Assembly (NCBI GenBank): GCA_964534185.1
Contig: CAZHOH010000002.1
Location: 10,558 to 74,557, forward strand
Origin: Candidatus Woesearchaeota archaeon
GTDB lineage: Archaea; Nanobdellota; Nanobdellia; Pacearchaeales; GW2011-AR1
Length of the DNA stretch: 64,000 nucleotides
Reading direction: 5' to 3'
Shown: positions 1 through 64,000 of the stretch, in pieces
Layout of the letters: every line of letters starts with the position of its first letter
Position numbering within the stretch: position 1 is the first letter of the stretch
Position numbers and translations under genes: made by a program
Notes under the pieces: generated by a model
What the model was told of the DNA's origin: nothing
The model's input: the letters and a program-made list of their open reading frames with translations, nothing else
The model's database searches: none

Positions 1-916
1 TGTAGAGCTTGTCCTGCTGCCTCGGGAGCAGGGACGGAGTGTCTCCGTATATGATACCGAGGGGCCATATCCTGCTGACCTTCCCCGGGGGAGGCTCCCA
101 CTCGCCGCACTCGATGGCGAGTCGCAGCACGTCCAGCCTCAGGGGCGGGTCGTTGCACCACCCGTGCTCCCTCTCAAGGAGGTCGACGAAGCGCTTCTTG
201 AGGCCGCGCTCGCGCATGGCCCGGATGATCCAGGACACGGGCCTGCCGTCCCTGGCGCCGAACCTCCGGCTCCCCCAGAGGCGCTCGAGCAGGTAGCGCG
301 CGGGCGCGCAGTCGTCCATCAGGTCTCCGACGCATGACCTCAGCGGCCTCCCCCGGGGGAAGACGTATCGCAGCCCGAGGTCCTTTCTCGTGCCGACGAA
401 GTACGCGCGCCGGCGCTGCTGGGGTATCCCGAAGTCCTTCGTGTCGAGCACCTCGCACGCCACGTCGTAGCCGCAGTCCTCTAGGTTTGCCATCAGGGTG
501 TCGAAGAAAGAGGACCCGTCCGCGTTCAGGATCGACCTTATCTCCTTGACGTTCTCGAGCACGAAGAAGCGCGGCTGCTTGGCGCGCAGCACGCCCATGA
601 GGGTTAGGGCGAGGTTCTTGCGGTCGTCGTCCCCAAGCGTCCTTGAGTTCTTGTTGTAGTAGCGGCCGTTCCTGGAGAATGGCTGGCACGGGAACCCTCC
701 CATGAGGAGGTCATGGTCGGGGATCCCCCGGGGGTCAATCCGGGTCATGTCGACGGCGGGTTCCTCGCCGTGGTTGGCCTCGTAGGTCGCGCGCGCCTGG
801 TCGTCCAGCTCCACGGACAGGACACATTCCAGGCGCTCCCCGGCCTCCTTGGCAGCGGCCTCCGCGGCCATCCTGAACCCGCCTATGCCGGCGAATGTAT
901 CGACGAATCGAATCAT
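1..916 (-). CDS. DNA (cytosine-5)-methyltransferase, 3' end cut by window edge
   Basis: Absent from the ORF track because it runs off the window. My translation from ATG at 916 gives MIRFVDTFAGIGGFRMAA (motif I), GGFPCQPFS (motif IV, ~675-700) and FFVLENVKE (motif VI, ~545-575). No in-frame stop down to nt 2. Confidence 0.9.
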   Translation of the reverse strand, partial: MIRFVDTFAGIGGFRMAAEAAAKEAGERLECVLSVELDDQARATYEANHGEEPAVDMTRIDPRGIPDHDLLMGGFPCQPFSRNGRYYNKNSRTLGDDDRKNLALTLMGVLRAKQPRFFVLENVKEIRSILNADGSSFFDTLMANLEDCGYDVACEVLDTKDFGIPQQRRRAYFVGTRKDLGLRYVFPRGRPLRSCVGDLMDDCAPARYLLERLWGSRRFGARDGRPVSWIIRAMRERGLKKRFVDLLEREHGWCNDPPLRLDVLRLAIECGEWEPPPGKVSRIWPLGIIYGDTPSLLPRQQDKLY

Positions 917-1016
917 TGTTTCTCCTTCCGGTTAATGATACCGGGAGGAAGGATCTGTCTGGTCAGGCGCGCTAGACCTTCGGGGCGCAGGCGAAGTCGC
1001 CGCGCCCCGGTTCTCC

Positions 1017-3113
1017 TTAAAGAAAATCGGAAACGATTCTGCTGATGTCGGTCGCGCGGATGTCGCAGTCGTCGTCTAGCCCGATCTTCACGTCGGCGTG
1101 GAGCTTGTCGGAGGCGGAGCCCCGGGCGCGGCGATGGATCTTGAACAGGTCGAACAAGTTGGGCTTCGACAAGGACGACATGCCCTTGAGCACCTTCTCC
1201 AAGTCCCCCTTGGAGCGCATGATGTTGTTGATGACCTGCGAAGGCATGCCGATGTCCGCCCAGACGAACTCCCTGGGGCTGAGCCCGTCCGCTGCTCCCA
1301 GGTCGAATATAACGGGGACGCAGCTCCTGGACTGCGAGGCAAGGTCGAACCTACCCTGCAGCGTCCTAGGCTCGAATGCCTCCCCCGTCTGCATGCCGCT
1401 CCGCGTCATCCACCCCGCGAAGCACTCGGGCAGATCGCAGTAGGGATGCTCGGAAAACGAGTGGACGGTCATTACCGCGTACCTCACCCCCGACGCCAGG
1501 GCCTCGGAGACGTCGACGTCGAGGAACTCGCAGGCCCCCTGCGGGGCGTTGACTATGTCCCCGCTGTGAACGGCGTAGGAGTTGCGCAGTCTCAAGTACG
1601 ACACCTGGCCCAAGAACTCATGGTTCGCGGAAAAGAAGCCGCAGGACATGTCAATATCCGTGTTCTGGCGAGGCACGTTCTTCCACCAGAGGAACATCCG
1701 CACGAACTGACCGACGAACGGGAGGCGGCTGCCCCTGGCCAGAGAACGGAGGGACTTGGACGCGCTGCGTTGGCTGAAGGGTATAACGCACTTCTCGAGG
1801 GCGGGGTCAATCCAGACCTTGCCCAACCAGGGGCGTCTGCTGAAGATGTTCACGAGCCCGTTGTACGCCTGGTTCGTCACGCTGGCGACGACCTGGGCGG
1901 GAAGGGGCTCGTGGCGGGGCAGAACCTCCAGCTTGGCCACGTTGCCCTTCGGAATGACCACCCTGTCGCAGTGGTTGCGGCCGCGGAAGTGAGCCATCAC
2001 CTGCAGCAGGACAGGTGCGGATATCCGCTCGCTTACGGACAGTTCGGCGAACTTGCTGATGACCTTGTCTCGCGTCGACGCGTCGTCGCAAAGGCGAAGC
2101 ATGTGATCCATCCGCCGCGCATAGAGGCTGGGGCGAAGCTCCAGCAAGGAAATGGCGCTCGTCACGTCCCTCCTGGCCAGGAAGGCCTCCACCATTCCAT
2201 CGAAGGTCTGTATGGTCTCTTCATGGTTGCGCAGCGTCCCGAAGGCGTCAGCGACCGGCCGCAGGCGACTCTTGCGCGCGAACTCCCCGGGATGGACTCG
2301 CTCTCCCAGGCGCAGCCACTTGCCTCTGTGCCTCGCGAAGTCCTCCATCTTCATGTTCGTGCCGGCGAGCATCTCCATCAAGGCGCGGCGCTCCGGGCGG
2401 GAGAAGCTGCGGAACCGCGTGTCGCTGGCCAGCGACACGTCTCCCCCGGAGAGGGCGACGGCGACCCGCAGCACGTCGGTCACGTTCTTGACAGCCCCAT
2501 TGATGAGGGACAGGGGCAAGACTTCGTCGCTCAGGATCCCGGCGACTGTGGCTATTATCTCCTTGTGCCTCATCTCTGGCACGCGCGCCTTCTCCCGGTA
2601 GGTCTTGAAGTACCACCTCAGGTCCTCGACGTCCGCTGGCGAGATCGAGGTCCCGGAGGAAAGCAACCCCTCGAATATGCCGAGGAAGTCCCCGTCGCTG
2701 CCCATGCGTATCAGCTTGAGGTTCGTATCCTCGCCTAGGGGTTCCCGTGGCGCCTTCTCGTAGGCCGGGAGTATCCGCAGCCCGAAGGCGGAACCTATGT
2801 AATGCATCATGGCATTGATGTACAACTCAGCGTCGCTTGCCTCCATGACCTGCTCGGGGAAGTTGGGATACATCGGCTCCCACTTCTTGTCAGCCCCGGT
2901 CATCTCGCGCAAGGCCCTCATGAGGCCATGGCCCCACTTGTTGAACTTCCTAGATCCGAGGCAATGCATGATGAGATCGGAGTCGAGCGTGAAGCCGAGC
3001 GACTCGATGTTCTTCAGGAGGGTTGCCACCTCTTTGGTGTTGTCCTGGTCCGCGACCCCCCTCGGGGGAAGGACCCTCATTCGGTGACGAAGATAAATGT
3101 TGTTGCGCCCCAT
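1017..3113 (-). CDS. large protein (698 aa) with C-terminal TerD-like beta-sandwich domain
   Basis: Long ORF with RBS AAGGAG 8 nt upstream of the ATG. The C-terminal ~180 aa (TDIDMSCGFF...HSGDIVNAPQGACEFLDVDV...VMTVHSF) follows the TerD pattern DxDxS...SGDN..G...E.i.vdL. The N-terminal 2/3 is unrecognised. Confidence 0.65.
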   Translation of the reverse strand: MGRNNIYLRHRMRVLPPRGVADQDNTKEVATLLKNIESLGFTLDSDLIMHCLGSRKFNKWGHGLMRALREMTGADKKWEPMYPNFPEQVMEASDAELYINAMMHYIGSAFGLRILPAYEKAPREPLGEDTNLKLIRMGSDGDFLGIFEGLLSSGTSISPADVEDLRWYFKTYREKARVPEMRHKEIIATVAGILSDEVLPLSLINGAVKNVTDVLRVAVALSGGDVSLASDTRFRSFSRPERRALMEMLAGTNMKMEDFARHRGKWLRLGERVHPGEFARKSRLRPVADAFGTLRNHEETIQTFDGMVEAFLARRDVTSAISLLELRPSLYARRMDHMLRLCDDASTRDKVISKFAELSVSERISAPVLLQVMAHFRGRNHCDRVVIPKGNVAKLEVLPRHEPLPAQVVASVTNQAYNGLVNIFSRRPWLGKVWIDPALEKCVIPFSQRSASKSLRSLARGSRLPFVGQFVRMFLWWKNVPRQNTDIDMSCGFFSANHEFLGQVSYLRLRNSYAVHSGDIVNAPQGACEFLDVDVSEALASGVRYAVMTVHSFSEHPYCDLPECFAGWMTRSGMQTGEAFEPRTLQGRFDLASQSRSCVPVIFDLGAADGLSPREFVWADIGMPSQVINNIMRSKGDLEKVLKGMSSLSKPNLFDLFKIHRRARGSASDKLHADVKIGLDDDCDIRATDISRIVSDFL

Positions 3114-3135
3114 GCCTCTGCTCCTTCATGAGTGC

Positions 3136-3163
3136 GGGCGCTAGGGGTAACCCCCTGGCGCCC
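3136..3163 (-). promoter_or_regulatory. GC-rich hairpin in the 5' leader of the TerD-like gene
   Basis: gggcgctagggg-taa-ccccctggcgccc forms ~12 bp with one bulge, 23-50 nt upstream of the ATG at 3113. No U-tract follows on the minus strand. Confidence 0.3.
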
Positions 3164-3334
3164 GACTTAGTAATTGGCGGTAATTGGACGCCCGGTATCA
3201 CGTAAAGTATAGAAGGATGGACGTCCGTAGCCGCCATTTTTAAAGGCAATTGGGAAACCGCTTATTTAGAAGGATGGCTTCCCGCATCCTCTTCGCCTTA
3301 AACATTATAGCAATAGAAGGCGCACGCGCAAGTT

Positions 3335-3736
3335 TCATCCCACACGAAGAACCATCAAGTCATCCGTCCTCCCGAGGCGAGCGATCTCCTCAAACCTCTT
3401 CCTCCAGTCCTCGGGGCAGAGCTCAACGCAATCAAAGACCACGGTGCGAATGCCCCTGTGGCCCCGGGCCGCGTCACGATTATTGTCCGAGAGCCATATC
3501 CCGTTATTGGAATATTTCGGGAAACGGCCCCTGTTCCTGTAGGCCATATCGTACGTCTTGGCAAAGTAAATGAACTTGCCGCGAGAGTTGGCCAGTCTAA
3601 GCGCGGCCGCAGTCGAACCCATTCTCCTGGGCAGGCCGAGCGTAAGCGTGGCGAAGTCCCGAATATAGTCCACGGGATTCAGGCGCGCGAGCTGATGTCT
3701 CCTAGCCTGGCGGCCTCCCTCCCATAGGCTGTTCAT
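3335..3736 (-). CDS. hypothetical protein (134 aa)
   Basis: ORF 3335..3844. I prefer the internal ATG at 3736 (MNSLWEGG), which has GACGGAG upstream and clears the stop of the upstream gene at 3763. Confidence 0.55.
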   Translation of the reverse strand: MNSLWEGGRQARRHQLARLNPVDYIRDFATLTLGLPRRMGSTAAALRLANSRGKFIYFAKTYDMAYRNRGRFPKYSNNGIWLSDNNRDAARGHRGIRTVVFDCVELCPEDWRKRFEEIARLGRTDDLMVLRVG

Positions 3737-3762
3737 CTCCGTCAGCACAGTGTCTGCATGAC

Positions 3763-4443
3763 TCAATTCTTTCTCCTTGTTGCCATCGGGTCGCAGGGGT
3801 TGTCCATTTCCTCGAGCCGCGGGTATCCGAAGCGGTCGAGCCAATCCCGACCGACGTCATCTATCACCTGCATCAGTTCCATGGGGAGCGCCCATGGCTT
3901 ACGCTCGGGAGGACGACCAAGCTCGTCTAGCATGGACTCAGTATCGCACTCCAGCCCGAGGTGGCGCGCCAACTTCAGAACCTGCGCGGCCGGGTCCTCG
4001 CGGAATTCCTCGTAGACGAACTCCACGGAGGATTCCCCCTCCCATTGCTCGTGCAGGCTGATCGCCTCGAGCGTCGCGGCTCTGGCGTCGGCCTTGCTAG
4101 ATACTATACCGCGGAGGTTCACGTGGTAGGAGCTTACCACCTCCCGGAGGTCTCTCCGGGGGAGGATCAGGTGGGTCGTCCAGTCCTCGACGTCCTGCCT
4201 CCAGGGGTGGAACTTGAGGACGCAGTGCTCCTTGCACTCGAACGAGTGATGCAAGCCTATGCCGAGGTGACTCTCGTGCTTGATCCCGTTCTGAGTCAAC
4301 ACGCGCTGCGCGGCCTTCCAGAGAAAACTGGATCCAGCGCGTCCTTGCCCGCACACCGATATGTGGTACTTCCGCGACTGGATGAGAGTCAAGTCAGGTT
4401 CCCGTTCTCGTCGTAGTCTCGATTCCCGGACATGGTGTCCCAC
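3763..4443 (-). CDS. sulfotransferase-like protein
   Basis: N-terminal YHISVCGQGRAGSSFLW resembles the PAPS 5'-phosphosulfate-binding loop. The start is uncertain; a TTG at 4392 overlaps the upstream stop as TTGA. Confidence 0.55.
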   Translation of the reverse strand: MGHHVRESRLRREREPDLTLIQSRKYHISVCGQGRAGSSFLWKAAQRVLTQNGIKHESHLGIGLHHSFECKEHCVLKFHPWRQDVEDWTTHLILPRRDLREVVSSYHVNLRGIVSSKADARAATLEAISLHEQWEGESSVEFVYEEFREDPAAQVLKLARHLGLECDTESMLDELGRPPERKPWALPMELMQVIDDVGRDWLDRFGYPRLEEMDNPCDPMATRRKN

Positions 4444-5153
4444 GAGGAGTACCCTGTGTCGTCACTGACCATCCTGTATTTGCCGTCGGGCCGCAGCTCC
4501 TCTACCCCGAGCATGAAGCCGATCGCGCGCTCCTCCGACATTCCCGAGAGCTCCTCCTCCCACTTGCCGCTCCAACGCTCAATGGAGTATGTGTGGTTGA
4601 ACTCGTCGTACCCCAGCGCGTCGAAGAGCATCTTGACCAGAGCGGCGTCCCGCACGTCTGATTTCCCGTTGATCCTCTCTCGGATCAGCGCCGCCGCCTG
4701 GGCGCAGGCCAGCCTGACGTCCTTGGATCGCTTCCCGATCGGGGCAACCTCTATGTGCACCACATCGGGGTCGTCGAAGCCCCAGAATTGATCGTCCTTC
4801 TTGCGGAGGTGGGATACCAATGCCTCCGTCGCCTTCTCGTATACTTCCTTCTCCCGCGCCTCGCTTTCCGCCTCGAAAGGCTGCGGCACCCCGTATTCTA
4901 TCAAGTCCTCGCTCATGGCCCTGATAATCCAGGCGCCGCAGAAGTATATGGTGTTGTCGTTCCAGTAGCGGGCGTAGCTCTGCACGAAGTTCAAGGACAC
5001 GTCAATGAGTTGACCGTCCTCGAGTTCGAGTATGACCCCGTAGTGCCTGCTGTGGTAGCCGGACGGGGTGCCCGATATGGAATCGTCGTTGTCCGTGATG
5101 TGCCGCACGGTAAGACTGGGCCTGGTCAAGATGCCTCCTCGTTGAGGTACCAC
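4389..5153 (-). CDS. hypothetical protein (~246-254 aa)
   Basis: ORF track entry. The likely real start is TTG at 5129, preceded by GAGGAGG+4 nt and overlapping the upstream TGA as TTGA. Confidence 0.65.
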   Translation of the reverse strand: MVPQRGGILTRPSLTVRHITDNDDSISGTPSGYHSRHYGVILELEDGQLIDVSLNFVQSYARYWNDNTIYFCGAWIIRAMSEDLIEYGVPQPFEAESEAREKEVYEKATEALVSHLRKKDDQFWGFDDPDVVHIEVAPIGKRSKDVRLACAQAAALIRERINGKSDVRDAALVKMLFDALGYDEFNHTYSIERWSGKWEEELSGMSEERAIGFMLGVEELRPDGKYRMVSDDTGYSSWDTMSGNRDYDENGNLT

Positions 5154-5485
5154 TGGCCATCTTCCCCCTCCTTGATGACCGGGGGCCTAGATGGGACGCC
5201 AGCGGAGGGCGCGGCGGAGTTAAATGAACCCGCGGGGCGAACCCCCGGGGGCTGCGGTTCCGAGTGCTCACGGGCGTACACAAGGGCAGTGGCCGCCACT
5301 GCCAGCAGGGAGACGGGCCAGATCAGGGACAGGACGCAGGCAAGGAGGCCGTCCGCCAAGACGTGCTCTAATCCTCTTGCCTGTCCATAGGACAGCCCGT
5401 GCCATATTCCAATTATATTCGCGCAGGCCGCCACGCCCAAGACATAGACGAAGAATGCTATCCAGACGATGATCATGTTTGTCAC
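5126..5485 (-). CDS. small integral membrane protein
   Basis: Two or three hydrophobic helices (IIVWIAFFVYVLGVAACANIIGIW; LLACVLSLIWPVSLLAVAATALV). Confidence 0.6.
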   Translation of the reverse strand: MTNMIIVWIAFFVYVLGVAACANIIGIWHGLSYGQARGLEHVLADGLLACVLSLIWPVSLLAVAATALVYAREHSEPQPPGVRPAGSFNSAAPSAGVPSRPPVIKEGEDGQWYLNEEAS

Positions 5486-5491
5486 CTTGTC

Positions 5492-5884
5492 TCAGCGAAT
5501 CGGGGTCAATTCCTGGGTCTCGTCGTCATCCTTCAAAGGTAATCCGTTGGCGTCGATGAACCTTTTGCGGACGTCGCTGATGAGATTGGCCTCTGACTCG
5601 GCTCCCATGCTGGTCTCAGGGGCCTCCTGGGGCTCGGACTTTCCCGGGGAAGCCGGGATGGGGGTGTTCTCTATGTAAAGGACCGGACGCATGCGGCGCT
5701 TAACTCTGACCTTTCCATGCGCGGGAAACACAACGAAGTCGACGTCCTTCGCGCCAAGCCCCGCGATCAGCTTGTTCCTTTCCTCAGTGGTCTCCAGCGC
5801 ATGGTACTGCATGCCTTGGGGTTCAAACACCAGCACGCCCCAGTGTCCCTTGTCAGGAAAATCACTTGATCGTCTGACGAACAT
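5492..5884 (-). CDS. hypothetical protein (130 aa)
   Basis: ORF tightly packed in the co-directional block. No recognisable motif. Confidence 0.55.
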   Translation of the reverse strand: MFVRRSSDFPDKGHWGVLVFEPQGMQYHALETTEERNKLIAGLGAKDVDFVVFPAHGKVRVKRRMRPVLYIENTPIPASPGKSEPQEAPETSMGAESEANLISDVRKRFIDANGLPLKDDDETQELTPIR

Positions 5885-5999
5885 GTATGGTACTCCACTA
5901 TCGGGTTTGCTAGTGGTTTCCAGACATAGACCTGCATTTCCTTTTGTCTCCGTTGTTATTCCCTCTAAGTCCTTGCGGCGCCTCCTCTTACATCATGTT

Positions 6000-7148
6000 T
6001 CACTCGCGGCCGAAGGTCCATTTCGCCACCCGAATCGCCTCTGGATCCCCCGTCTCCTTGCCTGGCTCATCACTCAATTTTACCACCGGAATGCCGTTCA
6101 CCGAGCGCAGCTTCATCACGATGCTGAGCGGGATGCAGTCGTCGAAGTCGTTGGTCAGGTGGGTTCCGATGCCGAACGACACCTTGAATGTGTCCTTGTA
6201 AGCCTCCTGCAGGGCGATGGCCTTGTCGATGGTCAGGCCGTCGCTGAAGATGATGGTCTTCCCCCGGGGGTCGACCCGCTGTTTCTCGTAGTGCTCGATC
6301 GCGGCCTGCGCGAACTCGAAGGGGTCTCCCGAGTCATGCCTTACCCCGTCGTACGCCCTGCTCAGTTCCATGTCGAAGTCCTCCCAGAACGCCTTGGTTC
6401 CGAATGTGTCGGTCAGGGCAATTCCGAGGCTCGCCTGGTAAACGCGCATCCACTGCCGGAGCGCGTAGCGATTGGCGTGACGCAGGGACTCAAGCGCGCT
6501 GACCCCCATTACCCACTCGTGCGCCATGGTTCCGATGGGCTTGAGCCCCATCGACCTGGCGAAGGAGACGTTGCTGGTCCCTGCCAGCGTCCCGAACGAC
6601 TTCAATTCTCCCAGCACGGCCGAATGCGCCATGTGGCACCGGCGCCGACGGGTCCCGAAATCGGCGTAGCTGGCTCCCGCGAGCTCCATCCGCTGCCCCT
6701 TGGCGCGAGCCTTCCTCACCGCCTCCTTGACGAGGTCCTCGTCCCGGCCGTCCCATGCCAGGTTATGACAGGCCTCGCACACGAGGGCAAGCAGGGGAAC
6801 CTCCCAGAGGATAGCGCGGCACCATGGCCCCCGGACGACGATCTGCAGGTCGCCGTCGTGGACCACCTCCACCTCCCGGGGGTCGAAGCGGTAGTTGCGC
6901 AGGTACTCGACGTACTGCGGCTTGAAGAACGGGATCGACCGGAGGTAGTCGGCCTCGGCGTCCGTCATCTTGAACTTCCCGACCGTGCCCGTGACCATGC
7001 GCTCAACCTCGCCTGCCACCCCCGGGGGGAGGGGAGCGGTGCCGCGGTTGTGGAACCGGTATTCCACCTGCGCGTCCGGGTAGAGTTCCAGGACGGCCTG
7101 CTGCATGGTGAACTTGTACAGGTCGTTGTCCAGAATGCCAGTGCTCAT
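6000..7148 (-). CDS. pncB: nicotinate phosphoribosyltransferase
   Basis: Colinear with E. coli PncB as I recall it (DNDLYKFTMQQAV, WEVPLLA, FGTRRR, GTSN, GTMAHEW, GIALTDT, RHDSGDP, SFGIGT, KLSDEPGK). Start reset to ATG 7148 (MSTGIL), which has a GAGGGGG RBS. Confidence 0.93.
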   Translation of the reverse strand: MSTGILDNDLYKFTMQQAVLELYPDAQVEYRFHNRGTAPLPPGVAGEVERMVTGTVGKFKMTDAEADYLRSIPFFKPQYVEYLRNYRFDPREVEVVHDGDLQIVVRGPWCRAILWEVPLLALVCEACHNLAWDGRDEDLVKEAVRKARAKGQRMELAGASYADFGTRRRRCHMAHSAVLGELKSFGTLAGTSNVSFARSMGLKPIGTMAHEWVMGVSALESLRHANRYALRQWMRVYQASLGIALTDTFGTKAFWEDFDMELSRAYDGVRHDSGDPFEFAQAAIEHYEKQRVDPRGKTIIFSDGLTIDKAIALQEAYKDTFKVSFGIGTHLTNDFDDCIPLSIVMKLRSVNGIPVVKLSDEPGKETGDPEAIRVAKWTFGRE

Positions 7149-7310
7149 GCCTGCCCCCTCGTTCCTTGTTTGTTTCCTGCTACGGGCATCCCTGAGGTCG
7201 CCGCCTGATAAACCTGTTTCCTCTCCAGACCGCGCGGACCCGGTCAACGCAGGATGACGCGGATCTCGTGATTTCCTGGGCTTCACGATTTCCGCAACTG
7301 TTTACCTGTT

Positions 7311-8363
7311 CTACGAGTCTCCTCCCGCCACTTCGAAGATGCGGTCGATTACTCTCTGCTTGAGTCCTTCCCACAAAGGCCCTTCCCCAACGGGGGCCGC
7401 AATGCCGAGTGGAGCGCTGGCGCCTCCCTGTCCCATCTTGCCCCCGGAGTGCTTCTTGCCGAAGATGCGCTTTGCGAAGTCGTCGACGTCGATCGACTTG
7501 TTCTGGCTACGGATGCTGGCCTGCAGATTTTCCCCGACGACGGAGAATATGATTGAGGTCTCGACTCCTTCCAGCCTTATCATCTTGTCCGCGATGACAG
7601 GCAGGCAGTCTCGCTTGGCCGCGGCGATGATCCCGACGGTGCCCACGAACGTGGAGTCGCGCTGCTCCCAGTTCCCGTCCTTGTTTATCTCCTTCTCAAG
7701 CTCGAAGAAGTATCGCGGGTAGGGGTACCTCTCTATCTGACTGAGTTTGGCCCGGTCAATGAAGGCGCTCAGTTCCCTGGACGCCTCCCAGTCCCTGTCA
7801 GTGCAGGTGTCAGAGGTAAGGTCCTGCGTGTCGCTGCGGATGCCAAAGAAAAGGGCGGTGGCGACCCTGGGGTCCAAGCTACTGGCGCTGGCGCTGGCGC
7901 CATCAGGCGTCTCATCCCCTTCTTCCTCGCGCCGGATATGCCCGACTACCCCCTTGATCATCTCCCAGACGAGGGTGCTGGCCGAGCCAACCTGATCTAT
8001 GATCGATATGCAATCCTTCTCCGACTCCTCAGACCTGTGATGGTCAATGACGAGTATGGGGTGGCCCTTCGGCTTGGAGTTAGCCGTCGTCGCGTCGACT
8101 ATGACACATCCCTGATAGTTGTCGTTGTCATCCGAGTCCTTTATCATCCCGACGTCGAGCGTGTTCAGCATGGTCTTGTTCTGCGGATGGGATATCTCGC
8201 CCGTATACAAGATCCTCGCCTTCCTGTCGAACGAGAAGGAAAGCAGCCACTGCATCCCCATGGCCGCGCCGATGGCGTCGGGGTCCGGGGTTCCATGGGT
8301 GACGATAGCAACCGGAGAGTCATCAAGCGACCTCAATCTGTCCTTGATCGCTTTTACGTCCAT
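7311..8363 (-). CDS. DHH/DHHA1 phosphoesterase (NrnA-like oligoribonuclease / pAp phosphatase family)
   Basis: DPDAIGAAMG (motif I), LVIDHHRS (DHH) and C-terminal GGKMGQGGA (DHHA1-like Gly motif). Confidence 0.8.
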   Translation of the reverse strand: MDVKAIKDRLRSLDDSPVAIVTHGTPDPDAIGAAMGMQWLLSFSFDRKARILYTGEISHPQNKTMLNTLDVGMIKDSDDNDNYQGCVIVDATTANSKPKGHPILVIDHHRSEESEKDCISIIDQVGSASTLVWEMIKGVVGHIRREEEGDETPDGASASASSLDPRVATALFFGIRSDTQDLTSDTCTDRDWEASRELSAFIDRAKLSQIERYPYPRYFFELEKEINKDGNWEQRDSTFVGTVGIIAAAKRDCLPVIADKMIRLEGVETSIIFSVVGENLQASIRSQNKSIDVDDFAKRIFGKKHSGGKMGQGGASAPLGIAAPVGEGPLWEGLKQRVIDRIFEVAGGDS

Positions 8364-8420
8364 GCCTGCCTCGCTTCCCTTTAACTGCTGACACCCTGGG
8401 GCAATTCGTCAGGCTACGAC

Positions 8421-9995
8421 CTAGGTCTCGAACTCGACAAGGTAACGCAAAACGTTCTGGTCTTCTTGATAAACGATCCACTCGTTGTTCATCACATGGC
8501 TGTAATTCGCCTTGCCAAACACGCTGTGGCAACCCCCCGGGGGGGAGGTATACCCGCGCGGGCCTGGAGCCAGGAAGGGTTTCCCGAGGACGACGTCGCC
8601 GAGGAACATGAAGGCCTTGCGGCCTCGCACTGCGCCGCGCCCTCCGGACCAGAACGAGTTCTGTAGGCTACAGTATCCCGCGGCCTTCTTCCAGTCGTCG
8701 GCCCAGTACGTTCCAGGTCCGAACATGGCTCCTGTGATGGCTACGCCCACCAGCTTCTTCGGCATCATCAGGCTCTTGGACAAGATTCCGCTGACATTGA
8801 CGGAGCGGGTGCCGTGGAACAGCAGGGCGGTTCTGGAGTCCCTATGGGCCGAGAGCGTCCCGTTCAGGTCGGGTCGCGAGCGAGGCGAGAACATAGGCTT
8901 CTCCCGGGAACTGGGCTTCTGCGCGGCAATCTGCGCCTGCTTGGCGTCGAACCGATGGCGGCAGGTCGGCTTGTTCGCCTCCCAGATGTTATGGACCTTC
9001 ATTTGCCCAAGTCCCCTGTGGAGGTTTCGCGTCGCCCGGGGCAGGAAGTCCATGATCCACTTGCCTTCCCCCCGGGGGTCAAGCCAGCGCATCTCGAGGT
9101 CTATCCCATCCAGGGGATTGCGGGTCATGTCGTCGATGTCCTCGAGGCTGGTGGACAAGGCTTGCTCGAACGCGTCAAGGTCCTGTTGCCATGTCAGGAT
9201 GTTCTTTTGCGACAGAACCCACGTGGACTCGTCCGCGCCGACGGGCTTGACCTTCGGGATGCGCGAGTAGAGCAGCCGACTGAATTCTCTCAGCCGCTTG
9301 TCCTTGACCTGACGGTCAGGGTCGTCGCCTACTTTCGACAGCCGCTTCAGGGCCTCCGTGAGGATGTGCCTACCTTCGTTGATGGCATCCTGGGTAGGGA
9401 TGCTGTCGTCCGCCATCGAGTTGCGCGTGTAGTTGGCGGTCGCTACGTTTAGGTCGTGCATCAACTGCATGACCTTCGGATCCGGCAGGGAGTCCGCGCG
9501 CCTCGCCTTGCTCGACTTCTTGGTTTTCTTGGCGGGAGCGTCTCCCGTCTGAATCTTCTTCGCCCCGGGCAATCCGGTCGACCTGGTTGCCTGCGGGCGG
9601 ACGAGGTAGCAGTCCTTGCCCTTTTTTGCCCGCAGGGCCTGTATCCCGGAGATCTTCGTCCATTCTCCGCGCTTGTCATTCTTGCTGTGCAGTTGCTTCT
9701 CGTATGCCTTCCGCGCCTCGTCCTCGCACATGGCCATGACGAACTGGAAGTCCGGACGGGAAGCGCCGGTGCGGCCCCACTCGAAATAGGCGTACCATTC
9801 CCCCGTCTGCTTGGATCTGACGACGGCCCCGTGGTAGAACTTGTTGGTGTCCCGTCCGTCCTGGGTGAAACATCCCAGGTCAGCGACCCCAGTGTCCTCG
9901 AACTCCCCATCCTTGACCGCAGGAGGGCCAAAGCACTCGAAGTCATCGGGGCCATGGCAAGCAGGAAACTGACGTTTTGGTAGTTTGGTAGCCAT
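8421..9995 (-). CDS. poly(ADP-ribose) polymerase-like protein (WGR + helical + PARP catalytic domains)
   Basis: WGR: KFYHGAVV...WYAYFEWGRTGASRP. Catalytic H-Y-E: LLFHGTRS, GPGTYWADD, NNEWIVYQEDQ. Confidence 0.85.
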   Translation of the reverse strand: MATKLPKRQFPACHGPDDFECFGPPAVKDGEFEDTGVADLGCFTQDGRDTNKFYHGAVVRSKQTGEWYAYFEWGRTGASRPDFQFVMAMCEDEARKAYEKQLHSKNDKRGEWTKISGIQALRAKKGKDCYLVRPQATRSTGLPGAKKIQTGDAPAKKTKKSSKARRADSLPDPKVMQLMHDLNVATANYTRNSMADDSIPTQDAINEGRHILTEALKRLSKVGDDPDRQVKDKRLREFSRLLYSRIPKVKPVGADESTWVLSQKNILTWQQDLDAFEQALSTSLEDIDDMTRNPLDGIDLEMRWLDPRGEGKWIMDFLPRATRNLHRGLGQMKVHNIWEANKPTCRHRFDAKQAQIAAQKPSSREKPMFSPRSRPDLNGTLSAHRDSRTALLFHGTRSVNVSGILSKSLMMPKKLVGVAITGAMFGPGTYWADDWKKAAGYCSLQNSFWSGGRGAVRGRKAFMFLGDVVLGKPFLAPGPRGYTSPPGGCHSVFGKANYSHVMNNEWIVYQEDQNVLRYLVEFET

Positions 9996-10019
9996 TTCTT
10001 TCGTCTTCTTTTCCCAGGG

Positions 10020-10907
10020 TTACAATAGCCTGCTTCCTGTGAACTGCCAGTCCGTGAACAACTTCCCGTCCGGGAAGAAGATCAATTGCCGGATGACGTT
10101 CGTATCCGGCTCCAGCGTCAGGCAGTTCGACACACAGACGTTTTGTCCCCGGAAGTCATAGACAGCGGCGCCGTGGGGCAGTGTGTAGAGCTTGGTCCCC
10201 TCCGTCTGAACATGCTCTTGAATAGCCAGACACGCGAGATCGCTGAGGCGATTCAAGTCGATCCACTTGTTGACCAACGGACTAGTGGTTGTCGCGTCCC
10301 ACGCGGGTGTCACGGGCCTCCATGTCAGTTGCTCGACTTTGTTCTCCAAGCAGAAGTCCACGAGGCGCTCGAAGGCCTTCGGGCCATCAACGCCCCCCTT
10401 GATGCCGATCGTGGTATACCTTACGATCAGGCCCGCGTCATGGGCGCGCTTGATGGCGTCCTTCATGTCAAGGAGCTTCTTCCTCTTTGGCCAGTAGATC
10501 CTGTGGTTGAGGTCGGGATCCGATCCGACGTTGGATATCATGATGGTAGTCATGCCCGCGCTGTACCAGTCGACAAGCATGTGCCCAACCCGATATCCTC
10601 TCCAAGTGGATTCCCCGAGGAACGCGCCGTTCGTTTGTAGTTCGACGAACGGGAATCGACCCTCGAGTTCCGCCAAGTAGGTGTATATCTGATTCGGATA
10701 GAGGGTAGGCTCCCCTTTCCCCGTTATGAGGACATTGGTGATGCCGCATCTCTCGGCTATCTGCACCGCCTTGCGCAGGTTCCGTATGTTCAATTCGATC
10801 AGAACATCGCAGCCTTTGTTCGTCTCCGTCATGCGCGACACGCAAAACGGGCACTGCGCGTTGCAGGCCTTGGTCCCCGCGACAAGCGACATCGTCTGAA
10901 ATTTCAT
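10020..10907 (-). CDS. radical SAM enzyme, unknown substrate
   Basis: CNAQCPFC (CxxxCxxC) at residues ~15-22 and ITGKGEPTLYP (SAM-binding GGE-like). AAGGAG RBS. Confidence 0.8.
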   Translation of the reverse strand: MKFQTMSLVAGTKACNAQCPFCVSRMTETNKGCDVLIELNIRNLRKAVQIAERCGITNVLITGKGEPTLYPNQIYTYLAELEGRFPFVELQTNGAFLGESTWRGYRVGHMLVDWYSAGMTTIMISNVGSDPDLNHRIYWPKRKKLLDMKDAIKRAHDAGLIVRYTTIGIKGGVDGPKAFERLVDFCLENKVEQLTWRPVTPAWDATTTSPLVNKWIDLNRLSDLACLAIQEHVQTEGTKLYTLPHGAAVYDFRGQNVCVSNCLTLEPDTNVIRQLIFFPDGKLFTDWQFTGSRLL

Positions 10908-11000
10908 CTGACATTCTCCTTATGTTCAATCGTCGGATGGCGCGGACCCTGTACCCCCCCTACTCCGATCGACGGATACGTCTTCTTGTCCCCTCACGTT

Positions 11001-11195
11001 TTACGGGTCTGCCGCGTGGAGTTCGACGGGGGAAAGCGATTCGAGAGACACTGCCCCAGCCTTCCCGCGGAGCCACGCCACCTCGCCCCCCGACAACAGG
11101 TGGCCTATGTATCGAACCTCGTAGACATTATCGTCGTGCGGACCGCCGATGATCGGGTGGTAACGTACCTTCTGACCTACACGGCATTCTGACAT
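11001..11195 (-). CDS. small hypothetical protein (64 aa)
   Basis: ORF 11001..11207. ATG at 11195 (MSECRVGQKVRYHP). Overlaps the 3' end of the upstream gene by ~68 nt. Confidence 0.4.
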   Translation of the reverse strand: MSECRVGQKVRYHPIIGGPHDDNVYEVRYIGHLLSGGEVAWLRGKAGAVSLESLSPVELHAADP

Positions 11196-11883
11196 TTTCA
11201 CCCCCATGGTCTTTGGCCAAGTCGGAAACCTCTTTGGTGCGAGCGTCTTCTTTTCCTAGTTCCTGCTCGCAATAACGCGCGACCTTGACGATCCGTCTGG
11301 CAACGAAGTTCTTAAGCCAACTCCTCGTTGCAGGCAGCGCGTCTAGGTGGCCCATGACTTTGTTCGCATATTCCTGGCCTCCGATCAATACGATTGCGAC
11401 GGCGGCGTTAGCAACAATGGCACTGAAATACGGGATGTCAAGCAGCAGGTCGTTGGCATGAGATGCAAACACCTGAAAAAGAGTTTCCTCCAGGTTCGCA
11501 TGAATATTGTCGGGGATAACGGTTGCCTTTCTCGCGACCATCTTGGTCGCCTCGCATACCAGAGCCTGGTTTTTCATGCTCATGAAACGAGCGATCACGT
11601 CACAGTCCAATGAACTACGGGAAGCCATCGCAATGAAGAGCCTGACGCCTGCGGAGGTAAAAACATTCATGTATTCGTTGTCGCGATGCTTTTCCACGAA
11701 ACTCACGACAGCATCCCTGAGCGGCTTCTCGCCGCGAGTCCACAAAGGAGCAAATGAATACATGTTGGCTAGGAACACCCCCTCGGCAGATAGAACCGCC
11801 CTGCCCTCCAAAGAGGGGTCAGTCATCTTGCCGTCAACAAACTGCTCGATTTCCCGCATCATCCGCTCGATTTTATCCGACAT
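11128..11883 (-). CDS. hypothetical helical protein (251 aa)
   Basis: ORF track entry in the co-directional block. No motif recognised. Confidence 0.6.
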   Translation of the reverse strand: MSDKIERMMREIEQFVDGKMTDPSLEGRAVLSAEGVFLANMYSFAPLWTRGEKPLRDAVVSFVEKHRDNEYMNVFTSAGVRLFIAMASRSSLDCDVIARFMSMKNQALVCEATKMVARKATVIPDNIHANLEETLFQVFASHANDLLLDIPYFSAIVANAAVAIVLIGGQEYANKVMGHLDALPATRSWLKNFVARRIVKVARYCEQELGKEDARTKEVSDLAKDHGGENVRMPCRSEGTLPPDHRRSARR

Positions 11884-11921
11884 CGTTATCTAGCCCCCGC
11901 CGATGAGCCAGAGGTACTCCG

Positions 11922-11953
11922 CTGGCCCCGGAGAGTCGTCGAACCGGGGCCAG
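11922..11953 (-). promoter_or_regulatory. perfect 10-bp-stem hairpin CTGGCCCCGG-N12-CCGGGGCCAG just downstream of the ParB-like gene
   Basis: Read directly: ctggccccgg agagtcgtcgaa ccggggccag. No U-tract, so it is not a canonical intrinsic terminator. Confidence 0.4.
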
Positions 11954-11963
11954 CGGGACGTTG

Positions 11964-12851
11964 CTACTTGGCGGAAGCCAAATCTGCGGCCGGCTTGCGG
12001 ACACGAAACATGCTTTCGTCGAACACCCGCGGGAAAGCCTCGCTCGTGGCGTAGCGGATCTGCTTCATGGGCTGCTCATTGGCCCAGGCGTTCATGGCCT
12101 TGACAAACAGCGCCAGCACGTAGTCTCGGAAGCCGCTGCCGTTGTGCCCCAGGCCCCTGTTGAGCCGAAGGATGGAACGGCGCAGTGCCAGCGACGGGCT
12201 GTCGGTCTCGAGGTTCACCCCCGTGGCCACCTCCTCGATGAAGGCGTCAGCTAGTTCCTCATCGTCCAGCGCGCGCATCAGGACGTACTTGCAGAACGCA
12301 GCCTGCGCGAGGCACCCCCCGATCTCGCGAAGGTATTTGCCGGCGGGCAGGCGGACTGCGTCCCGGGCCTTCGGATGGCGCTCGAGCACGCTCATGATGT
12401 CGACGTTGCCCGCGCGGTTGCGGGCGATGTTCTGCGACGATCGGTTCTCGTAGCGCCAGATGTACTTCAGCAGCGCGGCCAGCGCGGTGGAGTTCGCCTC
12501 GCCCCGTATCTGCATGATGTGGGCCGCGGTCCTGCCCATGCCGCAGTCGATGGTGGCCTGCGCGTTGTCGTCCGTCACGCCGCGAACGACGATGGTCTCG
12601 ATGCTCTGGCCTGACTCGATGATCGCTTGCAGACGGTGCTGGCCGTCGATCAGATGCCCCTCCTCGTCAAAGGTGATAGTCTGGCCGTTGAAAGACCACT
12701 GGTTCATACGCATCTGATCCGCGTAGAACTCGATGCGCCTCCGGGAAAGCTTGCGGTTCGCCTCCTGCGTTTCCAGCCACCGCTTGGCCTTGCGAGGTCC
12801 GACCTTCTCCCGGTTCGACTTGATGTACGTCCTTTTCTTGCTTTTGCCCAT
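11964..12851 (-). CDS. ParB/Srx-fold N-terminal domain protein (DGQHR motif)
   Basis: EEGHLIDGQHRLQAI is the ParB-like nuclease/Srx core motif. Start reset to ATG 12851 (MGKSKKRTY) with an AGGAGA RBS. Confidence 0.75.
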   Translation of the reverse strand: MGKSKKRTYIKSNREKVGPRKAKRWLETQEANRKLSRRRIEFYADQMRMNQWSFNGQTITFDEEGHLIDGQHRLQAIIESGQSIETIVVRGVTDDNAQATIDCGMGRTAAHIMQIRGEANSTALAALLKYIWRYENRSSQNIARNRAGNVDIMSVLERHPKARDAVRLPAGKYLREIGGCLAQAAFCKYVLMRALDDEELADAFIEEVATGVNLETDSPSLALRRSILRLNRGLGHNGSGFRDYVLALFVKAMNAWANEQPMKQIRYATSEAFPRVFDESMFRVRKPAADLASAK

Positions 12852-12914
12852 CTTCAGTCTCCTGTTTTCAAAAAGAAAAATACTATGCCCCAAGCGGGTT
12901 CCTCGAATGCGTCT

Positions 12915-12943
12915 ATAATACACAAAATGCGGCGCACGCACAA
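12915..12943 (-). promoter_or_regulatory. candidate sigma-70-type promoter of the ParB-like gene
   Basis: Minus strand: TTGTGC (12943-12938), 17 nt spacer, TATTAT (12920-12915), ~65 nt upstream of the ATG. Confidence 0.3.
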
Positions 12944-12954
12944 GCGTCGGCAAA

Positions 12955-12988
12955 GAGGCCCCGGAGCAACCGGGGCCTCTTTGCCTTA
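12955..12988. terminator. hairpin AAGAGGCCCCGG-AGCAA-CCGGGGCCTCTT, terminator-like on both strands
   Basis: Perfect inverted repeat read directly. It is followed on the plus strand by tgccttattttt, and it lies between two minus-strand genes. Confidence 0.4.
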
Positions 12989-13026
12989 TTTTTCAAACTC
13001 CTCAACGATAGCACCACCGCTATCGC

Positions 13027-13230
13027 TCAATGCTCGTTCTTCCGTTTCTCAAAGTAGCCCATCTCATCCGCCAGCGCCCCAATATAGCGCCCGTCCGCGT
13101 CAAAGCAGAAATGCGTCTGCGCCACGGAAATGCCATGGTCTCCACGGTACACGCCATATTCGTTTCGCCATTCCTCAAGCCCTACTCCCATGCAGGTGAA
13201 GAAGGCAACGAATTCCTCGTAGTCCGTCAT
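13027..13230 (-). CDS. small hypothetical protein (67 aa)
   Basis: ORF 13027..13308. ATG at 13230 (MTDYEEF) avoids overlap with the vWA gene. Confidence 0.45.
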   Translation of the reverse strand: MTDYEEFVAFFTCMGVGLEEWRNEYGVYRGDHGISVAQTHFCFDADGRYIGALADEMGYFEKRKNEH

Positions 13231-13304
13231 CGCTATGCTCCCGATGCAACTCACAGTGGCCACCGTAGTGGAAAGCGGGTCACGCTGCCTCCACAGGGAG
13301 TGCC

Positions 13305-14096
13305 TCAACTACCGAACCCCCCCATGGCCGTCTGGCTGAAACTGGCGCCGCCCTGGGACGCGCGTACCGCGCTCTGGCTGAAGACCTGGAAGGCCTTCCT
13401 GACTTCGGTCTCGCTGTTGCCAGGGGTCAGGATCCACTCGTCCTGGACGCCCATCTGCTGGAAGATGCGCTTGAAGTCGGCCCCCGCGTCGTCCTTGATC
13501 CCCATGGCGGCAATGATGTGGCACTCCTGCCGCAACATGTCCTCGACCAAGGGCTTGACGTCCAAGGCGCTGGATGAGGAGTGCTGGTCCGCTCCGTCGG
13601 TAACGATCAGGGTGATCGTCCGGGCCGGCACTCCAGAGTCCGCGAACTCGCGGTGCTTGGCCATGACCGTGCCCAGCAGGGCGATGGTCTGGTCGTACAG
13701 CGGCGTCCCCTTACGCGGGTCGTAGTTCTGCGGCGTCATGACCTCGGCGTCCTCCAGCTTCCGGTAGGGGAACAGCACGTCCCCGTTGAGATAGCGGGTG
13801 TGCGCCAGAACGGCGTCCGTCTGCTTCGATTTCTTCAGCGCATCCAGAACCAGGTTGTGCCCATCGATGACCGCCTGCTTGTTGCCTGCGAACTGGATCG
13901 ACCCGCTGTCGTCCGGCATCATCGTCACCAGAACGACCTCGCTGGCCTCCACGTCGTCGGCGGAGATGCCCAGACCGGCCTGAATCTGTGCCCCCAGGTC
14001 AATGGAGTTCAGGGCCTGCATCGACTGCAGGCTCAGATCCCCCTCGTCATGGGCTTGCTTGAATACCTCGCCCAAGTCTGCCACGTTGCTGCTCAT
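13305..14096 (-). CDS. von Willebrand factor A (TerY-like) protein
   Basis: MIDAS residues: MPDDSGSIQF (DxSxS) and LIVTDGADQHS. Start reset to ATG 14096 (MSSNVADLG) with a GAGGAG RBS. Confidence 0.85.
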   Translation of the reverse strand: MSSNVADLGEVFKQAHDEGDLSLQSMQALNSIDLGAQIQAGLGISADDVEASEVVLVTMMPDDSGSIQFAGNKQAVIDGHNLVLDALKKSKQTDAVLAHTRYLNGDVLFPYRKLEDAEVMTPQNYDPRKGTPLYDQTIALLGTVMAKHREFADSGVPARTITLIVTDGADQHSSSSALDVKPLVEDMLRQECHIIAAMGIKDDAGADFKRIFQQMGVQDEWILTPGNSETEVRKAFQVFSQSAVRASQGGASFSQTAMGGFGS

Positions 14097-14224
14097 GATC
14101 GTCTCCTCGTTCGATGAACCCCTCCCCCAACAAACTCCGCTGGAACGGCTCGACACAAAAACAGTAAGCGTTGGCACGTTCGATTGGAGTCCGGGGGAGG
14201 GGCTCGTATGTCGGTCAGCCTTAG

Positions 14225-15292
14225 CTACAGGCTGATGCCATCCCATTCCTCGATGGGCTTGGTGGATCTGACGACATGCATGCCAGCGTCCTTGAATTTC
14301 TGGATCGCCGCTACGGCGTCGTCGGTAAAGTCCGCCACGAACCCTCCCTGGCCGTCAGGGATCGCGACCGAGCTCATGCAGTCCTCCATGATGTAGCACT
14401 TGCGCGCCAGGGACTCGTCCTGCGCGCGGATCTCGCTCAGCAGGTCGTCGATCGTGAACTTGACGCAGTGGCTCGCGGCCTGCCCCGCGATGATGACGGC
14501 GTCGCTGTCCAGCAGCGTGTTCAGAAACCGGGTGTTCTTCTGGCCCACCGGCTTGTGGTCCTGGGTTGCCAGAACCTCCGGGCGCAGGACGGAATAGTTC
14601 TCCGTCAGCAGGGCGCCCCCCTTGACCTCCAGATCCCCCTTGGAGGACCGGGCGAAGGAATGGAAAGCCCGCGCCTCGGCGACTGTTCCCGCGAGCGCGT
14701 GTCCCTCAGAGCCGAGCAGGCAGTGGAAGGGCCAGAGGTAGAGCTGGTACTTGCCAGCCTTCTCCAGCTCCTGGCAGTAGTGCTTGACGTAGCTGACCAG
14801 CCACGTGTAGTTGCCGTTGCACAGCCACTTCGCCATGGCGGGGTTGGGATTCAGCTTGCCTTCCGAGATGTCCTGGGTGGAGACGGTCGTGTGCGCGGCC
14901 GGGGCCTTGCCGTCCTCGCCGACCCAGAAGCTCGGGAAGAATACCTGGAACGGGAAGTGAGTGTCCATCGTGCAGGTCACGTCGGTGATGGCGGGGAGGT
15001 TCTTGTAGATGAACTCCGCTGTCCGCGCGGAGTCCTCGATCGCGCCGCGTCCGCCGCGGCCACCTACGTAGAGCGTCCCCTCGGGGAAGCAGAAGTCCTT
15101 CTGGGCGTCGATCAGCAGCAGGTGGACGCGGAATTTGTCGGCGCCGGACGGAGCCACGCCATGCTTCTTAACCCACTCCTGCGCCTTCTCGAACAACATG
15201 GCCTCGTTCGGGCGGTAGCCCCACTTCTCGGCGGACTTCGGGTCGTAGAAGTCAGGCAGGGGCAGTTGCTTGACTGGCGTCGCGGTGCTCAT
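14225..15292 (-). CDS. isochorismatase-family cysteine hydrolase, nicotinamidase-like
   Basis: LLLIDAQKDFCFPEG (catalytic Asp region), MDTH (possible metal site) and IIAGQAASHCVKFT (nucleophile Cys). Start reset to ATG 15292 with an AAGGAGAA RBS. Confidence 0.75.
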   Translation of the reverse strand: MSTATPVKQLPLPDFYDPKSAEKWGYRPNEAMLFEKAQEWVKKHGVAPSGADKFRVHLLLIDAQKDFCFPEGTLYVGGRGGRGAIEDSARTAEFIYKNLPAITDVTCTMDTHFPFQVFFPSFWVGEDGKAPAAHTTVSTQDISEGKLNPNPAMAKWLCNGNYTWLVSYVKHYCQELEKAGKYQLYLWPFHCLLGSEGHALAGTVAEARAFHSFARSSKGDLEVKGGALLTENYSVLRPEVLATQDHKPVGQKNTRFLNTLLDSDAVIIAGQAASHCVKFTIDDLLSEIRAQDESLARKCYIMEDCMSSVAIPDGQGGFVADFTDDAVAAIQKFKDAGMHVVRSTKPIEEWDGISL

Positions 15293-15303
15293 CTTCTTCT
15301 CCT

Positions 15304-17148
15304 TCACTTCAAACTCAGGACGCCAACCTCCTGGCGCCCGGTGACGTACACGCCATTCTTCCCAGCGAAGAGATGGCAACCTTCATTCACGAACGGCTCC
15401 GTGTCGGGGAACTCCTTTTCCACCTCCAGTAAGCCGCCGTTGTTCCTGATCCGCCTCAAGCCCTCGTCAGAGGCGCTTAGCAGCATCTTGTCAAACGCCC
15501 ACTTTCCCCTGATTCCGGATAGCCAGGGATGGTCGGCCTGGTCGGTCTGCTCCGTCGCCAGAACCTCGCCGTGGCGACTGACCACGTGGCATTCGTTGAC
15601 CTTCCTCTTGCCCTGCTGCGTGCTCACGAAGAACCAGCAGCAATGATCCCCGAAAAAGCAGGTCGAGTCTATCAGTTGGCCGCGAACCTTGACGTTGACG
15701 GAGTCGTTGATCTTTCCGTTGACGTCGAATACGAAGGCCACGCTCAACTGGCCGGCGCGATAGAAGCCCAGGCCGAACTCCGGGCCCACCCAGAAGAGGG
15801 TCTGGTTCCTCAGCACGTCGCCTATCCTCTTGTATCCCAGTATATCATCACGATAGAGTACACCGTCCTGCAACCAGAACTTATCGCGCCCGTTGGCGTC
15901 GAATATGGGCAGGTTGCCGTAGAAGTCGACCGGCAACTGCTCCAACTTGCCATCCTTGTCCACGACCAGCGCCGGCTTCCCGGACATGCCAATGAGAGTC
16001 TGATTCCCGCAGATGCGAAAGCGCATCTGGTGATGCGCGGACCCCTTGAGGACCTTTACTCCCCCTTCTCTCCAAAAATGTCCGTCTTCCCAATAGAGCC
16101 ACCTCATCTGGCCATCCTGCATGGCGGCGAACAGGATGGTTCCCTTCGTGGAGAATATCTTCTTGTATTCCACGTTGCCCTTGACGACCTCCTTAACGAG
16201 CGGAACGACCTTCTGGCACTCCGGGCAGGACTTTCTCGCGTGCTCGAAGCCGCAGCCCGGGCAGACGCGCCACTGCGTGTTCAGCAACTGCAGCGGGAAC
16301 GGACCCCGCGTGTCCTTCTCGAACACCTGGCGTAAGTAGTCCGCCAGGTCGTCCGGCAGGGACTTGAGGGGCCGCGCGGGCTTCGGGTACTTGACCTCCG
16401 AGTCAAATACCGTGATCCGGTGCAGGGGCCGCGCCGGGTGGGGCACCTTGCGCTTCTTGTCCTTGGGACGAAAAACCCCCCCGTATGGGTCAACGAACAT
16501 CAGGGTCTGCATGACCATGACCGCGAAGGCGTACCAGTCGGAGTCCTCGTTGTGGGGCCTGACCAGGACGGGCCTGTTCTGGCGCGCGTCGCACAGCAGG
16601 GGATCCACGAATCGCTCCGTGTAGACACGGCAGGGAAACGTCCTGAACTGCCAACTGTCAGCGTCGATGACGTAGGGCGTATCGCCTTTGACGAGGACGT
16701 TGAGGTCGTTGAAGTCACCAACCACCGCGTCCTTCTCGTGGATCGCCTCGACCACCTGGGCCAGTTTCTTCAGAATCCTGTTGACGACATTGTTGTTGAC
16801 GCCATGCCGGAAGGACTTCTCTCCATAGCGGAGCAGAGGCTCTGCCCCCTCGACCATGTCCATCACGTAGCCAACGATCTTTCCTTTCCTGTCGGTCGCA
16901 ACGTCCAGCGGGACGATGACGTTCGACGGCACCCCCCGGGGGAACTGGGTCAACTTCTGCTGGTGCTCCTCTATGCGAATCCTCGCGGCCTGGCGCTGGT
17001 CGACGGTCAGGTGGTCGGGATGGTTCTCTCCCTTGAAGACTTTGAGCGCGTGACCACCGGGGATCCGGTAGACGTCAGCTTCGCCGCCTTTGCCTATGCT
17101 ATCGGTAGGAGCAACGCTTATGCGCTTGCTTCTGACGTAGACTTGCAT
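15304..17148 (-). CDS. Ser/Thr protein kinase with zinc ribbon and C-terminal repeat domain
   Basis: GKGGEADVY...ALKVFK (Gly loop plus Lys), VVGDFNDLNVLV (catalytic loop), VIDADSW (DFG-like) and CPGCGFEHARKSCPECQK. About 270 aa of beta-rich C-terminus. Confidence 0.85.
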   Translation of the reverse strand: MQVYVRSKRISVAPTDSIGKGGEADVYRIPGGHALKVFKGENHPDHLTVDQRQAARIRIEEHQQKLTQFPRGVPSNVIVPLDVATDRKGKIVGYVMDMVEGAEPLLRYGEKSFRHGVNNNVVNRILKKLAQVVEAIHEKDAVVGDFNDLNVLVKGDTPYVIDADSWQFRTFPCRVYTERFVDPLLCDARQNRPVLVRPHNEDSDWYAFAVMVMQTLMFVDPYGGVFRPKDKKRKVPHPARPLHRITVFDSEVKYPKPARPLKSLPDDLADYLRQVFEKDTRGPFPLQLLNTQWRVCPGCGFEHARKSCPECQKVVPLVKEVVKGNVEYKKIFSTKGTILFAAMQDGQMRWLYWEDGHFWREGGVKVLKGSAHHQMRFRICGNQTLIGMSGKPALVVDKDGKLEQLPVDFYGNLPIFDANGRDKFWLQDGVLYRDDILGYKRIGDVLRNQTLFWVGPEFGLGFYRAGQLSVAFVFDVNGKINDSVNVKVRGQLIDSTCFFGDHCCWFFVSTQQGKRKVNECHVVSRHGEVLATEQTDQADHPWLSGIRGKWAFDKMLLSASDEGLRRIRNNGGLLEVEKEFPDTEPFVNEGCHLFAGKNGVYVTGRQEVGVLSLK

Positions 17149-17942
17149 CTTCTCACCACCACTAGCGTCGTGTCGTCCGGCAGCAGGCCCTTCTGCTCTT
17201 CCAGAAGACGGTTCTCGTAATCCACCTTGCGCGAGTTCCTGTTGATCAGGCGCAGCCGTCGAGAGACGGCGAAGGAGTTCCTGAAGTAGCGGTCATCAGC
17301 CCAGAACTGGGAGAGAGCGCCAACCTCCTCGCTCTTCCCCGGGAGTCTCCGGCGCCTGAGTTCCGGGATGTTATCAACCCCGTCGGTCCCGACAAGAATG
17401 GACTCGATGTCCGCCGTCTTCCACTCCCAACGATCGAAGGCGCTCCTGTCCCGCTGGTCCGGGTTCGTAACCGCGTATCCGATATAGGACGGCGCGTTGT
17501 TCTGGTCGATGGAATGAACGACGAGTCCCTCCGACAAGGTGCAGCGGTTAATCAGGCCGTCCCCGCACGACAGCACGGTTGTCTTCTCGTCGTCCATGAC
17601 CAGGACGATGGAGGTAAAGAGGAAGAAATCTGAGACGGCACTCGAGAGGCTGTCACTGACCCATTCCGAGACCACGGACAACTTCGAGGCCACCTCCATG
17701 CGCAGCCTCTCCTGGTCGACGCGGCCCAGCCTCCTTTTCTGCGCCCATGCCGACATCACGAGCATGCGGGCCCCGAGCAGCGCGCCTGCCTCGCTATACC
17801 TCCCGCTGCCGCAGCCGTCGCACACGGCCGCGACAATTAGGTTGTCGTCGGTCTTCCAGAAGTAGGAGTCTTGGTTGTTCCGGCCGGCCATCTCGTGATC
17901 GCGGCCCCTGACGCTCCCACCGGCAATTTGGAATCCGTTCAC
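17118..17942 (-). CDS. PP2C-family protein phosphatase
   Basis: RGRDHEMAGRNNQDSY, AAVCDGCGSG, VGTDGV. GTG start. 31-nt overlap with the kinase start. Confidence 0.85.
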   Translation of the reverse strand: MNGFQIAGGSVRGRDHEMAGRNNQDSYFWKTDDNLIVAAVCDGCGSGRYSEAGALLGARMLVMSAWAQKRRLGRVDQERLRMEVASKLSVVSEWVSDSLSSAVSDFFLFTSIVLVMDDEKTTVLSCGDGLINRCTLSEGLVVHSIDQNNAPSYIGYAVTNPDQRDRSAFDRWEWKTADIESILVGTDGVDNIPELRRRRLPGKSEEVGALSQFWADDRYFRNSFAVSRRLRLINRNSRKVDYENRLLEEQKGLLPDDTTLVVVRRCKSTSEASA

Positions 17943-18038
17943 GGGTCAACTGCTTTCCTAAATGCGGCAACTCGTAGAAGTCACCAAGGATTGGGTTCTT
18001 GCCCGCAAGCGCACATGTACGTACGCTTTGACAAGAAC

Positions 18039-19040
18039 CTAAATGAACTCTACCCCCCGGGGGGACAGGCGAACGCGCCTTATCTTGATCGTCTCGCTCT
18101 CGTCAAGTTGCTCTTGCCAAGCATCCCGGGATAGGTCGATGGTTCTTTTGTCCTCGAAGAGGGCAGGCCCCGAAACCAACTCCAGAGGCACGTCTCCGAT
18201 GAAGGCCCCCCAGGCCTCCAGCGGCTCGCTCTCCTCCATTAGTTGGAGCGCGCGGCGGAAGGCTGGCATCAGGCGGGCAATGTAAAACGCCCGGTGAACA
18301 CCATGTTCGCTGTCGTCCGCAATCATATCCTGCCAACACACGTCCAGCGTATGTTTGTGTATGCGCAAGAGACAGTCATCCAGCTCTCCCTTGGGCAGGA
18401 CAGCCGGGGTTGCAACGTTCTCCTGTTCCCGGAGAACCTTCCACTCCTTGATGATGCGGACGATGGGGTCGCTCGGGGGCTGCTTCTCAAGGTCTTCCTC
18501 CATCCACCCTTCATGCGTTGTGGCAAGGTGGTAGAACTCCTCCATGCTGCAGACGTCACATTCGGACGACTGACGGAGCGCGTCGAACAAGATGTCTCGC
18601 ATGCGGCTGACGTTGGCGCAGCAGGCGGGCAGGATCTTGCTCTCGCATCCGCAAATATCGACCCATGTTATGGCGGCAAGTTGGATGCTGACGGCCCTGA
18701 GTTGGCCCTCAAAGTCATGGTCATATATCGGTTTCAATACGGATTCGTGACGGCTCTCATCTACCTTCAATGCGACGCGCGCATCCATGTTGCGCATGGC
18801 CTCGTCGGTTTTGCGCTGCGCGGCCTGGACAGCCTGGTCTCCCATCTCCTCTACGGTGCGCCGCCCCTTGAAGGTCGCCCGGATCTCGTAGGTCACCCGA
18901 ACCGCCTCGGCATAGCCGTGGTCCATCAGCCACTTCAGATCCTCCCACTCGGGATGGCTGCGCTCGGCATTTAACTGCTGCTCGTGAACCAGCCTCCGCA
19001 GGGTCGACAGACGTTGCTTCTTCTTCTCAACCATGGACAT
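18039..19040 (-). CDS. hypothetical protein (333 aa), Cys-rich centre
   Basis: ORF with an AGGAGA RBS. No family recognised. Confidence 0.65.
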   Translation of the reverse strand: MSMVEKKKQRLSTLRRLVHEQQLNAERSHPEWEDLKWLMDHGYAEAVRVTYEIRATFKGRRTVEEMGDQAVQAAQRKTDEAMRNMDARVALKVDESRHESVLKPIYDHDFEGQLRAVSIQLAAITWVDICGCESKILPACCANVSRMRDILFDALRQSSECDVCSMEEFYHLATTHEGWMEEDLEKQPPSDPIVRIIKEWKVLREQENVATPAVLPKGELDDCLLRIHKHTLDVCWQDMIADDSEHGVHRAFYIARLMPAFRRALQLMEESEPLEAWGAFIGDVPLELVSGPALFEDKRTIDLSRDAWQEQLDESETIKIRRVRLSPRGVEFI

Positions 19041-19093
19041 TGCGGTTCTCCTAGGCCAACTGGGGCTGTCATGCCTCGCGCTTGACTGTGTTC

Positions 19094-19122
19094 AATATAG
19101 ACCCCACGGAGATCAAAGGCAA
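19094..19122 (-). promoter_or_regulatory. candidate sigma-70-type promoter for the 333aa-PP2C-kinase-hydrolase-vWA block
   Basis: Minus strand: TTGCCT (19122-19117), 17 nt spacer, TATATT (19099-19094). It lies in the 158-nt gap upstream of the ATG at 19040. Confidence 0.35.
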
Positions 19123-19198
19123 GTTGGTCTGTACAACGAGTCCATGAGGCGCCCTATGACAGCCCGCATTGTCCGCAATCCCAGCTTCAACGTACGAT

Positions 19199-19945
19199 TC
19201 ACTCAAGGTTTTGATCATCCTGTTGCGGCAGCGGCAGTGGGCCAGGCGTATATTCAGCCTCGTCATGTTCTCGTCCGCAACAGGCGCACCAGTATGATCC
19301 ATCGGCAGGGTCAAGATCGATCTGCCCACACTCAGGACAGCAAGTCGGGACACCACACCAGTCCGTCAGTTCCTCCAGTTCATATTCTCGGCCTATTTCG
19401 TCGTAGGCCCTGAATTTCTCGGGCACATGGCAGGTCCGCTTGACCCGTACAATCCCGTAGTGCCCTCGCCACAACGCGTGGCGCGCAGCATACAGCCCCT
19501 CGCATCGTGGCTGATGCTTCATGGGCTCCCATATTTCGTCTGCTATCAAATTGCCTGCTTTCTCAAACTCGCCGTCTCGGTTTGCTTCAGCGTCTTGGTT
19601 GATTTCCTTGTCGAAAATCATTATGGCATCGACTTTCCCAGAGACGCATTGCGCCGAGCAGTTCAGGCCTATCCCCTGCGACAAGGCCACTCCCAGCATC
19701 GCGGTGTGTTGGCGTTCAGAGGTCTTGATGTGCTTCGCGGGGGCGTAAACGTATATACATACCTCACACTCAAGATCCTCGAAATTTACAAAGATCTTCT
19801 GTGGCCACAAGTTGTTAATGGCCCACTTGCGACAGACATCTCGCAAGACATTTAGTCTCCTCATCCACTTCCGATCAGCATCCTCATGCCTATGTCTCTT
19901 CTGGTACTCTTCCAGCAACTGCAAGATTTCGTTAGCGTCAGTCAT
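19199..19945 (-). CDS. hypothetical protein with C-terminal zinc ribbon
   Basis: CCPECGQIDLDPADGSYWCACCG. The start overlaps the upstream stop as ATGA. Confidence 0.6.
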   Translation of the reverse strand: MTDANEILQLLEEYQKRHRHEDADRKWMRRLNVLRDVCRKWAINNLWPQKIFVNFEDLECEVCIYVYAPAKHIKTSERQHTAMLGVALSQGIGLNCSAQCVSGKVDAIMIFDKEINQDAEANRDGEFEKAGNLIADEIWEPMKHQPRCEGLYAARHALWRGHYGIVRVKRTCHVPEKFRAYDEIGREYELEELTDWCGVPTCCPECGQIDLDPADGSYWCACCGREHDEAEYTPGPLPLPQQDDQNLE

Positions 19946-20361
19946 TTATTGTCCTTGTAGAGCGGTATGCCATCGGAGCACGCCCCGTCATATTTCTCGG
20001 CACAAGACGAACAAACGTCTGCCTCGTAAACCGTGCCCCAGCAGTTCCAATCTATCCTGCGCTCGGCCACCGCTCCGCAGCAATGACACTTCAAGTCGAG
20101 ATCCCACTTTCTCTTCGGTACGTAGGAGTGCCACATGAGTCCGTACCTGATGTCAAGGTAGGCCTTGTTCTCCTCTTCTTTCAGGTGCTCCTTGGTGGAA
20201 CTGGCCGCCGAGAAGAAGTCTGTCGCCTCGACCTTCCCACGGGCACGACCCAACTTCCAAGCCGCCTCCAGGGCTCTCGCTATAGCCACGGACGAGTCGT
20301 CAAGGCCAAACCTCTTTAGCACCATCGGTATTTCGCGGAATTCCAAGCAATCTAGTTGCAT
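19942..20361 (-). CDS. hypothetical Cys-rich protein (139 aa)
   Basis: KCHCCGAV...NCWG...CSSCAEKYDGAC. AGGAGG RBS. First gene after the divergent intergenic region. Confidence 0.6.
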   Translation of the reverse strand: MQLDCLEFREIPMVLKRFGLDDSSVAIARALEAAWKLGRARGKVEATDFFSAASSTKEHLKEEENKAYLDIRYGLMWHSYVPKRKWDLDLKCHCCGAVAERRIDWNCWGTVYEADVCSSCAEKYDGACSDGIPLYKDNK

Positions 20362-20382
20362 AATTCATGCCTCCTTACCTAT

Positions 20383-20432
20383 ATTATAGCGCGCCTTTTG
20401 AAAACAAGAAAGGGCCTCGAACGTTGTATAAT
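20383..20432. promoter_or_regulatory. divergent promoter region (strand switch)
   Basis: TATAAT on the minus strand (rc of atatta at ~20383-20388) lies just upstream of the AGGAGG RBS. TTGTATAAT on the plus strand is at 20424-20432. Confidence 0.3.
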
Positions 20433-20461
20433 TAAGACGGAGAGTATTAAGGAGTACAACA

Positions 20462-20722
20462 GTGAGTGACACGACGGACAAGAGTTTTCACGACGCGGGG
20501 CCGCTCATGCGGCCTCAGGTAAAGACCGACGGCGGCCCCTGGGCCACCCACAACATGCCCTGCTGCATTCATGCCGATTCGCACGCTGTATACGATCTTG
20601 GCACGGGCATATTCCACCCCTCCTGGAAGGCCCAGAAAGAGGGATGGGCCTTGGTGAAACTGCCCGGCTGGGCATGCTGGCTTCTCAAGAAGTACCGCAT
20701 GCGGAACGGACCGCCTCGATAG
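20462..20722 (+). CDS. hypothetical protein (86 aa), GTG start
   Basis: TAAGGAG lies 7 nt upstream of the GTG. No motif recognised. Confidence 0.4.
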   Translation: MSDTTDKSFHDAGPLMRPQVKTDGGPWATHNMPCCIHADSHAVYDLGTGIFHPSWKAQKEGWALVKLPGWACWLLKKYRMRNGPPR

Positions 20723-20822
20723 GGTCCGCGCGCCTTGGAAAGTTACTTGGGTCCGCGCCGGAGCACGGCGGCGTGACACTAAGTAAAAAAGACAGACTTT
20801 TGTCTTGACCAAGGAGCGCGCT

Positions 20823-21467
20823 ATGAGTAACCTGACTTTCCGCTACCCCGACGACCCCGCACGGATGCCGGCGGACCAACTCCCCAGACTGGAGAGAATG
20901 AGTCCGGGTCTATGGTGGGGGTTTACAAAGGGTGACGGATGGCGACGGCCTGCCTACTGCGAAGGGAGTGGAGTCTGGACGTTCCACTCGAAGCGCGGTG
21001 ACGGAATCGAGGCCCGCAAGTCCCCTCCCAAGGGGCTAGTCGAACTTTTCTCCGCGATGGATTGGCCTGAAGGTATCGCCATCGACATGGAGTGGATGGG
21101 GCCCCGGCTACGGGAACATTTCCCAACCGAAGACGACCACGAGTTCTGGATCTTCGACATGACCTACTGCGCGTGGAAATGGCAGGGAAAGACACCCTTT
21201 GCAAAAAGGTGGGTGCACCTGTCAGAAATCTTCCACGACGCGGCCCGCGGCAAACCCGAGAACTTCCCCCGGGTGAGGCTGCTGGCGCCCTACAAGGAGA
21301 ACCTGGCGCAGGCGTTCGAGCAGGAACAAGCAAACCCCCTGTCCGAGGGCCTGGTTCTGCGGCACGTCCGAGGGCACCTCGTTGGCGACCTCAACGGACC
21401 CAGGAAGAATCCGGGCGCCATGAAGAAAGTAAAGTACCGGAACGCGAAAGAGAAGACTGCATTCTAA
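20823..21467 (+). CDS. minimal ATP-dependent polynucleotide ligase (nucleotidyltransferase domain only)
   Basis: FTKGDGWR (motif I KxDGxR), WIFDM (III), EGLVLRH (IV), MKKVKY (V). Start reset to ATG 20823 with an AAGGAG RBS. At 214 aa there is no room for an OB domain. Confidence 0.65.
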   Translation: MSNLTFRYPDDPARMPADQLPRLERMSPGLWWGFTKGDGWRRPAYCEGSGVWTFHSKRGDGIEARKSPPKGLVELFSAMDWPEGIAIDMEWMGPRLREHFPTEDDHEFWIFDMTYCAWKWQGKTPFAKRWVHLSEIFHDAARGKPENFPRVRLLAPYKENLAQAFEQEQANPLSEGLVLRHVRGHLVGDLNGPRKNPGAMKKVKYRNAKEKTAF

Positions 21468-21483
21468 TTATGATTCCGAGTTG

Positions 21484-21504
21484 CTCCCGGGTTTTGCCCG
21501 GGAG
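21484..21504 (+). promoter_or_regulatory. 8-bp GC hairpin CTCCCGGG-ttttg-CCCGGGAG between the ligase and sigma genes
   Basis: Read directly. It sits 17 nt after the ligase stop and 27 nt before the sigma ATG. No U-tract. Confidence 0.35.
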
Positions 21505-21531
21505 ATGATTGAAAGAAAAAGGAGGATGACC

Positions 21532-22407
21532 ATGGGCAGAGGCAACGAGAAGGACGATATTCGCTTGTATCTCGAGCAAGCAGGGGAGTATGAATTGCTT
21601 ACGCGCGATGAGGAGATGCGTCTCGCGAGGGCCTGGCGTGAGAACCATGACGAGACAGCACGAGAGAAACTTGGCTTGCATAACCTGCGTCTTGTCGTGA
21701 GCATCGCCGTCAAGTACACGTGCTCCTTCATGTCTCTCATGGACTTCATCCAGGAGGGCAACATCGGGCTGATGAAGGCGATCGACAAGTTCGACCCAGA
21801 CAGGGGAAACAGGCTCTCCACCGTCGCTACTTGGTGGATATGGCAGTCGATCGGTCGCGCGGTAAGCGAGAAAGGCGGCAACGTAATCCGGCTCCCCGTC
21901 AATACGAGGAACATCCTGCACAAGTTCAGCAAGACCAAGTCGGAACTCGCCCACAGTCTCATGCGCGACCCGGAAGACGAGGATGTCATCGAGGCGATGG
22001 ACCTGTCGGAGCCCCAGGAGGCGTGCCTGAGGAACGCTTTGGCTTCCAGGGTCGTCTCCGTGGAGGACGAAGAGAGTAGCTGCGGGATCGAGAACCTCTT
22101 CGGAGAGCTCGAGGAGAACATCTCTGAGTTCGATGACTACCGGGTAAGGGACGCCATCAGCATTGCGCTTAACAGCAAGGAGCGCATGATCATCAGCCTC
22201 CGCTACGGGCTAGACGACGGCAAGCAACGCACGCTCGATACGGTGGGCCAAGAGCTCGAGCTGACGAGGGAGCGCGTCCGCCAGATCGAAAGCCAGGCCC
22301 TGGACAAATTGTCGCTCTTCCTGTCAGGGTCGCTTATTTATTTAAATCCACGCCACTCGGGCAAATCCGGCTTGCAGCAGGACTGCAAATCAGGAGTTGA
22401 CTGCTGA
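21532..22407 (+). CDS. sigma-70 family RNA polymerase sigma factor
   Basis: DFIQEGNIGLMKAIDKFDPDRGNRLSTVATWWIWQSI (regions 2.2-2.4) and LDTVGQELELTRERVRQIESQALDKL (region 4.2). ATG 21532 lies 6 nt after GGAGG. Confidence 0.9.
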   Translation: MGRGNEKDDIRLYLEQAGEYELLTRDEEMRLARAWRENHDETAREKLGLHNLRLVVSIAVKYTCSFMSLMDFIQEGNIGLMKAIDKFDPDRGNRLSTVATWWIWQSIGRAVSEKGGNVIRLPVNTRNILHKFSKTKSELAHSLMRDPEDEDVIEAMDLSEPQEACLRNALASRVVSVEDEESSCGIENLFGELEENISEFDDYRVRDAISIALNSKERMIISLRYGLDDGKQRTLDTVGQELELTRERVRQIESQALDKLSLFLSGSLIYLNPRHSGKSGLQQDCKSGVDC

Positions 22408-22408
22408 C

Positions 22409-22678
22409 CTAGCGGCCGCCCGCTAGCGACTGTAACCAATTCTCCGTACCTATATTCACGCGACCACTCCAAAGGACCTCATCAAGGTCCTGATCAGCCA
22501 CCTCTATATCCCAAGCTACCCGATCAGTCGATTGATGGCCGGTGAGGACAATATTATCATCAGTCACCTGCCACATCTGCGGAATACCACTGCGATCCAC
22601 TTCAAATGCAGTTGCCTTCCAAGGTCCACCAGAAGCCAACATCTGCACAACCGTAGGGCCGGTTGGATCCTCAGGCAA
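22409..22678 (-). CDS. hypothetical protein (89 aa or shorter)
   Basis: ORF convergent with the sigma gene, in a lower-GC islet. The start (TTG 22678 or ATG 22642) is uncertain. Confidence 0.4.
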   Translation of the reverse strand: MPEDPTGPTVVQMLASGGPWKATAFEVDRSGIPQMWQVTDDNIVLTGHQSTDRVAWDIEVADQDLDEVLWSGRVNIGTENWLQSLAGGR

Positions 22679-22703
22679 ATTATCAGCAATCCTATCGATT
22701 TCA

Positions 22704-23216
22704 TTAATCCGTCTTCGCCCCTTTAGGTACCCATTCTACGAAGTCAGCGCAAATTTGATAAAATTCCTGACCCTCCTCATCAGGATGGTGGAACGACAAT
22801 ATCTGTATCCCCCGATACAGCCGTGTAGATTCTACTGTGAGAAGCCTCCCCTTCAACTCCTCACCCCTTTTCCTGGCCCATTCCTTTTCTTCCTTCGTAG
22901 CCCTATCATCCCCTTTGGGCCAAGTCACTATCCTGAAGAAATCGCCCTTCTTGAATCTGTGAGACATCCTCAATCCTGCAGAGCCAATCTTGCCTCCTCC
23001 ATGCCCCTTTTTTCCGGACTGCTTATCAAGATACAACATCTTAGGAACAACCACCGAAGTATACTCACGTACAGTGTCCTCATCTGGCGAGAACTCACGA
23101 TCATCTGGATCACAATAAACACGACAATAAGCCAAAAACCGCGCCTGCAGCTCATCATCAGTCTGCACATAATAAAAAGCGTCCTCACCACTATTCATCA
23201 TAACCTGGATCAACAT
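22704..23216 (-). CDS. hypothetical protein (170 aa)
   Basis: ORF 22704..23255. ATG 23216 (MLIQVMMNSG) is preceded by GGAAGGAGAG. Lower-GC islet. Confidence 0.5.
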   Translation of the reverse strand: MLIQVMMNSGEDAFYYVQTDDELQARFLAYCRVYCDPDDREFSPDEDTVREYTSVVVPKMLYLDKQSGKKGHGGGKIGSAGLRMSHRFKKGDFFRIVTWPKGDDRATKEEKEWARKRGEELKGRLLTVESTRLYRGIQILSFHHPDEEGQEFYQICADFVEWVPKGAKTD

Positions 23217-23355
23217 AATTCTCTCCTTCCTTGCCCCTGGTCTTGCCTCCTCCACGCCCCTTTTTTCCGGGCTGGTGGGCGCAGTCCGGACTTAATAAAG
23301 ACCTCCAAAGACCTCCTCCAAGACCTACCACCGGTTGCATATTAAAATGCATACT

Positions 23356-25599
23356 TCAGTTGTCAATTTCTTGATCCACGTCCACCCACTGGTTGGCCAA
23401 GGGGTAGATGACCTTCATGATCGCCTTGTCAATTCTATGGCTTTTCCCGTTGATCATGTGCCATATTACCCCCCTCAAAACGGCCGGGGCATCTTTCTGG
23501 GCGATTCCTAGCTTCTTCTTGGCCTGCGAGTCGCCCTTGTCGTAGTGCTTGGCCAGAAAGTCGTTGGCCATGGCCAAGATCCTAGACTTTGCCTCGTCGT
23601 ACTGGGACTCGATCTTGTCCTTGTATTGCTCGGCCAGTTCGCGCATTTCCTCCGGAATCTCGGCCATTCGAGACTCCGAGACCTTGCCGTCCGACATCGC
23701 CTCCCACATCAAGATGGGCGAGAGGCCCATCATGACCTTCGACATGTCCTTGTACCAGTCGGTCTTGACCTTTACCCTGCGGCCGTCCTGAAACCTTATG
23801 ACGTACCCCTCGAAGTGCTTGGCTTTACTCGCCACCTCCAGGCAGTCTTCCAGGCTCAGCGAGTCGTAGCGCCGAACGACATGCAAATCGGCCAGTCTGG
23901 CCCACTCCTCGACCAGGTCGCGCGGGTACTCCTCCCCGGTATGGCGGTTGAAGGCCGCCAGCACGTAGAGCCCCGTCTCGTCGTAGTCCAGGATGATCTT
24001 CTGGTCATGATTGATGATCTCGAAGACCAGCGTCGCCTCGTCCGGCAAGGCCGACAGGTTCTTGCGCGAGATGTACTGTGTGGCCCACTGCGACCCAGGG
24101 GAATGGAACGACCCCCGGCTGGCCACCTTGTACTCGCCCTGGTGGCGGTAGAGGACGCCAAGCCATCCATCCAGCTTCTCGTAGACCTCGTAGGGCTTGT
24201 CCCACGGGAGGTTCTCGCGAAGGGTCTCCTCGCGCTCCCCGAGGTTGAAGAACTTTGGAAACGCCCAGGCCACGCACTCCCCCGTCTCAAGATCATAGAT
24301 GTGGCCACGGCAGTTCAGCGTCACGTCGTCCCAGGCGCGATCGAATACACACTGGTCGGTATAGGTGTAGATCGCCAGCCTGTCGTCGTCCGTCCTGTCC
24401 CCGCGCAGCAGGCCCGCCTCCATGTACGCCTCCCTGCGGGCGACGTGCTCGTGGGGGTTCTCCTTACACCCGGGGAAGGAGTTCGTCGCGTAGGCGCGCT
24501 TGGCCTGGACGTAGTGGGGCCGCTGGGTAGCGGAGTCCCAGAACTTCAGGTACCCGCCGAACACGCAGCCGCCGTCAAGGTGGGCGATGTTGTTATAGCA
24601 TGGCCCCGCGGGGTCGGGGTTGTGCCCGAAGAAGACCCTCGGGGCGTCGGACGGCCATAGACGGTTCCACAAGATCCCCGTCTGCGCGTCGAAGTAGGAG
24701 TCCCCTCCGTAGTAGCGCATGTAGAGGCAGTCGGACCTGAACTGCTCGTCCGGGTCTCGCGTCGGGTCGAATCCCGCGTGGACAACGTAGCCATGGGGAA
24801 CCCGGAGGATCAGTGGGCAGCCCTTGAGGAAGGAGACGAACTCATCCTTTACCTGCTCGCCGTCCTCGTCCTGCTGGAACGAGTCGATCGTTGCCTGCAG
24901 GCCATGGGCTAGCTTGACCGGGTTGCCCTTGGCCCAGCGCAGGAACTTGTCCTCGTGGTTTCCAAGGACCATGTGGAGGTTGAGGGACATGAGGTGTCGC
25001 ACCACCCCCAAGGGGTCTGGCCCTCGGTCGATGACGTCCCCTACCGAGACGAGCACGTCCTGCTCGGGACGAAACCCAAGCTCGACGAGGCCCTGCTGAA
25101 ACTCGTCATAGCACCCGTGTATGTCGCCGACGATGATGTAGCGGCGGCCCCCGATCTCATCGCGGACGTCCTTAACGAGGACGCTGCACGGGGCTTCGCC
25201 CTCTACTGTCAACTCGTCGGCCTCCCTCCTCGATGGCGCCTGGAACTGCGAGAAGTACATGCCGAGGGCCTTTCCCGCGTTCTCCGGGCGCAGCGTGGGA
25301 TGTTTGCCACGCGAGGCGATCCTCTCGCGGCACACGTCGCAGTTCTCGTTCAGCCATACGATCTTAGTGTGATAACCGGCCTTCTTGGCGGGAGACAGGT
25401 ACCGGCGCCGCTGCTGGCGATTGTGGTTGATGCGGTCGACGACGACGTTGTCCCCGCGCGCCACTGCCTCCTCGAACAGGCGCAGGTGATCCTTGCCCTG
25501 ATCGTCCTGGGAAACCCGCACGTAGCCCTTGAGGTTCTTGTCGCAGTAAGTCGTCTTGCCCGACCCCTGCGGGCCAACCATCAGCACGAGATCGCTCAT
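23356..25599 (-). CDS. trifunctional polynucleotide kinase / metallophosphoesterase / RNA-ligase-type protein (Pnkp-like)
   Basis: N-terminus: GPQGSGKTT (P-loop kinase). Middle: VGDIHGC, GDVIDRGPD, GNHE (calcineurin-like phosphatase). C-terminus: YEKLDGWLGV (KxDG adenylyltransferase motif I). AAGGAGG RBS. Confidence 0.85.
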   Translation of the reverse strand: MSDLVLMVGPQGSGKTTYCDKNLKGYVRVSQDDQGKDHLRLFEEAVARGDNVVVDRINHNRQQRRRYLSPAKKAGYHTKIVWLNENCDVCRERIASRGKHPTLRPENAGKALGMYFSQFQAPSRREADELTVEGEAPCSVLVKDVRDEIGGRRYIIVGDIHGCYDEFQQGLVELGFRPEQDVLVSVGDVIDRGPDPLGVVRHLMSLNLHMVLGNHEDKFLRWAKGNPVKLAHGLQATIDSFQQDEDGEQVKDEFVSFLKGCPLILRVPHGYVVHAGFDPTRDPDEQFRSDCLYMRYYGGDSYFDAQTGILWNRLWPSDAPRVFFGHNPDPAGPCYNNIAHLDGGCVFGGYLKFWDSATQRPHYVQAKRAYATNSFPGCKENPHEHVARREAYMEAGLLRGDRTDDDRLAIYTYTDQCVFDRAWDDVTLNCRGHIYDLETGECVAWAFPKFFNLGEREETLRENLPWDKPYEVYEKLDGWLGVLYRHQGEYKVASRGSFHSPGSQWATQYISRKNLSALPDEATLVFEIINHDQKIILDYDETGLYVLAAFNRHTGEEYPRDLVEEWARLADLHVVRRYDSLSLEDCLEVASKAKHFEGYVIRFQDGRRVKVKTDWYKDMSKVMMGLSPILMWEAMSDGKVSESRMAEIPEEMRELAEQYKDKIESQYDEAKSRILAMANDFLAKHYDKGDSQAKKKLGIAQKDAPAVLRGVIWHMINGKSHRIDKAIMKVIYPLANQWVDVDQEIDN

Positions 25600-25656
25600 C
25601 TTGCCTCCTTGCCGGGTATTCTACCAACGCACGACAGGTTCGGCAACAGCCGGAAA

Positions 25657-26646
25657 TCAATCGTCGATGCGGCTCAATAGGTCTGATTTGAGCGCGTCGG
25701 GCAATGCCTTCAAAATAAGCAGCCATTCCTCTGTGTTTTTGACGGGATGAAGAGTGAATATCTCGTTGGCCCTTGAAATGGCTTGATTTGCGACCCCGGG
25801 GCCTACGCGACCCTCAGCCACGTCGTAATGGAGCCTTTTCTCGTCCTCGTAATAGCAGACTCTCTCGGATAAAGGTTTGGTTTTTCGAGCCTCAAATCTA
25901 GCCTTTCTCAGATATATACCGAAGAACAACTCGCTGCTAGTAATCGTATTGTCACGCATGACGAGAGGGAATGTGTTGCCTGGGATCTCATTCAGGACGA
26001 GAGATACAGCCCTGCGTGATAGCCACCAGAAATGGCCCTGAAGAGAATGCAGGCAACCTATGTTAGGAACGTCTCTATGGTTCCTCTGCCATTGCTCCGA
26101 TGCATTGTCGTACCTCTTTCTGATCAGTTTGGGCAGGTAGCGCACCAGTAAGCCTGACACGTCATACGGGGCAGCATCATGGCGCAAGATCAGGGTGTCC
26201 GGGTCTACGACGGCCAGAAAATCCGAGTCGCCCTGATTGATGAATTTACGAAAAATGTCCCTGTACGAGGAGAAGAGGTGATGCCTGTTGTCTCCGGCAA
26301 AGACGCTCAGCGGTAGTCCTACGTCGGGCAGTTTCCTTTCGCGACGCTGGCATATCCATACATTACCAACGTTTTGAAAGGCGGTAACGGCGAGCCTGAG
26401 GCATCTGTGGATGACCTCGTCCGGCTCGTCATAGACCAAAGCAGCCACGTCTATCTTCATTTTTCTTCTAGGGGCGCCTCCCGTCGCAAGCACCGAACCG
26501 ATCCCCTCGACCTCAACCTGCTTGGCCTTGGCCTTGGCCTTGGCCTTGGCTTTGGCCGGAGGATTGAGCGAGAAGCCCCAGCACCTCTCAGATCCGTAGG
26601 AGCAACCTCGTCCCCCGGGGGACGAGGTTTTTCTTTGTCGAGCCAT
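25657..26646 (-). CDS. GT-A-like glycosyltransferase carrying the shared 31-aa N-terminal module and an (AK)n linker
   Basis: MARQRKTSSPGGRGCSYGSERCWGFSLNPPA + AKAKAKAKAKAK + a body with FLAVVDPD (DxD-like). TAGGAGG RBS. Confidence 0.65.
   Translation of the reverse strand: MARQRKTSSPGGRGCSYGSERCWGFSLNPPAKAKAKAKAKAKQVEVEGIGSVLATGGAPRRKMKIDVAALVYDEPDEVIHRCLRLAVTAFQNVGNVWICQRRERKLPDVGLPLSVFAGDNRHHLFSSYRDIFRKFINQGDSDFLAVVDPDTLILRHDAAPYDVSGLLVRYLPKLIRKRYDNASEQWQRNHRDVPNIGCLHSLQGHFWWLSRRAVSLVLNEIPGNTFPLVMRDNTITSSELFFGIYLRKARFEARKTKPLSERVCYYEDEKRLHYDVAEGRVGPGVANQAISRANEIFTLHPVKNTEEWLLILKALPDALKSDLLSRIDD
26521..26556 (-). repeat. hexanucleotide microsatellite (GCCAAG)x6 in frame, encoding (AK)6
   Basis: Plus strand reads cttggc x5 then tttggc. 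Confidence 0.9.
26604..26629. repeat. 26-nt perfect palindrome AACCTCGTCCCCCGGGGGACGAGGTT (copy A)
   Basis: Read directly. Identical copies are at 28763-28788 and 49612-49637. It covers roughly codons 6-14 of the shared N-terminal module. Confidence 0.9.
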
Positions 26647-26701
26647 GTTGCCTCCTACCAGCCTGTTGGGATGCCGAGAGAAAAATCCCTTCCAGGAGAT
26701 G

Positions 26702-26731
26702 TTACATTCAACTTCAAGTGGCCCGTATAAT
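26702..26731 (+). promoter_or_regulatory. candidate promoter giving a leaderless methyltransferase mRNA
   Basis: TTACAT (26702-26707), 18 nt spacer, TATAAT (26726-26731). The ATG at 26738 is 7 nt after the -10 box, and no RBS lies between. Confidence 0.4.
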
Positions 26732-26737
26732 TACGGA

Positions 26738-27880
26738 ATGAACATCGTATCGCTGTTTACGGGAGCCATGGGGCTAGATCTGGGGCTAGAGGCCGCGGGC
26801 TTCCAGGCCGAGGTATGCGCCGACACCGACCGGTTCTGCCGCGAGACCATCGCCGCCAACAAGCCAGAGTCCAGGATCCTCGATGACGTCGCCAAGGTAA
26901 CGATAGACACGGCGCCGCGAAACCCCTGCATAGTGGCAGGGGGGCCTCCCTGCCAGTCATGGTCGACGGCCGGCAGGCGCAAGGGGTTCGACGACCCCCG
27001 GGGGGAACAAGTCCTAGAGTTTGGGCGGGTGGTTGCCGACTTGCGGCCCCGCTTTTTCGTGATGGAGAACGTGCGCGGACTCACCTCCATGCTGACCGGC
27101 GACAACCGCTTGGCCATAAACGTCATAGAGGAAGAGTTCGAGTCCATCGGCTACAAGGTGGTCCGCGGCGTGCTGAACGCGGTCGACTATGGAACCCCAC
27201 AGTTTCGGGACAGACTCATCATGATCGGATCCCGCGACGGCGAAGACATCTTCCTGCCATTGCCCACGCACTTCCAGAAACACCAGGAAGAAAGCATGAG
27301 GTGGGTGACTCTTGGCAAAGCCCTCCAGGGCATAGCCATAGATTCCCCGGGGGACTTCCAGGAATTCTCGCCCCGGCGCAAATCATGGCTGGAGAAGATC
27401 CCCCCGGGGGGGAATTGGAAGAGCCTGTCGGAGCAAGACCAGAGGAAGGCCATGGGAGAGGCCTACAACTCTGGGGGAGGCAAGACAGGCTTCTTCCGCC
27501 GGTTGTCCTACGACGAGCCCTCCCCGACGCTGGTGACCTCGCCGACGCAGAAATCCACGATTTTGTGCCACCCGGAGAAAACCCGCCCCCTAAGCACGCT
27601 GGAATACGCGCGGATACAGGACTTCCCCCGGGGGTGGAGCATACGGGGGAACACAACGGAAGTCTACAGGCAGATAGGGAACGCCGTCCCCGTCAGGCTT
27701 GGGCGCGCAATCGGGCAGGCGTTGCTCTCGACCATGAGCAAAAGCCACGTGGTAAAGGCCTCCCGCGTGCGCAAAGACGCCAGCGAGGAAGAAAGGACGC
27801 CAGTCCGCCCGCGCAAGAGAGCGGAGGAAGAAGAGCTCACCAAAGCAGGCATGGAGGCCTGGGGGATGCAAGATGTTTGA
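26738..27880 (+). CDS. DNA (cytosine-5)-methyltransferase
   Basis: SLFTGAMGLDLG (I), GGPPCQSWS (IV), FFVMENVRG (VI), QFRDRLIMIG (VIII), YRQIGNAVPV (X). Start reset to ATG 26738. Confidence 0.92.
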   Translation: MNIVSLFTGAMGLDLGLEAAGFQAEVCADTDRFCRETIAANKPESRILDDVAKVTIDTAPRNPCIVAGGPPCQSWSTAGRRKGFDDPRGEQVLEFGRVVADLRPRFFVMENVRGLTSMLTGDNRLAINVIEEEFESIGYKVVRGVLNAVDYGTPQFRDRLIMIGSRDGEDIFLPLPTHFQKHQEESMRWVTLGKALQGIAIDSPGDFQEFSPRRKSWLEKIPPGGNWKSLSEQDQRKAMGEAYNSGGGKTGFFRRLSYDEPSPTLVTSPTQKSTILCHPEKTRPLSTLEYARIQDFPRGWSIRGNTTEVYRQIGNAVPVRLGRAIGQALLSTMSKSHVVKASRVRKDASEEERTPVRPRKRAEEEELTKAGMEAWGMQDV

Positions 27881-28658
27881 CGATTTGAACGTAACCACCG
27901 AAGTAAAAAAGGCGTGGGTTAACCGATTCAAAGCATTTGAACACGGAACTGCCTACCTTCTTCCATACAAGGTCAAACAGATCCGCAAAGTAGTTGTTCG
28001 CGCCGTGGAACCAGAATACGAACTTGAAATGTCATCCGGTAACAAGGTTATAGCCGACCTAAAAAACCAACTGACGCCTTTCTTCTCGGTCAACAGCCAG
28101 CTAGACGCAATGCTCAGGCTTCCTGAGGAAACGTTGCGCGCAATCAAGGAGGCCGGACTGATCGGCAAGGGCATGGCCCGAAGGGACATGGTGCACCCTG
28201 GATTCTCGCGGCTGGAGGACGCCGTCTCCATCAACGTCAAGACCATAGTCAAGTATCCCCGGGATACTGCCCTGATAATCGTGGTGTCCTGGAACAAGCC
28301 TTGGAAAGGCAGAATGGCCAATGATCCCGTCAACTCAATCTACGCAACTACGGTCGGCAAGGTCAGGGACCTTGTTGCGGACCGGCCTCTTGTTCACTGT
28401 TACAAGAGACGTTTGCCCGTAAAGGACGGGGTCGAAGTATACCCGAGCACCGTGGAAGAGCTCTGTTACTCGCCGATCAATGACGAGAATGGAGAAAGAA
28501 ACTCAGCGGCATCGGCCATTCTGGACATCAATGACTTCAAAAGGATCGCGACCTTCGACCCCGATTGGCTTGAAGAAACAAAACGTGTTGGCGAACGCTT
28601 GCACGAACAAGCCCTTCAGGACAAGAAAAAAGAACTAACCGACTTCCTGGGCTTCTGA
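27873..28658 (+). CDS. hypothetical protein translationally coupled to the methyltransferase (261 aa)
   Basis: The ATG at 27873 overlaps the MTase stop by 8 nt. No catalytic motif recognised. Confidence 0.6.
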   Translation: MFDDLNVTTEVKKAWVNRFKAFEHGTAYLLPYKVKQIRKVVVRAVEPEYELEMSSGNKVIADLKNQLTPFFSVNSQLDAMLRLPEETLRAIKEAGLIGKGMARRDMVHPGFSRLEDAVSINVKTIVKYPRDTALIIVVSWNKPWKGRMANDPVNSIYATTVGKVRDLVADRPLVHCYKRRLPVKDGVEVYPSTVEELCYSPINDENGERNSAASAILDINDFKRIATFDPDWLEETKRVGERLHEQALQDKKKELTDFLGF

Positions 28659-28745
28659 TGTTAAAACGAGCCCCCTCCACGTCCCCCCGGGGCGCCAGGG
28701 AAGGAATTTTTCTCTCGGCATCCCAACAGGCTGGTAGGAGGCAAC

Positions 28746-31127
28746 ATGGCTCGACAAAGAAAAACCTCGTCCCCCGGGGGACGAGGTTGTTCCTACGGAT
28801 CCAAGAGGTGCTGGGGCTTCTCGCTCAATCCTCCGGCCGCGGCCCCACGTCAGGCCAAGGTCGAGGCCAAGGTCAAGGCCAAGGTCAAGGCCAAGAACAA
28901 GGAGGAAGAGACGGTCATCGAACTAGCCTCATTGAACCCGGACGTCGTCTACTCGACCCAAGGCGGCGGGTTCGGCGACCACTGGCTCCTCTGCGGCGCT
29001 CTCCTACAGGCAAGTGAACTGCATGGCAAGCCATTCAGGCTGCGCCGGGGCAAGACGAGGGGTGAACCAAGGCCTTTCGCCGTGGACTACCAGGAGTACT
29101 TCGACACGCAAGGAGAGATCGTCGAGTCGGACAGCGAAGCCAAAGTCGTATTCTTCTCCAGGGATGGCGGCAAGAACGACCTCGAAAGGCTCATGAAAGA
29201 CGGGTATGACAATCCTGTCCCGGAGCGCATCATCCCCTGGAACTACCTTTTCGAGGTTCCCCTTGCCAAGACAAGAAAAACACACCTTGGATTGCGCTCC
29301 AGGGTCATCGCCTATCAGTTCAGGGCCAGATCCAGAAAGGACATCAAGGAATGCGCCCCCGGGGAGGAGGATCGCTTCCTGGAGGAGGCGGCGCTCGCCG
29401 GCTATAGAACGATCGAGGTAGGGAAGCATGTCCCCTTGGATAGATGTTTGGAAGTTCTGTCATGGTGCGAGTTCTACGTCGGCATAGACACAGGACCTAC
29501 CCACCTCGCGCTCAACGTCGGCGCGCCGACGTGGGTCGTCCGCAACGGCGCCGACCTTGACTTTACATACAAGCATAGGAACATCACCGCGCTTCCGCGC
29601 CTCGGGGACGCAGGCTCTCTCCTGACGGCCTGCCAGCCACAAAAGAAAGCCTCCTTCCTCGTCCCCTGCAAGAACCGCTTGGAGTTTGCCAAGCAGACTC
29701 TCCCTCTGCTGGATTTCTTCGTGGGACAGGGGCACGAGGTCATATTCGTGGACTACGATTGCCCGCAACGATCAGGGGAGTGGGTCAAGAGCAACCATCC
29801 CGGCGTGACGGTCATCGAGGTAAAGGACAAGAAAAAGTATAACGCTGGAGAGGCTCGCAACCTAGCGGCCGCGGCGGCTAGGAACGACTGGCTTTGCTGG
29901 ATGGACTGCGACATAAAAGTCCATCCGAACTTCCTGGCCGAGCTGTGCCGCCTGGAAAAAGGCCAGTTCCTGTTCTTCGCCAAGAACGACCTCGTCCCCC
30001 GCAGGGGGATGGGTGGCTTGATGGCATGCTCCCGAGACGCGTATTACGAAGCAGGAGGCTACAGCAGTTACTACGACGAGTACGGCGGCAAAGACATAGA
30101 GTTCAAGTACAGGCTCTTCCAGAACGGAGAGGAGCCGCTGCAAGTCAACCCGCTCTGCGTCGAGCACGTCCCGCACCCTGATCATCTAAGGGTTCAGTTC
30201 TACGACAAGAAGAACCGACGGCTCGCGATCAAGGACAGCAACGCGGCGCTCAAGCAACGCATGCGGCACTTCGCAAAGAGAAACGAGCCACCCCCGTGGC
30301 AATTGAACTATGACAAGGCCGAGTACTCTCAGTTCTTCAACAAGGTCATCGTCAAACAACTTAGCCTTCATGTCACCGACCATTGCAACTTCAACTGCAT
30401 CGGGTGCAACCACGCTTCCCCATACTACGAGCCGAACAATCTCGACCCGGTATGCTTCTCGGAGCCGCTCCAGAAACTGGGGGAATTCTGCTACGCCAAG
30501 GAAATACACCTAGTTGGAGGAGAACCCTTCCTGCACCCTGACCTGTACGGATTCATCCGCTCCATCAAGGAGAGCAACAAGGTAAGCGACTTCATTCGCC
30601 TCTATACAAACGGCTTCTGGCTGTCAGAGCGCGGCCTGCTGCGTCACGCGCCAGTCCTCGACCAAATAGATGCGCTTCATGTCAGCATGCACCCCGAGTC
30701 CCCCGGGGGCGAGGTTGTTGAACAGATGCTGAGAACGATCAAGAAGAAACATCACATAGTGGCCCAGAAACACCGTAACGACAGGTTTTACAAGGTCGGG
30801 TTTCGAGAATCCCCCGCTGGGAGAGGATCCTGTCCCGTCAAGAAGTGCATGCACCTGTTGCCTGACGGAAGACTGGTCAAATGTGCCGTCGCGGGCTACT
30901 ACGCCCCGAAAAGCGAGGATGTTACGAAAGGCTTCATGGACCATTCCGGATCCGCTTTCTACGATGTGTCCCAGGGAAATTGCGAAAGCTTTGCCAAGTG
31001 GTATAATGGCATGGCTCAGTGCTGCAGGTTCTGTGGCTACGCGGAAGACTCCATACCATACGTGGGCAGAGTTGCAGGAGTTGGTCATGTCAAGAATCAG
31101 CGGAACAAAAGAGTGGGCGACGGATAG
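28746..31127 (+). CDS. multidomain protein: shared N-terminal module + GT9-like + GT2 + radical SAM (SPASM/twitch-like Cys tail)
   Basis: MARQRKTSSPGGRGCSYGSKRCWGFSLNPPA. GGGFGDHW...VGIDTGPTHLALNVGAP (GT9/heptosyltransferase-like). FLVPCKN...WMDCD (GT2 DxD). HCNFNCIGC (CxxxCxxC). C-terminal CPVKKC...C...CCRFCGY. Confidence 0.8.
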   Translation: MARQRKTSSPGGRGCSYGSKRCWGFSLNPPAAAPRQAKVEAKVKAKVKAKNKEEETVIELASLNPDVVYSTQGGGFGDHWLLCGALLQASELHGKPFRLRRGKTRGEPRPFAVDYQEYFDTQGEIVESDSEAKVVFFSRDGGKNDLERLMKDGYDNPVPERIIPWNYLFEVPLAKTRKTHLGLRSRVIAYQFRARSRKDIKECAPGEEDRFLEEAALAGYRTIEVGKHVPLDRCLEVLSWCEFYVGIDTGPTHLALNVGAPTWVVRNGADLDFTYKHRNITALPRLGDAGSLLTACQPQKKASFLVPCKNRLEFAKQTLPLLDFFVGQGHEVIFVDYDCPQRSGEWVKSNHPGVTVIEVKDKKKYNAGEARNLAAAAARNDWLCWMDCDIKVHPNFLAELCRLEKGQFLFFAKNDLVPRRGMGGLMACSRDAYYEAGGYSSYYDEYGGKDIEFKYRLFQNGEEPLQVNPLCVEHVPHPDHLRVQFYDKKNRRLAIKDSNAALKQRMRHFAKRNEPPPWQLNYDKAEYSQFFNKVIVKQLSLHVTDHCNFNCIGCNHASPYYEPNNLDPVCFSEPLQKLGEFCYAKEIHLVGGEPFLHPDLYGFIRSIKESNKVSDFIRLYTNGFWLSERGLLRHAPVLDQIDALHVSMHPESPGGEVVEQMLRTIKKKHHIVAQKHRNDRFYKVGFRESPAGRGSCPVKKCMHLLPDGRLVKCAVAGYYAPKSEDVTKGFMDHSGSAFYDVSQGNCESFAKWYNGMAQCCRFCGYAEDSIPYVGRVAGVGHVKNQRNKRVGDG
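28854..28901 (+). repeat. 12-nt in-frame tandem repeat (GCCAAGGTCRAG)x4 encoding AKVE/AKVK
   Basis: gccaaggtcgag gccaaggtcaag gccaaggtcaag gccaagaacaag. Confidence 0.85.
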
Positions 31128-31881
31128 CGTCAACTGCTGCCTTGGCTGCAGCCACAACTGCAGGTACTGCTACGCCCGGGCCAACGCGATGCGCTTCGGC
31201 AAAATATCATCCCCCGGGGAATGGTCCGATGAACAGGTCAATGACAAGGCCCTCGAGAAGAAGTTCGGGAAGAAGGCCGCGGGGCGACGGTTCATGTTCC
31301 CGACCACCCACGACATTACTCCCACGAACGTCGACGCCTGTCTGAAACTGCTGAAGAACGTCCTCTCCCCCGGGAACGAGGTTCTGATCGTCAGCAAGCC
31401 CCACCTCGAGTGCATCTCGCGCCTGACCGACGAGCTGGTCCAGTTTAAGGGACAGTGCATGTTCCGGTTCACAATCGGGGCCTCTGACGACGACATCCTG
31501 TCGTTTTGGGAGCCAGGCGCCCCTGGATTCAAAGAGAGGTTGGATTCTCTGCGTCTCGCTCGCGACCGCGGGTGGCAGACCTCAGTCAGCGCAGAACCCA
31601 TGCTTGACGCGGACAATGCCTACGATCTCTTCCATGCCCTGGAGCCATGGGTCACCGACAGCATCTGGATTGGCAAGATGAACCGCATCACCCTTCGTGT
31701 CATCGACAATGATGACCCCCTGGTCTCGAGGCACGTCGCGAAGATAGAGGCGGGCCAGACTGACGAGCGGGTGAGGCAGATTTACGAGATGCTGAGGAAC
31801 GAGCCGAAGGTCAGGTGGAAGGAGTCGTACAAGAAGGTCACTGGGATCGAACTATCCCAAGAGGCCGGACTTGACATTTGA
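31087..31881 (+). CDS. radical SAM protein, SplB / DNA-photolyase-like (COG1533-type)
   Basis: CCLGCSHNCRYCYARAN cluster near the N-terminus. Start reset to ATG 31087 (AGGAG RBS), overlapping the upstream gene by 41 nt. Confidence 0.75.
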   Translation: MSRISGTKEWATDSVNCCLGCSHNCRYCYARANAMRFGKISSPGEWSDEQVNDKALEKKFGKKAAGRRFMFPTTHDITPTNVDACLKLLKNVLSPGNEVLIVSKPHLECISRLTDELVQFKGQCMFRFTIGASDDDILSFWEPGAPGFKERLDSLRLARDRGWQTSVSAEPMLDADNAYDLFHALEPWVTDSIWIGKMNRITLRVIDNDDPLVSRHVAKIEAGQTDERVRQIYEMLRNEPKVRWKESYKKVTGIELSQEAGLDI

Positions 31882-32133
31882 GCCAATCCTGTTGCATTTT
31901 GCAACCTCTCGCAAGGATTGTGCGTGAACTAGGTTGTGCGCCGCTCCCGTCGCTGGAGGCAAAACCTGTTCCATCGTTGTGACACAAACCGAGTAAACCA
32001 TAGCCGGTTCCACGGGTGTAGGCACTACGTAGGGCGCAGGTTTCGTTGTCACGAAGTTAAGGATCTCGCGATTCCAGTTTTCAGTGAAGTTGGATAGATT
32101 CACACAGATATCAGGTGGCACGGTCTCTGGATG

Positions 32134-32475
32134 TTACGCAGCGCCCAAGTTCAGTTCTGACATGACGCTTGAAAGCTCATTTACTGAACCTGGCTTCTTG
32201 AGGGTATGGCCTGACCGACGGATGTCCGACCATAGAACAACGGTCGCGGAAATGCCATCAAGCTGTTGCTTGATCTCGTCTTCCTCCATGGAGACCGAGA
32301 GGTCGGCGAGAACCAATTGGTAGTCCTTCAGTTGTAGGCGCCTTCGTACCTCGTAGACATTTGACGCAGTGTCGATTACTGCGTTCAGGAGGTTCTCGGA
32401 AAGAATGCTTTGAATTTCCTTGGCATAAACCTTATTTGTATCAACTACCAGAATCATGGTCGGTCTGCCCATCAC
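32134..32475 (-). CDS. stand-alone response-regulator receiver (CheY-like) domain protein
   Basis: MILVVDTN...YQLVLADLSV...VVLWSD fits the REC beta1/beta3/beta4 pattern. Confidence 0.65.
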   Translation of the reverse strand: MMGRPTMILVVDTNKVYAKEIQSILSENLLNAVIDTASNVYEVRRRLQLKDYQLVLADLSVSMEEDEIKQQLDGISATVVLWSDIRRSGHTLKKPGSVNELSSVMSELNLGAA

Positions 32476-33061
32476 GGAAACTCCCTTCCCTCGACAGGAT
32501 TCGCGTCTCTAAGGTATGCGCATTCGTCTCTGATCTTTCTCTTCGGTCTTCCCTGTATTCTTTCCTTGTGAGGAAGTCCTTGCCAAATCCGACTAGGGTT
32601 TCTCGCGCATCGGCAAGATCCTCGCGCATCTTCTCCACTGTCTTGCCTATCGCGCACAGATCCCACTCTAGTCGCTCGATTACCTTGACGCTGACGGCCC
32701 CCTGCTCCTTGACCTTGGACAACTCGTCCTTCAGGCTGTTTATGGCATCGCTCAGGGAAGCACTGGTATGGTCTAGAACCTCCATTCTCTTCATGTAGAC
32801 TTCGATTTCGATGACCTTATCGAAAACTCGCCCGAACTTCTGGGCCTTCTCCTCGATGATCGATACCTTCCCCTGTAGGCGCGGCAGTTCGCCGAGTTGC
32901 TTCTCCATGTTGCCCCAGCGTTTCTCGTCGCTGTTGCGAATGATCTTGATCAGCAACATGAACATGCCGCTGATGACGCCAACGGCGGCCAGAACCGTGG
33001 TCAGGTCCAGCGGGATTGTTACGTTCGCGTTTGCAAGCATTGGGTTCTCCCGGAGGTTCAC
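32441..33061 (-). CDS. membrane-anchored coiled-coil protein
   Basis: One N-terminal TM helix (LTTVLAAVGVISGMFMLLIKII) followed by heptad-like sequence. Confidence 0.55.
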   Translation of the reverse strand: MNLRENPMLANANVTIPLDLTTVLAAVGVISGMFMLLIKIIRNSDEKRWGNMEKQLGELPRLQGKVSIIEEKAQKFGRVFDKVIEIEVYMKRMEVLDHTSASLSDAINSLKDELSKVKEQGAVSVKVIERLEWDLCAIGKTVEKMREDLADARETLVGFGKDFLTRKEYREDRRERSETNAHTLETRILSREGSFRDGQTDHDSGS

Positions 33062-33693
33062 CCGTATCTTCTATTCAAAGCAATGGTGTTCCTGTTGCCC
33101 TTACAATTCATCAATACCCATGAGCGAGCCGTCTCTACAATTCCAGCAATGTCCCTAATTCTTTTTAAGGCGTCGTCAAGTTCATCGTCGTCATCAATCC
33201 CGTTGAATGGGGAGACCTTGATCACCCTCTCCGCCGATACCCCGCTGGCCTCCATCTTGCGCTCTGTATTTGGGTGACCAACAGGAAGGTCGTCCACCAA
33301 GACGCCCTTCTCGAAGCGCGGAACAACGTCGTACCTGTCCCGGCCAATGACGTCCTTGAACCAGCCATGGATTCCCATGGCTTCCATCGGATCTTTTTGG
33401 CCACTAGACGTTCCCATGGTCAGGCAATAGACGTCAGGGGTCATCGTCTTCACCGCCTCGACGAAAGCGGCGGCACCGGGGCGCATTGACACGAGGTGTC
33501 GGAATCCACCTCGCTCAAATATGGAAAAAGGAACGTTGCAGTCCCTCTCCACCTCTCTTCTTAGTTCCTCTTCGTTCATGTTGAGGACATGCAGGCCCCC
33601 TAGGCCCGTCCTCCGGAACAACGGGTGAGACTTGCAGTATGACTGCAGTATCAGAGTATGGTCAAGATCTATGAACACACCTAAGTCAGACAT
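33058..33693 (-). CDS. HAD-superfamily phosphatase, FCP1/NIF-like
   Basis: VFIDLDHTLI (DxDxT) then MRPGAAAFV. Start reset to ATG 33693. Confidence 0.65.
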   Translation of the reverse strand: MSDLGVFIDLDHTLILQSYCKSHPLFRRTGLGGLHVLNMNEEELRREVERDCNVPFSIFERGGFRHLVSMRPGAAAFVEAVKTMTPDVYCLTMGTSSGQKDPMEAMGIHGWFKDVIGRDRYDVVPRFEKGVLVDDLPVGHPNTERKMEASGVSAERVIKVSPFNGIDDDDELDDALKRIRDIAGIVETARSWVLMNCKGNRNTIALNRRYG

Positions 33694-33824
33694 GGGATCG
33701 TTCCTGCTTTGATTCCTTCCGTAGCTTCTTTCCTTTTCTTTTGTTCCATAGCGCGCAGAAACAGTCCTTGAGGCCTCGAAAGGAACTGCCGACAAGTCAA
33801 CGAACAGATATTTGAGGAGATGAT

Positions 33825-34532
33825 ATGCGATCCATAGGCTGGATAGACAGAAACTGCCGCTTCGCGCAGATACTGGCCCCGGAGCAGGCCAAGCAAGTAG
33901 AAGAACAATTGCTCGCCCCCGGGGAGTCCCCTGCGATGATCGGGACTCCAGAGGTAAACATCATCGGTGACCATCCGGTCGACTTGAACGTCGGCGGCCA
34001 CCAGATACACATCGACCTCACGATATCCAAGGTCTTCGAGGCTATAAAGTCGTACCTGCAGCAGATGCAATCCGCGCCCCTGACCGAACCGGATTTGGCC
34101 AGTCTGGCAGGAAAGATTGCCGACAAACTAGGCAGCATAACGACCGTGGTTGTAGGTGACTTCGGAGAAGGCGAGTTCGGACACGCTTCTTCCGCCACGC
34201 CTCATACAGTCTACATAAACTGGGATGGCATGATACGCCTCATACAAAACGCCTTGGACATGCAAGTGGGGCAACTGGCGGCCCAGATGAACGTCCCCCC
34301 CGAGGAGATCATCAAGGCTGACGGGGTCGAGGACAAAGTGCGCATCAAGGTCGCTGAGCAACTTTTCGAGTGGGCCAAGAAAACGATCCCCCACGAGATG
34401 CAGCATGCCTCGGACTTCCAGGAAATTCTGCGGCAGATGATACTCTCCGGGGAGGGGGATCTGTCCCAGGCCTCAGAGGCGCGGGCCGAGCAACAAGAAG
34501 GAACCGCCGGAATAGCGACTGTCCCCATATAA
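33825..34532 (+). CDS. putative zinc metallopeptidase (HExxH)
   Basis: TIPHEMQHASDF. GAGGAG RBS. Confidence 0.5.
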   Translation: MRSIGWIDRNCRFAQILAPEQAKQVEEQLLAPGESPAMIGTPEVNIIGDHPVDLNVGGHQIHIDLTISKVFEAIKSYLQQMQSAPLTEPDLASLAGKIADKLGSITTVVVGDFGEGEFGHASSATPHTVYINWDGMIRLIQNALDMQVGQLAAQMNVPPEEIIKADGVEDKVRIKVAEQLFEWAKKTIPHEMQHASDFQEILRQMILSGEGDLSQASEARAEQQEGTAGIATVPI

Positions 34533-34585
34533 TCATTGCATCGCGATTAGCCCACTTTTTCGCATCATTGACAGTGGAGAGAGAA

Positions 34586-34957
34586 ATGGAGACCAAGGAC
34601 TGGATCAAGTCTAAGGTGGGAGACCGTGACGTGGTCGTCATGGAGCACCTGAGCAAGTTCATCGTGTGGCTCGGCGAGCACGAGCATTACTTCGCGGCGG
34701 GCCCAGAGGACAACCAGCCCGTGCCGATAGCATCCTCGCCCAAGAGCACTTCCGCCGAGGACATCAAGAAGTCCTTCCTGGGCCTGTGTCGAGAGAAACT
34801 GCTCGCGGAGATGCTCGTCTGGAACAAACTAGCGGAGAAAATGGCCGACGAGGCCGCGATCTCGGGGGACTGCCGGGTCACATACCAGGACATCCTGGAT
34901 TTCCTTGGGAATCAGTATCAAGTAAGCCCGTACGAAGACAAGGAGGGTGACAAGTAG
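34586..34957 (+). CDS. hypothetical protein (123 aa)
   Basis: ORF 34370..34957. ATG 34586 (METKDWIK) is preceded by GGAGAGAG. Confidence 0.5.
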   Translation: METKDWIKSKVGDRDVVVMEHLSKFIVWLGEHEHYFAAGPEDNQPVPIASSPKSTSAEDIKKSFLGLCREKLLAEMLVWNKLAEKMADEAAISGDCRVTYQDILDFLGNQYQVSPYEDKEGDK

Positions 34958-35325
34958 TGGCTACTGCAACACTGTTTGTTAGGTTCAAGAGCGAGGAATT
35001 CGCCAATTCGCAATCTTTCGATCCAGACATCGTCTACCCCGTCTACGAGATTGACATCGAGGAAGACGAGCAAGGAGGGGCCTCAACGGTCTTCTTGCTC
35101 GCCAACAGATCCGGTGACTTCAAGTGGATAAAGATGGATGACGTGCGAAGGGCATCTCCTCCCAGGCAAGGCGGCGGCAACAGTGGCTTCTTCAAGAAGG
35201 GCCAGCGCGACCGTCGACGGGATAATCAGGAAGAGAAGTCAGGCAACGTGAAGAATGACGCGAACCCATACGTGCGCCGCCACGGCAGCATCCTCGGGGG
35301 GCGAGACCCCGGTAGCCTGAGCTGA
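34957..35325 (+). CDS. hypothetical protein (122 aa), GTG start, basic/Gly-rich tail
   Basis: ORF track entry. The GTG follows the upstream stop immediately. Confidence 0.45.
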   Translation: MATATLFVRFKSEEFANSQSFDPDIVYPVYEIDIEEDEQGGASTVFLLANRSGDFKWIKMDDVRRASPPRQGGGNSGFFKKGQRDRRRDNQEEKSGNVKNDANPYVRRHGSILGGRDPGSLS

Positions 35326-35377
35326 GAGGATGTTGTGCGTCGCTCCCCGAAGTAAAACGTAGCAAGGAGAGCGAGTC

Positions 35378-35755
35378 ATGAAACTTCCTAAGCCTGTGAC
35401 AGTTCGTTACGCGCAAACAATCCCTGGGGTTCAGGGCATACCCGCGGCCCCTGCCGCGGAGCCGATGGTCGAGCTTGACCCAACCTTTATCGCCGAGGGC
35501 ATCCAGAGCATGCCCGACGTGGCAAAGGACGTAATCACTAACAACCCGGAACCCATGGTCGAGGTCATTAGCCGGCACCCCGAGGTGATTGCCAAAAACC
35601 CCGCCGTTATGGATTCGCTTATGCGTGACGCGAACTTTCCTGTATACCTCTCGCACCAGCCCGCCTTCGTGAACATGATCGTGCAGAACCCGGCCTTCGC
35701 GCAGTGGCTGTCCACGCGCGCGGCCCAAGCAGCCCAAGCGGCAGGATATGCGTAA
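35378..35755 (+). CDS. hypothetical protein (125 aa)
   Basis: AAGGAGAG RBS. Internal repeat NPEPMVEVISRHPEVIAKNPAVM. Confidence 0.55.
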   Translation: MKLPKPVTVRYAQTIPGVQGIPAAPAAEPMVELDPTFIAEGIQSMPDVAKDVITNNPEPMVEVISRHPEVIAKNPAVMDSLMRDANFPVYLSHQPAFVNMIVQNPAFAQWLSTRAAQAAQAAGYA

Positions 35756-35759
35756 CCAC

Positions 35760-37172
35760 TCAGATAGTCCCGAACTTCTCCCCGGCGAGCGCCAAGACGT
35801 CAGGGTATAGAACCCCGAAGTTCGCCAGCCTCGCGTGGCTAAGGCCCCTCTCGAAGTGAATTATCGGGGGCTCGTTGCCCAGCGGATCAGAGATGATCCT
35901 GCTTGAGAAGTCGACCGTCGCGGGAACCGACGTCCAGAACCTGTTCATGGAGAAGTCGTCTTCGCCAACCTCGAACGACATCAGCAGGCTGACCTCGTCC
36001 ATCGTCCTGTCAAGACTGATGTCCCCGGCTTCTAGGTGTCGCGACATTGCCTCGTACTTGTCAAGGATGCGCCCTGCCGGCCCGCCGTGAAGTCCTCCGT
36101 GCGGCATCCCTCCCACGGGGGCCGGGGACCCCGTCCGAGGGTCGGGCTCCGAGTATGCCGCCAGGACGCGGACGTACTTGTCCTGGAGGCCAGGCATCTT
36201 CTTCACGAATAGTTCCTGCCCGTGCCAGGACCCAAAAGCGCACCTCTCCCGGATGACAGGGAAAATGTCCGCCATGCTTGATTGCACCCAGGCGTCCGTG
36301 TCCATGAACAGCACGGGGGACTCCGGGGGGCATTGTCGAAGCAGGGGCCTGATGTCCAGGAACCTCTGAACCATCATCTTCCCCGGGGGAGGCCCCTTGG
36401 GACAGACCTCTACGCCAAGCCTGTCAAGGGCATCCGTTTGCCGCTGACCCAGGTCGCCATAGACGAGGTGCGCGATCCTGCCATGGTATCCTCCAAGCAT
36501 CCTAAGGCTGACCGCTTGATCGATCGCCCATGGCCAGAAGTCGGGGGTATAGCAGCCAACCTGAAGGACATCCTCCCCGCCGTCCATGGGGCGCAGGTTG
36601 CCCCGGGACGGCCACTCGAGGCCGAGGGCGGAGAGCAACGCGCTACGGTGCCCCGGGCCAAGTCCGCCCTCCATCGACCCCAGCAACGCGGGGTCGACCA
36701 CCCTCCCGGGGAAGTCACGCATCAGCTCGGCATGTCCATAGCCCGGGTCTCCATGTCCCATGTATGACTCGACGGGCAACAGGTATAGGTTGGGGAACTC
36801 GCGAAGGAGGTAGGATACGTACCTGGCGTATTTCTCTCCTAGGCCTCCCTCGTATTTGTTGTGAACCCTGCTCCTCTCGCTGACGTTCCTGTGGCCCGGC
36901 ACGAAGTCACGGTCGCTCTCCACGGAGTCGCGATACAGGGTGGCGCCTACGCCGCAAGGCGGGAGCAAGTATACCACGAAGCGACAGTTGCGCGCGTTGC
37001 CGCGGAGCCACCTCAGGGCGATGTCGGCACATACCGTGTAGGACTCGCCATGGGGACGGCCCGTCTTGCGCTCGCACCAGACCCAGTCTTGCCTGCCTGA
37101 TCCAGACCGGGTCACCGCGCCAGCCAGCAGCGGATCGATGTGCTCGCGAAGCCCAATGATGCCGTATCGCAT
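35760..37172 (-). CDS. hypothetical protein with possible GT-A (DxD) C-terminal half
   Basis: 470-aa ORF. VLFMDTDAW is the only motif I can point to. Confidence 0.55.
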   Translation of the reverse strand: MRYGIIGLREHIDPLLAGAVTRSGSGRQDWVWCERKTGRPHGESYTVCADIALRWLRGNARNCRFVVYLLPPCGVGATLYRDSVESDRDFVPGHRNVSERSRVHNKYEGGLGEKYARYVSYLLREFPNLYLLPVESYMGHGDPGYGHAELMRDFPGRVVDPALLGSMEGGLGPGHRSALLSALGLEWPSRGNLRPMDGGEDVLQVGCYTPDFWPWAIDQAVSLRMLGGYHGRIAHLVYGDLGQRQTDALDRLGVEVCPKGPPPGKMMVQRFLDIRPLLRQCPPESPVLFMDTDAWVQSSMADIFPVIRERCAFGSWHGQELFVKKMPGLQDKYVRVLAAYSEPDPRTGSPAPVGGMPHGGLHGGPAGRILDKYEAMSRHLEAGDISLDRTMDEVSLLMSFEVGEDDFSMNRFWTSVPATVDFSSRIISDPLGNEPPIIHFERGLSHARLANFGVLYPDVLALAGEKFGTI

Positions 37173-37177
37173 GGGGG

Positions 37178-38134
37178 CTATTCCTGGGTCTCCCCCTTGT
37201 AGAGAGACGTGCCGAAGGAGTGCAGGTAGTCGGTGAATACAGACGTCGGGTCAGGATCGCTCCTGATGAGACGGGAGGTATACTCGCTCCTCGAGTCAAT
37301 CATGTCTATGTAGTGCAGGGTCATCGCCTCGGTCGTCGCGGGGGCCACGGGCGACCCCCACTCGAGCTTGCCGTGGTGGCTCAGGATCATGTGCAGGACT
37401 AGCATCCTCAACTCCTGCGGGAACCCGTCGATGCCAGAGATGGCCTTGTCCACGTAGTTCGCCCCTAGGAATATGTGCCCGAGCATCACCACCGGGGGGG
37501 TTATCTCACGATCCAGGTAGTCCTTGTAGTTCCATACCTTGCCAATGTCATGCAGCATCGCCCCCGCGACCAGGATGTCCTTGTCCAGCCTCGGGTTGGA
37601 CTCGCAGAACGACGCCGCGGCGCGGGCCATCATGCAGGAGTGTTCCAGCAGACCCCCGCGGAAGCAGTGGTGGTTGTTGCGGGCGGCCGGGAGCTGGCTG
37701 AACTTCTGCCACAGTGGCAGCGACTCGAACACCTTCTTCAGGAGGGCCTTGAGGTGCTCGTTGCTAACCTCGTCGATGTAGTCGAGGAACTCGGTTCCAA
37801 GAGCGTCCAGGTCGAAGGAAGACGACATCACGATGTCATTCATGTCGTACTCGGACTCCTCCGCGGGCCGCGCGTCCTTGATGGTCAAGCTGTTGATGTT
37901 CTTGTAGACGTCGACGTGCCCAGTCATCCGCACGACGGTTCCGACGGGGAAGTTGCTTTTCAGGGTCTCCTGCGCCGCGTCCCACATCCGGCCCTCGATC
38001 TGGCCCGTCTTGTCGACGAGCGTGGCCTGGATGTATTTCGACTGGTTCTTGGCCTTTCGCACGCGCGCCTGTGAGACGTAGAAGCAAGAATCGAATGCCT
38101 CCCCGCCGACGAGATCCTTGATCAATGTCTTCAT
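37178..38134 (-). CDS. yhaM: 3'-5' exoribonuclease YhaM-like (OB fold + HD domain)
   Basis: N-terminal OB pattern (ATLVDKTGQIEGRMWD). HD domain: HHCFRGGLLEHS, MLHDIGK, LSHHGKLEWGSP. Start at ATG 38134 after GAGGGAG. Confidence 0.8.
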   Translation of the reverse strand: MKTLIKDLVGGEAFDSCFYVSQARVRKAKNQSKYIQATLVDKTGQIEGRMWDAAQETLKSNFPVGTVVRMTGHVDVYKNINSLTIKDARPAEESEYDMNDIVMSSSFDLDALGTEFLDYIDEVSNEHLKALLKKVFESLPLWQKFSQLPAARNNHHCFRGGLLEHSCMMARAAASFCESNPRLDKDILVAGAMLHDIGKVWNYKDYLDREITPPVVMLGHIFLGANYVDKAISGIDGFPQELRMLVLHMILSHHGKLEWGSPVAPATTEAMTLHYIDMIDSRSEYTSRLIRSDPDPTSVFTDYLHSFGTSLYKGETQE

Positions 38135-38247
38135 AAGCTCCCTCAATTCCAGCGGAAAAGTCCGTTACCGATTCAGATTCTACTACAGGCCCACGCAAGA
38201 AGCAAGCCTTGCACGCGCCTTCGCGAATCCGCCAACTTAAGGGGATG

Positions 38248-38523
38248 TCAAACTCCAGAAATGTACTGGCTTACTTTTGCCATGGAACTGAGGCGGTAGA
38301 GCATGCCGGAGCCGACGTGCTGCACGATTATGTCCTCGTCCTCCCTGACGGGACGAGGATCCCCGTGGAAGAAGTCGGGAAGTTCCCGGACCCGCTCGAG
38401 GCCAGGGGCGCGCGCCAGCGCGGCGTCAACCCTCTTTAGTTCCGCTCCTTCAACGCGGAATACCTCGAGTTGTCCAAGTTTGCCGGCCTCGATCTTTTCG
38501 TCGCTGAGAATGCCTGAGATCAT
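38248..38523 (-). CDS. hypothetical protein (91 aa)
   Basis: Terminal part of ORF 38248..38670. ATG 38523 is preceded by AGGAGGAGG. Preferred over the antisense ORF 38209..38439. Confidence 0.45.
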   Translation of the reverse strand: MISGILSDEKIEAGKLGQLEVFRVEGAELKRVDAALARAPGLERVRELPDFFHGDPRPVREDEDIIVQHVGSGMLYRLSSMAKVSQYISGV

Positions 38524-38581
38524 GCTGAGTCCTCCTCCTGAAACACCCAACATTATATTCGAAGCACGTCTCACGCAACAC

Positions 38582-39748
38582 TCACTCGGGGAACGGCTCC
38601 CCGCCTTTCTTCTTCTTCTTGGGATGGCCATAGGGATGTATATACTTCTCGCCCTTCTGTGAAGGGGCATATCCCTCGGAGATGTCCGTTTCGAAGTCTG
38701 GGCCGCAGACCCGGCACTTCTTGCCGCGGTGCGTTGATCCCGGGGCGGGACTCATGCTGACCTGGCCCTGCTCCTCTTCTTTCTCCTTGGCGAACCGGCA
38801 ACTGGCGAGCAGCCAGGCCTTCTCTAGCTCTTCTTTGGAGGAATATCCACCGAACTTGTCCCTGAAGAACGCGCCGCGCCGCGGGTAAGACTTGGCCAGT
38901 TCCTCGATCTCCTCTATCCGTTTGTTCTCCAGTTGCTCGAAGGACTTCGCTATGGCCACGTTCTCCTCGAGTTGGGCCACGGAGTCCACCCCGGCAATCA
39001 CCGTGCTGACAGGCTGAGACAACGCATACGAGAGCGCTTCCCAGGGGGTGGTGACCCCGCCTTCGCGGAATATAAATCCTTGCGCAAAGACTTTCATCCC
39101 CACGACCCCCATGCGTCGCCGTCGCGCGGCCGGGATCAACTCGTCGGAGAAGCTCGGCTTCACGTGGACGTCCGCCGGGTTTACCGGACACAGGACGACG
39201 TCGAAGGAATGGCGCCTCATGGCCTCTATCAGCACCCCTGGGTTCTCGTGTCCGGTTATGCCCAAGAACCGCACCATGCCCTCCTCCTGGGCCTTGAGGA
39301 GCGCCTTCATGGCTCCGTCGTCGCCAAATATCTGATCCAGTTCTTCGGGGGTGGCCAGGTGGTGCAACTGCCACAAGTCGATATGGTCGGTTCTCAGTCG
39401 CTTGAGCGATGATTCCAAGAGTCCCATGGACGCCGAGTAGGATCTGTTGTGCGTCTTGGACGCCAGGAAGACCTTGTCGCGGAACCCATCAAGGGCCTCC
39501 CCGTACGCCAGTTCCGAGGCATGGTGCTTGCCATATATCGGTGACGTGTCAAAATAATTGACGCCAAGTTCATACGCGCGACGTATAATGTCTATGTTGC
39601 ATTTCGCCCCTGGGTTGGATTCTAGCGAGCCCTGGCCGCCAAGGGAGAAGATTCCGACCTGGTGCCCTGTCCTCCCCAAGGGGCGCTTGGGCATCCTTTT
39701 GGCCGCGGCGAAGCGGCAATTTTGCAGTACCCAGTTTGACGTGATCAT
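38582..39748 (-). CDS. aldo/keto reductase with C-terminal extension
   Basis: NYFDTSPIYG, KVFLASK, DHIDLWQLHH, GITGH. Start reset to ATG 39748 after AAGGAGAGGAG. Confidence 0.85.
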   Translation of the reverse strand: MITSNWVLQNCRFAAAKRMPKRPLGRTGHQVGIFSLGGQGSLESNPGAKCNIDIIRRAYELGVNYFDTSPIYGKHHASELAYGEALDGFRDKVFLASKTHNRSYSASMGLLESSLKRLRTDHIDLWQLHHLATPEELDQIFGDDGAMKALLKAQEEGMVRFLGITGHENPGVLIEAMRRHSFDVVLCPVNPADVHVKPSFSDELIPAARRRRMGVVGMKVFAQGFIFREGGVTTPWEALSYALSQPVSTVIAGVDSVAQLEENVAIAKSFEQLENKRIEEIEELAKSYPRRGAFFRDKFGGYSSKEELEKAWLLASCRFAKEKEEEQGQVSMSPAPGSTHRGKKCRVCGPDFETDISEGYAPSQKGEKYIHPYGHPKKKKKGGEPFPE

Positions 39749-39884
39749 GAATTCTCCTCTCCTTGAAGTTCGCAAGGAGCCGAAAGCAATCCTTGAGCCG
39801 CTAAAACTTGAGTGTGCATCGCATGATGTCATCATGTACTAATGCCCCCTGGCAAAGAGGGCTGCTATGTGGTGATGCAATAGA

Positions 39885-40247
39885 ATGAAGGGTCAGCCAT
39901 GCGAGAACCAGACAACGAAAGGAAATATCGTGGGGGACACAGAAGATACACAGGCGATCAATGAGGCGATCAATGAGGCCATCGAACTGAATATAATGGG
40001 ACAGGTTGGAGATCGCGTTCCAGACTATTGTTCGTCGCTGGACGCCGTAGCGGAGGCAGAAGCCAAGGCAAGAGAGATGGGCCTATGGCACGAGTATGGA
40101 AGGGCGCTGAAGGATCTGCTCCTAGGCAACGCCGACCTGCTTGTAATGAGCACCGAGCAGTTCATGACAGGAGCTGCGGCCACGGCCGAACAGAGATCCC
40201 GGGCCATCCTGTCCGCTGTTAAACAAGCAAGGAAAGGAAAGAAGTAA
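39885..40247 (+). CDS. hypothetical protein (120 aa), C-terminal tail shared with the next gene
   Basis: Ends ILSAVKQARKGKK; the next gene ends FLSAIKQAREGKK. Confidence 0.45.
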   Translation: MKGQPCENQTTKGNIVGDTEDTQAINEAINEAIELNIMGQVGDRVPDYCSSLDAVAEAEAKAREMGLWHEYGRALKDLLLGNADLLVMSTEQFMTGAAATAEQRSRAILSAVKQARKGKK

Positions 40248-40283
40248 TGGCCAGGAGATTCTTCTACGACACAGAGTTCATAG
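40209..40283 (+). repeat. 75-bp direct repeat, copy 1
   Basis: ctgtccgctgttaaacaagcaaggaaaggaaagaagtaatggccaggagattcttctacgacacagagttcata. Four mismatches to copy 2. Confidence 0.9.
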
Positions 40284-40786
40284 AATATCCACCCCTGTTG
40301 AAGGACGGTCGATCCCGGAAGGGAACGATCGACCTAATAAGCATTGGCATCGTGTCAGAGGAAGGGGAGACGTTCTACGCCATCAACAGCCACTTCGATC
40401 CGACCATGGCCAACCAGTGGGTGACCGACAACGTCCTCTCGAAGCTCCCCTCGAGGGAGTCGCCGGAATGGATGTCCCTGCCGGCCATGAAGAAGAGGGT
40501 GCTAGGCTTCCTGCGGCCATCGAATGATGACCCGGTCGAGTTATGGGCATACTACGGGGACTATGACCACGTGGCCCTCTGCTGGTTATTCGGATCCATG
40601 GTCGAATTGCCAGAGGGAATGCCAATGCTAACCATGGATCTGAAGCAACTTGCCAAGCACCTCGGGGATCCTGACCTACCCGAGCAAGGGGAAGGAGAGC
40701 ACGATGCCCTCGAGGACGCTAAATGGAACCTCGAGGTCTTCGAGTTTCTGTCCGCTATTAAACAAGCAAGGGAAGGAAAGAAGTAA
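40247..40786 (+). CDS. DEDDh 3'-5' exonuclease (DnaQ-like fold)
   Basis: FFYDTEF (ExoI DxE), YYGDYD (ExoII), EHDALEDA (ExoIII Hx4D). TAATG start/stop overlap. Confidence 0.8.
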   Translation: MARRFFYDTEFIEYPPLLKDGRSRKGTIDLISIGIVSEEGETFYAINSHFDPTMANQWVTDNVLSKLPSRESPEWMSLPAMKKRVLGFLRPSNDDPVELWAYYGDYDHVALCWLFGSMVELPEGMPMLTMDLKQLAKHLGDPDLPEQGEGEHDALEDAKWNLEVFEFLSAIKQAREGKK

Positions 40787-40822
40787 TGGCCAGGAGATTC
40801 TTATACGACACAGAGTTCATAA
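40748..40822 (+). repeat. 75-bp direct repeat, copy 2
   Basis: 539 bp downstream of copy 1. Spans the exonuclease stop plus a second start. Confidence 0.9.
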
Positions 40823-40852
40823 TAAGTTTGCCAATGAGACCGTCGCCTTAAG
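40787..40852 (+). pseudogene. 21-codon remnant of a second exonuclease copy
   Basis: MARRFLYDTEFIISLPMRPSP*. The first 12 codons repeat the exonuclease N-terminus, then the sequence diverges to a stop. Confidence 0.6.
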
Positions 40853-40909
40853 TCGACGGAGGAATCGGCACCTCCCTTGGTTTCTTGAATAAACACCTCG
40901 CGTTGTGCC

Positions 40910-41107
40910 CTACACGCTTAAAATTCCGCGCTCGACCAAGCTGTTACAGACATCCAATGCTTGGAAATGCCCTATTTGCAAGTAATTGGATATGTCTTCG
41001 GCGTCTTTTCCGGGATTTGCCGTTAGGAAGCACAGAACGTCTTTTTCTGTACTGGTTAGCACATGTGATCGGTCGTAGTTTGTTCCGATGTTGCTTGTAT
41101 AATTCAT
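40910..41107 (-). CDS. small winged-helix-like DNA-binding protein (65 aa)
   Basis: LTSTEKDVLCFLTANPGKDAEDISNYLQIGHFQALDVCNSLVERGIL has a MarR/wHTH-like pattern. GAGGAG RBS. Confidence 0.45.
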   Translation of the reverse strand: MNYTSNIGTNYDRSHVLTSTEKDVLCFLTANPGKDAEDISNYLQIGHFQALDVCNSLVERGILSV

Positions 41108-41130
41108 CACTCGTCTCCTCATCGTTAAGC

Positions 41131-43065
41131 CTAAAGCATCGCCTCGAACTCGTTCATTCCTATGATCTGTACGCCCAACTCGCGGGCCTTCTGAGCCTTG
41201 CTTTTCGTGCTGGACGTATCCTTGAGGACGAGGTAACTGAGTCCCTTGCTCACGCTCTTCTTTTCCTTGCCTCCCGCCGCTTCCAGACGTTGCCTCTGAT
41301 CAGGATCCATTCGTACCCCAGAGAAGCAGAAGGTCTTCCCGTACAACTTGCCGTCGGACACCTCCTTCTTGAGCGGGGTCACCTTGATTATCCTGACCAG
41401 CCTCTCTATTAGATCCTTGCGGGACTGGATCGACTCTGTAACCTCCTTGGCCGGCTCCTCGCCGAACGTTCCCTTCTCGCTGAATGGCTTTCCGACGAGA
41501 TCCTTGGGTGCGAGGCCAAGATATTCCTCGACGGTATCGATGCCGATAAGGCGAGCGCGAGACCTGCCGAGCATCTTGATGGACAGCGATCCCATGAACA
41601 TGTCGATCGGGAGTTCTCGCGTCTTGTCAATCTCTGACACGATCTTCTTGGCGTTGCTGCCGATGACCCCGTTGCCCACCGGGCACTTCGACACGCTGGC
41701 CTCGTCGAGCGAGTAAAGGTCATCTATGTCCTTGACCAGACTCGCCTCGACCAGGGACCTGAGCGCCGTGGAGCCAAGTTGCTTGATGTCTAGCTTGTCA
41801 ACCCAGTTCCTGATCCTCTGGAAGTAGAGGTCTGGGCAGGTGGGGTCGGTCACCAGCAGGCGCTTGCCCTCCCAGGACAGGTCGTATTCCTTGCCATCGG
41901 AGGCCTTCCATGCCCCCGGGGGAGGAAAGGGGCCGGCCGTGTTCTTCTTGGCCACCCTCGTTATGTGCGGGATGATGTCCCCTCCCTTCTCCACCTCGAC
42001 GACGTCTCCGACGTTGATGTTCTTCTCGCTGACGTACTTGAAGTTGTTCAGCAAGCAGTGCGTAACGGTCGTCCCCGCTAGCCTCACAGGCTCGAACACG
42101 GCGGTGGGTATGATCGCCCCCGTTTGGCCGATGGTAAGCTCTATCGAGAGGATCTTGGACTCGGCCTTCTCCGTCTCGAACTTCCAAGCCACCTGCCCCC
42201 GGGGGCGGCTCCCCCCGTCGCTGTACCCCATGGATTCCTGCTTCTCGAGGTCCTCGACCGCGACGACCATGCCGTCGATCTCGAACTCGAGTTCGACGCG
42301 GGAGTCCTCGTATCGCTTGCGGCACTTGACGAGGTCGTCCCAGGTCCGGCAACGGAACCACCGGATCGTCTCGAAGCCCATGGACTCGAGCGCCTTGAAC
42401 TTGTGGCTCTGCTTCTTGAACGCAACCTCGGGGTGAACCAGGTCGAACGCCCGGAACGTGATGTGCTTGTTCGCGCTGGGGTCGCTCTTCGCCACGATGA
42501 CGCCGTTGCCGCCGTTGCGGGGGTTTTCCTTGTCTGGGAGATGCTCCCTCCACGCGCTGACGGACAACTGGGCCTCACCCCGGACGATGACCTGAGCCTT
42601 GACGTCGATCTTCTCCGGCAACCCCTCCCACATGCGGGCGTTGCGGGTGATGTCCATGCCGATCTTGCCGTCGCCGCGGGTGGCAACGCGCCAGAGGCTG
42701 CCCCCGCGATAGACCGCCTCGGCGCTGGAGCCGTCAGCCTTGTCCGACACGATGACCTCGGGCTTGCCGGCCTTCTCGAACCATGCCAGGATGCCGGCCT
42801 CGTCCTTGGCCTTGTTCTGGCTTCCCATGTGCATCAGAAGCCTGACCTCGTCCCGATGCCCGGAGACAGGGGCGCCGACCTCGCTGAAGAACGAGTGCCC
42901 CGGGGCCGCGCGCCGGAGCTCGTCGCGAAGCGCGTCGAACTCCGCGTCGGTCATCAGGGTCATGCCCGTATTGTAATAGGCCTCGCTGGCCGCCCTCAAG
43001 TCGGCAGCGATCTCGTCAGGGGACCTCCTGTCGCCTGGCCCAAAGTTGATTGCTGGATCTTTCAT
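41131..43065 (-). CDS. ligA: NAD-dependent DNA ligase
   Basis: EAYYNTG...TDAEFDAL (Ia), SDKADGSS (KxDG), OB, Zn/HhH region, and C-terminal BRCT (GKTFCFSGV...LSYLVLKD). Start reset to ATG 43065. Confidence 0.92.
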   Translation of the reverse strand: MKDPAINFGPGDRRSPDEIAADLRAASEAYYNTGMTLMTDAEFDALRDELRRAAPGHSFFSEVGAPVSGHRDEVRLLMHMGSQNKAKDEAGILAWFEKAGKPEVIVSDKADGSSAEAVYRGGSLWRVATRGDGKIGMDITRNARMWEGLPEKIDVKAQVIVRGEAQLSVSAWREHLPDKENPRNGGNGVIVAKSDPSANKHITFRAFDLVHPEVAFKKQSHKFKALESMGFETIRWFRCRTWDDLVKCRKRYEDSRVELEFEIDGMVVAVEDLEKQESMGYSDGGSRPRGQVAWKFETEKAESKILSIELTIGQTGAIIPTAVFEPVRLAGTTVTHCLLNNFKYVSEKNINVGDVVEVEKGGDIIPHITRVAKKNTAGPFPPPGAWKASDGKEYDLSWEGKRLLVTDPTCPDLYFQRIRNWVDKLDIKQLGSTALRSLVEASLVKDIDDLYSLDEASVSKCPVGNGVIGSNAKKIVSEIDKTRELPIDMFMGSLSIKMLGRSRARLIGIDTVEEYLGLAPKDLVGKPFSEKGTFGEEPAKEVTESIQSRKDLIERLVRIIKVTPLKKEVSDGKLYGKTFCFSGVRMDPDQRQRLEAAGGKEKKSVSKGLSYLVLKDTSSTKSKAQKARELGVQIIGMNEFEAML

Positions 43066-43214
43066 GAAAAACTCTCCGAGGAGACCATCGCCTTCGGCGG
43101 CCAAACTCGTCGAGGACAAGGCCTCGACGATCGGTCCCCGGCGAAGCGCGAGCCGCCCCGGGGCCTAGCCCCGGGAATCCGCACCCTTCAGGGGGCGGAG
43201 GATGTCAAGTCTTG

Positions 43215-44204
43215 TTAGCTGCCGAAGCCTACGATCGCGTTCTCGTCGCGATCGTCGATGGCGTCCTTCATACCCTTCAGGCGCTCCAAGGAGGCAGAAT
43301 AGTCAGTCTGCCCCTGGATTACCACTGATATGAATAGTTCCTTCAAGTGGGCAACGGACAGGCCGTCCGTATCCTCTGCCCACTGAACCAAGTCGTAGTC
43401 GTCGATGTTATCCACGTTACGAAACAGGTATTCCAGGTAAGACAGGCGATCATCCTCGCGAGGAAGCCCCACCTTGAGCCGACGGTCGAAGCGCGACGGC
43501 CTGTTGACGATGCGCGCGCCTAATTCACCCGGGTAATTGGTCGTGGCCAGGAAGACTATTTTGTGAACTTTGCCGACCCCGTCCAACAGGTTCAGGACCT
43601 CGCTCTCTTCGTGCTTATTCAGAATGGCCTCGAGGTCCTCCATCAGCACGACGACGGGGGTGTCCAGTTGAACGTCACGTATGACGCCCAGCACTTCCTT
43701 AACGATGCAAGGAGAAGCATCGAAGACCACGACGATGCCTCCCATGCTTATGACCTGCTCGCATATGGCGCAGCACGCGGACGTCTTGCCGGATCCCGCG
43801 GGTCCCCACATGAGGATACCCCGCTTGTATGAAAGCCCATGCCGCCTGAAAACATCCTCCCTTTGCCAGAACGTCTGGATGTCTTCTATGATCTCGTCGG
43901 TCGGGGAGTCCTTGAACCGGATGACCTCCTCCTCCTTCATGGGCAGCCTCTCTAGGTAGACGCTATCAGGCAAACGTCTTGGCCCATAGACGCCCGGGGG
44001 CAACTTCGGGATCGTGTTACTTACGGGCAACAGGTTACGGCCGTTCTGCGTCCATTGCACGTAGGCGTTCGTATCTGCATCTGCATGCCTCGGTGTCTCG
44101 TATGCCTCGCATACCTCCTCTGTCTTTTGCCACTGTTTTGGATTTGGCGGGCAACTCACCGACAGGAGTTCTGTTAGCTCCGCTTCTTCTTGCTTTATGG
44201 ACAT
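43215..44204 (-). CDS. AAA+ ATPase (classical AAA clade)
   Basis: MWGPAGSGKTS (Walker A), VVLMEDLE (Walker B), FLATTNYP (sensor 1), NRPSRFDRRLKVGLP (Arg fingers). Confidence 0.85.
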   Translation of the reverse strand: MSIKQEEAELTELLSVSCPPNPKQWQKTEEVCEAYETPRHADADTNAYVQWTQNGRNLLPVSNTIPKLPPGVYGPRRLPDSVYLERLPMKEEEVIRFKDSPTDEIIEDIQTFWQREDVFRRHGLSYKRGILMWGPAGSGKTSACCAICEQVISMGGIVVVFDASPCIVKEVLGVIRDVQLDTPVVVLMEDLEAILNKHEESEVLNLLDGVGKVHKIVFLATTNYPGELGARIVNRPSRFDRRLKVGLPREDDRLSYLEYLFRNVDNIDDYDLVQWAEDTDGLSVAHLKELFISVVIQGQTDYSASLERLKGMKDAIDDRDENAIVGFGS

Positions 44205-44213
44205 TTCTCCTCC

Positions 44214-44402
44214 CTACAACTGAATGCCCCGCTGCGCTTCCCAATCAGCTAGTTCCACGCGTTCTCGCTCAGCTCGTTCAAGGATATGGCGAGCAATTTG
44301 AAGGGCTTCTGCCCGGGAGATCGGGCGTCCAATCAAATGTTCAAACTGCTGACCGTCAATATGCACCTTGCCAGTTCCGTCTTGGTCAGTTGCTCCCATC
44401 AT
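44214..44402 (-). CDS. small hypothetical protein (62 aa)
   Basis: C-terminal part of ORF 44214..44900. ATGATG at 44402 follows GGAGAAG. 17-nt overlap with the Thg1-like gene. Confidence 0.4.
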   Translation of the reverse strand: MMGATDQDGTGKVHIDGQQFEHLIGRPISRAEALQIARHILERAERERVELADWEAQRGIQL

Positions 44403-45276
44403 CGTCAACTTCTCCCAGCAGCAGATCCGCGCGCTCCTCCCACGGAGAATCCGTCTCAGGCTCCGCGCCATAAAAAAGAACCTCCACCCTGTTCCTAACC
44501 TGTCGCAGCGGAGGAAGCACTGCCTCGTGATAGGCCCTCCTCTGGCAGACGACGGATGACGGCTCATCCCCAAGGGCGATCGCTCGCGTCTTGGTAACGG
44601 AAACTTCCCTGCGGATGAAGTACGTCCCCCGCTTGAAGAATCCAGGATAATCGTCCCAGTGGGCCCCTTCCTGCGAGAGCATGTCCCGTAACTGGTCGGA
44701 GTTCTTGTTGACGCACTGCTTGTGTGAGAAAACGGCGCGGGCGGCGCTCTGCACGCTGTTACGAGTCGCGTCCAACTCGCGCCATAGGATGCAGTTTGCT
44801 GCCTCTTCCAGCGACGGAACGTTCCATACGCGACAGTCGAAGGAGGCGGTCTTGCCACAGAGCTCGGGAATGCCACCCTCCGCAGGCACGAAGCATCCAT
44901 TCCTCTTGGTGTTTACCGCTTGGTTAAACTTGACCGATGCCATGGCGGCGATGACGCTAACCATCTTCTGTATCTTGCCCCCGAAGAACAACTGTGACGC
45001 CGGGTGGTCCGCATGGAGTACGAGGCTGATCTCGTCGGACTGCGTATACGCGCACCTGGCCCCTGTTTCCTTGGCCAAGTATTTGGCCACCTTGGCCATG
45101 GCCACGGACATGCGCCTGTCGTATGGGCGCCCCAGCCCCCGGGTCATCCTGCTGAAACTGCGGCCATCGACTCGAATGCAAGCGGGCAGGCGAGGCATCA
45201 GCCTGCGGCCCGATTCCATCCGCTCGTATTCCTTCATCCTGTCGCCAATGTCAGTTTTGTCCATTTCCTGCTTCAA
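44386..45276 (-). CDS. tRNA-His guanylyltransferase (Thg1)-like 3'-5' polymerase
   Basis: CIRVDGRSFSRMT...PYD...AYTQSDEISLVL...KMVSVIAAMASVKFN matches the Thg1/TLP palm-domain signature. Confidence 0.85.
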   Translation of the reverse strand: MKQEMDKTDIGDRMKEYERMESGRRLMPRLPACIRVDGRSFSRMTRGLGRPYDRRMSVAMAKVAKYLAKETGARCAYTQSDEISLVLHADHPASQLFFGGKIQKMVSVIAAMASVKFNQAVNTKRNGCFVPAEGGIPELCGKTASFDCRVWNVPSLEEAANCILWRELDATRNSVQSAARAVFSHKQCVNKNSDQLRDMLSQEGAHWDDYPGFFKRGTYFIRREVSVTKTRAIALGDEPSSVVCQRRAYHEAVLPPLRQVRNRVEVLFYGAEPETDSPWEERADLLLGEVDDDGSN

Positions 45277-45337
45277 TCCACCCCGGGGGAAACCTTACTT
45301 CGGAAGCCATTTTACCATCCCCCGGGGGCACGGCAAA

Positions 45338-45844
45338 TCAATAGACGTAGAAGAAGCTGGTTCTGTCGCCATAGTAACTGCGGATGGCAGTCTCGGCGTC
45401 GGGGAACGATCCCTTGCAGTTCTGGTTGGACATCATCCACCACTTGTCTTCGTTGTCTCGCATGACGACGATGACGTGGCCCTTTCTTATGGAAACGTTG
45501 GTCTGTGCGCGTCTTACCTCGGGGTACTTGCCCTTGAGGACTTGCTCCGCCAACGCTGCCATGTCATCGCAGTCACCCGACTTGCGGGCGAAGGAGACCC
45601 ATGGCCGGGAGGCATAGTCCAGGGCGCCGCCGAGGGGATCCCCCTTCCAGGCGAACCCTACCTCCTCGTACCAGTCCTCTAGGTCCCCAGCCGTGCGGCA
45701 GGACTCGCGAAGCCCCTCGAGCCCCTCTATCATCTTGGCCCGATCGTAGTACATCCTCAGGAACAGGGACTCAATCGCTGCAACGACGGAACTGAATATC
45801 GGCTTTGATATGTAGAACACGAGGAAACGGAGTAATTTATTCAT
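45338..45844 (-). CDS. putative papain/transglutaminase-fold cysteine peptidase with N-terminal TM helix
   Basis: KSGDCDDMAALAEQ ... KGHVIVVM ... (C/H pattern). The start could be 45844 or 45877. Confidence 0.4.
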   Translation of the reverse strand: MNKLLRFLVFYISKPIFSSVVAAIESLFLRMYYDRAKMIEGLEGLRESCRTAGDLEDWYEEVGFAWKGDPLGGALDYASRPWVSFARKSGDCDDMAALAEQVLKGKYPEVRRAQTNVSIRKGHVIVVMRDNEDKWWMMSNQNCKGSFPDAETAIRSYYGDRTSFFYVY

Positions 45845-45873
45845 TTTTTCCCCAGTAGGGTGGATGGGAATGC

Positions 45874-46473
45874 TCAACTCTTGCGGCGCTTTTTCTTTGG
45901 CCTTGGCCTTGGCATGCGCCTCGCTGGCCTCAAGTCCTCGCCTCTTAGCAATTTCAGGTGTTTCTCGATCATTCCTTTCTTGACGGGGCCGATTTTATCG
46001 ACGAACAACACCCCGTCCAGATGGTCGATCTCATGTTGTATCGCTTGAGACAATAGCCCCGTGGCGTTCATTCCCTGCTTGACGCCGGTCACGTCTTGGT
46101 ATTCCACGGACACCTTCGAAGCCCGCCGAACGTGTCCCGTCACCTTCTGCAGGGGGAGGCTCAGGCAGGCCTCTTGCATGCTCTGCTCGCCAGACGACTC
46201 CACCACGACGGGGTTCACCATCGCGAAAACGCTCATCTTCTCGCCATCGGGGACGCGAAGGACTATGATTCTCTTCGTCTCGCCAACCTGTGGCCCCGCG
46301 AGGCCAATGCCCCTCTCCAGCGACAGGGTATGAAGCATGTCGTGCGCGAGGAAGGCGACGGACTCGTCGAAGGACGTAACCTCCTTGGCCTCCCCCCGGA
46401 GGACGGGATCCGGATACGTGAGAATCTTCAGGGCGCTTGGCTGGCGCGAAGGCGCGGAAGAGGTATCGGCCAT
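45874..46473 (-). CDS. def: peptide deformylase with Lys/Arg-rich C-terminal tail
   Basis: GIGLAGPQVG, EACLSLP, QHEIDHLDG. Tail RPRPKKKRRKS. Confidence 0.92.
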   Translation of the reverse strand: MADTSSAPSRQPSALKILTYPDPVLRGEAKEVTSFDESVAFLAHDMLHTLSLERGIGLAGPQVGETKRIIVLRVPDGEKMSVFAMVNPVVVESSGEQSMQEACLSLPLQKVTGHVRRASKVSVEYQDVTGVKQGMNATGLLSQAIQHEIDHLDGVLFVDKIGPVKKGMIEKHLKLLRGEDLRPARRMPRPRPKKKRRKS

Positions 46474-46510
46474 GACTTCTCCGTTCTAGTCGAACATGTT
46501 AGGCGGCTCG

Positions 46511-48604
46511 TCACCACGTGGCGGCCAATCGAAAGGATAACACTCCGAAAGCGCACGCAGCAGCAACTGGGACGACGCCATTTCCCAGCAGGCGTAGCTG
46601 GTCTGTTCGACGCTCGTGGTCGAGTCTGTCCATCCCGGAGGCCACCCCATCAGCCATTCTACAAAGAGCGGGTTCAAGAAGCGGCTCGGCTTCAAGGACT
46701 TGCTCCCATTCCCTGAAGTCCCCTGGCCCCGGGGGCGCGAGGGGGAGGATTGTTCCAGATGGGCCTCGAAAACCTGCGACCACACCTTTGCCAGCGTCTC
46801 GACATGAACCTGATGGCTGCCGCTCTCCGACTGCCCCTTCCGAAGAACCTGCTCGACGCTCATAGCCCTGCCCCCGTTGGGCACGTTCGGCGTTGGCCAG
46901 AGACAGTTCCACACGTCGCTCCACATTTTCGCTACGACCTGGAGGCTCGTCGGAGTCTTCCGGGGGCCTCCCTTCATGCGCCGCTTCATCGCCATGTGGG
47001 CCCCAGGGGTCTTGTTGTCGTCGTTCGCCACCGCCGTTGGCCACAGCGGCCCATTCTGCCGCCCGGAGGATGGCCTCTTCTCCCGGTCTCGCGCCGGCGA
47101 TGAAGAGACGCTTTCGGACATGGCACAGTCCGACTTCCGCCGCCGAGAATAGTCCTGCTTCAACGTCGTAGCCCAGGCCTTGTAGGTCTCTGGCGACCTC
47201 GTCGAAGCCGACGTTAACGTGGTTGGGTACGTTCTCGAAAAAGAGGACGCGGGGTTCTGCCTCCTGGACGATCCTCCTGACGCTGGGCCAGAGGTGGCGG
47301 GGATCCTCCTTGCCCTTGATTCTCCCGGCACAGGAGAACGGCTGGCAGTTGTGGACGACAGTTCCGTCTGCCACGTAAGACTCATCGTCTCGGACTGCGA
47401 TGTTATAGACTGTGTCCTTGCCAACAGGGGCGTTTGAGCTGACGCGCTTCCATCCAAGACCTTGGTCGACGAAGGATGCACGATTGCGATCAGGGATGGA
47501 CACGATCCATGACGGCCTTTGTCTGACGAGTCTGCCTTCGATGACCTTATCTTTTGCGCTTTGGCAGCATCGAACGGCAGCAATGACCCCAAATGCTCGC
47601 TGAGAGAGCAGAGCGACACTGAGAGCAAGGGCCTTGCTCGCGGACTGAACTCGACGAAATCCCCCCTTTCCAACAGGGTTCTTATGTGCTCCTCCGTCTC
47701 CAGACAAGCATCCCTCAAGCAAGGCCCTGGCCTTTCCCTCTCCGAGGGAAAGGTACTTTCCGGGGATACGCTTGCCGCGGGCATGTCGTCCGAATTGCTG
47801 CAAGAACTTGAAGAAACATGTTCTTGTAATGGCGAATCTGGTTGTTGTTCGCTCCTCGCTCCTGTAGGCGCTAAGCCCTGCTTCTTGTATTCGCCTTTCA
47901 AGTTCGTCTGCCTCTGGTCTGTTGCAACAGATGTTGACACGACCATTTCTGTGGGAAGGAGATTTTTGGAGCCAACCGTCAGCCAAGTACCTCCCGACGA
48001 GCCACCAGAATTCTTTTGATCGTTTGTCTGGGCGCACTGGAGGGAGAGCCTGAGCCACCCAATGCGCTCCGGTGAGTTCCTTTGCCTGCACCCAATCAGG
48101 GGAACCAAAAGATCGCTGTCTTCCCTTTTGTTTGCACCTAGCGAAGAAGGGGTGCTCTTCTGTGCATCTGATTCCCGGGGTTCCTTGCGCCTTGATTTCC
48201 CTGATTGGGGCACCGTCCTTGCGCATGACCGCTGTGACTGGCTTCCATCTGGCTCGGTGGGTAAGGACCAGATCTCCAACTCGAACGTCTTCGATGGGGA
48301 CATATCCTCGCTTGCATAAGACGAGGGTTCCTGAGACGAAGCACGGGTACCCTCCAGTGACGCAATCCACGACGCCACGCCATCTTCTGCCGTCGAAGGT
48401 CTTGGCATCCGTCCAAATAGGCGCGTCGTCCAGCCGCCCTTCTTCCATGCGTGATGCCAGTACTTCGATGGCATATCCTTCCCTCTCCACGTAGCAGACG
48501 ACGCGAGAGCCTCCGACCGCCATTCGGAGTCCGAGCTCGAGTCCGCCGCCGCCGGAGCAGAGAGACAGAACGTTGAAGGTACGTATGCCCACATCTTTGT
48601 TCAT
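46511..48604 (-). CDS. DNA (cytosine-5)-methyltransferase interrupted by an intein
   Basis: LSLCSGGGGLELG (I), GGYP|C...HN|CQPFS (IV split), LFFENVPN (VI), RKRLFIAG (VIII), LLGNGVVP (X). See findings for the second open frame. Confidence 0.85.
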   Translation of the reverse strand: MNKDVGIRTFNVLSLCSGGGGLELGLRMAVGGSRVVCYVEREGYAIEVLASRMEEGRLDDAPIWTDAKTFDGRRWRGVVDCVTGGYPCFVSGTLVLCKRGYVPIEDVRVGDLVLTHRARWKPVTAVMRKDGAPIREIKAQGTPGIRCTEEHPFFARCKQKGRQRSFGSPDWVQAKELTGAHWVAQALPPVRPDKRSKEFWWLVGRYLADGWLQKSPSHRNGRVNICCNRPEADELERRIQEAGLSAYRSEERTTTRFAITRTCFFKFLQQFGRHARGKRIPGKYLSLGEGKARALLEGCLSGDGGAHKNPVGKGGFRRVQSASKALALSVALLSQRAFGVIAAVRCCQSAKDKVIEGRLVRQRPSWIVSIPDRNRASFVDQGLGWKRVSSNAPVGKDTVYNIAVRDDESYVADGTVVHNCQPFSCAGRIKGKEDPRHLWPSVRRIVQEAEPRVLFFENVPNHVNVGFDEVARDLQGLGYDVEAGLFSAAEVGLCHVRKRLFIAGARPGEEAILRAAEWAAVANGGGERRQQDPWGPHGDEAAHEGRPPEDSDEPPGRSENVERRVELSLANAERAQRGQGYERRAGSSEGAVGERQPSGSCRDAGKGVVAGFRGPSGTILPLAPPGPGDFREWEQVLEAEPLLEPALCRMADGVASGMDRLDHERRTDQLRLLGNGVVPVAAACAFGVLSFRLAATW
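47348..48343 (-). mobile_element. 332-aa class-1 intein with LAGLIDADG homing-endonuclease domain
   Basis: Starts CFVSGTLV (block A). Contains CTEEHPFF (block B TxxH), LVGRYLADGW and LLEGCLSGDGG (two LAGLIDADG motifs). Ends VADGTVVHN, followed by the +1 Cys of CQPFS. Confidence 0.85.
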
Positions 48605-48631
48605 TCCTGGCCCCTGTTGCCTGTAAATATT

Positions 48632-49654
48632 CTACGGGGCCAGCCTCCTTTTGATTTCCTCGCGGACAAACACGCGCGTCGCGTCCAGTTTTTCCTGGAG
48701 AGTCATCTTATCCCGCTCCTTTCCCCAGTAGAGAACGCTCACGTCGGGCCTGTCATGGAGCGGAAGCCATCCTGGCACGTATAGTCCCCAGAACTCGTCT
48801 ACCGAGATCGCCGGCATACCAAAGGAAGGGGCAAGAAAGCCCCCGCCTCCCATGCTTAATGTAAACTCCGCCCCGCTCATTACCTCTAGCTGTCTCTGCA
48901 GGTACTCGGTTCGAACCGGCTTCTTCAGTGTCTCCAGAAACATAGTCTCGTTGCCAATCCTGTTACGGTCTACCCGATCCAGCCGATCTAGGCCCGTGTG
49001 TGGGGCCCAACCAACCCCGATGACTTCGTAGCCGTAGTGGTTGACCAACTCCTTTAATTCCAGCCATTCTAGGAAAGGCAGGCTCCTGCCTCCCGCCGTG
49101 CCACCAAACTCGTCTCCTTTCAGCCACCTTTCGGACAAGCAGGGTATGAAGCACACGTACTTGCGAGGATCCTTCTTGACCCAGGACCAGTCCATCTTCG
49201 CATTGACCAGTTCCCTCGGGAAGTCCCTCCGCATCTTGGAAAATAACTTCAGAACGGCGCTCTTTCCCGTCCCCTCCTTGGCCGGGAAATGATATGAATC
49301 GCTGAACTGGCTCCAAACCTCTTCCTTCAGGTCGTCAAGCCACTCGGAATGTATATTGACCTCGTCTCCGAGCCACCGCTTCAACAGGAAAGCTGGCCAT
49401 ATGCGGGTGACGCATACCTCGCCGAACTCACCGCCGTGAATGATGTTCCTAAGATCCAGATCTATCTTCTCCCTGGGACGGCGCAGAGGGGAGGCCTCAA
49501 CCTCCTCCTCAACCTTGGCCTCAACCTCCTCCTCCTCAACCTTGGCCTGACGTGGGGCCGCGGCCGGAGGATTGAGCGAGAAGCCCCAGCACCTCTTGGA
49601 TCCGTAGGAACAACCTCGTCCCCCGGGGGACGAGGTTTTTCTTTGTCGAGCCAT
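48632..49654 (-). CDS. GT9-like glycosyltransferase carrying the shared 31-aa N-terminal module and a VE/AK linker
   Basis: MARQRKTSSPGGRGCSYGSKRCWGFSLNPPA + AAAPRQAKVEEEEVEAKVEEEVEA + a GT-B-like body. Start reset to ATG 49654 with a TAGGAGG RBS. Confidence 0.65.
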   Translation of the reverse strand: MARQRKTSSPGGRGCSYGSKRCWGFSLNPPAAAPRQAKVEEEEVEAKVEEEVEASPLRRPREKIDLDLRNIIHGGEFGEVCVTRIWPAFLLKRWLGDEVNIHSEWLDDLKEEVWSQFSDSYHFPAKEGTGKSAVLKLFSKMRRDFPRELVNAKMDWSWVKKDPRKYVCFIPCLSERWLKGDEFGGTAGGRSLPFLEWLELKELVNHYGYEVIGVGWAPHTGLDRLDRVDRNRIGNETMFLETLKKPVRTEYLQRQLEVMSGAEFTLSMGGGGFLAPSFGMPAISVDEFWGLYVPGWLPLHDRPDVSVLYWGKERDKMTLQEKLDATRVFVREEIKRRLAP

Positions 49655-49906
49655 GTTGCCTCCTACCAGCCTGTTGGGATGCCGAGAGAAAAATTCCTTC
49701 CCCCGGGGGGCGCGGGAGGGCGTCCATGGCATCGCCGAGGAGGCCAAGCCCTATGCGCTCCTGTTGGCAGTGACGCGAGACTCGGGTGCGTCGGCATTCG
49801 TCAACCTAGTTCAGGATCGGTATGACCTTCACGTACCCGCGACGAGAGGGCCACAGCATGCACCATCCAAACATGATAGCCTCTGGCCTGTCGTACGAGA
49901 TCTCGG

Positions 49907-50641
49907 TCACTCCGTATGCGGTGATTCTTGGGTGCATGACACTATCCTGTTGGCTGTGACATAGGACTCGGGGGTGCCAGCGTCGGTCCACTCCCCATCC
50001 AGGCAGGCGATCCGCAGCTTGCCCTCCCGAACGAACTCCATGTTCAGATCAGTGACCTCTAACTCGCCGCGGTTGCTAGGCTGCAGCCTAGGCAACAAAG
50101 AGAAGGCATGCGGCGGGTAAAAATAGATGCCCGTCTGTGCCAGATTCGACCTTGGCTCCCGGGGCTTCTCCTCGATCGCGACGACGCGATCCTCGCTTAC
50201 CTCGACCACCCCGTACCTGCGGGGATCCTCGACTTCCTTGACGAGAATCATGGCGTGGTCGTCGGGCAGCGCGTCGTAGGACTGAACGAAAGGAAGCAGC
50301 GGATCCGAGAATATATTGTCGCCAAGGAGCACGCAGAACCGATCCCTGCCGACGAAGTCGTCGCACAACATAAGCGCTTGCGCTATTCCGCCCGCCTCGT
50401 CCTGGATGCGGTAGGTCAGCTCGCACCCCAGTTTCCTTCCGGAGCCGAGGAGCGCCATGAAGTCCCCGGAATGCTCGGGTCCGCAAATGACCATGATCTT
50501 TCGGATGCCGCCCTCGATGAGTTTGGCCAAGGGCCACATGATCATCGGCTTCATGCCGACGGGCAACAAGTGCTTGTTTGTCACCTGCGTCAGGGGGTGC
50601 AGCCTAGTGCCCGTGCCGCCGGCAAGGATGATTCCTTTCAT
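49907..50641 (-). CDS. sugar-1-phosphate nucleotidylyltransferase (RmlA/GalU-like)
   Basis: MKGIILAGGTGTRLHPLT and LLGDNIF. Start reset to ATG 50641. Confidence 0.85.
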   Translation of the reverse strand: MKGIILAGGTGTRLHPLTQVTNKHLLPVGMKPMIMWPLAKLIEGGIRKIMVICGPEHSGDFMALLGSGRKLGCELTYRIQDEAGGIAQALMLCDDFVGRDRFCVLLGDNIFSDPLLPFVQSYDALPDDHAMILVKEVEDPRRYGVVEVSEDRVVAIEEKPREPRSNLAQTGIYFYPPHAFSLLPRLQPSNRGELEVTDLNMEFVREGKLRIACLDGEWTDAGTPESYVTANRIVSCTQESPHTE

Positions 50642-50876
50642 GATGTCATTATACGTTGAAGGTTGGGAAATAGGCGCTGCGGTTGGACGAGCGCGCGGCG
50701 GAAGGCATGAGGCCACGGCAGTCGAGCGTGTGCCGGCATCCGCCTGCTACGCTGAACTGTTTGGCGCCGGGACTGATTTTTGTTCCCTAGGTTGGGCCGT
50801 TCTTTTCACTGCCGGCACGACGTATTTTCTTTTCAACAGTACTCCGCAGGGGGCGTTATTGGTCTAGCGGCCTTCG

Positions 50877-51596
50877 CTACCTTTGCCGGGTCGAGCATCC
50901 CAGGGCCTGATGGACGTATTCCTCCAGTGACTTCTGCGGCAACCTAGAGAGATCTAATCTCTTGGTGCATGTCGCTTTCAGCCCAATGGCCTCGAACTGC
51001 CGGAGGAGCCCCTCCCATGGAAGATAAAATATTACGTTGCCCCCGTGGGAGACAATCAGGTTCCTAAGGTCGAGGAAGTCCGGGTTAATCCTCGTACAGA
51101 ACACTTCTACGTGTGCGTAGCGAGCCAAGGGCCTGACGACGTCAATAAGACTGCGGTTAGACAGGCCCCTGATGTCAAACATTAGAGAGTACGGGACGTC
51201 GTCCGTGGGCACGTTCTTCGGGAGGCAAAAGGAATCCACGAAGGCCACGTCGTCGCGGAAGACGACCAAGTGAGTCGCCCAGCGTCCATGAGGCAGCTTT
51301 CCCCCGAGGCATTCCTTTATAAGGGAAGAATCCTCTATTGCCAGGATGCGGATGGGCCGCCCGCCGGGGATATTCCGCTCAAGAAGGAAAAGGTAAGCGA
51401 TTGGCCAGCCCAGCAGGACCGCGAGAAAGACGAGGAAAGGCTCCCAGTGCACCCCCGCGGGCCTCTTTCCATCGATGAACACTTGCTGAGCCCTGTACAA
51501 CAGGACATCCCGGCACCGGCATGACGCGATCCACGTCCCTAGCGCCAAGTAGGGCAACGACAGGGCGATCAGGACATACCACCCGTAATGCATCAA
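50877..51596 (-). CDS. membrane protein with cytoplasmic alpha/beta domain
   Basis: Two TM helices, then IRILAIEDSS. Function unknown. Confidence 0.55.
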   Translation of the reverse strand: MMHYGWYVLIALSLPYLALGTWIASCRCRDVLLYRAQQVFIDGKRPAGVHWEPFLVFLAVLLGWPIAYLFLLERNIPGGRPIRILAIEDSSLIKECLGGKLPHGRWATHLVVFRDDVAFVDSFCLPKNVPTDDVPYSLMFDIRGLSNRSLIDVVRPLARYAHVEVFCTRINPDFLDLRNLIVSHGGNVIFYLPWEGLLRQFEAIGLKATCTKRLDLSRLPQKSLEEYVHQALGCSTRQR

Positions 51597-52027
51597 TCTA
51601 TCCTCAGGGCTTCAATCGCGAGGTCACGGAACACGCTCTTGAACAAGTCGACCGAGACCTCCTTCTGTAGCTCCTTGGGAAGGTCGCACTCCTTGAACTC
51701 GGAAAGGATGACGTCGATCGCGTCCAGCGCCTCGGCGACCCTGGCCCTGAGGGCCTCCTTCAAGTCGTCGCTCATCCCGGCATCCCGCCGCGGCCTCCCC
51801 CGGGGAGGAGCTGACTTGGCGTCCTCTTCCGAGGCCTCCTCCAGGTCAGAGATGACGGGGTCCTCGTGGTTCAGGACCGTCTTGAATTCCTCCCCGTCCT
51901 TGGCGATGGCGTTGAGGTAGAGTCCTTCCTCCCGCAGTTGCTGGGTGGCCGCCTCCACGTCGCTCGCCTCTATCGACCCGGCCTTGGTTGCGCCGTCCTT
52001 GGTGAATCCCTCGTAGTTGAACTTCAT
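51593..52027 (-). CDS. hypothetical acidic protein (144 aa)
   Basis: ORF in an operon with ATGA-type overlaps. Confidence 0.55.
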   Translation of the reverse strand: MKFNYEGFTKDGATKAGSIEASDVEAATQQLREEGLYLNAIAKDGEEFKTVLNHEDPVISDLEEASEEDAKSAPPRGRPRRDAGMSDDLKEALRARVAEALDAIDVILSEFKECDLPKELQKEVSVDLFKSVFRDLAIEALRID

Positions 52028-52091
52028 TTCTCAATCATCTCCCGGTCAAAACCATGGCCAACGATGCCATCGCCACTTGGCGGCAGCCAAT

Positions 52092-52499
52092 TCAGTTCCC
52101 TTCAGTTTTCCACTGGAGGCCCCACTGTATGTTGCGCGCATCGGCGTAGATGCCGAGCCTTTCCAGTTCCCCGAGCAGCGTGCCGTCCAGCATCAAGACC
52201 TCCCTCGGGTTCATCGGATCTGCCATCGTGATGCCGGCATGGGGCTCGTGCGCATGCTTGACCTCGAACCTTACCGCCTCGACGCCGACCGTGACGAAAG
52301 GACTCGTCATTGCCGTGGGCTTCGAGGGCCAGATGAACCTGACCTTCGGGTTAAGAAGCCCGAACTTCTCCTGGATGCACTCCTTTATTTCCGCCCCCGT
52401 GGCGTCCCGACCTAGTTTGTCGGACTTCTTGTTCGCGGCCGCGAGGAAGTACTCTATGTTTACCTTGATCATCCGCATCAGAACCACGTCCGCCTTCAT
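52092..52499 (-). CDS. hypothetical protein (135 aa)
   Basis: ORF whose start overlaps the upstream stop (ATGA). Confidence 0.55.
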   Translation of the reverse strand: MKADVVLMRMIKVNIEYFLAAANKKSDKLGRDATGAEIKECIQEKFGLLNPKVRFIWPSKPTAMTSPFVTVGVEAVRFEVKHAHEPHAGITMADPMNPREVLMLDGTLLGELERLGIYADARNIQWGLQWKTEGN

Positions 52500-53563
52500 T
52501 CTTGCTCCCCTATGGATACGCCGTACCTCTCCTCGGCCAGTCGCCGGTAGATGGCGGCTATTGCCTTGTAGTCCGGCTTCTTCCTCAGTCTGGTGGTCTT
52601 GGCCGCCTCCTCGATCCTCTCGTTGAGAGAATCGACGTGGACCATCAGGTCATCATACGTCCAGCCACCGTCGCGAATGTGAAGCAACTCGGCCGCGTCC
52701 GGCCTGTACACGTTGACCTGGCAAGACTCGAGGATCTCTAGCGCCATCCTGAGTAGCCTGACCAAGTGCATCGCATGCTTCGAGTCGTAGCCCGCCTTGG
52801 CCTCCAGCTCGCGCCTCTTCGGGTTGCGCTCACGGGCCCACCTCGCGTAGGCCTTCCAGTCACCCGCGGCCTCCTGGTACGCCTTCTCCCTGCGGACGGA
52901 GTCCCTGTACTCGGGCTGCACATACTCGTCTGGTACCGAGAGGATGGCGCCCCGGTACTGCTGCGGCACGGTGGTCTCCTCGGGGAGGCCAAAGGCTTTC
53001 CGAGAGGGCTTTTCCTTCGGAGGGTTGAGCAGATACCGACGGTGGTTCTGGATGCGCCTCAACTGCGCGGTGGCGTAGCCCGCGAATGTAGAGCGCGCCT
53101 TCTGCGACAGGAACAGCCCCCTCGCGTCACGGATGAGCCCCCATTCCTCGGTCTCGTGAAGGATGTTGCGGTCGACGTAGAGGAACTCAATGATGTTGGG
53201 GTTGCACTGCGCCGCCAGTTTTATGAACTTGCGCAGCTCCTGCATCTCCTCGTCCGCACCTGGCCTCCGAACCGTTCCCGCGGACCAGTTCATGTCTCCC
53301 TGGTCGACCTGCAGCGCGTGGCCTAGATGCCCCATCGCGGAGTCCGGCAACCCCGCCTCCACGGCCTCCAGCGCCCCAACGATGTGATCATGCAGGGATC
53401 CCTGCCCGACGAACGACGTGTGGAATAGGTCGAATGCGAGGCTAAGGGGAGCCATGAAGACGCCCCTGATGTCCTCGTCGGACTCGGGGGTGCTGGTTCC
53501 GTAGGCGCGGCTCCCGGATATGAAGCGGAATATGCAGTTGCGCGCGGCTTGCTCGTAGTTCAT
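52496..53563 (-). CDS. Pol-beta superfamily nucleotidyltransferase (RlaP-like, RNA-repair-associated family)
   Basis: ISGSRAYGTSTPESDEDIRGVF (GS...DxD NTase motif) plus a ~250-aa helical extension. The family assignment is from memory of the PF10127-type pattern. Confidence 0.65.
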   Translation of the reverse strand: MNYEQAARNCIFRFISGSRAYGTSTPESDEDIRGVFMAPLSLAFDLFHTSFVGQGSLHDHIVGALEAVEAGLPDSAMGHLGHALQVDQGDMNWSAGTVRRPGADEEMQELRKFIKLAAQCNPNIIEFLYVDRNILHETEEWGLIRDARGLFLSQKARSTFAGYATAQLRRIQNHRRYLLNPPKEKPSRKAFGLPEETTVPQQYRGAILSVPDEYVQPEYRDSVRREKAYQEAAGDWKAYARWARERNPKRRELEAKAGYDSKHAMHLVRLLRMALEILESCQVNVYRPDAAELLHIRDGGWTYDDLMVHVDSLNERIEEAAKTTRLRKKPDYKAIAAIYRRLAEERYGVSIGEQE

Positions 53564-53621
53564 CACGGATCCTCGCTAGATCGCCTAAAGGAAGGATATC
53601 CGCACGCGGCGTCCGTTGCAA

Positions 53622-53963
53622 CTACTTGCTCTTCCTGCCAAAGCCCCTGACCTGGGGAAGGCCCCCCACCCCCGGGAGACCGGGGATGCCGGGCTGCGGG
53701 GCAACCCTGCCCCGCAGCACCTTAGGGTCCGAGGACGGCTGCTCCTCACGGGGAGTCCTTGACGCTGCGGCGAGCTTGTCGATTTTCTCGCAGACCTTGC
53801 CCTTCATCGACTCGACGTCGACGCCCGTGTCCACGTCGCAGATCGCGGCGGGGACGAGGGTGACGGTGCGGTTCCGGGTCTCGAGCCGCACCGGCTGCTT
53901 GCCTTCCTGAAGCAGGCTCTCCTCCGGCACGGCGGCCATGAAAACGACGATCTTATAGGACAT
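53622..53963 (-). CDS. hypothetical protein (113 aa), Pro/Gly-rich tail
   Basis: Only the last 113 codons of ORF 53622..54599 are used. ATG 53963 follows GGAAGGAAG. Confidence 0.45.
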   Translation of the reverse strand: MSYKIVVFMAAVPEESLLQEGKQPVRLETRNRTVTLVPAAICDVDTGVDVESMKGKVCEKIDKLAAASRTPREEQPSSDPKVLRGRVAPQPGIPGLPGVGGLPQVRGFGRKSK

Positions 53964-53992
53964 GCCTGTCTTCCTTCCTGCGAGCAGTCTAC

Positions 53993-55354
53993 CTACTCGC
54001 GCTTGAAATCGAGGTTGATCTTGTAGTTCCACGTCTTGCCGTGCTCCGGGTGCACCCCGAAAACGGACTGGGTTGGCCGCGACGCCTTGCGGAGCTGGTG
54101 CATCGAGTAGATGTCTCCCCCCACGAAACTGCCGTTGACCATGATCTCGCCGCGCGTCGTCTGCAGGTCGCTGAAGGAGTGAAAGTGCCCGAGGCAAAGG
54201 TAGTCGAAGGGCTTTCGCGTCGCTCCCGACACCAGGTTCTGCAGGCTCAGCTCCTCCTTGTAGATGGAGTTGATGTTCTGGGAGATGTAGTCGCCGTGAA
54301 CAAGCAGGAACTCCCAGTCGTTGATGGTCTTCGTTTGCCACCATGCCTGTGAATAGTTGACGTTGATGTTCGGCCTGTTCTGCAGGAGGGCCTGCAGTAA
54401 CTTGTACGATATGAGGTCCCAGTTGGCCGACACCTTGTCGGAGCTCTTCGAGACCCCCGCGCGCCCATGGTTGCCAAGAACTCCGTCGAACTCGACCCGC
54501 TCGAAGTAGGCGCTCCAGGCGTCCAGCATCTCGGAGACCACCTGCGCGGCCATGATGGCCTGCTGAGTGATGTCTAGCGTCGTGTAGGCCGGCCCCCACT
54601 CCCCCGCGAGGTTGGCCCCCTGGACAAAGTCGCCCAGGCCCATAACGTGCAGCACGGGCACCTGCCTGACCTCGCTGTGCAGGGACAGTATCTCGAGCAC
54701 GGCGCTGCGAAGGTTGCTGGCCCTCTCCTTGAACACCTCGACGTCGTAGCCGCCGAGGCCACCCGTGTCCTGCGGGGAGAACTCCTGTCCCACGTGCAGG
54801 TCGGACAGCATGAGCACCATGTGCTCGTCGGAATGCTTCTTATTTTTCGCCCTGTTGAGCGTCAGCTTTGGCAGGGCCTGGCGGGGCAGCGGGGTGGCGC
54901 TCCGCTCGATCGCCTCCTGGAGTTCGCGCAGGAAGGCCTTGTTGCTGACTTCCTTTCTCCGCACCTTGACGACATTCTTCGCGGCCTCCCTGTCCCGGAC
55001 CGACTCGGCCTCCAGGTGCAGGACGTCGTCGTAGGTCATGTCGCACAACTCGGCCAGCACCTCGGCGAACCTATCCCAGTCGACGCTATTGACCTTCCTC
55101 GTGATCGTGGAGCGCTCGTAGCCGAGGGCGTCGGCCATCGCGGCATGGGACAGCTTGGAATTACTGGACACCAGCTCGTATAGGGCGACCATCTTTGGGG
55201 CGTCCCACGCGGCTGTCACGCCGGGCAGGCACGAGAACCGCAGCGGATCCTCCCCGTGCTTCTCCATGAACGCACTGACGGCGTCCACCCTCCGAGTTGA
55301 CTTTCTCTTCGCCAGCCTCTTCCGAATGGCGTCGGCACGATCCTTCCTGTTCAT
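53993..55354 (-). CDS. calcineurin-like metallophosphoesterase with N-terminal HTH-like region
   Basis: LSDLHVG, GLGDFVQG, GNHG, VHGD, GHFH. Start reset to ATG 55354 (TAATG overlap). Confidence 0.8.
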   Translation of the reverse strand: MNRKDRADAIRKRLAKRKSTRRVDAVSAFMEKHGEDPLRFSCLPGVTAAWDAPKMVALYELVSSNSKLSHAAMADALGYERSTITRKVNSVDWDRFAEVLAELCDMTYDDVLHLEAESVRDREAAKNVVKVRRKEVSNKAFLRELQEAIERSATPLPRQALPKLTLNRAKNKKHSDEHMVLMLSDLHVGQEFSPQDTGGLGGYDVEVFKERASNLRSAVLEILSLHSEVRQVPVLHVMGLGDFVQGANLAGEWGPAYTTLDITQQAIMAAQVVSEMLDAWSAYFERVEFDGVLGNHGRAGVSKSSDKVSANWDLISYKLLQALLQNRPNINVNYSQAWWQTKTINDWEFLLVHGDYISQNINSIYKEELSLQNLVSGATRKPFDYLCLGHFHSFSDLQTTRGEIMVNGSFVGGDIYSMHQLRKASRPTQSVFGVHPEHGKTWNYKINLDFKRE

Positions 55355-56526
55355 TAAGATCTCCCTGGCAGGACTGATACGGGTAAAACGTCGCTCGCCC
55401 GGAACCATAAGTCTCGCCGAGCCTCGTCAAGGGGCAGGCTCTCGTCCAAGCCTCCCACTTTTTCCAGCACTGTTCTCCTCGCGACGAAACTATCGGGCGC
55501 GCCAGCGGCGAATATGTGGCCGGGGCCCTCCAGTGCCTTTAGTTGGGCCGCCAGCCGACGCGGTTCCTGCCTGTCGGCCAGCCAGACGTACTTGGTACGG
55601 GTCATCAAGAGGCCCAGGTTGAAGGCTCCCGTGTTGGATGCCCCCGGGGGTGGGACTACGGCCCTGACTCCCTCTGGCGCCGGCCCGTCGGATACGAGTG
55701 TGACCTCGAAGTCATGAAGGCCGCTTCCGCTCAGTTCCCTTGTGACCTTGGACAAGTCGTTCATACTGCCTATTATTACGATTCCCAATGTTGGGACCCG
55801 AAATTTGTCCACGTATTGGGAGGACAAGGAAAATTCCCCGGCCTCCCCCATCTTCCTGAGGCGCGCCTCCACGACGTCCCTTAGCATGCAGGCCATGGAG
55901 TACGAGAACGGGCTGCCGCTTCCGCGCGAGGGCCCGCCTCCCCTATGGATGACGTTTGTCACGGCGTCGGCTTTGCCCGGCGCTCCGCACGCGATGTACA
56001 TGCGCCCCCAGAAGTCCCAGTCCTCCATTTTTTGCAGGCTTTCGTCCCATCCCCCTACGAGCTCGAACGCCTTTCTCGTGTGGATGAACGATGAGACGGG
56101 CGCGATGTTCTGCGACAGGAGCGCGTCGGGGTCGTAATAGCGCTTCGGCCCGGGGTTGTTTGGCTCGGGGTCGGTGGTCTCGAAGCCGTCGGCATAGCGG
56201 AACAACGCCCGGGAGAAGGAGAACTCGTGGCTCCCTATGGCGCGGAGTTGTTCTCCCACGTAGTTCGGCAGCAGCTCGTCGTCGTCGTCGAGATAGCAGA
56301 TGTAGTCCGCGGAAGACATCTTGACGCCGAAGTTGCGGGCGTAGGCAGGGCCCCTTCCCCCGGGGGTGGACAGGAGCCTGGTTCCAGGAACAGGATTCGG
56401 GGCACGGGGACCGTCGTTGACGACAATAATATCCATCACCTTGACTGTTTGGTTCAATGCGGATTTGACAGCACGCCCAAGCAAATCCGGCCTGCTGTAT
56501 GTCGGGATTATAATGGCTATATTCAT
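55354..56526 (-). CDS. family-2 glycosyltransferase (tandem GT-A halves)
   Basis: IIIPTYSRPDLLGRAVKSALNQT and YLDDDDELLP. Start reset to ATG 56526. Confidence 0.85.
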   Translation of the reverse strand: MNIAIIIPTYSRPDLLGRAVKSALNQTVKVMDIIVVNDGPRAPNPVPGTRLLSTPGGRGPAYARNFGVKMSSADYICYLDDDDELLPNYVGEQLRAIGSHEFSFSRALFRYADGFETTDPEPNNPGPKRYYDPDALLSQNIAPVSSFIHTRKAFELVGGWDESLQKMEDWDFWGRMYIACGAPGKADAVTNVIHRGGGPSRGSGSPFSYSMACMLRDVVEARLRKMGEAGEFSLSSQYVDKFRVPTLGIVIIGSMNDLSKVTRELSGSGLHDFEVTLVSDGPAPEGVRAVVPPPGASNTGAFNLGLLMTRTKYVWLADRQEPRRLAAQLKALEGPGHIFAAGAPDSFVARRTVLEKVGGLDESLPLDEARRDLWFRASDVLPVSVLPGRS

Positions 56527-57113
56527 TGTTTCCGAAAAGCCCGAAGAGCTTCTGTCCCTTCGAGACTTTCTTGAAGAACATTTATTCTGTCTGAGACTTC
56601 TGGCGATACCCACCAGTCCTCAAACGGGTACCCATCGTTTCGGATGTCAGGCGCCGCCAAAACGTAACCACGCGCAAGAAAGATGCCGCGGGACGCGCCA
56701 CGAAGATCATCCCCGAGCCTGTAAGAATCGTGCTCGAATGTTACGACGGAGAATTTATAGTCATCGAGTACGTCCGCCTCGATCTTCTTCAACGTAGACA
56801 ACGAAGCGTCGTCTACATCAAGACTCAGGTAGTCTATCTGCGCGGGAAAGGATAGCCTACGAAAAAGCGACCCATAGTCTATGGATGTAGAGTCCCGCAT
56901 AACTGCCTCGGAGCGCGGACGTTTCTTCTCGTACGAGGCTCTTCTGCTCGCGTCCATGTCTACAAGGCATCCGCGCCAGCCATACCGGGTCTCCAGCGCG
57001 TATGTATTACTGATCTGAATGGGGTCTCCCGCTCCGATATCAACAAACGTTCCTTCCCTTTTGGCGTTGAGGCAAAAGACTACGAATTCGTCCTGTAACG
57101 CTTGACTTTGCAT
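56523..57113 (-). CDS. FkbM-family SAM-dependent methyltransferase
   Basis: GTFVDIGAGDP. Confidence 0.7.
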   Translation of the reverse strand: MQSQALQDEFVVFCLNAKREGTFVDIGAGDPIQISNTYALETRYGWRGCLVDMDASRRASYEKKRPRSEAVMRDSTSIDYGSLFRRLSFPAQIDYLSLDVDDASLSTLKKIEADVLDDYKFSVVTFEHDSYRLGDDLRGASRGIFLARGYVLAAPDIRNDGYPFEDWWVSPEVSDRINVLQESLEGTEALRAFRKQ

Positions 57114-58186
57114 TAGAAACCCAATACTTTGTTGGATACGACCTGGCTAACGTTATCGACCGCGTATTCCGGGGGTATCAACCACTTGGAATCATTGTCC
57201 CTTATAATACGAACGCAGCGCATGATGTCCTCTGGTAGGACACCGGATAAAATGTTACTGCCACACTCGATGGTTTCCGGGCGCTCTGTGGAATCGCGAA
57301 TCGTAATATTGGGGATGCCCATGATGCAGCACTCTTCCTGAACGGTACCGCTGTCAGTTAGAACGAAGCAAGCCTGCTGCTCGAGTTTTACGAAGTCAAA
57401 TAGCCCGAACGGCTGCAAGAAGTGTATTTTGTTGTCTACGAGGTCCTTGTCCATCTCCTCCAAGCGATTTCTAGTTCGGGGATGAACACTGCATACGACA
57501 GGGAGTTCGTAATCCCTTCGGATGCTTCCAAGGGAGTCCAGCAGATGTCTCAATCGAAGTTTGTCGTCGACATTCTCCTGACGGTGCATAGTAACCAAGC
57601 AATAGGATTCATAAAGTCCTAGGTCATCAAGAATGCGTGACTCTGAGATTTTGTTTGCGTAGTATCGAAGTACCTCGGCGATGGGATTTCCCGTTACGAA
57701 TATCCGATTACCTTCTATACCTTCGCGCAGGAGGTTACTTCTGCTTCTTTCTGTATAAGGCATCAGCACATCGCTCGAATGGTCTATGATACGTCTGTTT
57801 ACTTCTTCGGGCACGCGGTCATCGAAGCACCTATTGCCAGCTTCCATGTGGTAGACCGGGATGCCGAGCCTCTTGGCAACAATAGCCGACAATGCGCTGT
57901 TGGTATCCCCCAGCAAGAGGACGCGATCGGGGAGCTCCTCCTCCATTACCTCTTCGGACAAGGCAAGGATGCGGCCAATTTGTGCACCGAAAGTAGACTC
58001 TCGTATTCCAAGGAGACGATCCGGAGTACGAACCCCCAGCTCATCAAAAAATACGTCATTCAGTTTGGCGTCATAGTTCTGACCCGTATGAACTAGGACA
58101 TGATCACACAACGCGTCTAACTTGGGGATTATCCGGCTCAACCTGATTATCTCAGGCCTGGTTCCGAGTAGTGTTAGAACCTTCAT
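57113..58186 (-). CDS. wecB: UDP-N-acetylglucosamine 2-epimerase (non-hydrolysing)
   Basis: LLGTRPEIIRL, HTGQNYD, GDTNSAL, HMEAGNR, VTGNP, TDSGTVQEE. Confidence 0.9.
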   Translation of the reverse strand: MKVLTLLGTRPEIIRLSRIIPKLDALCDHVLVHTGQNYDAKLNDVFFDELGVRTPDRLLGIRESTFGAQIGRILALSEEVMEEELPDRVLLLGDTNSALSAIVAKRLGIPVYHMEAGNRCFDDRVPEEVNRRIIDHSSDVLMPYTERSRSNLLREGIEGNRIFVTGNPIAEVLRYYANKISESRILDDLGLYESYCLVTMHRQENVDDKLRLRHLLDSLGSIRRDYELPVVCSVHPRTRNRLEEMDKDLVDNKIHFLQPFGLFDFVKLEQQACFVLTDSGTVQEECCIMGIPNITIRDSTERPETIECGSNILSGVLPEDIMRCVRIIRDNDSKWLIPPEYAVDNVSQVVSNKVLGF

Positions 58187-59097
58187 CGGTTTCCTCCGTA
58201 AATCTTCCCCCTAGTTTTGATGCCAGGAAAATCTACCCATTCATCCCCAAAATGCGCATAATCTTTTTCCGTCGTAATTCGAATCTCATGAACACACCCT
58301 GATTTCTTCAACTTTATGAATGATAACTTCTTATAACTCTTGCGATCCAAAACCCAGATGCCACCATCAGAATGATTCCTCGCAGCACGGCTCCCATCCC
58401 ATACTGACTGGCCCATGAGAATGAGATCTCGCGAAATAGCCAACCCACGAGTAAGGACTCTTTTCTCGGCTTGACAAAGAATTTCCCCTGACGAAGCCTC
58501 AATCAATTGTCCCCTGTTGGTAGCGCATACTAGGGTCTGGCCTTGCACGCGGCATACATTATGCGCCCACAAAGAAGCCTCCATCGAGATGTATTTCTCA
58601 ATGACTTTTGTAGTTAAATCTACTATGAATATCTTGGAAGGGCGCTCCCAATTATGCGCACATACGTACAGTTTACCCCCCTTGACATAGACAGAGTTGA
58701 AATGGTTTCCGGTACCTTTTGGGCCTAGTCGATCCCATTTCTTATCATTGATCCAGAAGTTCTCATATTCTAGAGTTTGCGTATCAAGGATACCTATGGC
58801 ATTCCGCCCCGTATTAGTACATATTACTTTGCCATTATTGCAAACAATCTGGTGGGGCTGAGAAAGAAACGCGGCGGACGTTCTTCGAGCTACGGATACT
58901 GTTCCCTTTATTGAGTTTCTATATGATTCTTCCGTTCCGAGAGAAGCATTGTCTATGTTGCTATGCGAGAAGCACAGCCCCTCTCTTGTCCAAGAAATGC
59001 CATAGTATTCAGTACGACCGCTCTCGACTACTTCGTAGCGTCCCGTCTCAATATCAACCCAGAGGATATTCTTCGGACATGCAACCAATACTTCCAC
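58183..59097 (-). CDS. hypothetical beta-propeller-like protein
   Basis: 304-aa beta-rich ORF inside the sugar cluster. Confidence 0.55.
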   Translation of the reverse strand: MEVLVACPKNILWVDIETGRYEVVESGRTEYYGISWTREGLCFSHSNIDNASLGTEESYRNSIKGTVSVARRTSAAFLSQPHQIVCNNGKVICTNTGRNAIGILDTQTLEYENFWINDKKWDRLGPKGTGNHFNSVYVKGGKLYVCAHNWERPSKIFIVDLTTKVIEKYISMEASLWAHNVCRVQGQTLVCATNRGQLIEASSGEILCQAEKRVLTRGLAISRDLILMGQSVWDGSRAARNHSDGGIWVLDRKSYKKLSFIKLKKSGCVHEIRITTEKDYAHFGDEWVDFPGIKTRGKIYGGNR

Positions 59098-59106
59098 TTT
59101 CTTCTC

Positions 59107-59796
59107 CTATGACAACGTCTTGATGTAGGCCTCAGCGAACCTTCTGCCCAGCATCCCCATCCCTTGGAAAGTATGGTGAAGTGCGTCATCCTTGAGAGGA
59201 ATGTCATCCGTATTCAAACAGATTACTCTGTCCAGAACAGACGCTGCCTTATCTTGAGCGTCCCTTACATTGGGCCGAAACGGGAATCTCCCAACAGGAG
59301 GATTAACGCGACCCAAGAACAATGGTACGTCTGAGATATCCTTCCTCAACCGGGATACCAAGAGACGAAAGTTGTCCAAGTAAGTCATGGCTGCTGGCTT
59401 ATACTTGCAGTCTCTTTCTCCTTGCATCCAGAAAATGGCTCGTACACCATCCCCCTTCCGGTAAATACGACCAAACTCGCTGACGAGTTTTTGGTACATC
59501 GGGCCATCGGAAACGTTTTGGGTAATCGCAGCTCTTTTCTCGGTCCACTCGGGTGCCCATGCCAAGAGAGAAGTACCGTTCGCGGCGCACTTGAGTATCT
59601 TGACAGGTTCCTTTACCCGTTTTCGTATGTGTGACGCAAATTCATACTCAGGGCCCGCAAAAGGAAGTTCACAAAAACCTTTTTTTTTGCCGTCCCAGTA
59701 AACTTCGACGCCATCTATTGAGTTGGACACCGTCCGGCTAGAAGAGCACGTACCTACCATGTTGGACTGTCCGGCAAGAATAAAAATATGAGCCAT
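59107..59796 (-). CDS. carbohydrate esterase, sialate O-acetylesterase-like (GQSNM motif)
   Basis: IFILAGQSNMVG at the N-terminus. Confidence 0.7.
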   Translation of the reverse strand: MAHIFILAGQSNMVGTCSSSRTVSNSIDGVEVYWDGKKKGFCELPFAGPEYEFASHIRKRVKEPVKILKCAANGTSLLAWAPEWTEKRAAITQNVSDGPMYQKLVSEFGRIYRKGDGVRAIFWMQGERDCKYKPAAMTYLDNFRLLVSRLRKDISDVPLFLGRVNPPVGRFPFRPNVRDAQDKAASVLDRVICLNTDDIPLKDDALHHTFQGMGMLGRRFAEAYIKTLS

Positions 59797-59799
59797 CGA

Positions 59800-60651
59800 C
59801 TATCTCCTGTTTGTCATGATATTGGAAGGAAGTTCATCTGTAGGCACAAAACCTAAATCAGCGAGTTCCTTGGTTTCTTTCGTCGCGACGGCAAACCAAA
59901 ATGGCTCTTTTAGCCATGGTCTAGGCTCGCCTTCTGCAATGCCAATCTCATAGCCCGCCTCCTGGAGCGCCCTCAGGCCTTTCATGCGATACTCGAACAT
60001 GCAATGGGACGATGACTTCATCGCCAAACAGAATATAGCCCCTTTGGCTATGACCATACTAGCACCCTGAATCGCATCCGTCTCCGCTCCATTGATCGTC
60101 AAGTTGACAAAATCAAATTCATATTTCTTGTACAAAGCATCAAGCGTTGTTGTCTCTACAGAAATTTTCGTACCGATTGCAAACTGGTCAACGAGGCTGC
60201 TACCGTTTCTAAGATTCTCGGTAACATTGAAGATTTTCTCTCCAATGTTGCTCCATACAGCCGCTTCTACGACTTCCATGTTTTCTATCGAGTAGTCACG
60301 AATGTACTTCCTGACTACAACTACGTTTACGGGGTCTGGCTCTACTACAACTACATGACCAGTATGGCCAACAACCGCAGAAAATGCCATCGGCTGCGAC
60401 ATGCCTGCCTTGATTAAGCCCATCCAGGCCCCGCAACATACGACAGTATTACCTGGCACTACAAACTGATAGGGATGGAGCCGGGACAACCAGGAAGTAG
60501 ATGATAGATAGTCCGCCCTATAGGATCCCGGCTCGCCACTCGACCTTAGTATTCTGGCCCTATTTTGAGGAGAAGGAGGAGGTCTCCCTCCCTCCCACAT
60601 CTTCAAGTACGATCGCTGTACCCTTGTTTTTCTCTGAACATGGAATCCCAT
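59800..60651 (-). CDS. FkbM-like methyltransferase
   Basis: GNTVVCCGAWMG ... NLTINGAE pattern. Start uncertain. Confidence 0.55.
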   Translation of the reverse strand: MGFHVQRKTRVQRSYLKMWEGGRPPPSPQNRARILRSSGEPGSYRADYLSSTSWLSRLHPYQFVVPGNTVVCCGAWMGLIKAGMSQPMAFSAVVGHTGHVVVVEPDPVNVVVVRKYIRDYSIENMEVVEAAVWSNIGEKIFNVTENLRNGSSLVDQFAIGTKISVETTTLDALYKKYEFDFVNLTINGAETDAIQGASMVIAKGAIFCLAMKSSSHCMFEYRMKGLRALQEAGYEIGIAEGEPRPWLKEPFWFAVATKETKELADLGFVPTDELPSNIMTNRR

Positions 60652-61401
60652 CTATAGAGTTCCTTTATAGCGACCAAGCCACTCGAACTGTTGAATATAC
60701 CCATTTATTGTTTCCAGCATCCCGGGTTCCCACTTATTGTCATACCGGGTACAATTAGGTTTATTGAATACTACGGCAGTACACTTTTTTACATAGTCAT
60801 CATGGGTTTCAAGCCCGAGGTACTGCAGTATGTTCTGGATCTCTCTCTCCGGGGCAACAATTAAGTCCTCCAAATAGACGTCCAAAACGTCGTACTCAGA
60901 CTTGATACTACTTACCGTTTGGCTCGCCATCCGAAAAAGGTCACGCGCTGATGCTGCGCCAATCAATTTGGACCATGTTGCCAACGTATCGTATGGATTT
61001 CTGATTACATGTATCAACCGCAGGTCAAAACCCGTTTTTCGGGAGAACCGCCCCAAGAAGCCAGGATGCGCGTTGATGAATTCTGTAGAACTGAATCCCC
61101 TCTTGTCCCCTAGGAGAACCGGATTAGGCGATACTATACCTTGATATAGGCCAGGTATCTGGTAACTGTAACCCAAAACGGGTTTACCCTCTGCTGATAT
61201 CTTTTGGCCCTTCTTTCCAGCCCTCGCATGTGTTACAGAGTTTTCCTTTATGGCCCGTACCATTTCATCCCTACCCACGGTCGAATAAAGAGAAATCGCA
61301 TTGAGTTCATGGGATACTACGGCATCCTTGTGGGCGTCTATAATTGCCCCAACAAGGCTATGGCCCGTACGGGGGTTACCTATAAAGATCAGGAACTTCA
61401 T
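60652..61401 (-). CDS. sulfotransferase-family protein
   Basis: FIGNPRTGHSLVG (PAPS-binding loop-like). Confidence 0.7.
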   Translation of the reverse strand: MKFLIFIGNPRTGHSLVGAIIDAHKDAVVSHELNAISLYSTVGRDEMVRAIKENSVTHARAGKKGQKISAEGKPVLGYSYQIPGLYQGIVSPNPVLLGDKRGFSSTEFINAHPGFLGRFSRKTGFDLRLIHVIRNPYDTLATWSKLIGAASARDLFRMASQTVSSIKSEYDVLDVYLEDLIVAPEREIQNILQYLGLETHDDYVKKCTAVVFNKPNCTRYDNKWEPGMLETINGYIQQFEWLGRYKGTL

Positions 61402-61402
61402 A

Positions 61403-62503
61403 TTATGCTCCTTTCAACGTCTTGACGTAGCTGCGTATCTTATCACATATGAACCAAATATCTTTCGTTGGCAATTCGGGGTAGCTGGGGAACATAACAA
61501 CCTCGCGAGATAGCAGGTGAGCAATCGATTCATCCGACGGTGCCAAATGCCTTAGGTACGGATGTTTGGATATGGGGACGAACATGGGCCTCGTATCAAT
61601 GGAAAACTGAGTGAAATAGTCTTTGGCTCTTTCGTAAGACGGGTTGCCGACGAATTTGGCAGCGAATATCCAGTTGGCATGAGAGGTTCCCGGTTCAACC
61701 TCTTGCACCTGAATACCCTCCTCTGAATCAAGCCCCTCCTTATAGGCGTCGAATACCCTCGCCTTCTCTTCCTTTATCTGGTTCATGCTTTCCAGTTGCC
61801 CTAATAGAATCGCCGCTTGAACGTTCGTCATCCTGTAATTGGATCCCAAAATCTCATGGTGGTATAACTTGCTACCTTGGCCCTGTCCTCGAACCTTGCG
61901 AGCAAAATCAGCGACATCCTTGTCATTGGTAATAAAAGCCCCACCCTCGCCACTTGTTATGCTCTTGTTAGCGAAAAAACTCATGGCAGAACAAAAAGAG
62001 GCGCTCCCGGCCGGATAACCTTCGTAGTTGCCAAAAAACGCTTCACAGGCGTCCTCAACAAAAACCAGTTTTGGAAAGTTCTTCTTTAGCCTTGGAACGT
62101 TCATGACATTCCCGACGTTATGCACGATTAGTATGGCATCGGCGTCTGCATCGGGCGGTAGATCGGCGTTCCATGTCCTCGGGTCTACGCCCATGACGCA
62201 CATGTCATAGTGTTCGCGAACAAAGGAATTCCATGCCGCAACAAAGACGCTATTCGGAACAAGAATTCTTTTGGCTCCCTTAAAATGGCGCAAGCAACGG
62301 GCTACAAGATTCATAGCCATCGTTCCACTGGAAGTCAAAAGGACATACTCTGCCCCCAAAATCTCAGACAGTTTCTTTTCGACGACAGGCGCATACTTGC
62401 CTCGCCACGAAATCCACCCCGATTGGATGGCCTCCGTAGCGTACTGGCGGCTCAGGGCCGGGACAAAGGGCCTATATACTGGAAACACGATGATTCCAAT
62501 CAA
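61403..62503 (-). CDS. DegT/DnrJ/EryC1/StrS-family sugar aminotransferase
   Basis: LLTSSGTMAMNL, HNVGNV, SFFANKSITSGEGGAF (PLP lysine). Confidence 0.88.
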   Translation of the reverse strand: MIGIIVFPVYRPFVPALSRQYATEAIQSGWISWRGKYAPVVEKKLSEILGAEYVLLTSSGTMAMNLVARCLRHFKGAKRILVPNSVFVAAWNSFVREHYDMCVMGVDPRTWNADLPPDADADAILIVHNVGNVMNVPRLKKNFPKLVFVEDACEAFFGNYEGYPAGSASFCSAMSFFANKSITSGEGGAFITNDKDVADFARKVRGQGQGSKLYHHEILGSNYRMTNVQAAILLGQLESMNQIKEEKARVFDAYKEGLDSEEGIQVQEVEPGTSHANWIFAAKFVGNPSYERAKDYFTQFSIDTRPMFVPISKHPYLRHLAPSDESIAHLLSREVVMFPSYPELPTKDIWFICDKIRSYVKTLKGA

Positions 62504-62808
62504 TAGGTCTTGTGTTTACGCTGTATATTTCTTCCATCATCAAGTTGCTCCCCCCGGGAACTGGCCTCAAGCAGTTGTACAAGATTTTCGTCTATCTCAT
62601 CCATTAGTTGGTTGCGCTGAACATTGAGATCGCATGCCTTCTTCAGACATGCCCAAAGCCTTTGTGCCCCATCTTCCGTATTCCAGTACTTGTCCTTGAA
62701 TTCCTTGAAAGACATCCGCCGGATCTCGTAGAGGAGTTCCTGGTTATCCCACATCTTGAGGTCAACGGTAATCAACTTATCTATCAATCCACCAAACGTA
62801 TCTGCCAT
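62500..62808 (-). CDS. small helical protein (102 aa), possibly DUF4254-like
   Basis: ORF coupled to the aminotransferase (ATGA-type overlap). Family call is tentative. Confidence 0.5.
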   Translation of the reverse strand: MADTFGGLIDKLITVDLKMWDNQELLYEIRRMSFKEFKDKYWNTEDGAQRLWACLKKACDLNVQRNQLMDEIDENLVQLLEASSRGEQLDDGRNIQRKHKTY

Positions 62809-62811
62809 ACC

Positions 62812-63951
62812 TTAGCTCCTTATATAGAAGCAGATATTGTCTTTCTGCTTCATTCTCTCAAAACCAAGACTTTCGTATAACCTACACGCTCTCATGTTGT
62901 CTGCGTCTACACTTAAATGTATAGTACGAATACCTTTGGCTCGCGCATGCCTCAAAAGAGCCAGCATCATGGCGCGACCATACCCCCTTCCCTGTGCGCT
63001 TGGAATAATACATATACCCAACCAGGTTTTTCCGTCCTCCGGGTCTAAGTGCCCATAGGCAACGGGAGCATCGCCCTCGCGACACAGAAGCGTTACTTCA
63101 TGACTGCGGATAATTGATGCTGGTCTCTTGTTAAAATATCTGAACGTTGACAGAGAATCCCCTGCAATGTCGAGGAATTTATGTACTTCGGGTTCTGTAG
63201 CTGACGTTATCTTGGTGGCAAATTTGACATCTTGCTTGAAGTCTTGCATGGTACAGGAATGTGCCAAACGATGGCCAAACATTCTAGGCAGCAACGAGTC
63301 AAAAACTGTATTCTTGAACCACGGTTCAGATACGATACACGTCATCCTGCCTACTGCTGCTCCCAGTATTAGTCCGCCCCCTACCCCTATGCTTATGGAA
63401 TATAGTGCGCGGCTCATGATGTATGTATCCTTCATGAGTTTTTCCAAATTCGGAGCCGTCACCCCAAGACGCGGAACGGTCAGGTCAACAACATTACTGA
63501 GTCCCTTCAAATAATCATATGCGGAACTAAAATATTCTCTGTACCTCAAATATTCTTGGTTTAGCTCAACGTCACGCTCTCCAAGCAAAACTACCTTGCA
63601 TCCTTGTTTATCCAACAAGGGTACAAGTTCTTTACATATTTGCCGGACGGTATCCTTGTGTATTTCCCGAACTTTCGTATTGATGCAGATATAGTCCCCT
63701 TCCGGTATCTTGGTCTTCTTAGTTAACCTGTCTACAAAATCTATTGGTACTACCCTCTTTCTTGGCCCGTATTGATGCCAGTTCATCGCAGGGCCATCTT
63801 GTGCCCTTACGCTACAGTCAAAACAATCCTCTCGATAGATAAGAGGCATAAACCCTTCCAAAAACTTGCTGTATTCCGAACCCCTGAAAGCCAAATATGC
63901 TACGTGGGGGAATACCAATATCTCTTCCTCGCTTGCCGCCATGGCGCGCAA
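62812..63951 (-). CDS. two-domain protein with C-terminal GNAT acetyltransferase
   Basis: C-terminal QGRGYGRAMMLALLRHA...LSVDADNMRACRLYESLGF (GNAT motif A). Confidence 0.75.
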   Translation of the reverse strand: MRAMAASEEEILVFPHVAYLAFRGSEYSKFLEGFMPLIYREDCFDCSVRAQDGPAMNWHQYGPRKRVVPIDFVDRLTKKTKIPEGDYICINTKVREIHKDTVRQICKELVPLLDKQGCKVVLLGERDVELNQEYLRYREYFSSAYDYLKGLSNVVDLTVPRLGVTAPNLEKLMKDTYIMSRALYSISIGVGGGLILGAAVGRMTCIVSEPWFKNTVFDSLLPRMFGHRLAHSCTMQDFKQDVKFATKITSATEPEVHKFLDIAGDSLSTFRYFNKRPASIIRSHEVTLLCREGDAPVAYGHLDPEDGKTWLGICIIPSAQGRGYGRAMMLALLRHARAKGIRTIHLSVDADNMRACRLYESLGFERMKQKDNICFYIRS

Positions 63952-64000
63952 AATGCTCCATTGACAAATCAGGTCACCGATCCCGACTCGTAGTCCGAAT

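Follow-up and report, generated by a model that had tools for sequence, protein, structure and literature searches.

The sequence described here is best compared with three working models: the Cluster O mycobacteriophage repeats (17-bp dyads), the Cluster A phage stoperators and the cyanobacterial HIP1. In a phage genome of about 70 kb, 34 invariant dyad repeats, one third of them intragenic, have been read as the sites of a dimeric regulator (PMC4351075), and in cyanobacteria all of the hyperabundant palindromes examined are accompanied by a methyltransferase that targets a subsequence within them (PMC4390886). The window, that is, the whole 64-kb stretch of DNA that was analysed (GC content 58–60%), belongs to a giant-phage-like element whose contig is 107 kb or longer. 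Exact search of the window, to which all counts given here refer, finds 22 copies of the decamer CCCCCGGGGG and 35 of the octamer CCCCGGGG, 13 of the latter beyond the decamers (Table 1). The analogy with HIP1, drawn in a preliminary description of this DNA, is apt: the decamer is short and perfectly palindromic, exceeds expectation about 100-fold and occurs in all frames.

A hyperabundant palindrome at the DNA level

Dinucleotide shuffles contain on average 0.20 decamers (maximum 2) and 2.82 octamers (maximum 9), in line with the earlier estimates of about 0.3 and 3, and none of 100 approaches the observed numbers; Markov models of orders 0–3 predict 0.1–0.35 decamers. The mirror and same-composition controls GGGGGCCCCC and GGGGCCCC occur 0 times and once, respectively, and 12 GGGCCC compare with 72 CCCGGG. 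Shuffles preserving proteins and codon usage (n = 500; 66 genes, 93.5% coding), a check proposed in the preliminary description, do not reproduce the counts either, averaging 1.96 decamers (at most 6, against 22 observed) and 8.5 octamers (at most 15), with none of the 500 near the observed values. Sites fall in each of the three codon phases, xxC-CCC-CGG-GGG (PRG), CCC-CCG-GGG-G (PPG) and xCC-CCC-GGG-GG ([S/T]PGG), and together with the shuffles this makes composition, codon usage, dipeptide bias or a single protein motif insufficient as explanations. The window is GC-rich, and Pro and Gly codons are rich in C and G, but the chance that the motif is an artefact of assembly, of base composition or of bias in codons or dipeptides is practically negligible, as neither type of shuffle nears the count and six sites lie in stretches (21483–26583 and 26657–28727) where independent Logan assemblies of run SRR7048225 match the window at 100% identity, so that the motif is not the product of one assembly pipeline. 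Such an artefact is refuted, and CCCCCGGGGG is a genuine, DNA-level, hyperabundant palindrome of this giant-phage-like element lineage.

Decamer variants with a single mismatch occur 0–4 times each, about the chance level, which gives an all-or-none distribution. Neither CCGG nor CCCGGG is enriched in the window outside the decamer (for CCCGGG outside the motif, 72 − 35 = 37 against 36 expected), and around the sites no information was found beyond 10 bp, the copies sharing no common flanking sequence. The recognised unit therefore appears to be the 10-mer dyad.

Sites are spaced at about one per 2–3 kb and lie in genes on both strands, 30 of the 35 within genes and the five intergenic ones in proportion to the non-coding fraction. 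All 22 decamer starts given in the preliminary description are exact; its number of 13 further octamers also stands, although five had been placed one or two bases away from their true starts (28685, 29357, 31212, 33917 and 51798). The gaps at 9.1–16.9 kb, 18.1–25.8 kb and after 56.4 kb are likewise confirmed; two or more gaps this long (7.7 kb and above) have a probability of 0.007, and over-dispersion is mild (variance/mean 1.4 in 4-kb bins). The low-GC sugar island at 56.5–64 kb, probably recently acquired, is without the motif. The reported peak of 11 sites at 25.8–31.3 kb, in the methyltransferase/glycosyltransferase locus, is present but stems partly from a triplicated 5′ cassette: the decamers at 26612, 28771 and 49620 lie within its three copies, 97–99% identical, and the independent decamers thus number 20.

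In these three cassettes the decamer is the top of an 11-bp hairpin directly after the start codon, and, since the sequence reads the same on both strands, any mRNA that spans a site contains CCCCCGGGGG regardless of gene orientation. Both features would suit a signal acting in RNA or translation, through pairing with transcripts or a small RNA or through ribosome slowing at Pro-Pro-Gly and Pro-Arg-Gly. Such a role is nevertheless very unlikely, as the sites are read in three frames as three different peptides, which excludes a single translational effect, intergenic sites exist, and flanks outside the cassettes do not extend the pairing, so that no stable local structure is expected there.

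Table 1 Palindrome sites, 5′ cassettes and C5-methyltransferase (C5-MTase) genes in the window. Lower-case letters are the bases flanking octamer cores.
Feature	Coordinates	Strand	Context
C5-MTase	2–916	-	PF00145, 8e-50; C-terminus beyond window edge; candidate reader
C5-MTase	26645–27880	+	4 motif sites; stop overlaps start of orphan ORF 27873–28658
C5-MTase	46511–48604	-	Intein-interrupted
5′ cassette copy 1	26554–26693	-	Promoter region, GGAGG ribosome-binding site, N-terminal MARQRKTSSPGGRGCSYGS(K/E)RCWGFSLNPPA; contains CCTCGTCCCCCGGGGGACGAGG
5′ cassette copy 2	28698–28866	+	Absent from relative's orthologous gene
5′ cassette copy 3	49534–49702	-	
CCCCCGGGGG	350–359		C5-MTase 2–916(-), FPRG
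CCCCCGGGGG	725–734		C5-MTase 2–916(-), DPRG
CCCCCGGGGG	5242–5251		ORF 5126–5485(-), QPPGV
CCCCCGGGGG	6261–6270		NAPRTase 6000–7286(-), DPRGK
CCCCCGGGGG	7019–7028		NAPRTase 6000–7286(-), LPPGV, variable region
CCCCCGGGGG	8534–8543		WGR-PARP-like 8421–9995(-), SPPGG
CCCCCGGGGG	9069–9078		WGR-PARP-like 8421–9995(-), DPRGE
CCCCCGGGGG	16933–16942		Kinase-like 15304–17148(-), FPRG on family FP[K/R][G/N/D]LP
CCCCCGGGGG	18054–18063		ORF 18039–19040(-), SPRGV
CCCCCGGGGG	26612–26621		Cassette copy 1, gene 25657–26646(-), SSPGGR; centre of 22-bp palindrome
CCCCCGGGGG	26995–27004		C5-MTase 26645–27880(+), DPRGE
CCCCCGGGGG	27401–27410		C5-MTase 26645–27880(+), IPPGGN; relative CCCTCCCGGGGGA (synonymous)
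CCCCCGGGGG	27625–27634		C5-MTase 26645–27880(+), FPRGW; relative TTTCCCCGGGAATGG (FPREW)
CCCCCGGGGG	28771–28780		Cassette copy 2, gene 28746–31127(+), SSPGGR
CCCCCGGGGG	30700–30709		GT2/radical-SAM fusion 28746–31127(+), ESPGGE
CCCCCGGGGG	41913–41922		NAD-dependent ligase 41131–43119(-), PPPGA, variable linker
CCCCCGGGGG	42196–42205		NAD-dependent ligase 41131–43119(-), RPRGQ
CCCCCGGGGG	45319–45328		Intergenic, 44386–45276(-)/45338–45877(-)
CCCCCGGGGG	49620–49629		Cassette copy 3, gene 48632–49654(-), SSPGGR
CCCCCGGGGG	49700–49709		Immediately upstream of cassette copy 3; probably non-coding
CCCCCGGGGG	55641–55650		GT2 gene 55354–56613(-), PPPGA
CCCCCGGGGG	56357–56366		GT2 gene 55354–56613(-), TPGGR; final site before low-GC island
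CCCCGGGG (t..g)	83–90		C5-MTase 2–916(-), PPPGK
CCCCGGGG	25794–25801		ORF 25657–26646(-)
CCCCGGGG (t..g)	27345–27352		C5-MTase 26645–27880(+), DSPGD; relative TCTCCGGGGG (synonymous)
CCCCGGGG (c..c)	28685–28692		Intergenic, upstream of cassette copy 2; paralogue of 49700
CCCCGGGG (c..a)	29357–29364		GT2/radical-SAM gene 28746–31127(+)
CCCCGGGG (c..a)	31212–31219		ORF 31174–31881(+)
CCCCGGGG (c..a)	33917–33924		ORF 33825–34532(+)
CCCCGGGG (t..g)	36381–36388		ORF 35760–37172(-), PPPGK
CCCCGGGG (g..c)	42898–42905		NAD-dependent ligase 41131–43119(-)
CCCCGGGG (g..c)	43156–43163		Intergenic 43120–43214
CCCCGGGG (a..g)	45281–45288		Intergenic
CCCCGGGG (g..g)	46727–46734		Intein-bearing C5-MTase 46511–48604(-)
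CCCCGGGG (c..a)	51798–51805		ORF 51593–52027(-), PPRGR

Origin of the sites by substitution

Alignment to homologues places the sites on conserved prolines with the adjacent residues replaced. The NAD-dependent ligase has RPRGQ for the RAPR[W/F]A of solved LigA, the NAPRTase has DPRGK for the DP[L/M][T/K]K of solved homologues, and the methyltransferase at 26645–27880 has FPRG for the FPRE of a relative; the FPRG of the kinase-like protein lies inside family variation. No indels or insertions relative to homologues were found at the seven alignable sites. The motif spells 11 of the 13 Pro-Arg-Gly and 9 of the 11 Pro-Pro-Gly tripeptides, where 2–4% would be expected, of 26 peptides that could be spelled synonymously with the decamer 21 are, and PRG, PPG and PGG are 2.1–3.2-fold enriched in the window proteins. 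Judged from these comparisons, the decamer appears to have arisen in situ through point substitutions, for the most part at proline codons that were already there, and to have formed at nearly every position that the protein tolerates as well as at positions costing an amino acid. Its presence in every frame together with the change of conserved amino acids therefore points to a DNA-level signal, and, because amino-acid replacements within conserved motifs indicate a strong force acting in one direction, the earlier proposition that the enrichment implies function is plausible.

A tiny selfish element, itself palindromic and inserting into genes, could instead have left the sites as its footprints or copies; comparable cases are the palindromic elements of Rickettsia and the GC-rich palindromes that some organelle genomes contain. 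An unrelated organelle-like contig from the JGI metagenomes (L247), with 13 CCCCGGGG cores dispersed over 3 kb, including one in rps12, speaks for this origin, but it is highly improbable given the lack of insertion at any of the seven aligned sites and of common flanks among the copies.

The sole close relative found, compared over 1.3 kb at 82% nucleotide identity and equal GC, is without the motif at all three comparable sites, and the motif is also absent from more distant carriers of the shared gene cassette. Seven of about 31 motif positions differ from the relative, approximately the background rate (18% overall); five of the differences are T-to-C or A-to-G toward the window, one is an opposite C-to-G change and one a transversion. 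At 18% divergence the probability that the relative lost three ancestral sites neutrally is about 0.2, and the case for recent gain thus rests mainly on one polarised amino-acid change. On these three sites in 1.3 kb, the motif appears to be private to this lineage.

The direction of the five changes would also be expected if the motif had no function and a repair or recombination bias (very-short-patch-like T:G to C:G, or biased gene conversion) outran selection, and saturated synonymous opportunities are the expected product of a strong drive. CCWGG-related words in E. coli are a known case of skew by very-short-patch (VSP) repair. However, bias at one methylated position moves counts only from one-mismatch neighbours, and as these number about 0.2 each by chance, a 100-fold gain over ten positions would be impossible. 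Moreover, T/A variants are not depleted (11 transition against 9 transversion variants), divergence at the motif positions is close to background, purifying selection would have had to be overcome for radical replacements to become fixed in conserved enzyme motifs, and the approximately 70 window ORFs scanned yielded no Vsr or other mismatch endonuclease. Such a bias is therefore an unlikely source of the sites.

Candidate readers of the palindrome

A host-cell signature gained by residence, whether a hyperabundant palindrome or an uptake-like or recombination signal, with the relative infecting a different host, would fit the absence of the motif from the low-GC island and from the relative as build-up with residence time. 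One genome each of 185,579 species was scanned for two W-flanked decamers 60–90 bp apart (about 91% power, approximately 2.5 matches expected for a 4-Mb genome at the window density), and the 56 matches were all either chance pairs or local arrays of repeats or operators; dispersed enrichment was seen in none. The JGI metagenome scan had the same outcome except for the organelle-like contig. Known uptake and Chi sequences are, furthermore, asymmetric, whereas the decamer is palindromic, and altogether a host signature is quite unlikely.

The presence of three C5-methyltransferases in 64 kb, stated in the preliminary description, is confirmed by Pfam, and one of them adjoins a GT2/radical-SAM fusion. 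The decamer or its CCGG/CCCGGG core might accordingly be, as the preliminary description suggested on the model of HIP1, a C5-methyltransferase target, kept abundant because the modified sites are functional, and the neighbouring glycosyltransferase/radical-SAM enzyme might modify it further; functional modified sites could serve in self-marking, strand discrimination for repair, or protection. Besides the gene content, the pairing of the examined cyanobacterial palindromes with methyltransferases favours this possibility (PMC4390886). Still, we consider it rather unlikely. The relative keeps a 26645–27880 enzyme of about 86% identity (155/180) over the last 180 residues (231–411), a stretch likely to cover much of the target-recognition region, yet has none of the three sites in that gene, and the link to this enzyme in particular appears weakened. 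C5-methyltransferase targets are usually 4–6 bp, which the 10 bp of information exceed, and the cores are not enriched outside the decamer; 5-methylcytosine mutates toward T and should erode the sites, and Elhai's model requires a G-mC step, of which the decamer has none. As to target specificity, PDB matches to the bacterial enzymes HaeIII and HhaI cover the catalytic half only, and the neighbouring ORF of 261 aa is an orphan whose predicted model is unusable (pLDDT 46).

We tentatively favour, at somewhat less than an even chance, a HIP1-like array of recognition sites for a dyad-symmetric DNA-binding protein, its density held by selection. The decamer would be bound by a sequence-specific protein of the element itself, a dimer or tetramer reading the two CCCCC half-sites, and selection would act on the density of sites rather than on particular ones; graded binding affinity would permit stepwise improvement of partial matches. 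The bound protein could function in genome-wide regulation, in compaction or coating of the element's DNA, or in self-marking. No helix-turn-helix, ribbon-helix-helix, ParB or CsoR-type matches were found among the approximately 70 ORFs scanned, and the largely intragenic location counts against such an array, as the phage regulator-site arrays known so far are mostly intergenic. In favour of binding sites, C/G-tract palindromes serve as operators elsewhere, for example in the arrays GTACCCCCGGGGGTAC and ATACCCCCGGGGGTAT present in other contigs.

Abundance of the decamer and its cost to the proteins

An exact search of the window finds 22 copies of the decamer CCCCCGGGGG and 35 of its octamer core CCCCGGGG. 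The preliminary description had listed the same 22 decamers, every coordinate of which is reproduced, together with 13 further octamers, for which the number holds while five of the 13 positions were wrong by one or two bases. The enrichment claimed there stands against Markov models of order 0-3, which predict 0.1-0.35 decamers, and dinucleotide-preserving shuffles yield 0.20 decamers and 2.82 octamers. Words of the same composition are rare, with GGGGGCCCCC absent from the window and GGGGCCCC found once, and CCCGGG occurs 72 times vs 12 for GGGCCC. The enrichment rises from the centre of the palindrome outward, from 1.1-fold for CCGG and 2-fold for CCCGGG to 12-fold for CCCCGGGG and approximately 100-fold for CCCCCGGGGG, and ends at 10 bp, with no base preference of note in the flanks. 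Since the enrichment stops there and CCCGGG outside the motif is found at the level expected from the codon shuffle (37 observed vs 36 expected), the unit is the decamer. Each of its single-mismatch variants occurs zero to four times, which is about the chance level, so the motif family is all-or-none and not a decaying cloud.

The 66 genes called cover 93.5% of the window. When synonymous codons are permuted gene by gene, so that all proteins and the codon usage of each gene stay unchanged, 500 shuffles contain on average 1.96 decamers (never more than 6) and 8.5 octamers (never more than 15). Such a shuffle had been named beforehand as a means of refuting the finding, which survives it. A composition or codon artefact is thus rejected by both kinds of shuffle and an assembly artefact by the agreement of independent Logan contigs across six sites, and the probability that the pattern is artefactual is negligible.

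The sites use all three phases, reading PRG, PPG and [S/T]PGG, and a single protein motif as the cause is rejected, in line with what had been proposed from the sequence. Pro-Arg-Gly is spelled CCC-CGG-GGG in 11 of 13 cases (2% expected) and Pro-Pro-Gly CCC-CCG-GGG in nine of 11 (3.7% expected); overall, 21 of the 26 peptides synonymously able to encode the full decamer do encode it. The window proteins are also 2.1-3.2 times enriched in the tripeptides PRG, PPG and PGG, and it is the nucleotide word that shapes the proteins, not the proteins the word. Intragenic sites (30 of 35, 86%) lie at any distance from the gene ends, and the five intergenic ones match the non-coding fraction.

Origin of the sites and a close relative

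All seven sites that can be aligned with homologues originated through substitutions, with no indels. In the kinase-like protein, the motif FPRG falls on the FP[K/R][G/N/D]LP of the family; in the NAD-dependent ligase, RPRGQ replaces the strongly conserved RAPR[W/F]A; and in the NAPRTase, DPRGK stands at DP[L/M][T/K]K. In these alignments a conserved proline codon serves as the anchor, and the residues that follow are altered. An RPE-like insertion element as the source of the sites is barely credible and is rejected, as the seven aligned sites show no indels and there are no shared flanks. Intrinsic terminator hairpins are likewise rejected: an extended repeat with a T-run is present only in the three copies of a 5′ cassette, and the remaining 32 sites show no extended pairing. 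An effect on RNA or translation is very improbable.

The only close relative found came to light through one 83%-identical homologue of the orphan ORF that follows a methyltransferase gene. It consists of two short Logan contigs (L127 and L128), which have the same GC as the window and align to its positions 27336-28670 with a nucleotide identity of 82%, so that the comparison extends over 1.3 kb. No further fragments of it are retrieved with a concatenated 2,998-aa query. The relative has the motif at none of the three comparable sites, although this is a very small sample; neutral loss of three ancestral sites at 18% divergence would have a probability of about 0.2. C5-methyltransferases show the pattern F/Y-P-D-[D/S]-[F/Y], and as the acidic residue of the relative at 27626 fits it, the Gly in the window is probably derived and the motif gained in the window lineage.

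The comparison also bears on the possibility that the decamer is a target of methylation or hypermodification. The window encodes three C5-methyltransferases, one of them split by an intein, but the enzyme of the relative is approximately 86% identical (155/180) to that at 26645-27880 over residues 231-411, and its gene is without the motif. This weakens the case for the 26645-27880 enzyme as the driver, and we regard such a target as unlikely, if still worth considering. The matches of the C5-methyltransferases to bacterial enzymes in the PDB (HaeIII, HhaI) extend over the catalytic half only, and NCBIfam assigns just the generic 'dcm' family. The gene overlap at the 261-aa ORF is typical of a restriction or repair partner, and the product might be a nuclease partner. 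Pfam, PHROGs, NCBIfam and PADLOC all fail to assign the ORF to a family. It has only three homologues among 1.8 billion representative proteins, which makes it a near-orphan, and its AlphaFold model is unusable (pLDDT 46).

Known systems and possible causes

HIP1 and other hyperabundant palindromes have been known since the 1990s, but their function is unexplained, in part because of their great age and their fixation throughout entire phyla. HIP1 (GCGATCGC) resembles the decamer as a short perfect palindrome that occurs in all coding frames and in non-coding DNA, is not accounted for by codon usage and is accompanied by methyltransferase genes in the same genome. HIP1 and other cyanobacterial highly iterated palindromes are 15- to 300-fold over-represented (PMC5861425), and the decamer, at 22 copies vs 0.2, exceeds the lower of these values. 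However, HIP1 is 8 bp long and resides on cellular chromosomes, whereas the decamer consists of C and G only and lies on a phage-like element. HIP1 sites are also conserved between related genomes and phylum-wide, in contrast to the zero of three sites in the nearest relative here, a small sample, and the decamer has neither a G-mC step nor a demonstrated cognate methyltransferase.

The second known kind are the genome-wide dyad repeats of phages. Cluster O mycobacteriophages carry 34 invariant 17-bp dyad repeats (TGTTCGGNNNCCGAACA), whose function is likewise unexplained (PMC4351075). Both words occur over 30 times, roughly every 2 kb (here 35 cores in 64 kb), with invariant dyad-symmetric half-sites; the Cluster O copies lie all along the genome, a third of them in genes, and are inferred to bind a dimeric protein. 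The Cluster O repeat has a 3-bp spacer, is mostly intergenic or near gene starts and is common to all members of the cluster, whereas the decamer is contiguous, overwhelmingly intragenic and absent from the relative, as far as the three sites can tell. What sets the present case apart from both kinds is a contiguous C/G-only decamer, on a phage-like element and overwhelmingly within genes, the near saturation of its coding opportunities, and its apparent youth.

Cluster A stoperators, the IncP KorB operators and the Noc, SlmA and MatP sites provide further cases of one protein with many short sites per replicon. Unlike the decamer, stoperators lack symmetry, follow the direction of transcription and lie between genes, and the KorB, Noc, SlmA and MatP sites number approximately 10-70 per replicon or chromosome, at far lower density.

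A non-functional mutational drive has a parallel in the VSP skew of Dcm/Vsr in E. coli (CCWGG-type words), where, in a genome with a C5-methyltransferase as here, T-to-C correction could favour a C/G-rich palindrome. The VSP skew is, however, less than 2-fold and comes with depletion of T variants, whereas the decamer is enriched 100-fold over ten positions and its T variants are undepleted (11 transition vs 9 transversion variants, none below chance). Biased repair of one methylated base converts one-mismatch neighbours only, and these are rare, so such a bias cannot account for the motif; moreover, no vsr gene (PF03852) is found in the approximately 70 ORFs scanned. We consider this drive quite improbable.

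Neisseria and Haemophilus uptake sequences offer a parallel as 9-12-mers that lie within genes in all frames, number about one per kb and are spread by a molecular drive. Unlike the decamer, they lack symmetry, are found in cells with natural competence and are common to a whole species. An uptake- or Chi-like word hyperabundant in a host chromosome was sought by a complete scan for two W-flanked decamers 60-90 bp apart, with a single genome for every one of 185,579 species. A 4-Mb genome at the density of the window would give approximately 2.5 matches, a detection power of about 91%. Only 56 loci are found, close to the chance expectation, all of them local arrays (ATACCCCCGGGGGTAT operators, tandem units, hairpins) or isolated pairs, and none of the 185,579 genomes shows dispersed in-gene enrichment. 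The same scan of JGI metagenomes yields 97 loci of the same kinds with one exception, an unrelated organelle-like contig (L247, Ga0314768_1004836, 1-3043) in which 13 CCCCGGGG cores are scattered over 3 kb. A host-imposed signature is thus not supported, and its probability is low, about one chance among ten.

Nucleotide searches with the window give no match in phage and plasmid collections, and a 24-mer conserved with the relative is not found in metagenomes by exact search. More distant carriers of the PP2C/kinase-like/NAPRTase cassette lack the enrichment (GC 42% in L001, 46% in L123, 67% in L124 and 50% in L126). Among the matches listed, a two-copy scan of viral contigs gives mainly terminator hairpins of the form CCCCGGGGG-loop-CCCCCGGGG, which are a different phenomenon, and literature searches find the decamer only in primers and GC clamps.

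The reading we favour, though with somewhat less than even confidence and with a phage precedent in the Cluster O repeats, is that the decamer is the site of a dyad-symmetric DNA-binding protein and that selection acts on site density. A force on the 10-bp dyad has perfected partial matches step by step, whether through synonymous or non-synonymous changes, and had the strength to alter conserved enzyme motifs; a graded advantage explains this most simply, and binding affinity for such a protein would provide one. The approximately 70 ORFs scanned contain no recognisable DNA-binding regulator or domain. As the motif is missing from a relative at 18% divergence, the gene for the reader or driver could be found by genome subtraction.

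A bolder version, which we put forward only tentatively and hold to be rather doubtful, is that a giant phage has recently re-coded its genes, recruiting nearly all PRG, PPG and xPGG peptides and creating new ones by replacement, even in conserved enzyme motifs, to carry a private 10-bp CCCCCGGGGG mark every 2-3 kb. The mark would be read by a factor that only this lineage has acquired, for instance as a loading site to coat, compact or hypermodify the DNA, distinguishing own from host DNA. If so, a HIP-like system would for the first time be known from a virus, and one young enough for a motif-free relative to name the responsible gene, which 25 years of HIP1 work have not done; sites marking the element's own DNA would be a new viral way to tell self from host. 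A DNA-level signal here overrides protein coding, with about 80% of compatible peptides recruited and conserved residues replaced, and anyone predicting genes, modelling codon usage or building phylogenies for such genomes must allow for the motif.

Genes and putative mobile modules of the element

The window appears to be a portion of a giant phage or of a similar element. Among its products are a sigma-70 factor, an NAD-dependent ligase, a peptide deformylase, a WGR-PARP protein and an NAPRTase, as well as a kinase-phosphatase-RNA-ligase fusion, RlaP and a Thg1-like enzyme, and its matches to huge uncultured phages and jumbo phages are distant only.

Features of the window and, for three sites, the state in the close relative
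Position (strand)	Feature	Details
2-916 (-)	C5-methyltransferase	
13305-17942	PP2C/kinase-like module	PP2C phosphatase, 614-aa kinase-like zinc-ribbon protein, two unassigned ORFs
20805-25599, 37178-38146, 40247-40786, 44386-45276, 52496-53566	RNA-repair and RNA-end-processing genes	kinase-phosphatase-RNA-ligase fusion, second RNA ligase, RlaP, Thg1-like 3′-5′ polymerase, OB-HD nuclease, Rv2179c-like exoribonuclease
26554-26693 (-), 28698-28866 (+), 49534-49702 (-)	5′ cassette	three copies, 140-169 bp, 97-99% identical
26645-27880 (+)	C5-methyltransferase	
27345	compared site	window TCCCCGGGGG, relative TCTCCGGGGG; synonymous
27402	compared site	window CCCCCCGGGGGGG, relative CCCTCCCGGGGGA; synonymous
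27626	compared site	window TTCCCCCGGGGGTGG (FPRGW), relative TTTCCCCGGGAATGG (FPREW); window Gly, relative Glu
27873-28658 (+)	261-aa ORF	start overlaps methyltransferase stop codon
40209-40282, 40748-40821	74-nt direct repeat	96% identical; spans ribosome-binding site and first codons (MARRFFYDTEFI) of two adjacent genes
46511-48604 (-)	C5-methyltransferase	intein, ~330 aa, after PC catalytic motif (Hint, intein C-terminal splicing matches)
56500-64000	low-GC (47%) sugar-modification block	UDP-GlcNAc 2-epimerase, DegT aminotransferase, sulfotransferase, FkbM methyltransferases, SASA esterase, GNAT

The three 5′ cassettes carry three decamers and head three unrelated genes, a GT2/radical-SAM fusion among them. 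Each comprises an upstream region, a GGAGG ribosome-binding site and the N-terminal peptide MARQRKTSSPGGRGCSYGS(K/E)RCWGFSLNPPA, which is followed by Ala/Lys/Glu-rich repeats. On the antisense strand, a 22-bp palindrome with a T-run looks like an intrinsic terminator; exact searches of viral and genome collections do not find this palindrome. The orthologue of 28746-31127 in the relative starts without the cassette, which thus looks like a 5′ module or targeting tag that is portable and has spread recently. Its three decamers inflate the apparent cluster near the methyltransferase: the preliminary description saw the sites as densest at this locus, but the size of the cluster is in part due to the triplicated cassette.

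The absence of sites from the low-GC cluster after 56.4 kb, also noticed then, is confirmed, as the island (56.5-64 kb) has neither sites nor compatible peptides, whereas the density elsewhere in the window predicts 4.2 sites for it. The block is foreign in composition and codon pattern and is probably a recent acquisition.

The PP2C/kinase-like module looks like a widespread mobile NAD-related cassette. It is conserved, with identities near 50%, across more than 2,000 contigs that reach 1.7 Mb in length (for example, loci L001, L123, L124 and L126), often adjoins NAPRTase, NAD synthase, NUDIX or radical-SAM genes, and in one copy lies within an Aenigmarchaeota genome bin next to sigma-70 and a ParB gene. 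The window is also unusually rich in RNA-repair and RNA-end-processing genes, a set that suggests a counter-measure to host defences that cleave tRNA or mRNA. The 74-nt direct repeat reflects either the duplication of a gene in tandem or a further 5′ module that two genes share.

Other C/G palindromes turn up in the searches. The organelle-like contig L247 (GC 58%) encodes rps12 and rpl11, has one core within the N-terminus of rps12 and many with short palindromic flanks, and seems to represent a separate instance of gene invasion by C/G palindromes. Metagenomic and actinobacterial contigs (L237, L230, L269, L149, L172 and others) contain arrays of (A)TGTACCCCCGGGGGTACA(T) and ATACCCCCGGGGGTAT in AT-richer intergenic DNA, which look like operator or iteron arrays and presumably resemble CsoR/RcnR-type operators; these arrays show that C/G-tract palindromes with TAC/GTA flanks serve elsewhere as protein-binding sites.

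Follow-up and report, generated by a model that had tools for sequence, protein, structure and literature searches.

NAD-related genes of the window

The genes described here lie in a 64-kb stretch of DNA (the window) from a contig of at least 107,729 bp, and the window appears from its gene families to be part of a large phage-type genome. Genes for PncB, a WGR-PARP, a nicotinamidase-like hydrolase, and LigA, which the original prediction had joined into an element-encoded NAD economy, are all present on the minus strand (Table 1).

Table 1. Positions in the window of the NAD-related genes, the four-gene cassette, and neighboring features
Feature	Position	Strand	Size	Basis or location
pncB, nicotinate phosphoribosyltransferase, E. 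coli type	6000..7148	-	382 aa	TIGR01514; Pfam NAPRTase_N and NAPRTase
DHH-family phosphoesterase (NrnA-like)	7311..8363	-		Pfam DHH, 41.7 bits; between pncB and PARP
WGR-PARP, NAD-consuming ADP-ribosyltransferase	8421..9995	-	524 aa	Pfam PARP and WGR; H-Y-E triad
Radical SAM enzyme	10020..10907	-		Pfam Radical_SAM, 41.9 bits; 24 bp upstream of PARP
G+C-rich hairpin	12949..12985	.	16-bp stem	In ~175-bp gap between cassette and downstream gene block
vWA-domain protein, complete MIDAS, cassette gene 4	13305..14096	-	263 aa	Invariant motif; AF2/Foldseek
Long nicotinamidase-like cysteine hydrolase, cassette gene 3	14225..15292	-	355 aa	Active site; PDB profiles; AF2/Foldseek
Divergent protein-kinase-fold enzyme with zinc ribbon, cassette gene 2	15304..17148	-	614 aa	Invariant motifs; PDB profiles
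PP2C-type phosphatase, cassette gene 1	17118..17942	-	274 aa	Pfam PP2C_2, 63 bits (cutoff, 24)
LigA, NAD-dependent DNA ligase, second NAD consumer	41131..43065	-		Pfam DNA_ligase_aden, DNA_ligase_OB, and BRCT

PncB, which had been called bona fide, merits the term, as its full-length match exceeds the curated equivalog cutoff (415.9 bits against NCBIfam TIGR01514, cutoff 269.55; 453.3 bits against NF003704, cutoff 379) and both Pfam domains are found. Its identity to the PncB proteins of the huge phages LR756501, LR756500, and LR756511 is 39 to 45%. The proposed roles of the WGR-PARP and LigA as NAD consumers also hold. The former scores above the Pfam cutoffs for PARP (74.9 bits; cutoff, 26.7) and WGR (28.4 bits; cutoff, 22), and alignment to human PARP1 reveals an intact H-Y-E triad, with H in LLFHGTR, Y in GTYWAD, and E in NNEWIVY; in the latter, the NAD-ligase adenylation domain, OB fold, and BRCT domain are all matched. 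Relatives of the WGR-PARP number about 800, in bacteria and on huge-phage contigs, including one on a contig of 716,784 bp, and that of LR756511 is 53% identical over its full length. The neighbors of PARP relatives are LigA (locus L100), RuvC (locus L099), or CRISPR-Cas and not genes of NAD salvage, and the position beside LigA or RuvC suggests that the PARP's own job is nick sensing and repair.

The PARP, DHH phosphoesterase, and PncB genes are codirectional, separated by gaps of only 57 and 162 bp. The nearest solved relative of the phosphoesterase is NrnA (5j21; E value, 5.7e-6), and no such gene was found near PncB or PARP in the other phages examined. The radical SAM enzyme is weakly similar to MoaA and viperin. 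In a Pfam scan of essentially all open reading frames of at least ~110 aa, no NadD, NadE, NMNAT, NadR, or Nampt was found in the window, in agreement with the earlier statement that the NadD and NadE steps are missing from it.

A probable nicotinamidase in a four-gene cassette

Calling the hydrolase nicotinamidase-like needed further tests, as the single sequence falls below the cutoffs of both PF00857 (isochorismatase; 17.2 bits against 27) and the NCBIfam PncA model NF008623 (23.4 bits against 174). The label passed them. A PF00857 match is precomputed for some close relatives, and a catalytic triad (D62, K224, and C276) and a metal site (D110-x-H112 and H190, the latter in WPxHC) are invariant in the family and align with those of PncA from Mycobacterium tuberculosis and E. 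coli. The M. tuberculosis counterparts are D8, K96, and C138 for the triad and D49, H51, and H71 for the metal site. A D-x-H...H metal site of this kind distinguishes nicotinamidases from other members of the isochorismatase-like family. Profile matches in the PDB are to nicotinamidases and one cysteine hydrolase, and for the AF2 model (pLDDT, 81.6), the six top Foldseek matches in the PDB are all nicotinamidases (2wta, 2wt9, 2h0r, 1ilw, 3o93, and 3o91), with a TM score of ~0.7 normalized on the target.

Taken as a whole, the residues and the modeled fold indicate that the 355-aa hydrolase is probably a nicotinamidase, and the complete active site, the fold, and the bacterial NrtR and NAPRTase contexts described below strengthen the reading that it converts nicotinamide to nicotinate. 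Classical PncA is a stand-alone protein of ~180 to 215 aa, whereas the cassette hydrolase and its relatives are ~350 aa long and are almost always accompanied by vWA, kinase, and PP2C genes. The assigned start codon is consistent with the length of these relatives, and a 355-aa member of its 90%-identity cluster sits on the same 107,729-bp contig. The ~150 extra residues, which include an insert of ~75 residues between the metal ligands, mean that the substrate could differ from free nicotinamide.

The hydrolase gene is, as the original prediction did not note, the third of four codirectional genes at positions 13305 to 17942, in the order PP2C, kinase with zinc ribbon, hydrolase, and vWA. In the kinase, GxGG, K36, D145, N150, DxD (162 to 164), and CxxC...CxxC (296 to 311) are invariant, and a conserved C-terminal region of ~300 aa is present; Pkinase and DZR matches are weak, and PDB profile matches are to protein kinases only. 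The vWA protein matched no Pfam family or PDB entry by sequence, and it has an invariant MIDAS (DxSxS at 62 to 66, T131, and D167) and an AF2 model (pLDDT, 86.4) for which Foldseek ranks vWA and integrin I domains highest. Five unrelated genes, and the gap that bears the strong hairpin, separate the cassette from PARP. The hairpin is a possible transcription unit boundary; its T run is on the plus-strand side only, which makes a terminator role for minus-strand genes uncertain.

Distribution of the cassette in bacteria and phages

We surveyed 80 bacterial loci, mostly from Myxococcota. The partner genes are conserved: 76 of the loci have the vWA gene, directly after the hydrolase gene, 74 have the kinase gene, and 63 have that for PP2C. 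All are codirectional at every locus, in the order PP2C-kinase-hydrolase-vWA at 57 loci and hydrolase-vWA-PP2C-kinase at 6. An NrtR regulator (Nudix domain plus NrtR winged helix) lies within 10 kb at 29 of the 80 loci, in many cases as the gene immediately upstream of PP2C, and a 479-aa NAPRTase is nearby at 13. Three loci that have no switch genes carry NAPRTase and NrtR followed directly by the hydrolase, and two further operons have the same pattern. These contexts recall bacterial salvage pathway I, in which NrtR controls pncA-pncB operons (Rodionov et al., 2008; PMC2330246). The cassette also adjoins housekeeping genes, such as those for ATP synthase, and not defense islands.

The module was found as well on five IMG/VR jumbo-phage contigs of 81 to 266 kb and in three published huge phages (LR756511, LR756500, and LR745208). 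The cassette moves as a unit between bacteria and jumbo phages. No PARP was found near it at any of the 80 bacterial or 5 viral loci, nor was linkage to PncB or PARP seen in any other locus examined, those of the huge phages included. As the bacterial partner is the 479-aa NAPRTase and the PncB of the window is of the E. coli type, the phage would have assembled the pair from separate sources.

We found no description in the literature of a nicotinamidase linked to a kinase, phosphatase, and vWA protein. A close parallel is the TerY-P triad (Anantharaman, Iyer, and Aravind, 2012), made up, as outlined in PMC11090510, of a vWA protein, a PP2C, and a zinc-ribbon Ser/Thr kinase. The cassette resembles it in the full-MIDAS vWA protein, the PP2C, the kinase fused to a C-terminal zinc ribbon, and their grouping as one mobile unit. 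It differs in its fourth member, the putative nicotinamidase, in the extra ~300-aa kinase C terminus, and in a context that is NAD metabolic rather than restriction or tellurite related.

Co-occurrence of the three NAD genes in phages

Of 50,697 phage records searched by tblastn, 22 have PncB, 9 have PARP, and 4 have the hydrolase, and all three occur together in two huge phages, LR756511 and LR756500. Co-occurrence at the level of the genome is thus more than chance. The original prediction had given weight to the placement of the three genes within 10 kb, and here the comparison is less favorable, as in both huge phages they are 45 to 55 kb apart and in differing orders; the 10-kb clustering is particular to this genome, and the locus is not conserved. 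The idea of a PARP/PncA/PncB economy fares similarly. Its chemical logic stands, but the hydrolase as a dedicated partner of PARP and PncB does not, as it belongs to a cassette that had no PARP nearby at any of the bacterial and viral loci surveyed.

A candidate route for nicotinamide recycling

The reading that we favor, with a probability of roughly 55%, is that auxiliary NAD genes of three origins have been brought together, with a cassette-switched amidase and PncB recycling nicotinamide in infection. PARP and LigA would both cleave NAD, yielding nicotinamide and NMN, respectively. The cassette would have been taken over whole from bacteria, and its amidase, on its presumed substrate, would convert nicotinamide to nicotinate, with the kinase, phosphatase, and vWA protein as a TerY-P-like phospho-switch that may control it. 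The E. coli-type PncB would combine nicotinate and PRPP into NaMN, which NadD and NadE, from the host or from genes outside the window, would carry on to NAD. The net effect would be that nicotinamide is recycled and a product inhibitor of PARP is removed. We infer that the amidase is metabolically coupled to PARP and PncB, and we can only speculate that such coupling might be of benefit against NAD-depleting defenses. A comparable arrangement exists in yeast, where the nicotinamidase Pnc1 clears nicotinamide, a product inhibitor of the NAD consumer Sir2, and feeds Preiss-Handler salvage. By analogy, a nicotinamidase would here too be paired with an NAD consumer and feed the same salvage, although the consumer is a PARP rather than a sirtuin and the setting is a phage.

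The proposal that a PARP-linked PncA/PncB route represents a different solution for phages is new only in part. A 2024 paper in Microbiome described NAD-jumbo phages that have the Preiss-Handler genes pncB, nadD, and nadE as well as enzymes that consume NAD, LigA and PARP included; it also mentions a phage-encoded pncA and reports a 716-kb gut phage (PMC11662467). The likeness is evident, as these too are large phages with salvage enzymes and NAD consumers. However, membership of that class is defined by a genome of >200 kb that encodes one or more complete pathways of NAD synthesis, whereas the 64-kb window holds the PncA-like and PncB steps only, and the paper does not describe a PP2C/kinase/vWA cassette around a nicotinamidase; the evidence is bioinformatic in both cases.

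NAD depletion is a major bacterial antiphage strategy, and three phage pathways have been shown experimentally to overcome it: NARP1 (Adps and Namat), NARP2 (Nampt and Nmnat), and NARP3 (PnuC and NadR). Like these, the window would encode enzymes that rebuild NAD from breakdown products or precursors. Unlike them, its predicted route has nicotinate and NaMN as intermediates and depends on NadD and NadE for its completion. All three NARP routes avoid nicotinate, the preprint on NARP1 and NARP2 mentions neither PncA nor PncB, and none of the NARP enzyme domains (Adps, Namat, Nampt, Nmnat, PnuC, or NadR) was found in the scanned open reading frames of the window. A phage nicotinamidase together with PncB would add a Preiss-Handler entry, so far inferred only from jumbo-phage gene catalogues. 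In addition, the conserved link between a kinase/phosphatase/vWA switch and a nicotinamidase, within the NrtR-associated clusters of many bacteria, suggests posttranslational regulation of NAD salvage in these lineages, and the cassette offers a concrete four-protein system in which such control could be tested. A broader and decidedly tentative proposal is that a TerY-P-like switch gates nicotinamide clearance, as an undescribed unit that is NrtR controlled in Myxococcota-type bacteria and shared with jumbo phages and that, with the phage PncB, might constitute a fourth, Preiss-Handler-based route of NAD rebuilding, or a relief of PARP inhibition, against NAD-depleting immunity.

Alternative explanations

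It is possible, though in our view rather doubtful, that the proximity of these genes is incidental, with PARP and LigA sensing nicks for phage genome repair or replication, PncB serving as a general metabolic booster, the cassette forming an independent signaling module, and no NAD loop by design among the three. The relatives of PARP that lie directly beside LigA or RuvC, and not beside PncB or the cassette, fit this explanation, as do the dispersed genes of LR756511 and LR756500 and the five unrelated genes and hairpin-bearing gap that separate the cassette from PARP. Yet genes as rare as these among phage records co-occur in the window and in two huge phages, the chemistry links the three enzymes regardless of gene order, and the close codirectional spacing of PARP, the DHH phosphoesterase, and PncB also speaks against it.

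Less probable still is a conflict role of the TerY-P type for the cassette, in defense, superinfection exclusion, or counterdefense. The hydrolase, as its effector, would then act on another amide or NAD-derived signal or, instead of feeding salvage, would deplete the nicotinamide from which a competitor could reconstitute NAD. The triad architecture itself argues for such a role, since the TerY-P triad is tied to restriction systems and TerY-P-like modules are stand-alone defenses (PMC11090510); movement between bacteria and jumbo phages and large insertions that could alter specificity of the hydrolase are also in its favor. However, PADLOC models, those for TerY-P included, gave no match to the PP2C, vWA, or hydrolase proteins and only weak PD-T4-6 and MkoA matches to the kinase. 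The bacterial context of NrtR, NAPRTase, and housekeeping genes is not that of a defense island, the metal site specific to nicotinamidases is retained in full, and the hydrolase family is 60 to 65% identical across phyla, unlike fast-evolving defense genes.

Phage-type character of the window

Genes for capsid, tail, or terminase, or for any tRNA, were not found in the 64-kb window, so it is called phage by its resemblance to phage gene families. These matches are strong for two phage-only families, phrog_33734 (E value, 1e-80) and phrog_5931 (E value, 9e-58), whose window proteins also have tblastn matches in jumbo and other phage genomes; PHROG family 284 is matched as well, and jumbo-phage proteins resemble proteins of the window. 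Among phage records, those nearest to its PncB are huge-phage PncBs, and its PARP is about equally similar (52 to 59%) to metagenomic, bacterial, and huge-phage relatives. That the window is instead bacterial chromosome or another nonphage element, which would make its NAD genes ordinary host genes and the term element-encoded wrong, is thus very unlikely, even with the cassette and WGR-PARP common in bacterial chromosomes such as those of Cystobacter, Sorangium, and Lignipirellula. A large share of the open reading frames have no Pfam family, and a sigma factor, Pnkp/RNA ligase, Thg1, peptide deformylase, and Dcm give the window a gene content typical of jumbo phages.

A conserved cassette surrounds the hydrolase

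The nicotinamidase-like hydrolase of the window belongs to a four-gene cassette that the original prediction overlooked, composed of a PP2C phosphatase, a kinase-like protein (KIN), the hydrolase (HYD) and a vWA protein (see table). KIN has a zinc ribbon (CxxC...CxxC) and a C-terminal region that is conserved, in addition to its kinase motifs. Because sequence and profile searches of Pfam and the PDB with the vWA protein were empty, its structure was modeled (pLDDT 86.4), which gave vWA and integrin I domains as matches.

Features of the window, with coordinates, strand, and supporting matches
Feature	Coordinates	Strand	Evidence
phrog_33734 protein, 698 aa	1017-3113		
PncB	6000-7148	-	NCBIfam TIGR01514, 415.9 bits (cut-off 269.55); both Pfam NAPRTase domains
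NrnA-like DHH phosphoesterase	7311-8363	-	
PARP, 524 aa	8421-9995	-	WGR and PARP catalytic domains, each above Pfam cut-off
rSAM enzyme	10020-10907	-	weak MoaA-like and viperin-like similarity
vWA protein, 263 aa, downstream of hydrolase	13305-14096	-	invariant MIDAS, DxSxS...T...D
Hydrolase, 355 aa	14225-15292	-	
Kinase-like protein, 614 aa	15304-17148	-	GxGG, K36, D145, N150, DxD motifs
PP2C phosphatase, upstream end of cassette	17118-17942	-	Pfam, 63 bits
RNA-ligase-like protein	20805-21467	+	
Pnkp-like kinase, metallophosphatase and Rnl1-type RNA ligase fusion	23356-25599	-	
HD and OB protein	37178-38146	-	
Rv2179c-like 3'-5' exoribonuclease	40247-40786	+	
LigA	41131-43065	-	NAD-ligase adenylation domain, OB fold, BRCT
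Thg1-like tRNA-His guanylyltransferase	44386-45276	-	
RlaP nucleotidyltransferase	52496-53566	-	

Conservation of the cassette is apparent in bacteria, where we scanned the loci of the best 80 of 388 hydrolase relatives, one genome per species. These loci are mostly from Myxococcota, including complete Cystobacter, Archangium and Sorangium genomes, with others from Planctomycetota, Elusimicrobia and Gemmatimonadota. As antisense ORFs made ORF clustering of the high-GC loci noisy, neighbors were counted by tblastn with the window's proteins. The vWA gene lies near the hydrolase at 76 of the 80 loci (median identity, 61%), the kinase at 74 (41%) and PP2C at 63 (34%); PncB of the window's type is near it at 7 (27%) and PARP at none. 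The cassette genes are always co-directional, in the order PP2C-KIN-HYD-vWA at 57 loci and HYD-vWA-PP2C-KIN at 6. In IMG/VR, the hydrolase is carried by five contigs (81 to 266 kb); each has the cassette as well, with no PncB or PARP within 10 kb. The cassette is further present on a phage-like 132-kb contig and, in diverged form (30 to 33% identity), in the published huge phages LR756511, LR756500 and LR745208.

The combination of vWA protein, PP2C and zinc-ribbon kinase has the architecture of the TerY-P triad (PMC11090510), and the cassette differs from that triad by an added enzyme, the hydrolase. PADLOC recognized neither TerY-P nor any other system in the cassette. For neither bacteria nor phages did a literature search, which did not extend to the original TerY-P paper (Anantharaman et al. 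2012), find a nicotinamidase linked to a vWA/PP2C/kinase or TerY-type module. We regard this cassette of a putatively regulated nicotinamidase, rather than the proximity of PARP and PncB, as the most valuable lead from the window.

The hydrolase as a candidate nicotinamidase

The hydrolase is one of a large family of proteins of ~350 aa, with 4,666 relatives at an E value of ≤0.001 among 8,000 candidates examined and 266 clusters (50% identity) at ≤1e-30 in an exhaustive search; the best 120 relatives share 60 to 92% identity with the window protein. Some members are annotated as nicotinamidase in several sources. Six residues are invariant in the family, D62, D110, H112, H190 (within WPxHC), K224 and C276. 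When the protein is aligned (MAFFT) to PncA of M. tuberculosis, a reference sequence corroborated in part by HMMER output, and of E. coli, D62, K224 and C276 fall on the M. tuberculosis catalytic triad, D8, K96 and C138, and D110, H112 and H190 on the metal ligands D49, H51 and H71. The family profile has five matches among solved sequences, namely, the nicotinamidases 3pl1, 3r2j, 2h0r and 29iv and the cysteine hydrolase 3irv, and the six best PDB matches of an AlphaFold model (pLDDT 81.6, pTM 0.84) are nicotinamidases. Compared to classical PncA, the protein has ~55 extra residues at the N terminus, an insert of ~75 residues (~113-186) that parts the metal ligands, and an extended C terminus, so that its specificity may differ.

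The genomic context in bacteria offers independent support for a PncA-type role. A regulator of the NrtR type (Nudix plus NrtR winged helix), often directly upstream of PP2C, lies within 10 kb at 29 of the 80 loci, a 479-aa NAPRTase is found at 13, and one or both are found at 36. At three loci without the switch genes (PP2C, KIN and vWA), the hydrolase comes immediately after NAPRTase and NrtR, and the gene orders of two more operons are NrtR, NAPRTase-like, PP2C, KIN, HYD, vWA and NrtR, PP2C, KIN, HYD, vWA. Control of pncA-pncB and other NAD genes by NrtR is established (PMC2330246). This context also implies that the entire cassette, beyond the amidase alone, serves NAD or nicotinamide metabolism. 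The original assignment of the hydrolase as nicotinamidase-like is thus favored by PncA sites, predicted fold and NrtR/NAPRTase context, set against an isochorismatase/PncA match that, for the single sequence, lies below threshold.

Some relatives (P0107, P0245, P0247 and P0248) reach ~600 aa through an extra N-terminal domain of ~250 aa, which is matched by no Pfam family and by nothing in the window or the loci. The P0107 operon keeps NrtR-PP2C-KIN-HYD-vWA despite this domain.

Relation to PARP, PncB, and known NAD systems

Domain and family matches agree with the earlier identification of PncB, PARP and LigA. The PARP motifs LLFHGTR, GTYWAD and NNEWIVY supply H, Y and E in an alignment to PARP1, where they correspond to H862, Y896 and E988. 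A Pfam scan of nearly all window ORFs of at least ~110 aa found no domain of NadD, NadE, NMNAT, NadR, Nampt or PnuC, in keeping with the absence of NadD and NadE from the window noted originally, and no macro or PARG domain. PncB of the window is of the E. coli type; the NAPRTase accompanying the cassette in bacteria is of another type.

The grouping of PARP, PncB and hydrolase put forward originally recurs elsewhere at the level of the genome and not of the locus. The region is a run of co-directional minus-strand genes in which rSAM, PARP, DHH and PncB are closely packed (gaps of 24, 57 and 162 bp), and three ORFs part this block from the cassette: one of 93 aa overlapping the stop codon of vWA, one that is ParB-like and one of unknown function. 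In the ~175-bp gap after the 93-aa ORF lies a G+C-rich hairpin with a perfect 16-bp stem (12949-12985), overlapping the TTG called mechanically as the start of the ParB-like ORF; translation of this ORF more probably begins at an ATG near 12851. By megablast, the 9.4-kb region has no match among phage records. The hydrolase occurs in 4, PncB in 22 and PARP in 9 of 50,697 phage records, and all three occur together in LR756511 and LR756500, spread over 45 to 55 kb in differing orders. The three genes therefore co-occur in genomes above the expectation from their rarity, yet share no conserved locus.

The placement of rSAM directly upstream of PARP is not conserved in LR756511. The DHH phosphoesterase, adjacent to PARP or PncB in no other phage seen, could have nucleotide products, derived from ADP-ribose or otherwise, as its substrates. 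We considered it as a family II pyrophosphatase pulling the PncB reaction forward and rejected this, as the match is 53 bits against a cut-off of 283, the best solved relatives are NrnA proteins and no such gene lies near PncB or PARP in other phages.

PARP relatives (~800) are found on bacterial chromosomes and huge-phage contigs, where their neighbors are LigA, RuvC or CRISPR-Cas and not genes of NAD salvage. In IMG/VR, a scan with the single PARP sequence found nothing. Close relatives adjoin NAD-dependent LigA (locus L100, 10001-13998) and RuvC on a Lignipirellula chromosome (L099, 8001-10751) or, on a contig of 374 kb (L097, 10001-21617), lie at a distance of ~3 kb from a type I-E CRISPR-Cas operon. 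In Xanthomonas phage XacN1 (L088, 13143-15074), a vWA gene homologous to that of the cassette (hhalign, 96.7%) immediately follows PARP. This adjacency may hint at a functional PARP-vWA link; the two genes are far apart in LR756511. The phrog_33734 protein lies 5 to 10 kb from PARP in XacN1, Xoo-sp13 and the window.

The presence of Preiss-Handler genes alongside NAD consumers in jumbo phages is already known, since "NAD-jumbo phages" carrying pncB-nadD-nadE clusters, LigA and PARP were described in 2024 (PMC11662467); as a general idea, the "different solution" originally proposed is not new. The experimentally proven NAD reconstitution pathways NARP1, NARP2 and NARP3 use enzymes that differ from those of the window.

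A possible nicotinamide salvage route

In the route we envisage, PARP would release nicotinamide directly and LigA would release NMN. The cassette amidase, whose activity is predicted from sequence and model, would convert nicotinamide to nicotinate and PncB would convert this to NaMN, with NAD completed by host enzymes or by phage NadD and NadE encoded outside the window. By analogy, removal of nicotinamide may also lift product inhibition of PARP; nicotinamide relief of this kind is familiar from Pnc1 and Sir2 and from PARP pharmacology. The kinase, PP2C and vWA trio might gate the amidase through phosphorylation and MIDAS-mediated binding, the least supported step; candidate substrates of the kinase are the insert of the hydrolase and the vWA protein.

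Nature of the element

The source of the window is very probably a large phage. Phage-only families are matched strongly (phrog_33734, E = 1e-80; phrog_5931, E = 9e-58; phrog_284), jumbo-phage proteins are also matched, and the repertoire is typical of jumbo phages (sigma factor, Dcm, Pnkp/RNA ligase, Thg1 and peptide deformylase). Neither tRNA genes nor phage structural genes are present in the window. Identical copies of its PARP and vWA proteins are on a 107,729-bp contig.

The scattered genes of RNA-repair type (see table) suggest that tRNA or RNA is repaired to counter anticodon nucleases of the host. Toward the end of the window (~57000-64000), G+C drops from ~60% to 47% over a sugar-modification cluster of UDP-GlcNAc 2-epimerase, SASA-type acetylesterase, FkbM methyltransferase, sulfotransferase, DegT aminotransferase and GNAT genes, a stretch that may be a separately acquired block.

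Follow-up and report, generated by a model that had tools for sequence, protein, structure and literature searches.

In this study, we found that the window, the whole 64-kb stretch of DNA that was analysed, encodes a 524-residue protein which, judged from its sequence, a structural model, and analogy with characterized enzymes, is probably a catalytically competent ADP-ribosyltransferase of the PARP1-3 type from a huge uncultured phage, gated by DNA and served by recycling of the released nicotinamide. PARP1-3 have a central place in the DNA repair of eukaryotes and in cancer therapy; their relatives in prokaryotes and viruses have hardly been studied. Phage-encoded PARPs are already in the literature (PMC7824862; PMC9503650; PMC4245714), and phage and bacterial PARPs are known as a kind; the window PARP is a further member of that kind and not a new system. 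Huge phages commonly encode the complete WGR-HD-ART module, which is present in 26 IMG/VR contigs and a deposited 595-kb genome, and the window PARP offers a compact and expressible model in which to ask what kind of ligand controls a minimal PARP and whether ADP-ribose chains are used by a phage. The more surprising clue to how the family arose and what it does lies outside the window, in the pairing of sister-clade PARPs with type XIII retron reverse transcriptases (RTs).

Domain organization and predicted fold

The gene lies on the minus strand (Table 1), and its start codon fits the family consensus MxTKL; read on the plus strand, positions 8421-9995 are interrupted by stops. An earlier interpretation made from the letters of the DNA alone, hereafter the sequence-only reading, had described a real gene here but had left its strand unstated. 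It had proposed a complete WGR domain, helical linker, and catalytic domain, to be checked by domain searches, and this organization is borne out by Pfam, by alignment with PARP1, and by the predicted fold. Pfam profiles recovered the PARP catalytic domain (residues 330-496, E=8e-21, 74.9 bits against a cut-off of 26.7) and the WGR domain (residues 43-108, E=1.8e-6, 28.4 bits against a cut-off of 22). The four motifs quoted in that reading (FEWGRTG, LFHGT, GTYWA, and NNEWIVY) are all found in the frame, within YFEWGRTGA (residues 70-78), LLFHGTR (391-397), GPGTYWAD (426-433), and NNEWIVY (503-509). NCBIfam holds no model for the window PARP.

Table 1. Genes discussed in the text and domains of the window PARP (positions in the window)
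Feature	Positions	Strand	Evidence
PncB, nicotinate phosphoribosyltransferase	6000..7286	minus	Pfam NAPRTase 4.9e-64 and NAPRTase_N
NrnA-like DHH/DHHA1 phosphoesterase	7311..8363	minus	Pfam DHH 1.6e-10; PDB NrnA 5.7e-6
WGR-HD-ART PARP gene (P0001)	8421..9995	minus	524-aa ORF, ATG to stop; Pfam PARP and WGR
ART catalytic domain (residues 291-524): H394, G395, Y430, K437, A438, Y441, E505	8424..9125	minus	Pfam PARP; PARP1 alignment
Helical regulatory domain, HD-like (residues 173-290)	9126..9479	minus	six helices in AlphaFold2 model
Basic Lys/Ser/Ala-rich disordered linker (residues 138-172)	9480..9584	minus	pLDDT 50-60, <50 at 157-162
N-terminal extension and WGR domain (residues 1-137), W73-G74-R75	9585..9995	minus	Pfam WGR; beta-rich, pLDDT >90
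Radical SAM enzyme of unassigned subfamily	10020..10907	minus	Pfam Radical_SAM 1.6e-10
Nicotinamidase, PncA-like cysteine hydrolase	14225..15379	minus	homologues and catalytic motifs
NAD-dependent DNA ligase LigA	41131..43119	minus	Pfam DNA_ligase_aden 1.9e-31, DNA_ligase_OB 4.4e-23, BRCT

The AlphaFold2 model (pLDDT 88.2, pTM 0.83) places helices at residues 173-193, 202-222, 226-231, 233-245, 263-281, and 284-288. Pfam PARP_reg does not match the window PARP sequence, and the helical regulatory domain between WGR and ART is recognized by its predicted fold rather than by sequence. Consistent with this, PDB entries of the HD+ART "catalytic fragment" (~350 aa) align with the model over ~400 columns at TM 0.65-0.72 in Foldseek searches. 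Many bacterial PARPs likewise have no Pfam-detectable PARP_reg, yet show a helical domain in models (PMC5966428). The best PDB matches are to PARP1-3 both by sequence (phmmer) and by fold (Foldseek), and the best folds are the WGR-HD-ART chains of PARP1 (4dqy_C, 8g0h_B) and PARP2 (6x0l_P) bound to DNA breaks (a double-strand break for PARP1), on which the model superposes over almost its full length (TM 0.6-0.7, ~540 columns). In the family alignment, the linker at residues 138-172 falls in a gap region of variable length, and this segment is a candidate for DNA binding or automodification. The same alignment contains a conserved N-terminal extension of 40 residues with conserved cysteines.

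The window PARP shares with PARP2, PARP3, and the C-terminal module of PARP1 the WGR-HD-ART order, the W-G-R and H-Y-E residues, the second stacking Tyr, and the Lys. Unlike these eukaryotic enzymes, to which it is 17-20% identical, it has no zinc fingers or BRCT domain, no PARP_reg recognizable to Pfam, an Ala in place of the nicotinamide-pocket Ser, and the 40-residue N-terminal extension; it is also ~28 residues shorter than PARP1 between the equivalents of G950 and S980. Among prokaryotic enzymes, the PARPs of Herpetosiphon aurantiacus and Clostridioides difficile CD160 have the same WGR-(helical)-PARP_cat organization with H-Y-E.

Catalytic residues and expected activity

In phmmer alignments with PDB sequences, H394, Y430, and E505 of the window PARP pair with H862, Y896, and E988 of PARP1, and all three are conserved in 73 of the 73 aligned family members. 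The WGR residues are conserved to a similar extent (W73 and G74 in 72/73, R75 in 73/73), and K437 and Y441, which correspond to K903 and to the second stacking Tyr, Y907, of PARP1, are invariant or nearly so. The window PARP keeps the H, Y, and E, together with G395, K437, Y441, N503, and N504. The sequence-only reading had called the H-Y-E triad intact, and had named loss of catalytic residues upon alignment as grounds for rejecting its proposal; the alignment retains all three.

The same reading had taken the triad as a sign of poly- rather than mono-ADP-ribosylation, which was an overstatement. H-Y-E does not establish polymer synthesis, because PARP3, a mono-transferase, likewise retains it; the triad is necessary but not sufficient. 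PARP3 belongs to the DNA-break-activated PARP1-3 group and makes mono-ADP-ribose only (bioRxiv 10.64898/2026.10.17.759577).

A further feature relevant to activity is the Gly/Ser pair of the nicotinamide pocket (G863/S904 in PARP1), an accessory feature outside the family definition of the PARP1-3 type. The Gly is kept as G395, whereas the position of S904 is occupied by A438; Ser is found here in 72/73 family members and Ala in the window PARP only, a substitution that the sequence-only reading had overlooked. S904 of PARP1 hydrogen-bonds nicotinamide (PMC12655458). Since A438 replaces a nicotinamide-bonding Ser kept in 72 relatives, the affinity of the window PARP for NAD may be lowered.

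The probable phage element and its PARP lineage

The window belongs to a 107-kb contig (C1), which is an incomplete element and is 99.86% identical to a strain variant (C2); both contigs have 58% GC, against 34% for the archaeal bin. The gene content resembles that of jumbo phages, with a Pnkp-Rnl fusion, an RNA ligase, a sigma-70 factor, C5 methylases, LigA, peptide deformylase, Thg1, and RlaP, and the PHROG matches include phrog_33734 (1e-80, a 698-aa protein in the window), phrog_5931 (9e-58), an exonuclease (2e-50), and tail-fibre-like collagen proteins. The window also encodes a PP2C phosphatase and a kinase-like protein. The element carries a type I-C CRISPR interference module with an array, beside which no Cas1/2/4 adaptation genes were seen. 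The 64-kb window contains no housekeeping genes or tRNAs, and when 16 proteins of the window were compared by tblastn with 36 genomic loci of cellular relatives, PARP alone matched. C1 is most likely a fragment of a huge phage; the assignment is based on its genes and on the PARP tree, because the terminase Pfam families Terminase_6N and Terminase_6C have no match in the bin. The mobile element of the sequence-only reading can thus be described as non-chromosomal and most likely a huge phage, on the strength of its genes and a viral-only PARP clade and with no terminase matched in the bin.

The PARP family has at least 794 members. Alignment-based searching of GTDB yielded 36 loci (a search with P0001 alone retrieved nothing), 35 of which are in Planctomycetota and include chromosomes 4-9.5 Mb in size; the remaining one is in a Bacillus and is 29% identical. 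In a tree of 166 sequences, a single branch separates viral from cellular labels (SH-aLRT 99; 0/500 shuffles equally good). The window PARP falls on the viral-only side with 26 IMG/VR contigs, many of them 230-533 kb, and a 595-kb deposited phage (LR756511.1, unannotated), which carries the nearest deposited full-length phage PARP (53% identity). The sister side consists of chromosomal Planctomycetota, and the tree is unrooted and gives no direction of transfer between phage and host. In this phylogeny, the phage PARPs form their own lineage. Published surveys of bacterial PARPs cover 28-72 sequences in six phyla, and Planctomycetes are never named in them (0 occurrences; PMC5966428); unlike the surveyed PARPs, the family described here forms its own viral and Planctomycetota clades.

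Neighbouring genes and proposed NAD recycling

Three NAD-related genes that the sequence-only reading had missed, encoding PncB, a nicotinamidase, and LigA, are present in the window. PncB scores above the NCBIfam cut-offs of NF003704 (453 bits, cut-off 379) and TIGR01514 (415 bits, cut-off 270), and its best PDB match is 1yir (2e-86). The nicotinamidase has 3858 homologues at 60-65% identity, many of which are named "nicotinamidase" at NCBI and some of which contain Pfam Isochorismatase; the direct match to this Pfam family is below threshold (E=0.0076), and a weak match to M. tuberculosis PncA contains the three catalytic motifs in colinear order (IDAQKDFC, WPFHC, and AASHCV). Its true start is probably downstream of the TTG at 15379. 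Both genes are on the same strand as PARP and within 9 kb of it. LigA, which would be a second NAD consumer on the element, is encoded 31 kb from PARP in the window, and adjoins PARP in two relatives (L047 and L051). An association with DNA repair is also suggested by the Lignipirellula copy, which has RuvC and an AP endonuclease nearby.

NadD, searched as CTP_transf_like, has no match in the bin, and NadE (NAD_synthase) matches only the low-GC contig C7 and nothing on the element. Therefore, the salvage route on the element is incomplete, and the last two steps of NAD synthesis would have to be supplied by the host or by phage genes missing from the assembly. The contig of one relative carries NadE-Prs-NAPRTase. 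Only 1-2 of 33 viral loci have PncA and PncB in the vicinity of PARP, and thus the link to NAD recycling is a feature of this phage and not of the family. The recycling genes resemble NadV and NatV of KVP40 and the NAPRTase-NMNAT sets of jumbo phages, in that phage-borne enzymes rebuild NAD precursors, and such salvage has been interpreted as sustaining NAD-consuming phage functions and as countering host NADases (PMC7824862; PMC9503650). Unlike KVP40, which uses a NadV-type nicotinamide phosphoribosyltransferase, the window has the deamidated Preiss-Handler branch (nicotinamidase and PncB), and unlike for the NAPRTase-NMNAT sets, its contig yielded neither an adenylyltransferase nor an NAD synthetase.

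The radical SAM and DHH proteins noticed beside PARP in the sequence-only reading are indeed encoded there, both on the minus strand, but are not conserved partners. Among 33 viral-clade loci, the window is the only one with either gene inside 10 kb of PARP, and to judge from these loci their position is incidental and outside the PARP unit. The radical SAM protein gave, beyond Pfam, only sub-threshold matches of its N-terminal core to MoaA, QueE-like, and pVip/viperin models of NCBIfam, PHROG, and PADLOC. The DHH protein has 332 homologues, several of them with DHH+DHHA1, named nanoRNase/pAp phosphatase, and the proteins most closely related to it are encoded in phage replication modules that lack PARP and PncB. 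A conserved rSAM-PARP-DHH-PncB operon was considered and dropped, given that PARP alone matched in the 16-protein search against the 36 loci. A role of the DHH protein as a dedicated eraser or as a helper of PncB is unsupported, as its homologues are NrnA-like and its closest relatives occur without either gene, and its score as a pyrophosphatase (53 bits) is far below the cut-off of 283.

Profile searches for Macro, PARG_cat_C (eukaryotic PARG), PARG_cat_microb, and NADAR found none in the whole bin, and no eraser (Macro, PARG, ARH, NADAR, or Nudix) was found on the 107-kb contig of the incomplete element. This extends to the bin the earlier observation that the window contains no PARG or macrodomain. 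The genome-wide search for macrodomain, PARG, and ARH genes suggested at that time yielded a single ARH on contig C21, which at 30% GC belongs to a different organism. Of the 33 viral relatives, 6 carry ARH at most 10 kb from PARP.

Proposed mechanism and alternatives

The favoured scenario draws on PARP1-3 and on the Herpetosiphon enzyme, which requires DNA and makes long PAR chains (PMC4245714). In it, the WGR domain would bind where a nucleic acid is interrupted, for example at a nick or at an end carrying a 5' phosphate. This binding would destabilise the autoinhibitory helical domain and open the NAD site, along the lines of the described WGR-to-HD-to-ART allostery (bioRxiv 10.64898/2026.10.17.759577), and the PARP would then ADP-ribosylate itself and nearby proteins or DNA ends, with single units or chains, during phage DNA replication and repair. 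Every turnover would free nicotinamide, which the phage nicotinamidase would convert to nicotinate and PncB to NaMN, with the NadD and NadE steps left to the host, and this recycling would supply the NAD consumers of the element, PARP and LigA.

Alternatively, the enzyme may be an effector of host takeover which mainly modifies host RNA polymerase, translation factors, and nucleoid proteins, like Alt, ModA, and ModB of T4 but possibly with chains, its WGR domain localising it on DNA without sensing damage; we consider this unlikely. Such a role was proposed by Iyer et al. 2021 for jumbo-phage PARPs, e.g. BBA65562.1 of XacN1 (PMC7824862), the PARP family is one of the most frequent kinds of viral ART (PMC9503650), and the sigma-70 factor, PP2C phosphatase, and kinase-like protein of the window are takeover-type genes. 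The window PARP has a PARP-type catalytic domain in common with the PARP/PART ARTs of other large phages, namely XacN1 (ORF414; host Xanthomonas), Xoo-sp13, FBKp34 (Klebsiella), Aeh1 (Aeromonas), and phi4:1 (Cellulophaga), and in XacN1 and Xoo-sp13 a homologue of the 698-aa phrog_33734 protein is encoded ~10 kb from PARP. However, the PARPs of these cultured phages match the ART only (25-32% of the query, 33-44% identity) and thus differ in architecture from the window clade, which keeps the complete WGR-HD-ART. The strict conservation of the WGR-HD module argues for ligand-gated rather than constitutive activity, and the recurrent neighbour of PARP in relatives is LigA and not transcription genes.

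The neighbours of PARP in the sister clade raise a different scenario. A full-length RT adjoins PARP in 23 of 37 cellular loci but in 0 of 33 viral loci, the cellular-clade PARP lying directly downstream of an RT which scores 515 bits to RT_XIII of PADLOC. Type XIII retrons (Mx162/Mx65 type) are known to pair with a WGR-like and HEAT/ARM protein; the accessory protein described there is no PARP, and ADP-ribosylation is never mentioned (PMC7736814). In this scenario, the Planctomycetota PARP would probably be a defence effector or sensor, and its linkage to a retron RT suggests that the activating ligand may not be a simple DNA break. In 15 of 33 viral loci, PARP has beside it a separate ORF for a ~90-aa FTAF[DE]-type domain, which in the cellular clade is fused to the RT as its N-terminal domain. 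Huge phages might then hold a captured or ancestral sensor-effector of the Planctomycetota retron XIII-PARP immune cassette, turned on the host or on competitor phages as a decoy, an antagonist, or a means of superinfection exclusion. In cellular hosts, the WGR domain would sense in what state the retron msDNA is, and the PARP would carry out an NAD-consuming abortive infection; in the phage, the enzyme would be freed from the RT and backed by its own nicotinamide recycling, and for superinfection exclusion it would fire on foreign DNA ends and drain NAD while PncA and PncB buffer the needs of the phage. NAD-synthesis genes are common in jumbo phages, where they are interpreted as countering NAD depletion (PMC7824862). 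Nevertheless, we regard this scenario as distinctly improbable for the window PARP. Unlike type XIII retrons, the window has neither the RT, which is absent from the whole of C1, nor its N-terminal domain, for which an HMM built from 13 copies and run in all six frames with --max found nothing on C1 or C2 (best score in the bin E=1.2, on an unrelated low-GC contig); moreover, no PADLOC model fits the window or the cellular-clade PARP, and the unrooted tree leaves the direction of transfer aside. If it were true, PARP-type DNA-damage signalling would be rooted in prokaryotic virus-host conflict.

The favoured reading of a DNA-gated, active enzyme also has to be weighed against the divergence of the window PARP, which could be an attenuated copy that has lost most transferase activity and now serves only as a DNA-end-binding protein. 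In addition to A438, it has A88 where at least 90% of the family have Cys, and its terminal branch in the tree is ~3.5 times the median (0.6 against 0.17). Such a loss is nonetheless very doubtful, considering that the catalytic and pocket residues listed above are otherwise kept and that the gene is identical in C1 and C2 with its frame undisrupted. The window PARP departs from consensus at 7 of 191 columns of at least 90% conservation, inside the family range (median 4, maximum 18), and by this sequence measure is not degenerate; the Ala itself would cost one hydrogen bond and leave the shape of the pocket as it is. That PARP is a normal chromosomal gene from a Planctomycetota-like bacterium whose contig was mis-binned, with no mobile element, is hardly credible, for the distribution of the GTDB loci, the 58% GC, which suits Planctomycetota, and the unmatched terminase are outweighed by the zero synteny with the 36 genomic loci, the placement of PARP with the viruses at a split of 99% support, and a contig rich in phage-family matches, in which 64 kb contain neither housekeeping genes nor tRNAs and the CRISPR system shows no adaptation genes.

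Gene, domains and predicted fold of the window PARP

The PARP gene reported by the sequence-only reading is a real ORF of 524 codons running from ATG to stop, but it lies on the minus strand; the plus-strand reading of the same interval is interrupted by stops. All four motifs quoted in that reading are found in the ORF, and the WGR and catalytic domains it named both exceed the Pfam cut-offs (28.4 bits, E=1.8e-6, cut-off 22, and 74.9 bits, E=8e-21, cut-off 26.7, respectively). The top PDB matches of the encoded protein, P0001, by phmmer are PARP1, PARP2 and tankyrase, and H394, Y430, Y441 and E505 pair with H862, Y896, Y907 and E988 of PARP1. In the alignment of 73 family sequences, H394, G395, Y430, K437, Y441, N503, N504, E505 and R75 are invariant; 72 of the sequences have W73, and 72 have G74. 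Thus the H-Y-E triad (H394, Y430 and E505) is intact as proposed, and careful alignment reveals no loss of catalytic residues.

The AlphaFold2 model computed from this alignment (pLDDT 88.2, pTM 0.83) consists of a beta-rich N-terminal/WGR domain, a linker, a helical region and a C-terminal part with ART fold. The best Foldseek matches in PDB (TM 0.6-0.7 over ~540 columns) are WGR-HD-ART chains, those of PARP2 (6x0l_P) and of PARP1 bound to a double-strand break (4dqy_C, 8g0h_B), and HD+ART crystal fragments align with the model over ~400 columns. Because of the six modelled helices and these fragment matches, the region formerly described as a helical linker is, in the model, more than a linker, namely an HD-like regulatory domain, despite the lack of Pfam detection of PARP_reg in P0001. 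Many bacterial PARPs likewise have no Pfam-detectable PARP_reg (PMC5966428).

Features in the window, on contig C1, in P0001 and at loci of relatives (L0xx)
Feature	Location	Strand	Remark
PncB	window 6000-7286	minus	
DHH protein	window 7311-8363	minus	
PARP (P0001)	window 8421-9995	minus	
A438 codon	window 8682-8684		
A88 codon	window 9732-9734		
Radical SAM protein	window 10020-10907	minus	
Genes around nicotinamidase	window 13305-17942		
Nicotinamidase	window 14225-15379	minus	
RNA-repair genes	window 20805-25599, 44386-45276, 52496-53566		
LigA	window 41131-43119	minus	
Glycosyltransferase	window 55354-56613		
Low-GC run	window 57000-64000		on to ~C1:83000
CRISPR array and Cas genes (L039)	C1:1-9032		upstream of window; repeat GTTTCAATCCACCCCGGGCTTAAACCCGGGGGAGAC
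P0001 linker	residues ~138-172		basic, disordered
P0001 helical region	residues 173-288		six helices
RT	L055:7997-9949		
~90-aa domain in RT	L055:7997-8270		
PARP	L055:10001-11620		
Standalone ORFs with ~90-aa domain	L051:14056-14697; L047:5599-6279; L050:23064-23807		
Cascade-Cas3 set	L054:14960-21617		type I-E-like

Element carrying the gene

The bin (1.25 Mb) consists mostly of contigs of ~34% GC, whereas C1, which holds the window, and its partner C2 have 58% GC, are ~107 kb each and are 99.86% identical over 106 kb; the bin is chimeric. The main difference between C1 and C2 is a terminal CRISPR array that is longer in C1, by ~1.6 kb of extra spacers (34+ repeats vs 19 in C2). Cas3, Cas7, Cas8c/Csd1 and Cas5d adjoin the C1 array and no Cas1/2/4 was seen beside it, so this phage-like element carries an interference-only type I-C system.

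Among the gene products of the window are two C5 DNA methylases, a sigma-70 factor, LigA and an HD-OB nuclease, together with a Pnkp-phosphatase-Rnl1 fusion, another RNA ligase, Thg1 and RlaP. The window also has a peptide deformylase gene along with genes of sugar-nucleotide and glycosyltransferase type. Many of its ORFs are without Pfam match, and no tRNA was found in it. Several ORFs of no known function match phage-only families, namely phrog_33734 (1e-80), phrog_5931 (9e-58) and the exonuclease phrog_284 (2e-50), and two collagen-like proteins resemble tail fibres. Homologues of the 698-aa phrog_33734 protein occur in four jumbo phages, XacN1, Xoo-sp13, Weasels2 and SCTP-2. Since no terminase Pfam match exists in the whole bin, C1 is an incomplete piece; it most likely belongs to a huge phage.

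The RNA-repair genes form a dense set, comprising an RNA ligase, a 747-aa Pnkp-like kinase-phosphatase-Rnl1 fusion, a Thg1-like tRNA-His guanylyltransferase and RlaP nucleotidyltransferase; RtcB and Tpt1 lie near PARP on relatives' contigs. Toward the window end, a run of co-directional genes beyond the glycosyltransferase has lost the GC3 signal, and its GC drops to 47% from ~60%; the element seems to have acquired this run recently, as an island.

Neighbouring genes and NAD economy

Genes within ±10 kb of PARP were counted at 33 viral-side and 37 cellular-side loci. LigA is present at four viral and two cellular loci, ARH at six and three, and PncB at two viral loci and no cellular locus. 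The radical SAM and DHH genes pointed out by the sequence-only reading do adjoin PARP, but each is found near PARP in only one of the 33 viral loci, the window itself, and in none of the 37 cellular loci. The DHH protein belongs to the NrnA-like DHH/DHHA1 family; the two closest relatives both come from phage replication modules, where one is surrounded by UDG, RecA, DnaB, DNA polymerase A, gp32 and 5'-3' exonuclease and the other is near LigA, and neither PARP nor PncB is near these two. The radical SAM protein fits no named subfamily. Because of this restriction to the window and these kinships, both are incidental neighbours.

The gene after DHH, missed earlier, encodes a bona fide PncB (453 bits vs cut-off 379; PDB 1yir, 2e-86). 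Furthermore, a nearby ORF belongs to a large nicotinamidase family (3858 homologues, many named nicotinamidase by NCBI) and retains the PncA motifs, i.e. Asp, WPxHC and the catalytic Cys. PARP turnover frees nicotinamide, which nicotinamidase and PncB would turn into NaMN; the element lacks NadD and NadE. LigA is its second NAD user, and one relative's contig carries NadE-Prs-NAPRTase near PARP. The PARP-NAD link is real for the window's phage, but is no family-wide rule. Around the nicotinamidase lie a PP2C phosphatase, a vWA-like ORF and another that resembles a kinase (weak Pkinase, E=0.003); in XacN1, PARP (ORF414) is directly followed by a vWA-domain protein (ORF413), and a recurring PARP-vWA link is possible.

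The claim that the window has no PARG or macrodomain eraser was borne out, as the bin contains no Macro, no NADAR and no PARG of either type. Neither ARH nor Nudix is on the element; the single ARH and all Nudix matches are on low-GC contigs of another organism. Several relatives have ARH near their PARP, and C1 is only a piece of its element, so this absence is weak evidence about the whole phage.

Possible role of the phage PARP

We consider it probable that P0001 is a transferase of PARP1-3 type, gated by a ligand and encoded by a huge phage. Its WGR would bind a nucleic-acid discontinuity and activate the enzyme through the helical domain during phage DNA replication and repair, and phage-encoded nicotinamide recycling would feed its NAD. 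This reading combines the observed architecture, residues, fold, clade and neighbouring salvage enzymes with a ligand, targets and chain length that we infer. Bacterial WGR-PARPs have been published (PMC4245714; PMC5966428), including a Herpetosiphon enzyme with DNA-dependent PAR synthesis (PMC4245714), as have phage PARPs with H-Y-E (PMC4245714; PMC7824862; PMC9503650) and phage NAD salvage (PMC7824862; PMC9503650). We found no literature description of the size of the Planctomycetota/huge-phage PARP family, its clean viral/cellular split, the presence of complete WGR-HD-ART proteins in huge phages, or the PncA-PncB pairing seen here. An ART for host takeover, a role proposed for jumbo-phage PARPs (PMC7824862), is an unlikely though not negligible alternative.

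Retron RT in the cellular sister clade

Though outside the window, the RT pairing of the sister clade bears on PARP function. At 23 of 37 loci in chromosomal Planctomycetota (among L007-L034 and L055), a 650-aa RT directly precedes the orthologous PARP, whereas none of the 33 viral loci has a full-length RT. This RT matches PADLOC RT_XIII, the type XIII retron, with 515 bits (E=6e-155). Mestre et al. (PMC7736814) give 'WGR-like + HEAT/ARM' as the accessory protein of type XIII, with ADP-ribosylation unmentioned; unlike it, the sister-clade partner is a PARP. The N-terminal ~90 residues of the RT (..FTAF[DE][IV][ST]..H..K..VH...Y.R[TS]L...P..[FW].YH), without Pfam match, recur standalone just downstream of PARP at RT-less cellular loci and at 15 of 33 viral loci, where they form the N-terminus of 210-360 aa proteins; 25 of the 37 cellular loci carry the domain. 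A specialised nucleic acid may be what the WGR of this family recognises, and PARP in its cellular form may be a defence effector. A conflict role of P0001 tied to such a retron-PARP system is quite improbable; a domain HMM search found no ~90-aa domain on C1 or C2.

Divergence of P0001

A438 aligns with PARP1 S904, which, jointly with G863, forms hydrogen bonds to the carboxamide of nicotinamide (PMC12655458), and this column is Ser in 72 of 73 sequences, P0001 being the sole exception. A88 is a unique Ala for a family-conserved Cys, and the terminal branch of P0001 is ~3.5x the median. P0001 deviates at 7 of the 191 columns conserved at ≥90%, and since the family median is 4 and the maximum 18, it is, judged by alignment, not degenerate. 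The gene is identical between the strain-variant contigs C1 and C2. An attenuated copy is very unlikely, and P0001 is predicted to be an active enzyme, its NAD site possibly weakened, not dead. Four Cys (C21, C42, C88 and C129) are conserved across the family's N-terminal/WGR region.

Family and phylogeny

P0001 has at least 794 homologues with 52-60% identity. Planctomycetota account for 35 of the 36 loci found among species-representative genomes, some on chromosomes of 4-9.5 Mb, and none of the 36 shares any neighbouring gene with the window besides PARP. INPHARED contains one full-length copy (53% identity) in the unannotated 595-kb 'uncultured phage' LR756511.1, and its matches in XacN1, Xoo-sp13 and jumbo phages of Klebsiella and Stenotrophomonas cover ART only; IMG/VR has full-length copies on 26 contigs, many of 230-533 kb. 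In an ML tree of 166 sequences, one branch (SH-aLRT 99) parts the 31 viral-context from the 23 cellular-genome labels, with none of 500 label shuffles as good, and P0001 is on the viral side. A plain chromosomal gene is extremely improbable. The proposed mobile element agrees with this position and with the phage-only families, but the contig is partial and its bin has no terminase match.

The contexts examined for five viral-side members are phage-like: small hypothetical ORFs abound, and CRISPR-Cas, EF-Ts, RtcB, SAM synthetase and ClpX occur. Two cellular-side members lie among ordinary chromosomal genes. Another huge phage-like contig, L054 (373.8 kb, homologue P0013), has its Cascade-Cas3 set 3 kb downstream of PARP, implying that CRISPR-bearing huge phages recur in the PARP clade. 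In the cellular clade, some chromosomal Planctomycetota/Myxococcota PARPs (P0044, P0065, P0066 and P0079) have Lys/Ala/Pro-rich N-terminal tails of 90-150 residues that are similar to histone H1/HC2 nucleoid proteins, and one relative has a Pfam PF07382 match, which suggests nucleoid tethering.
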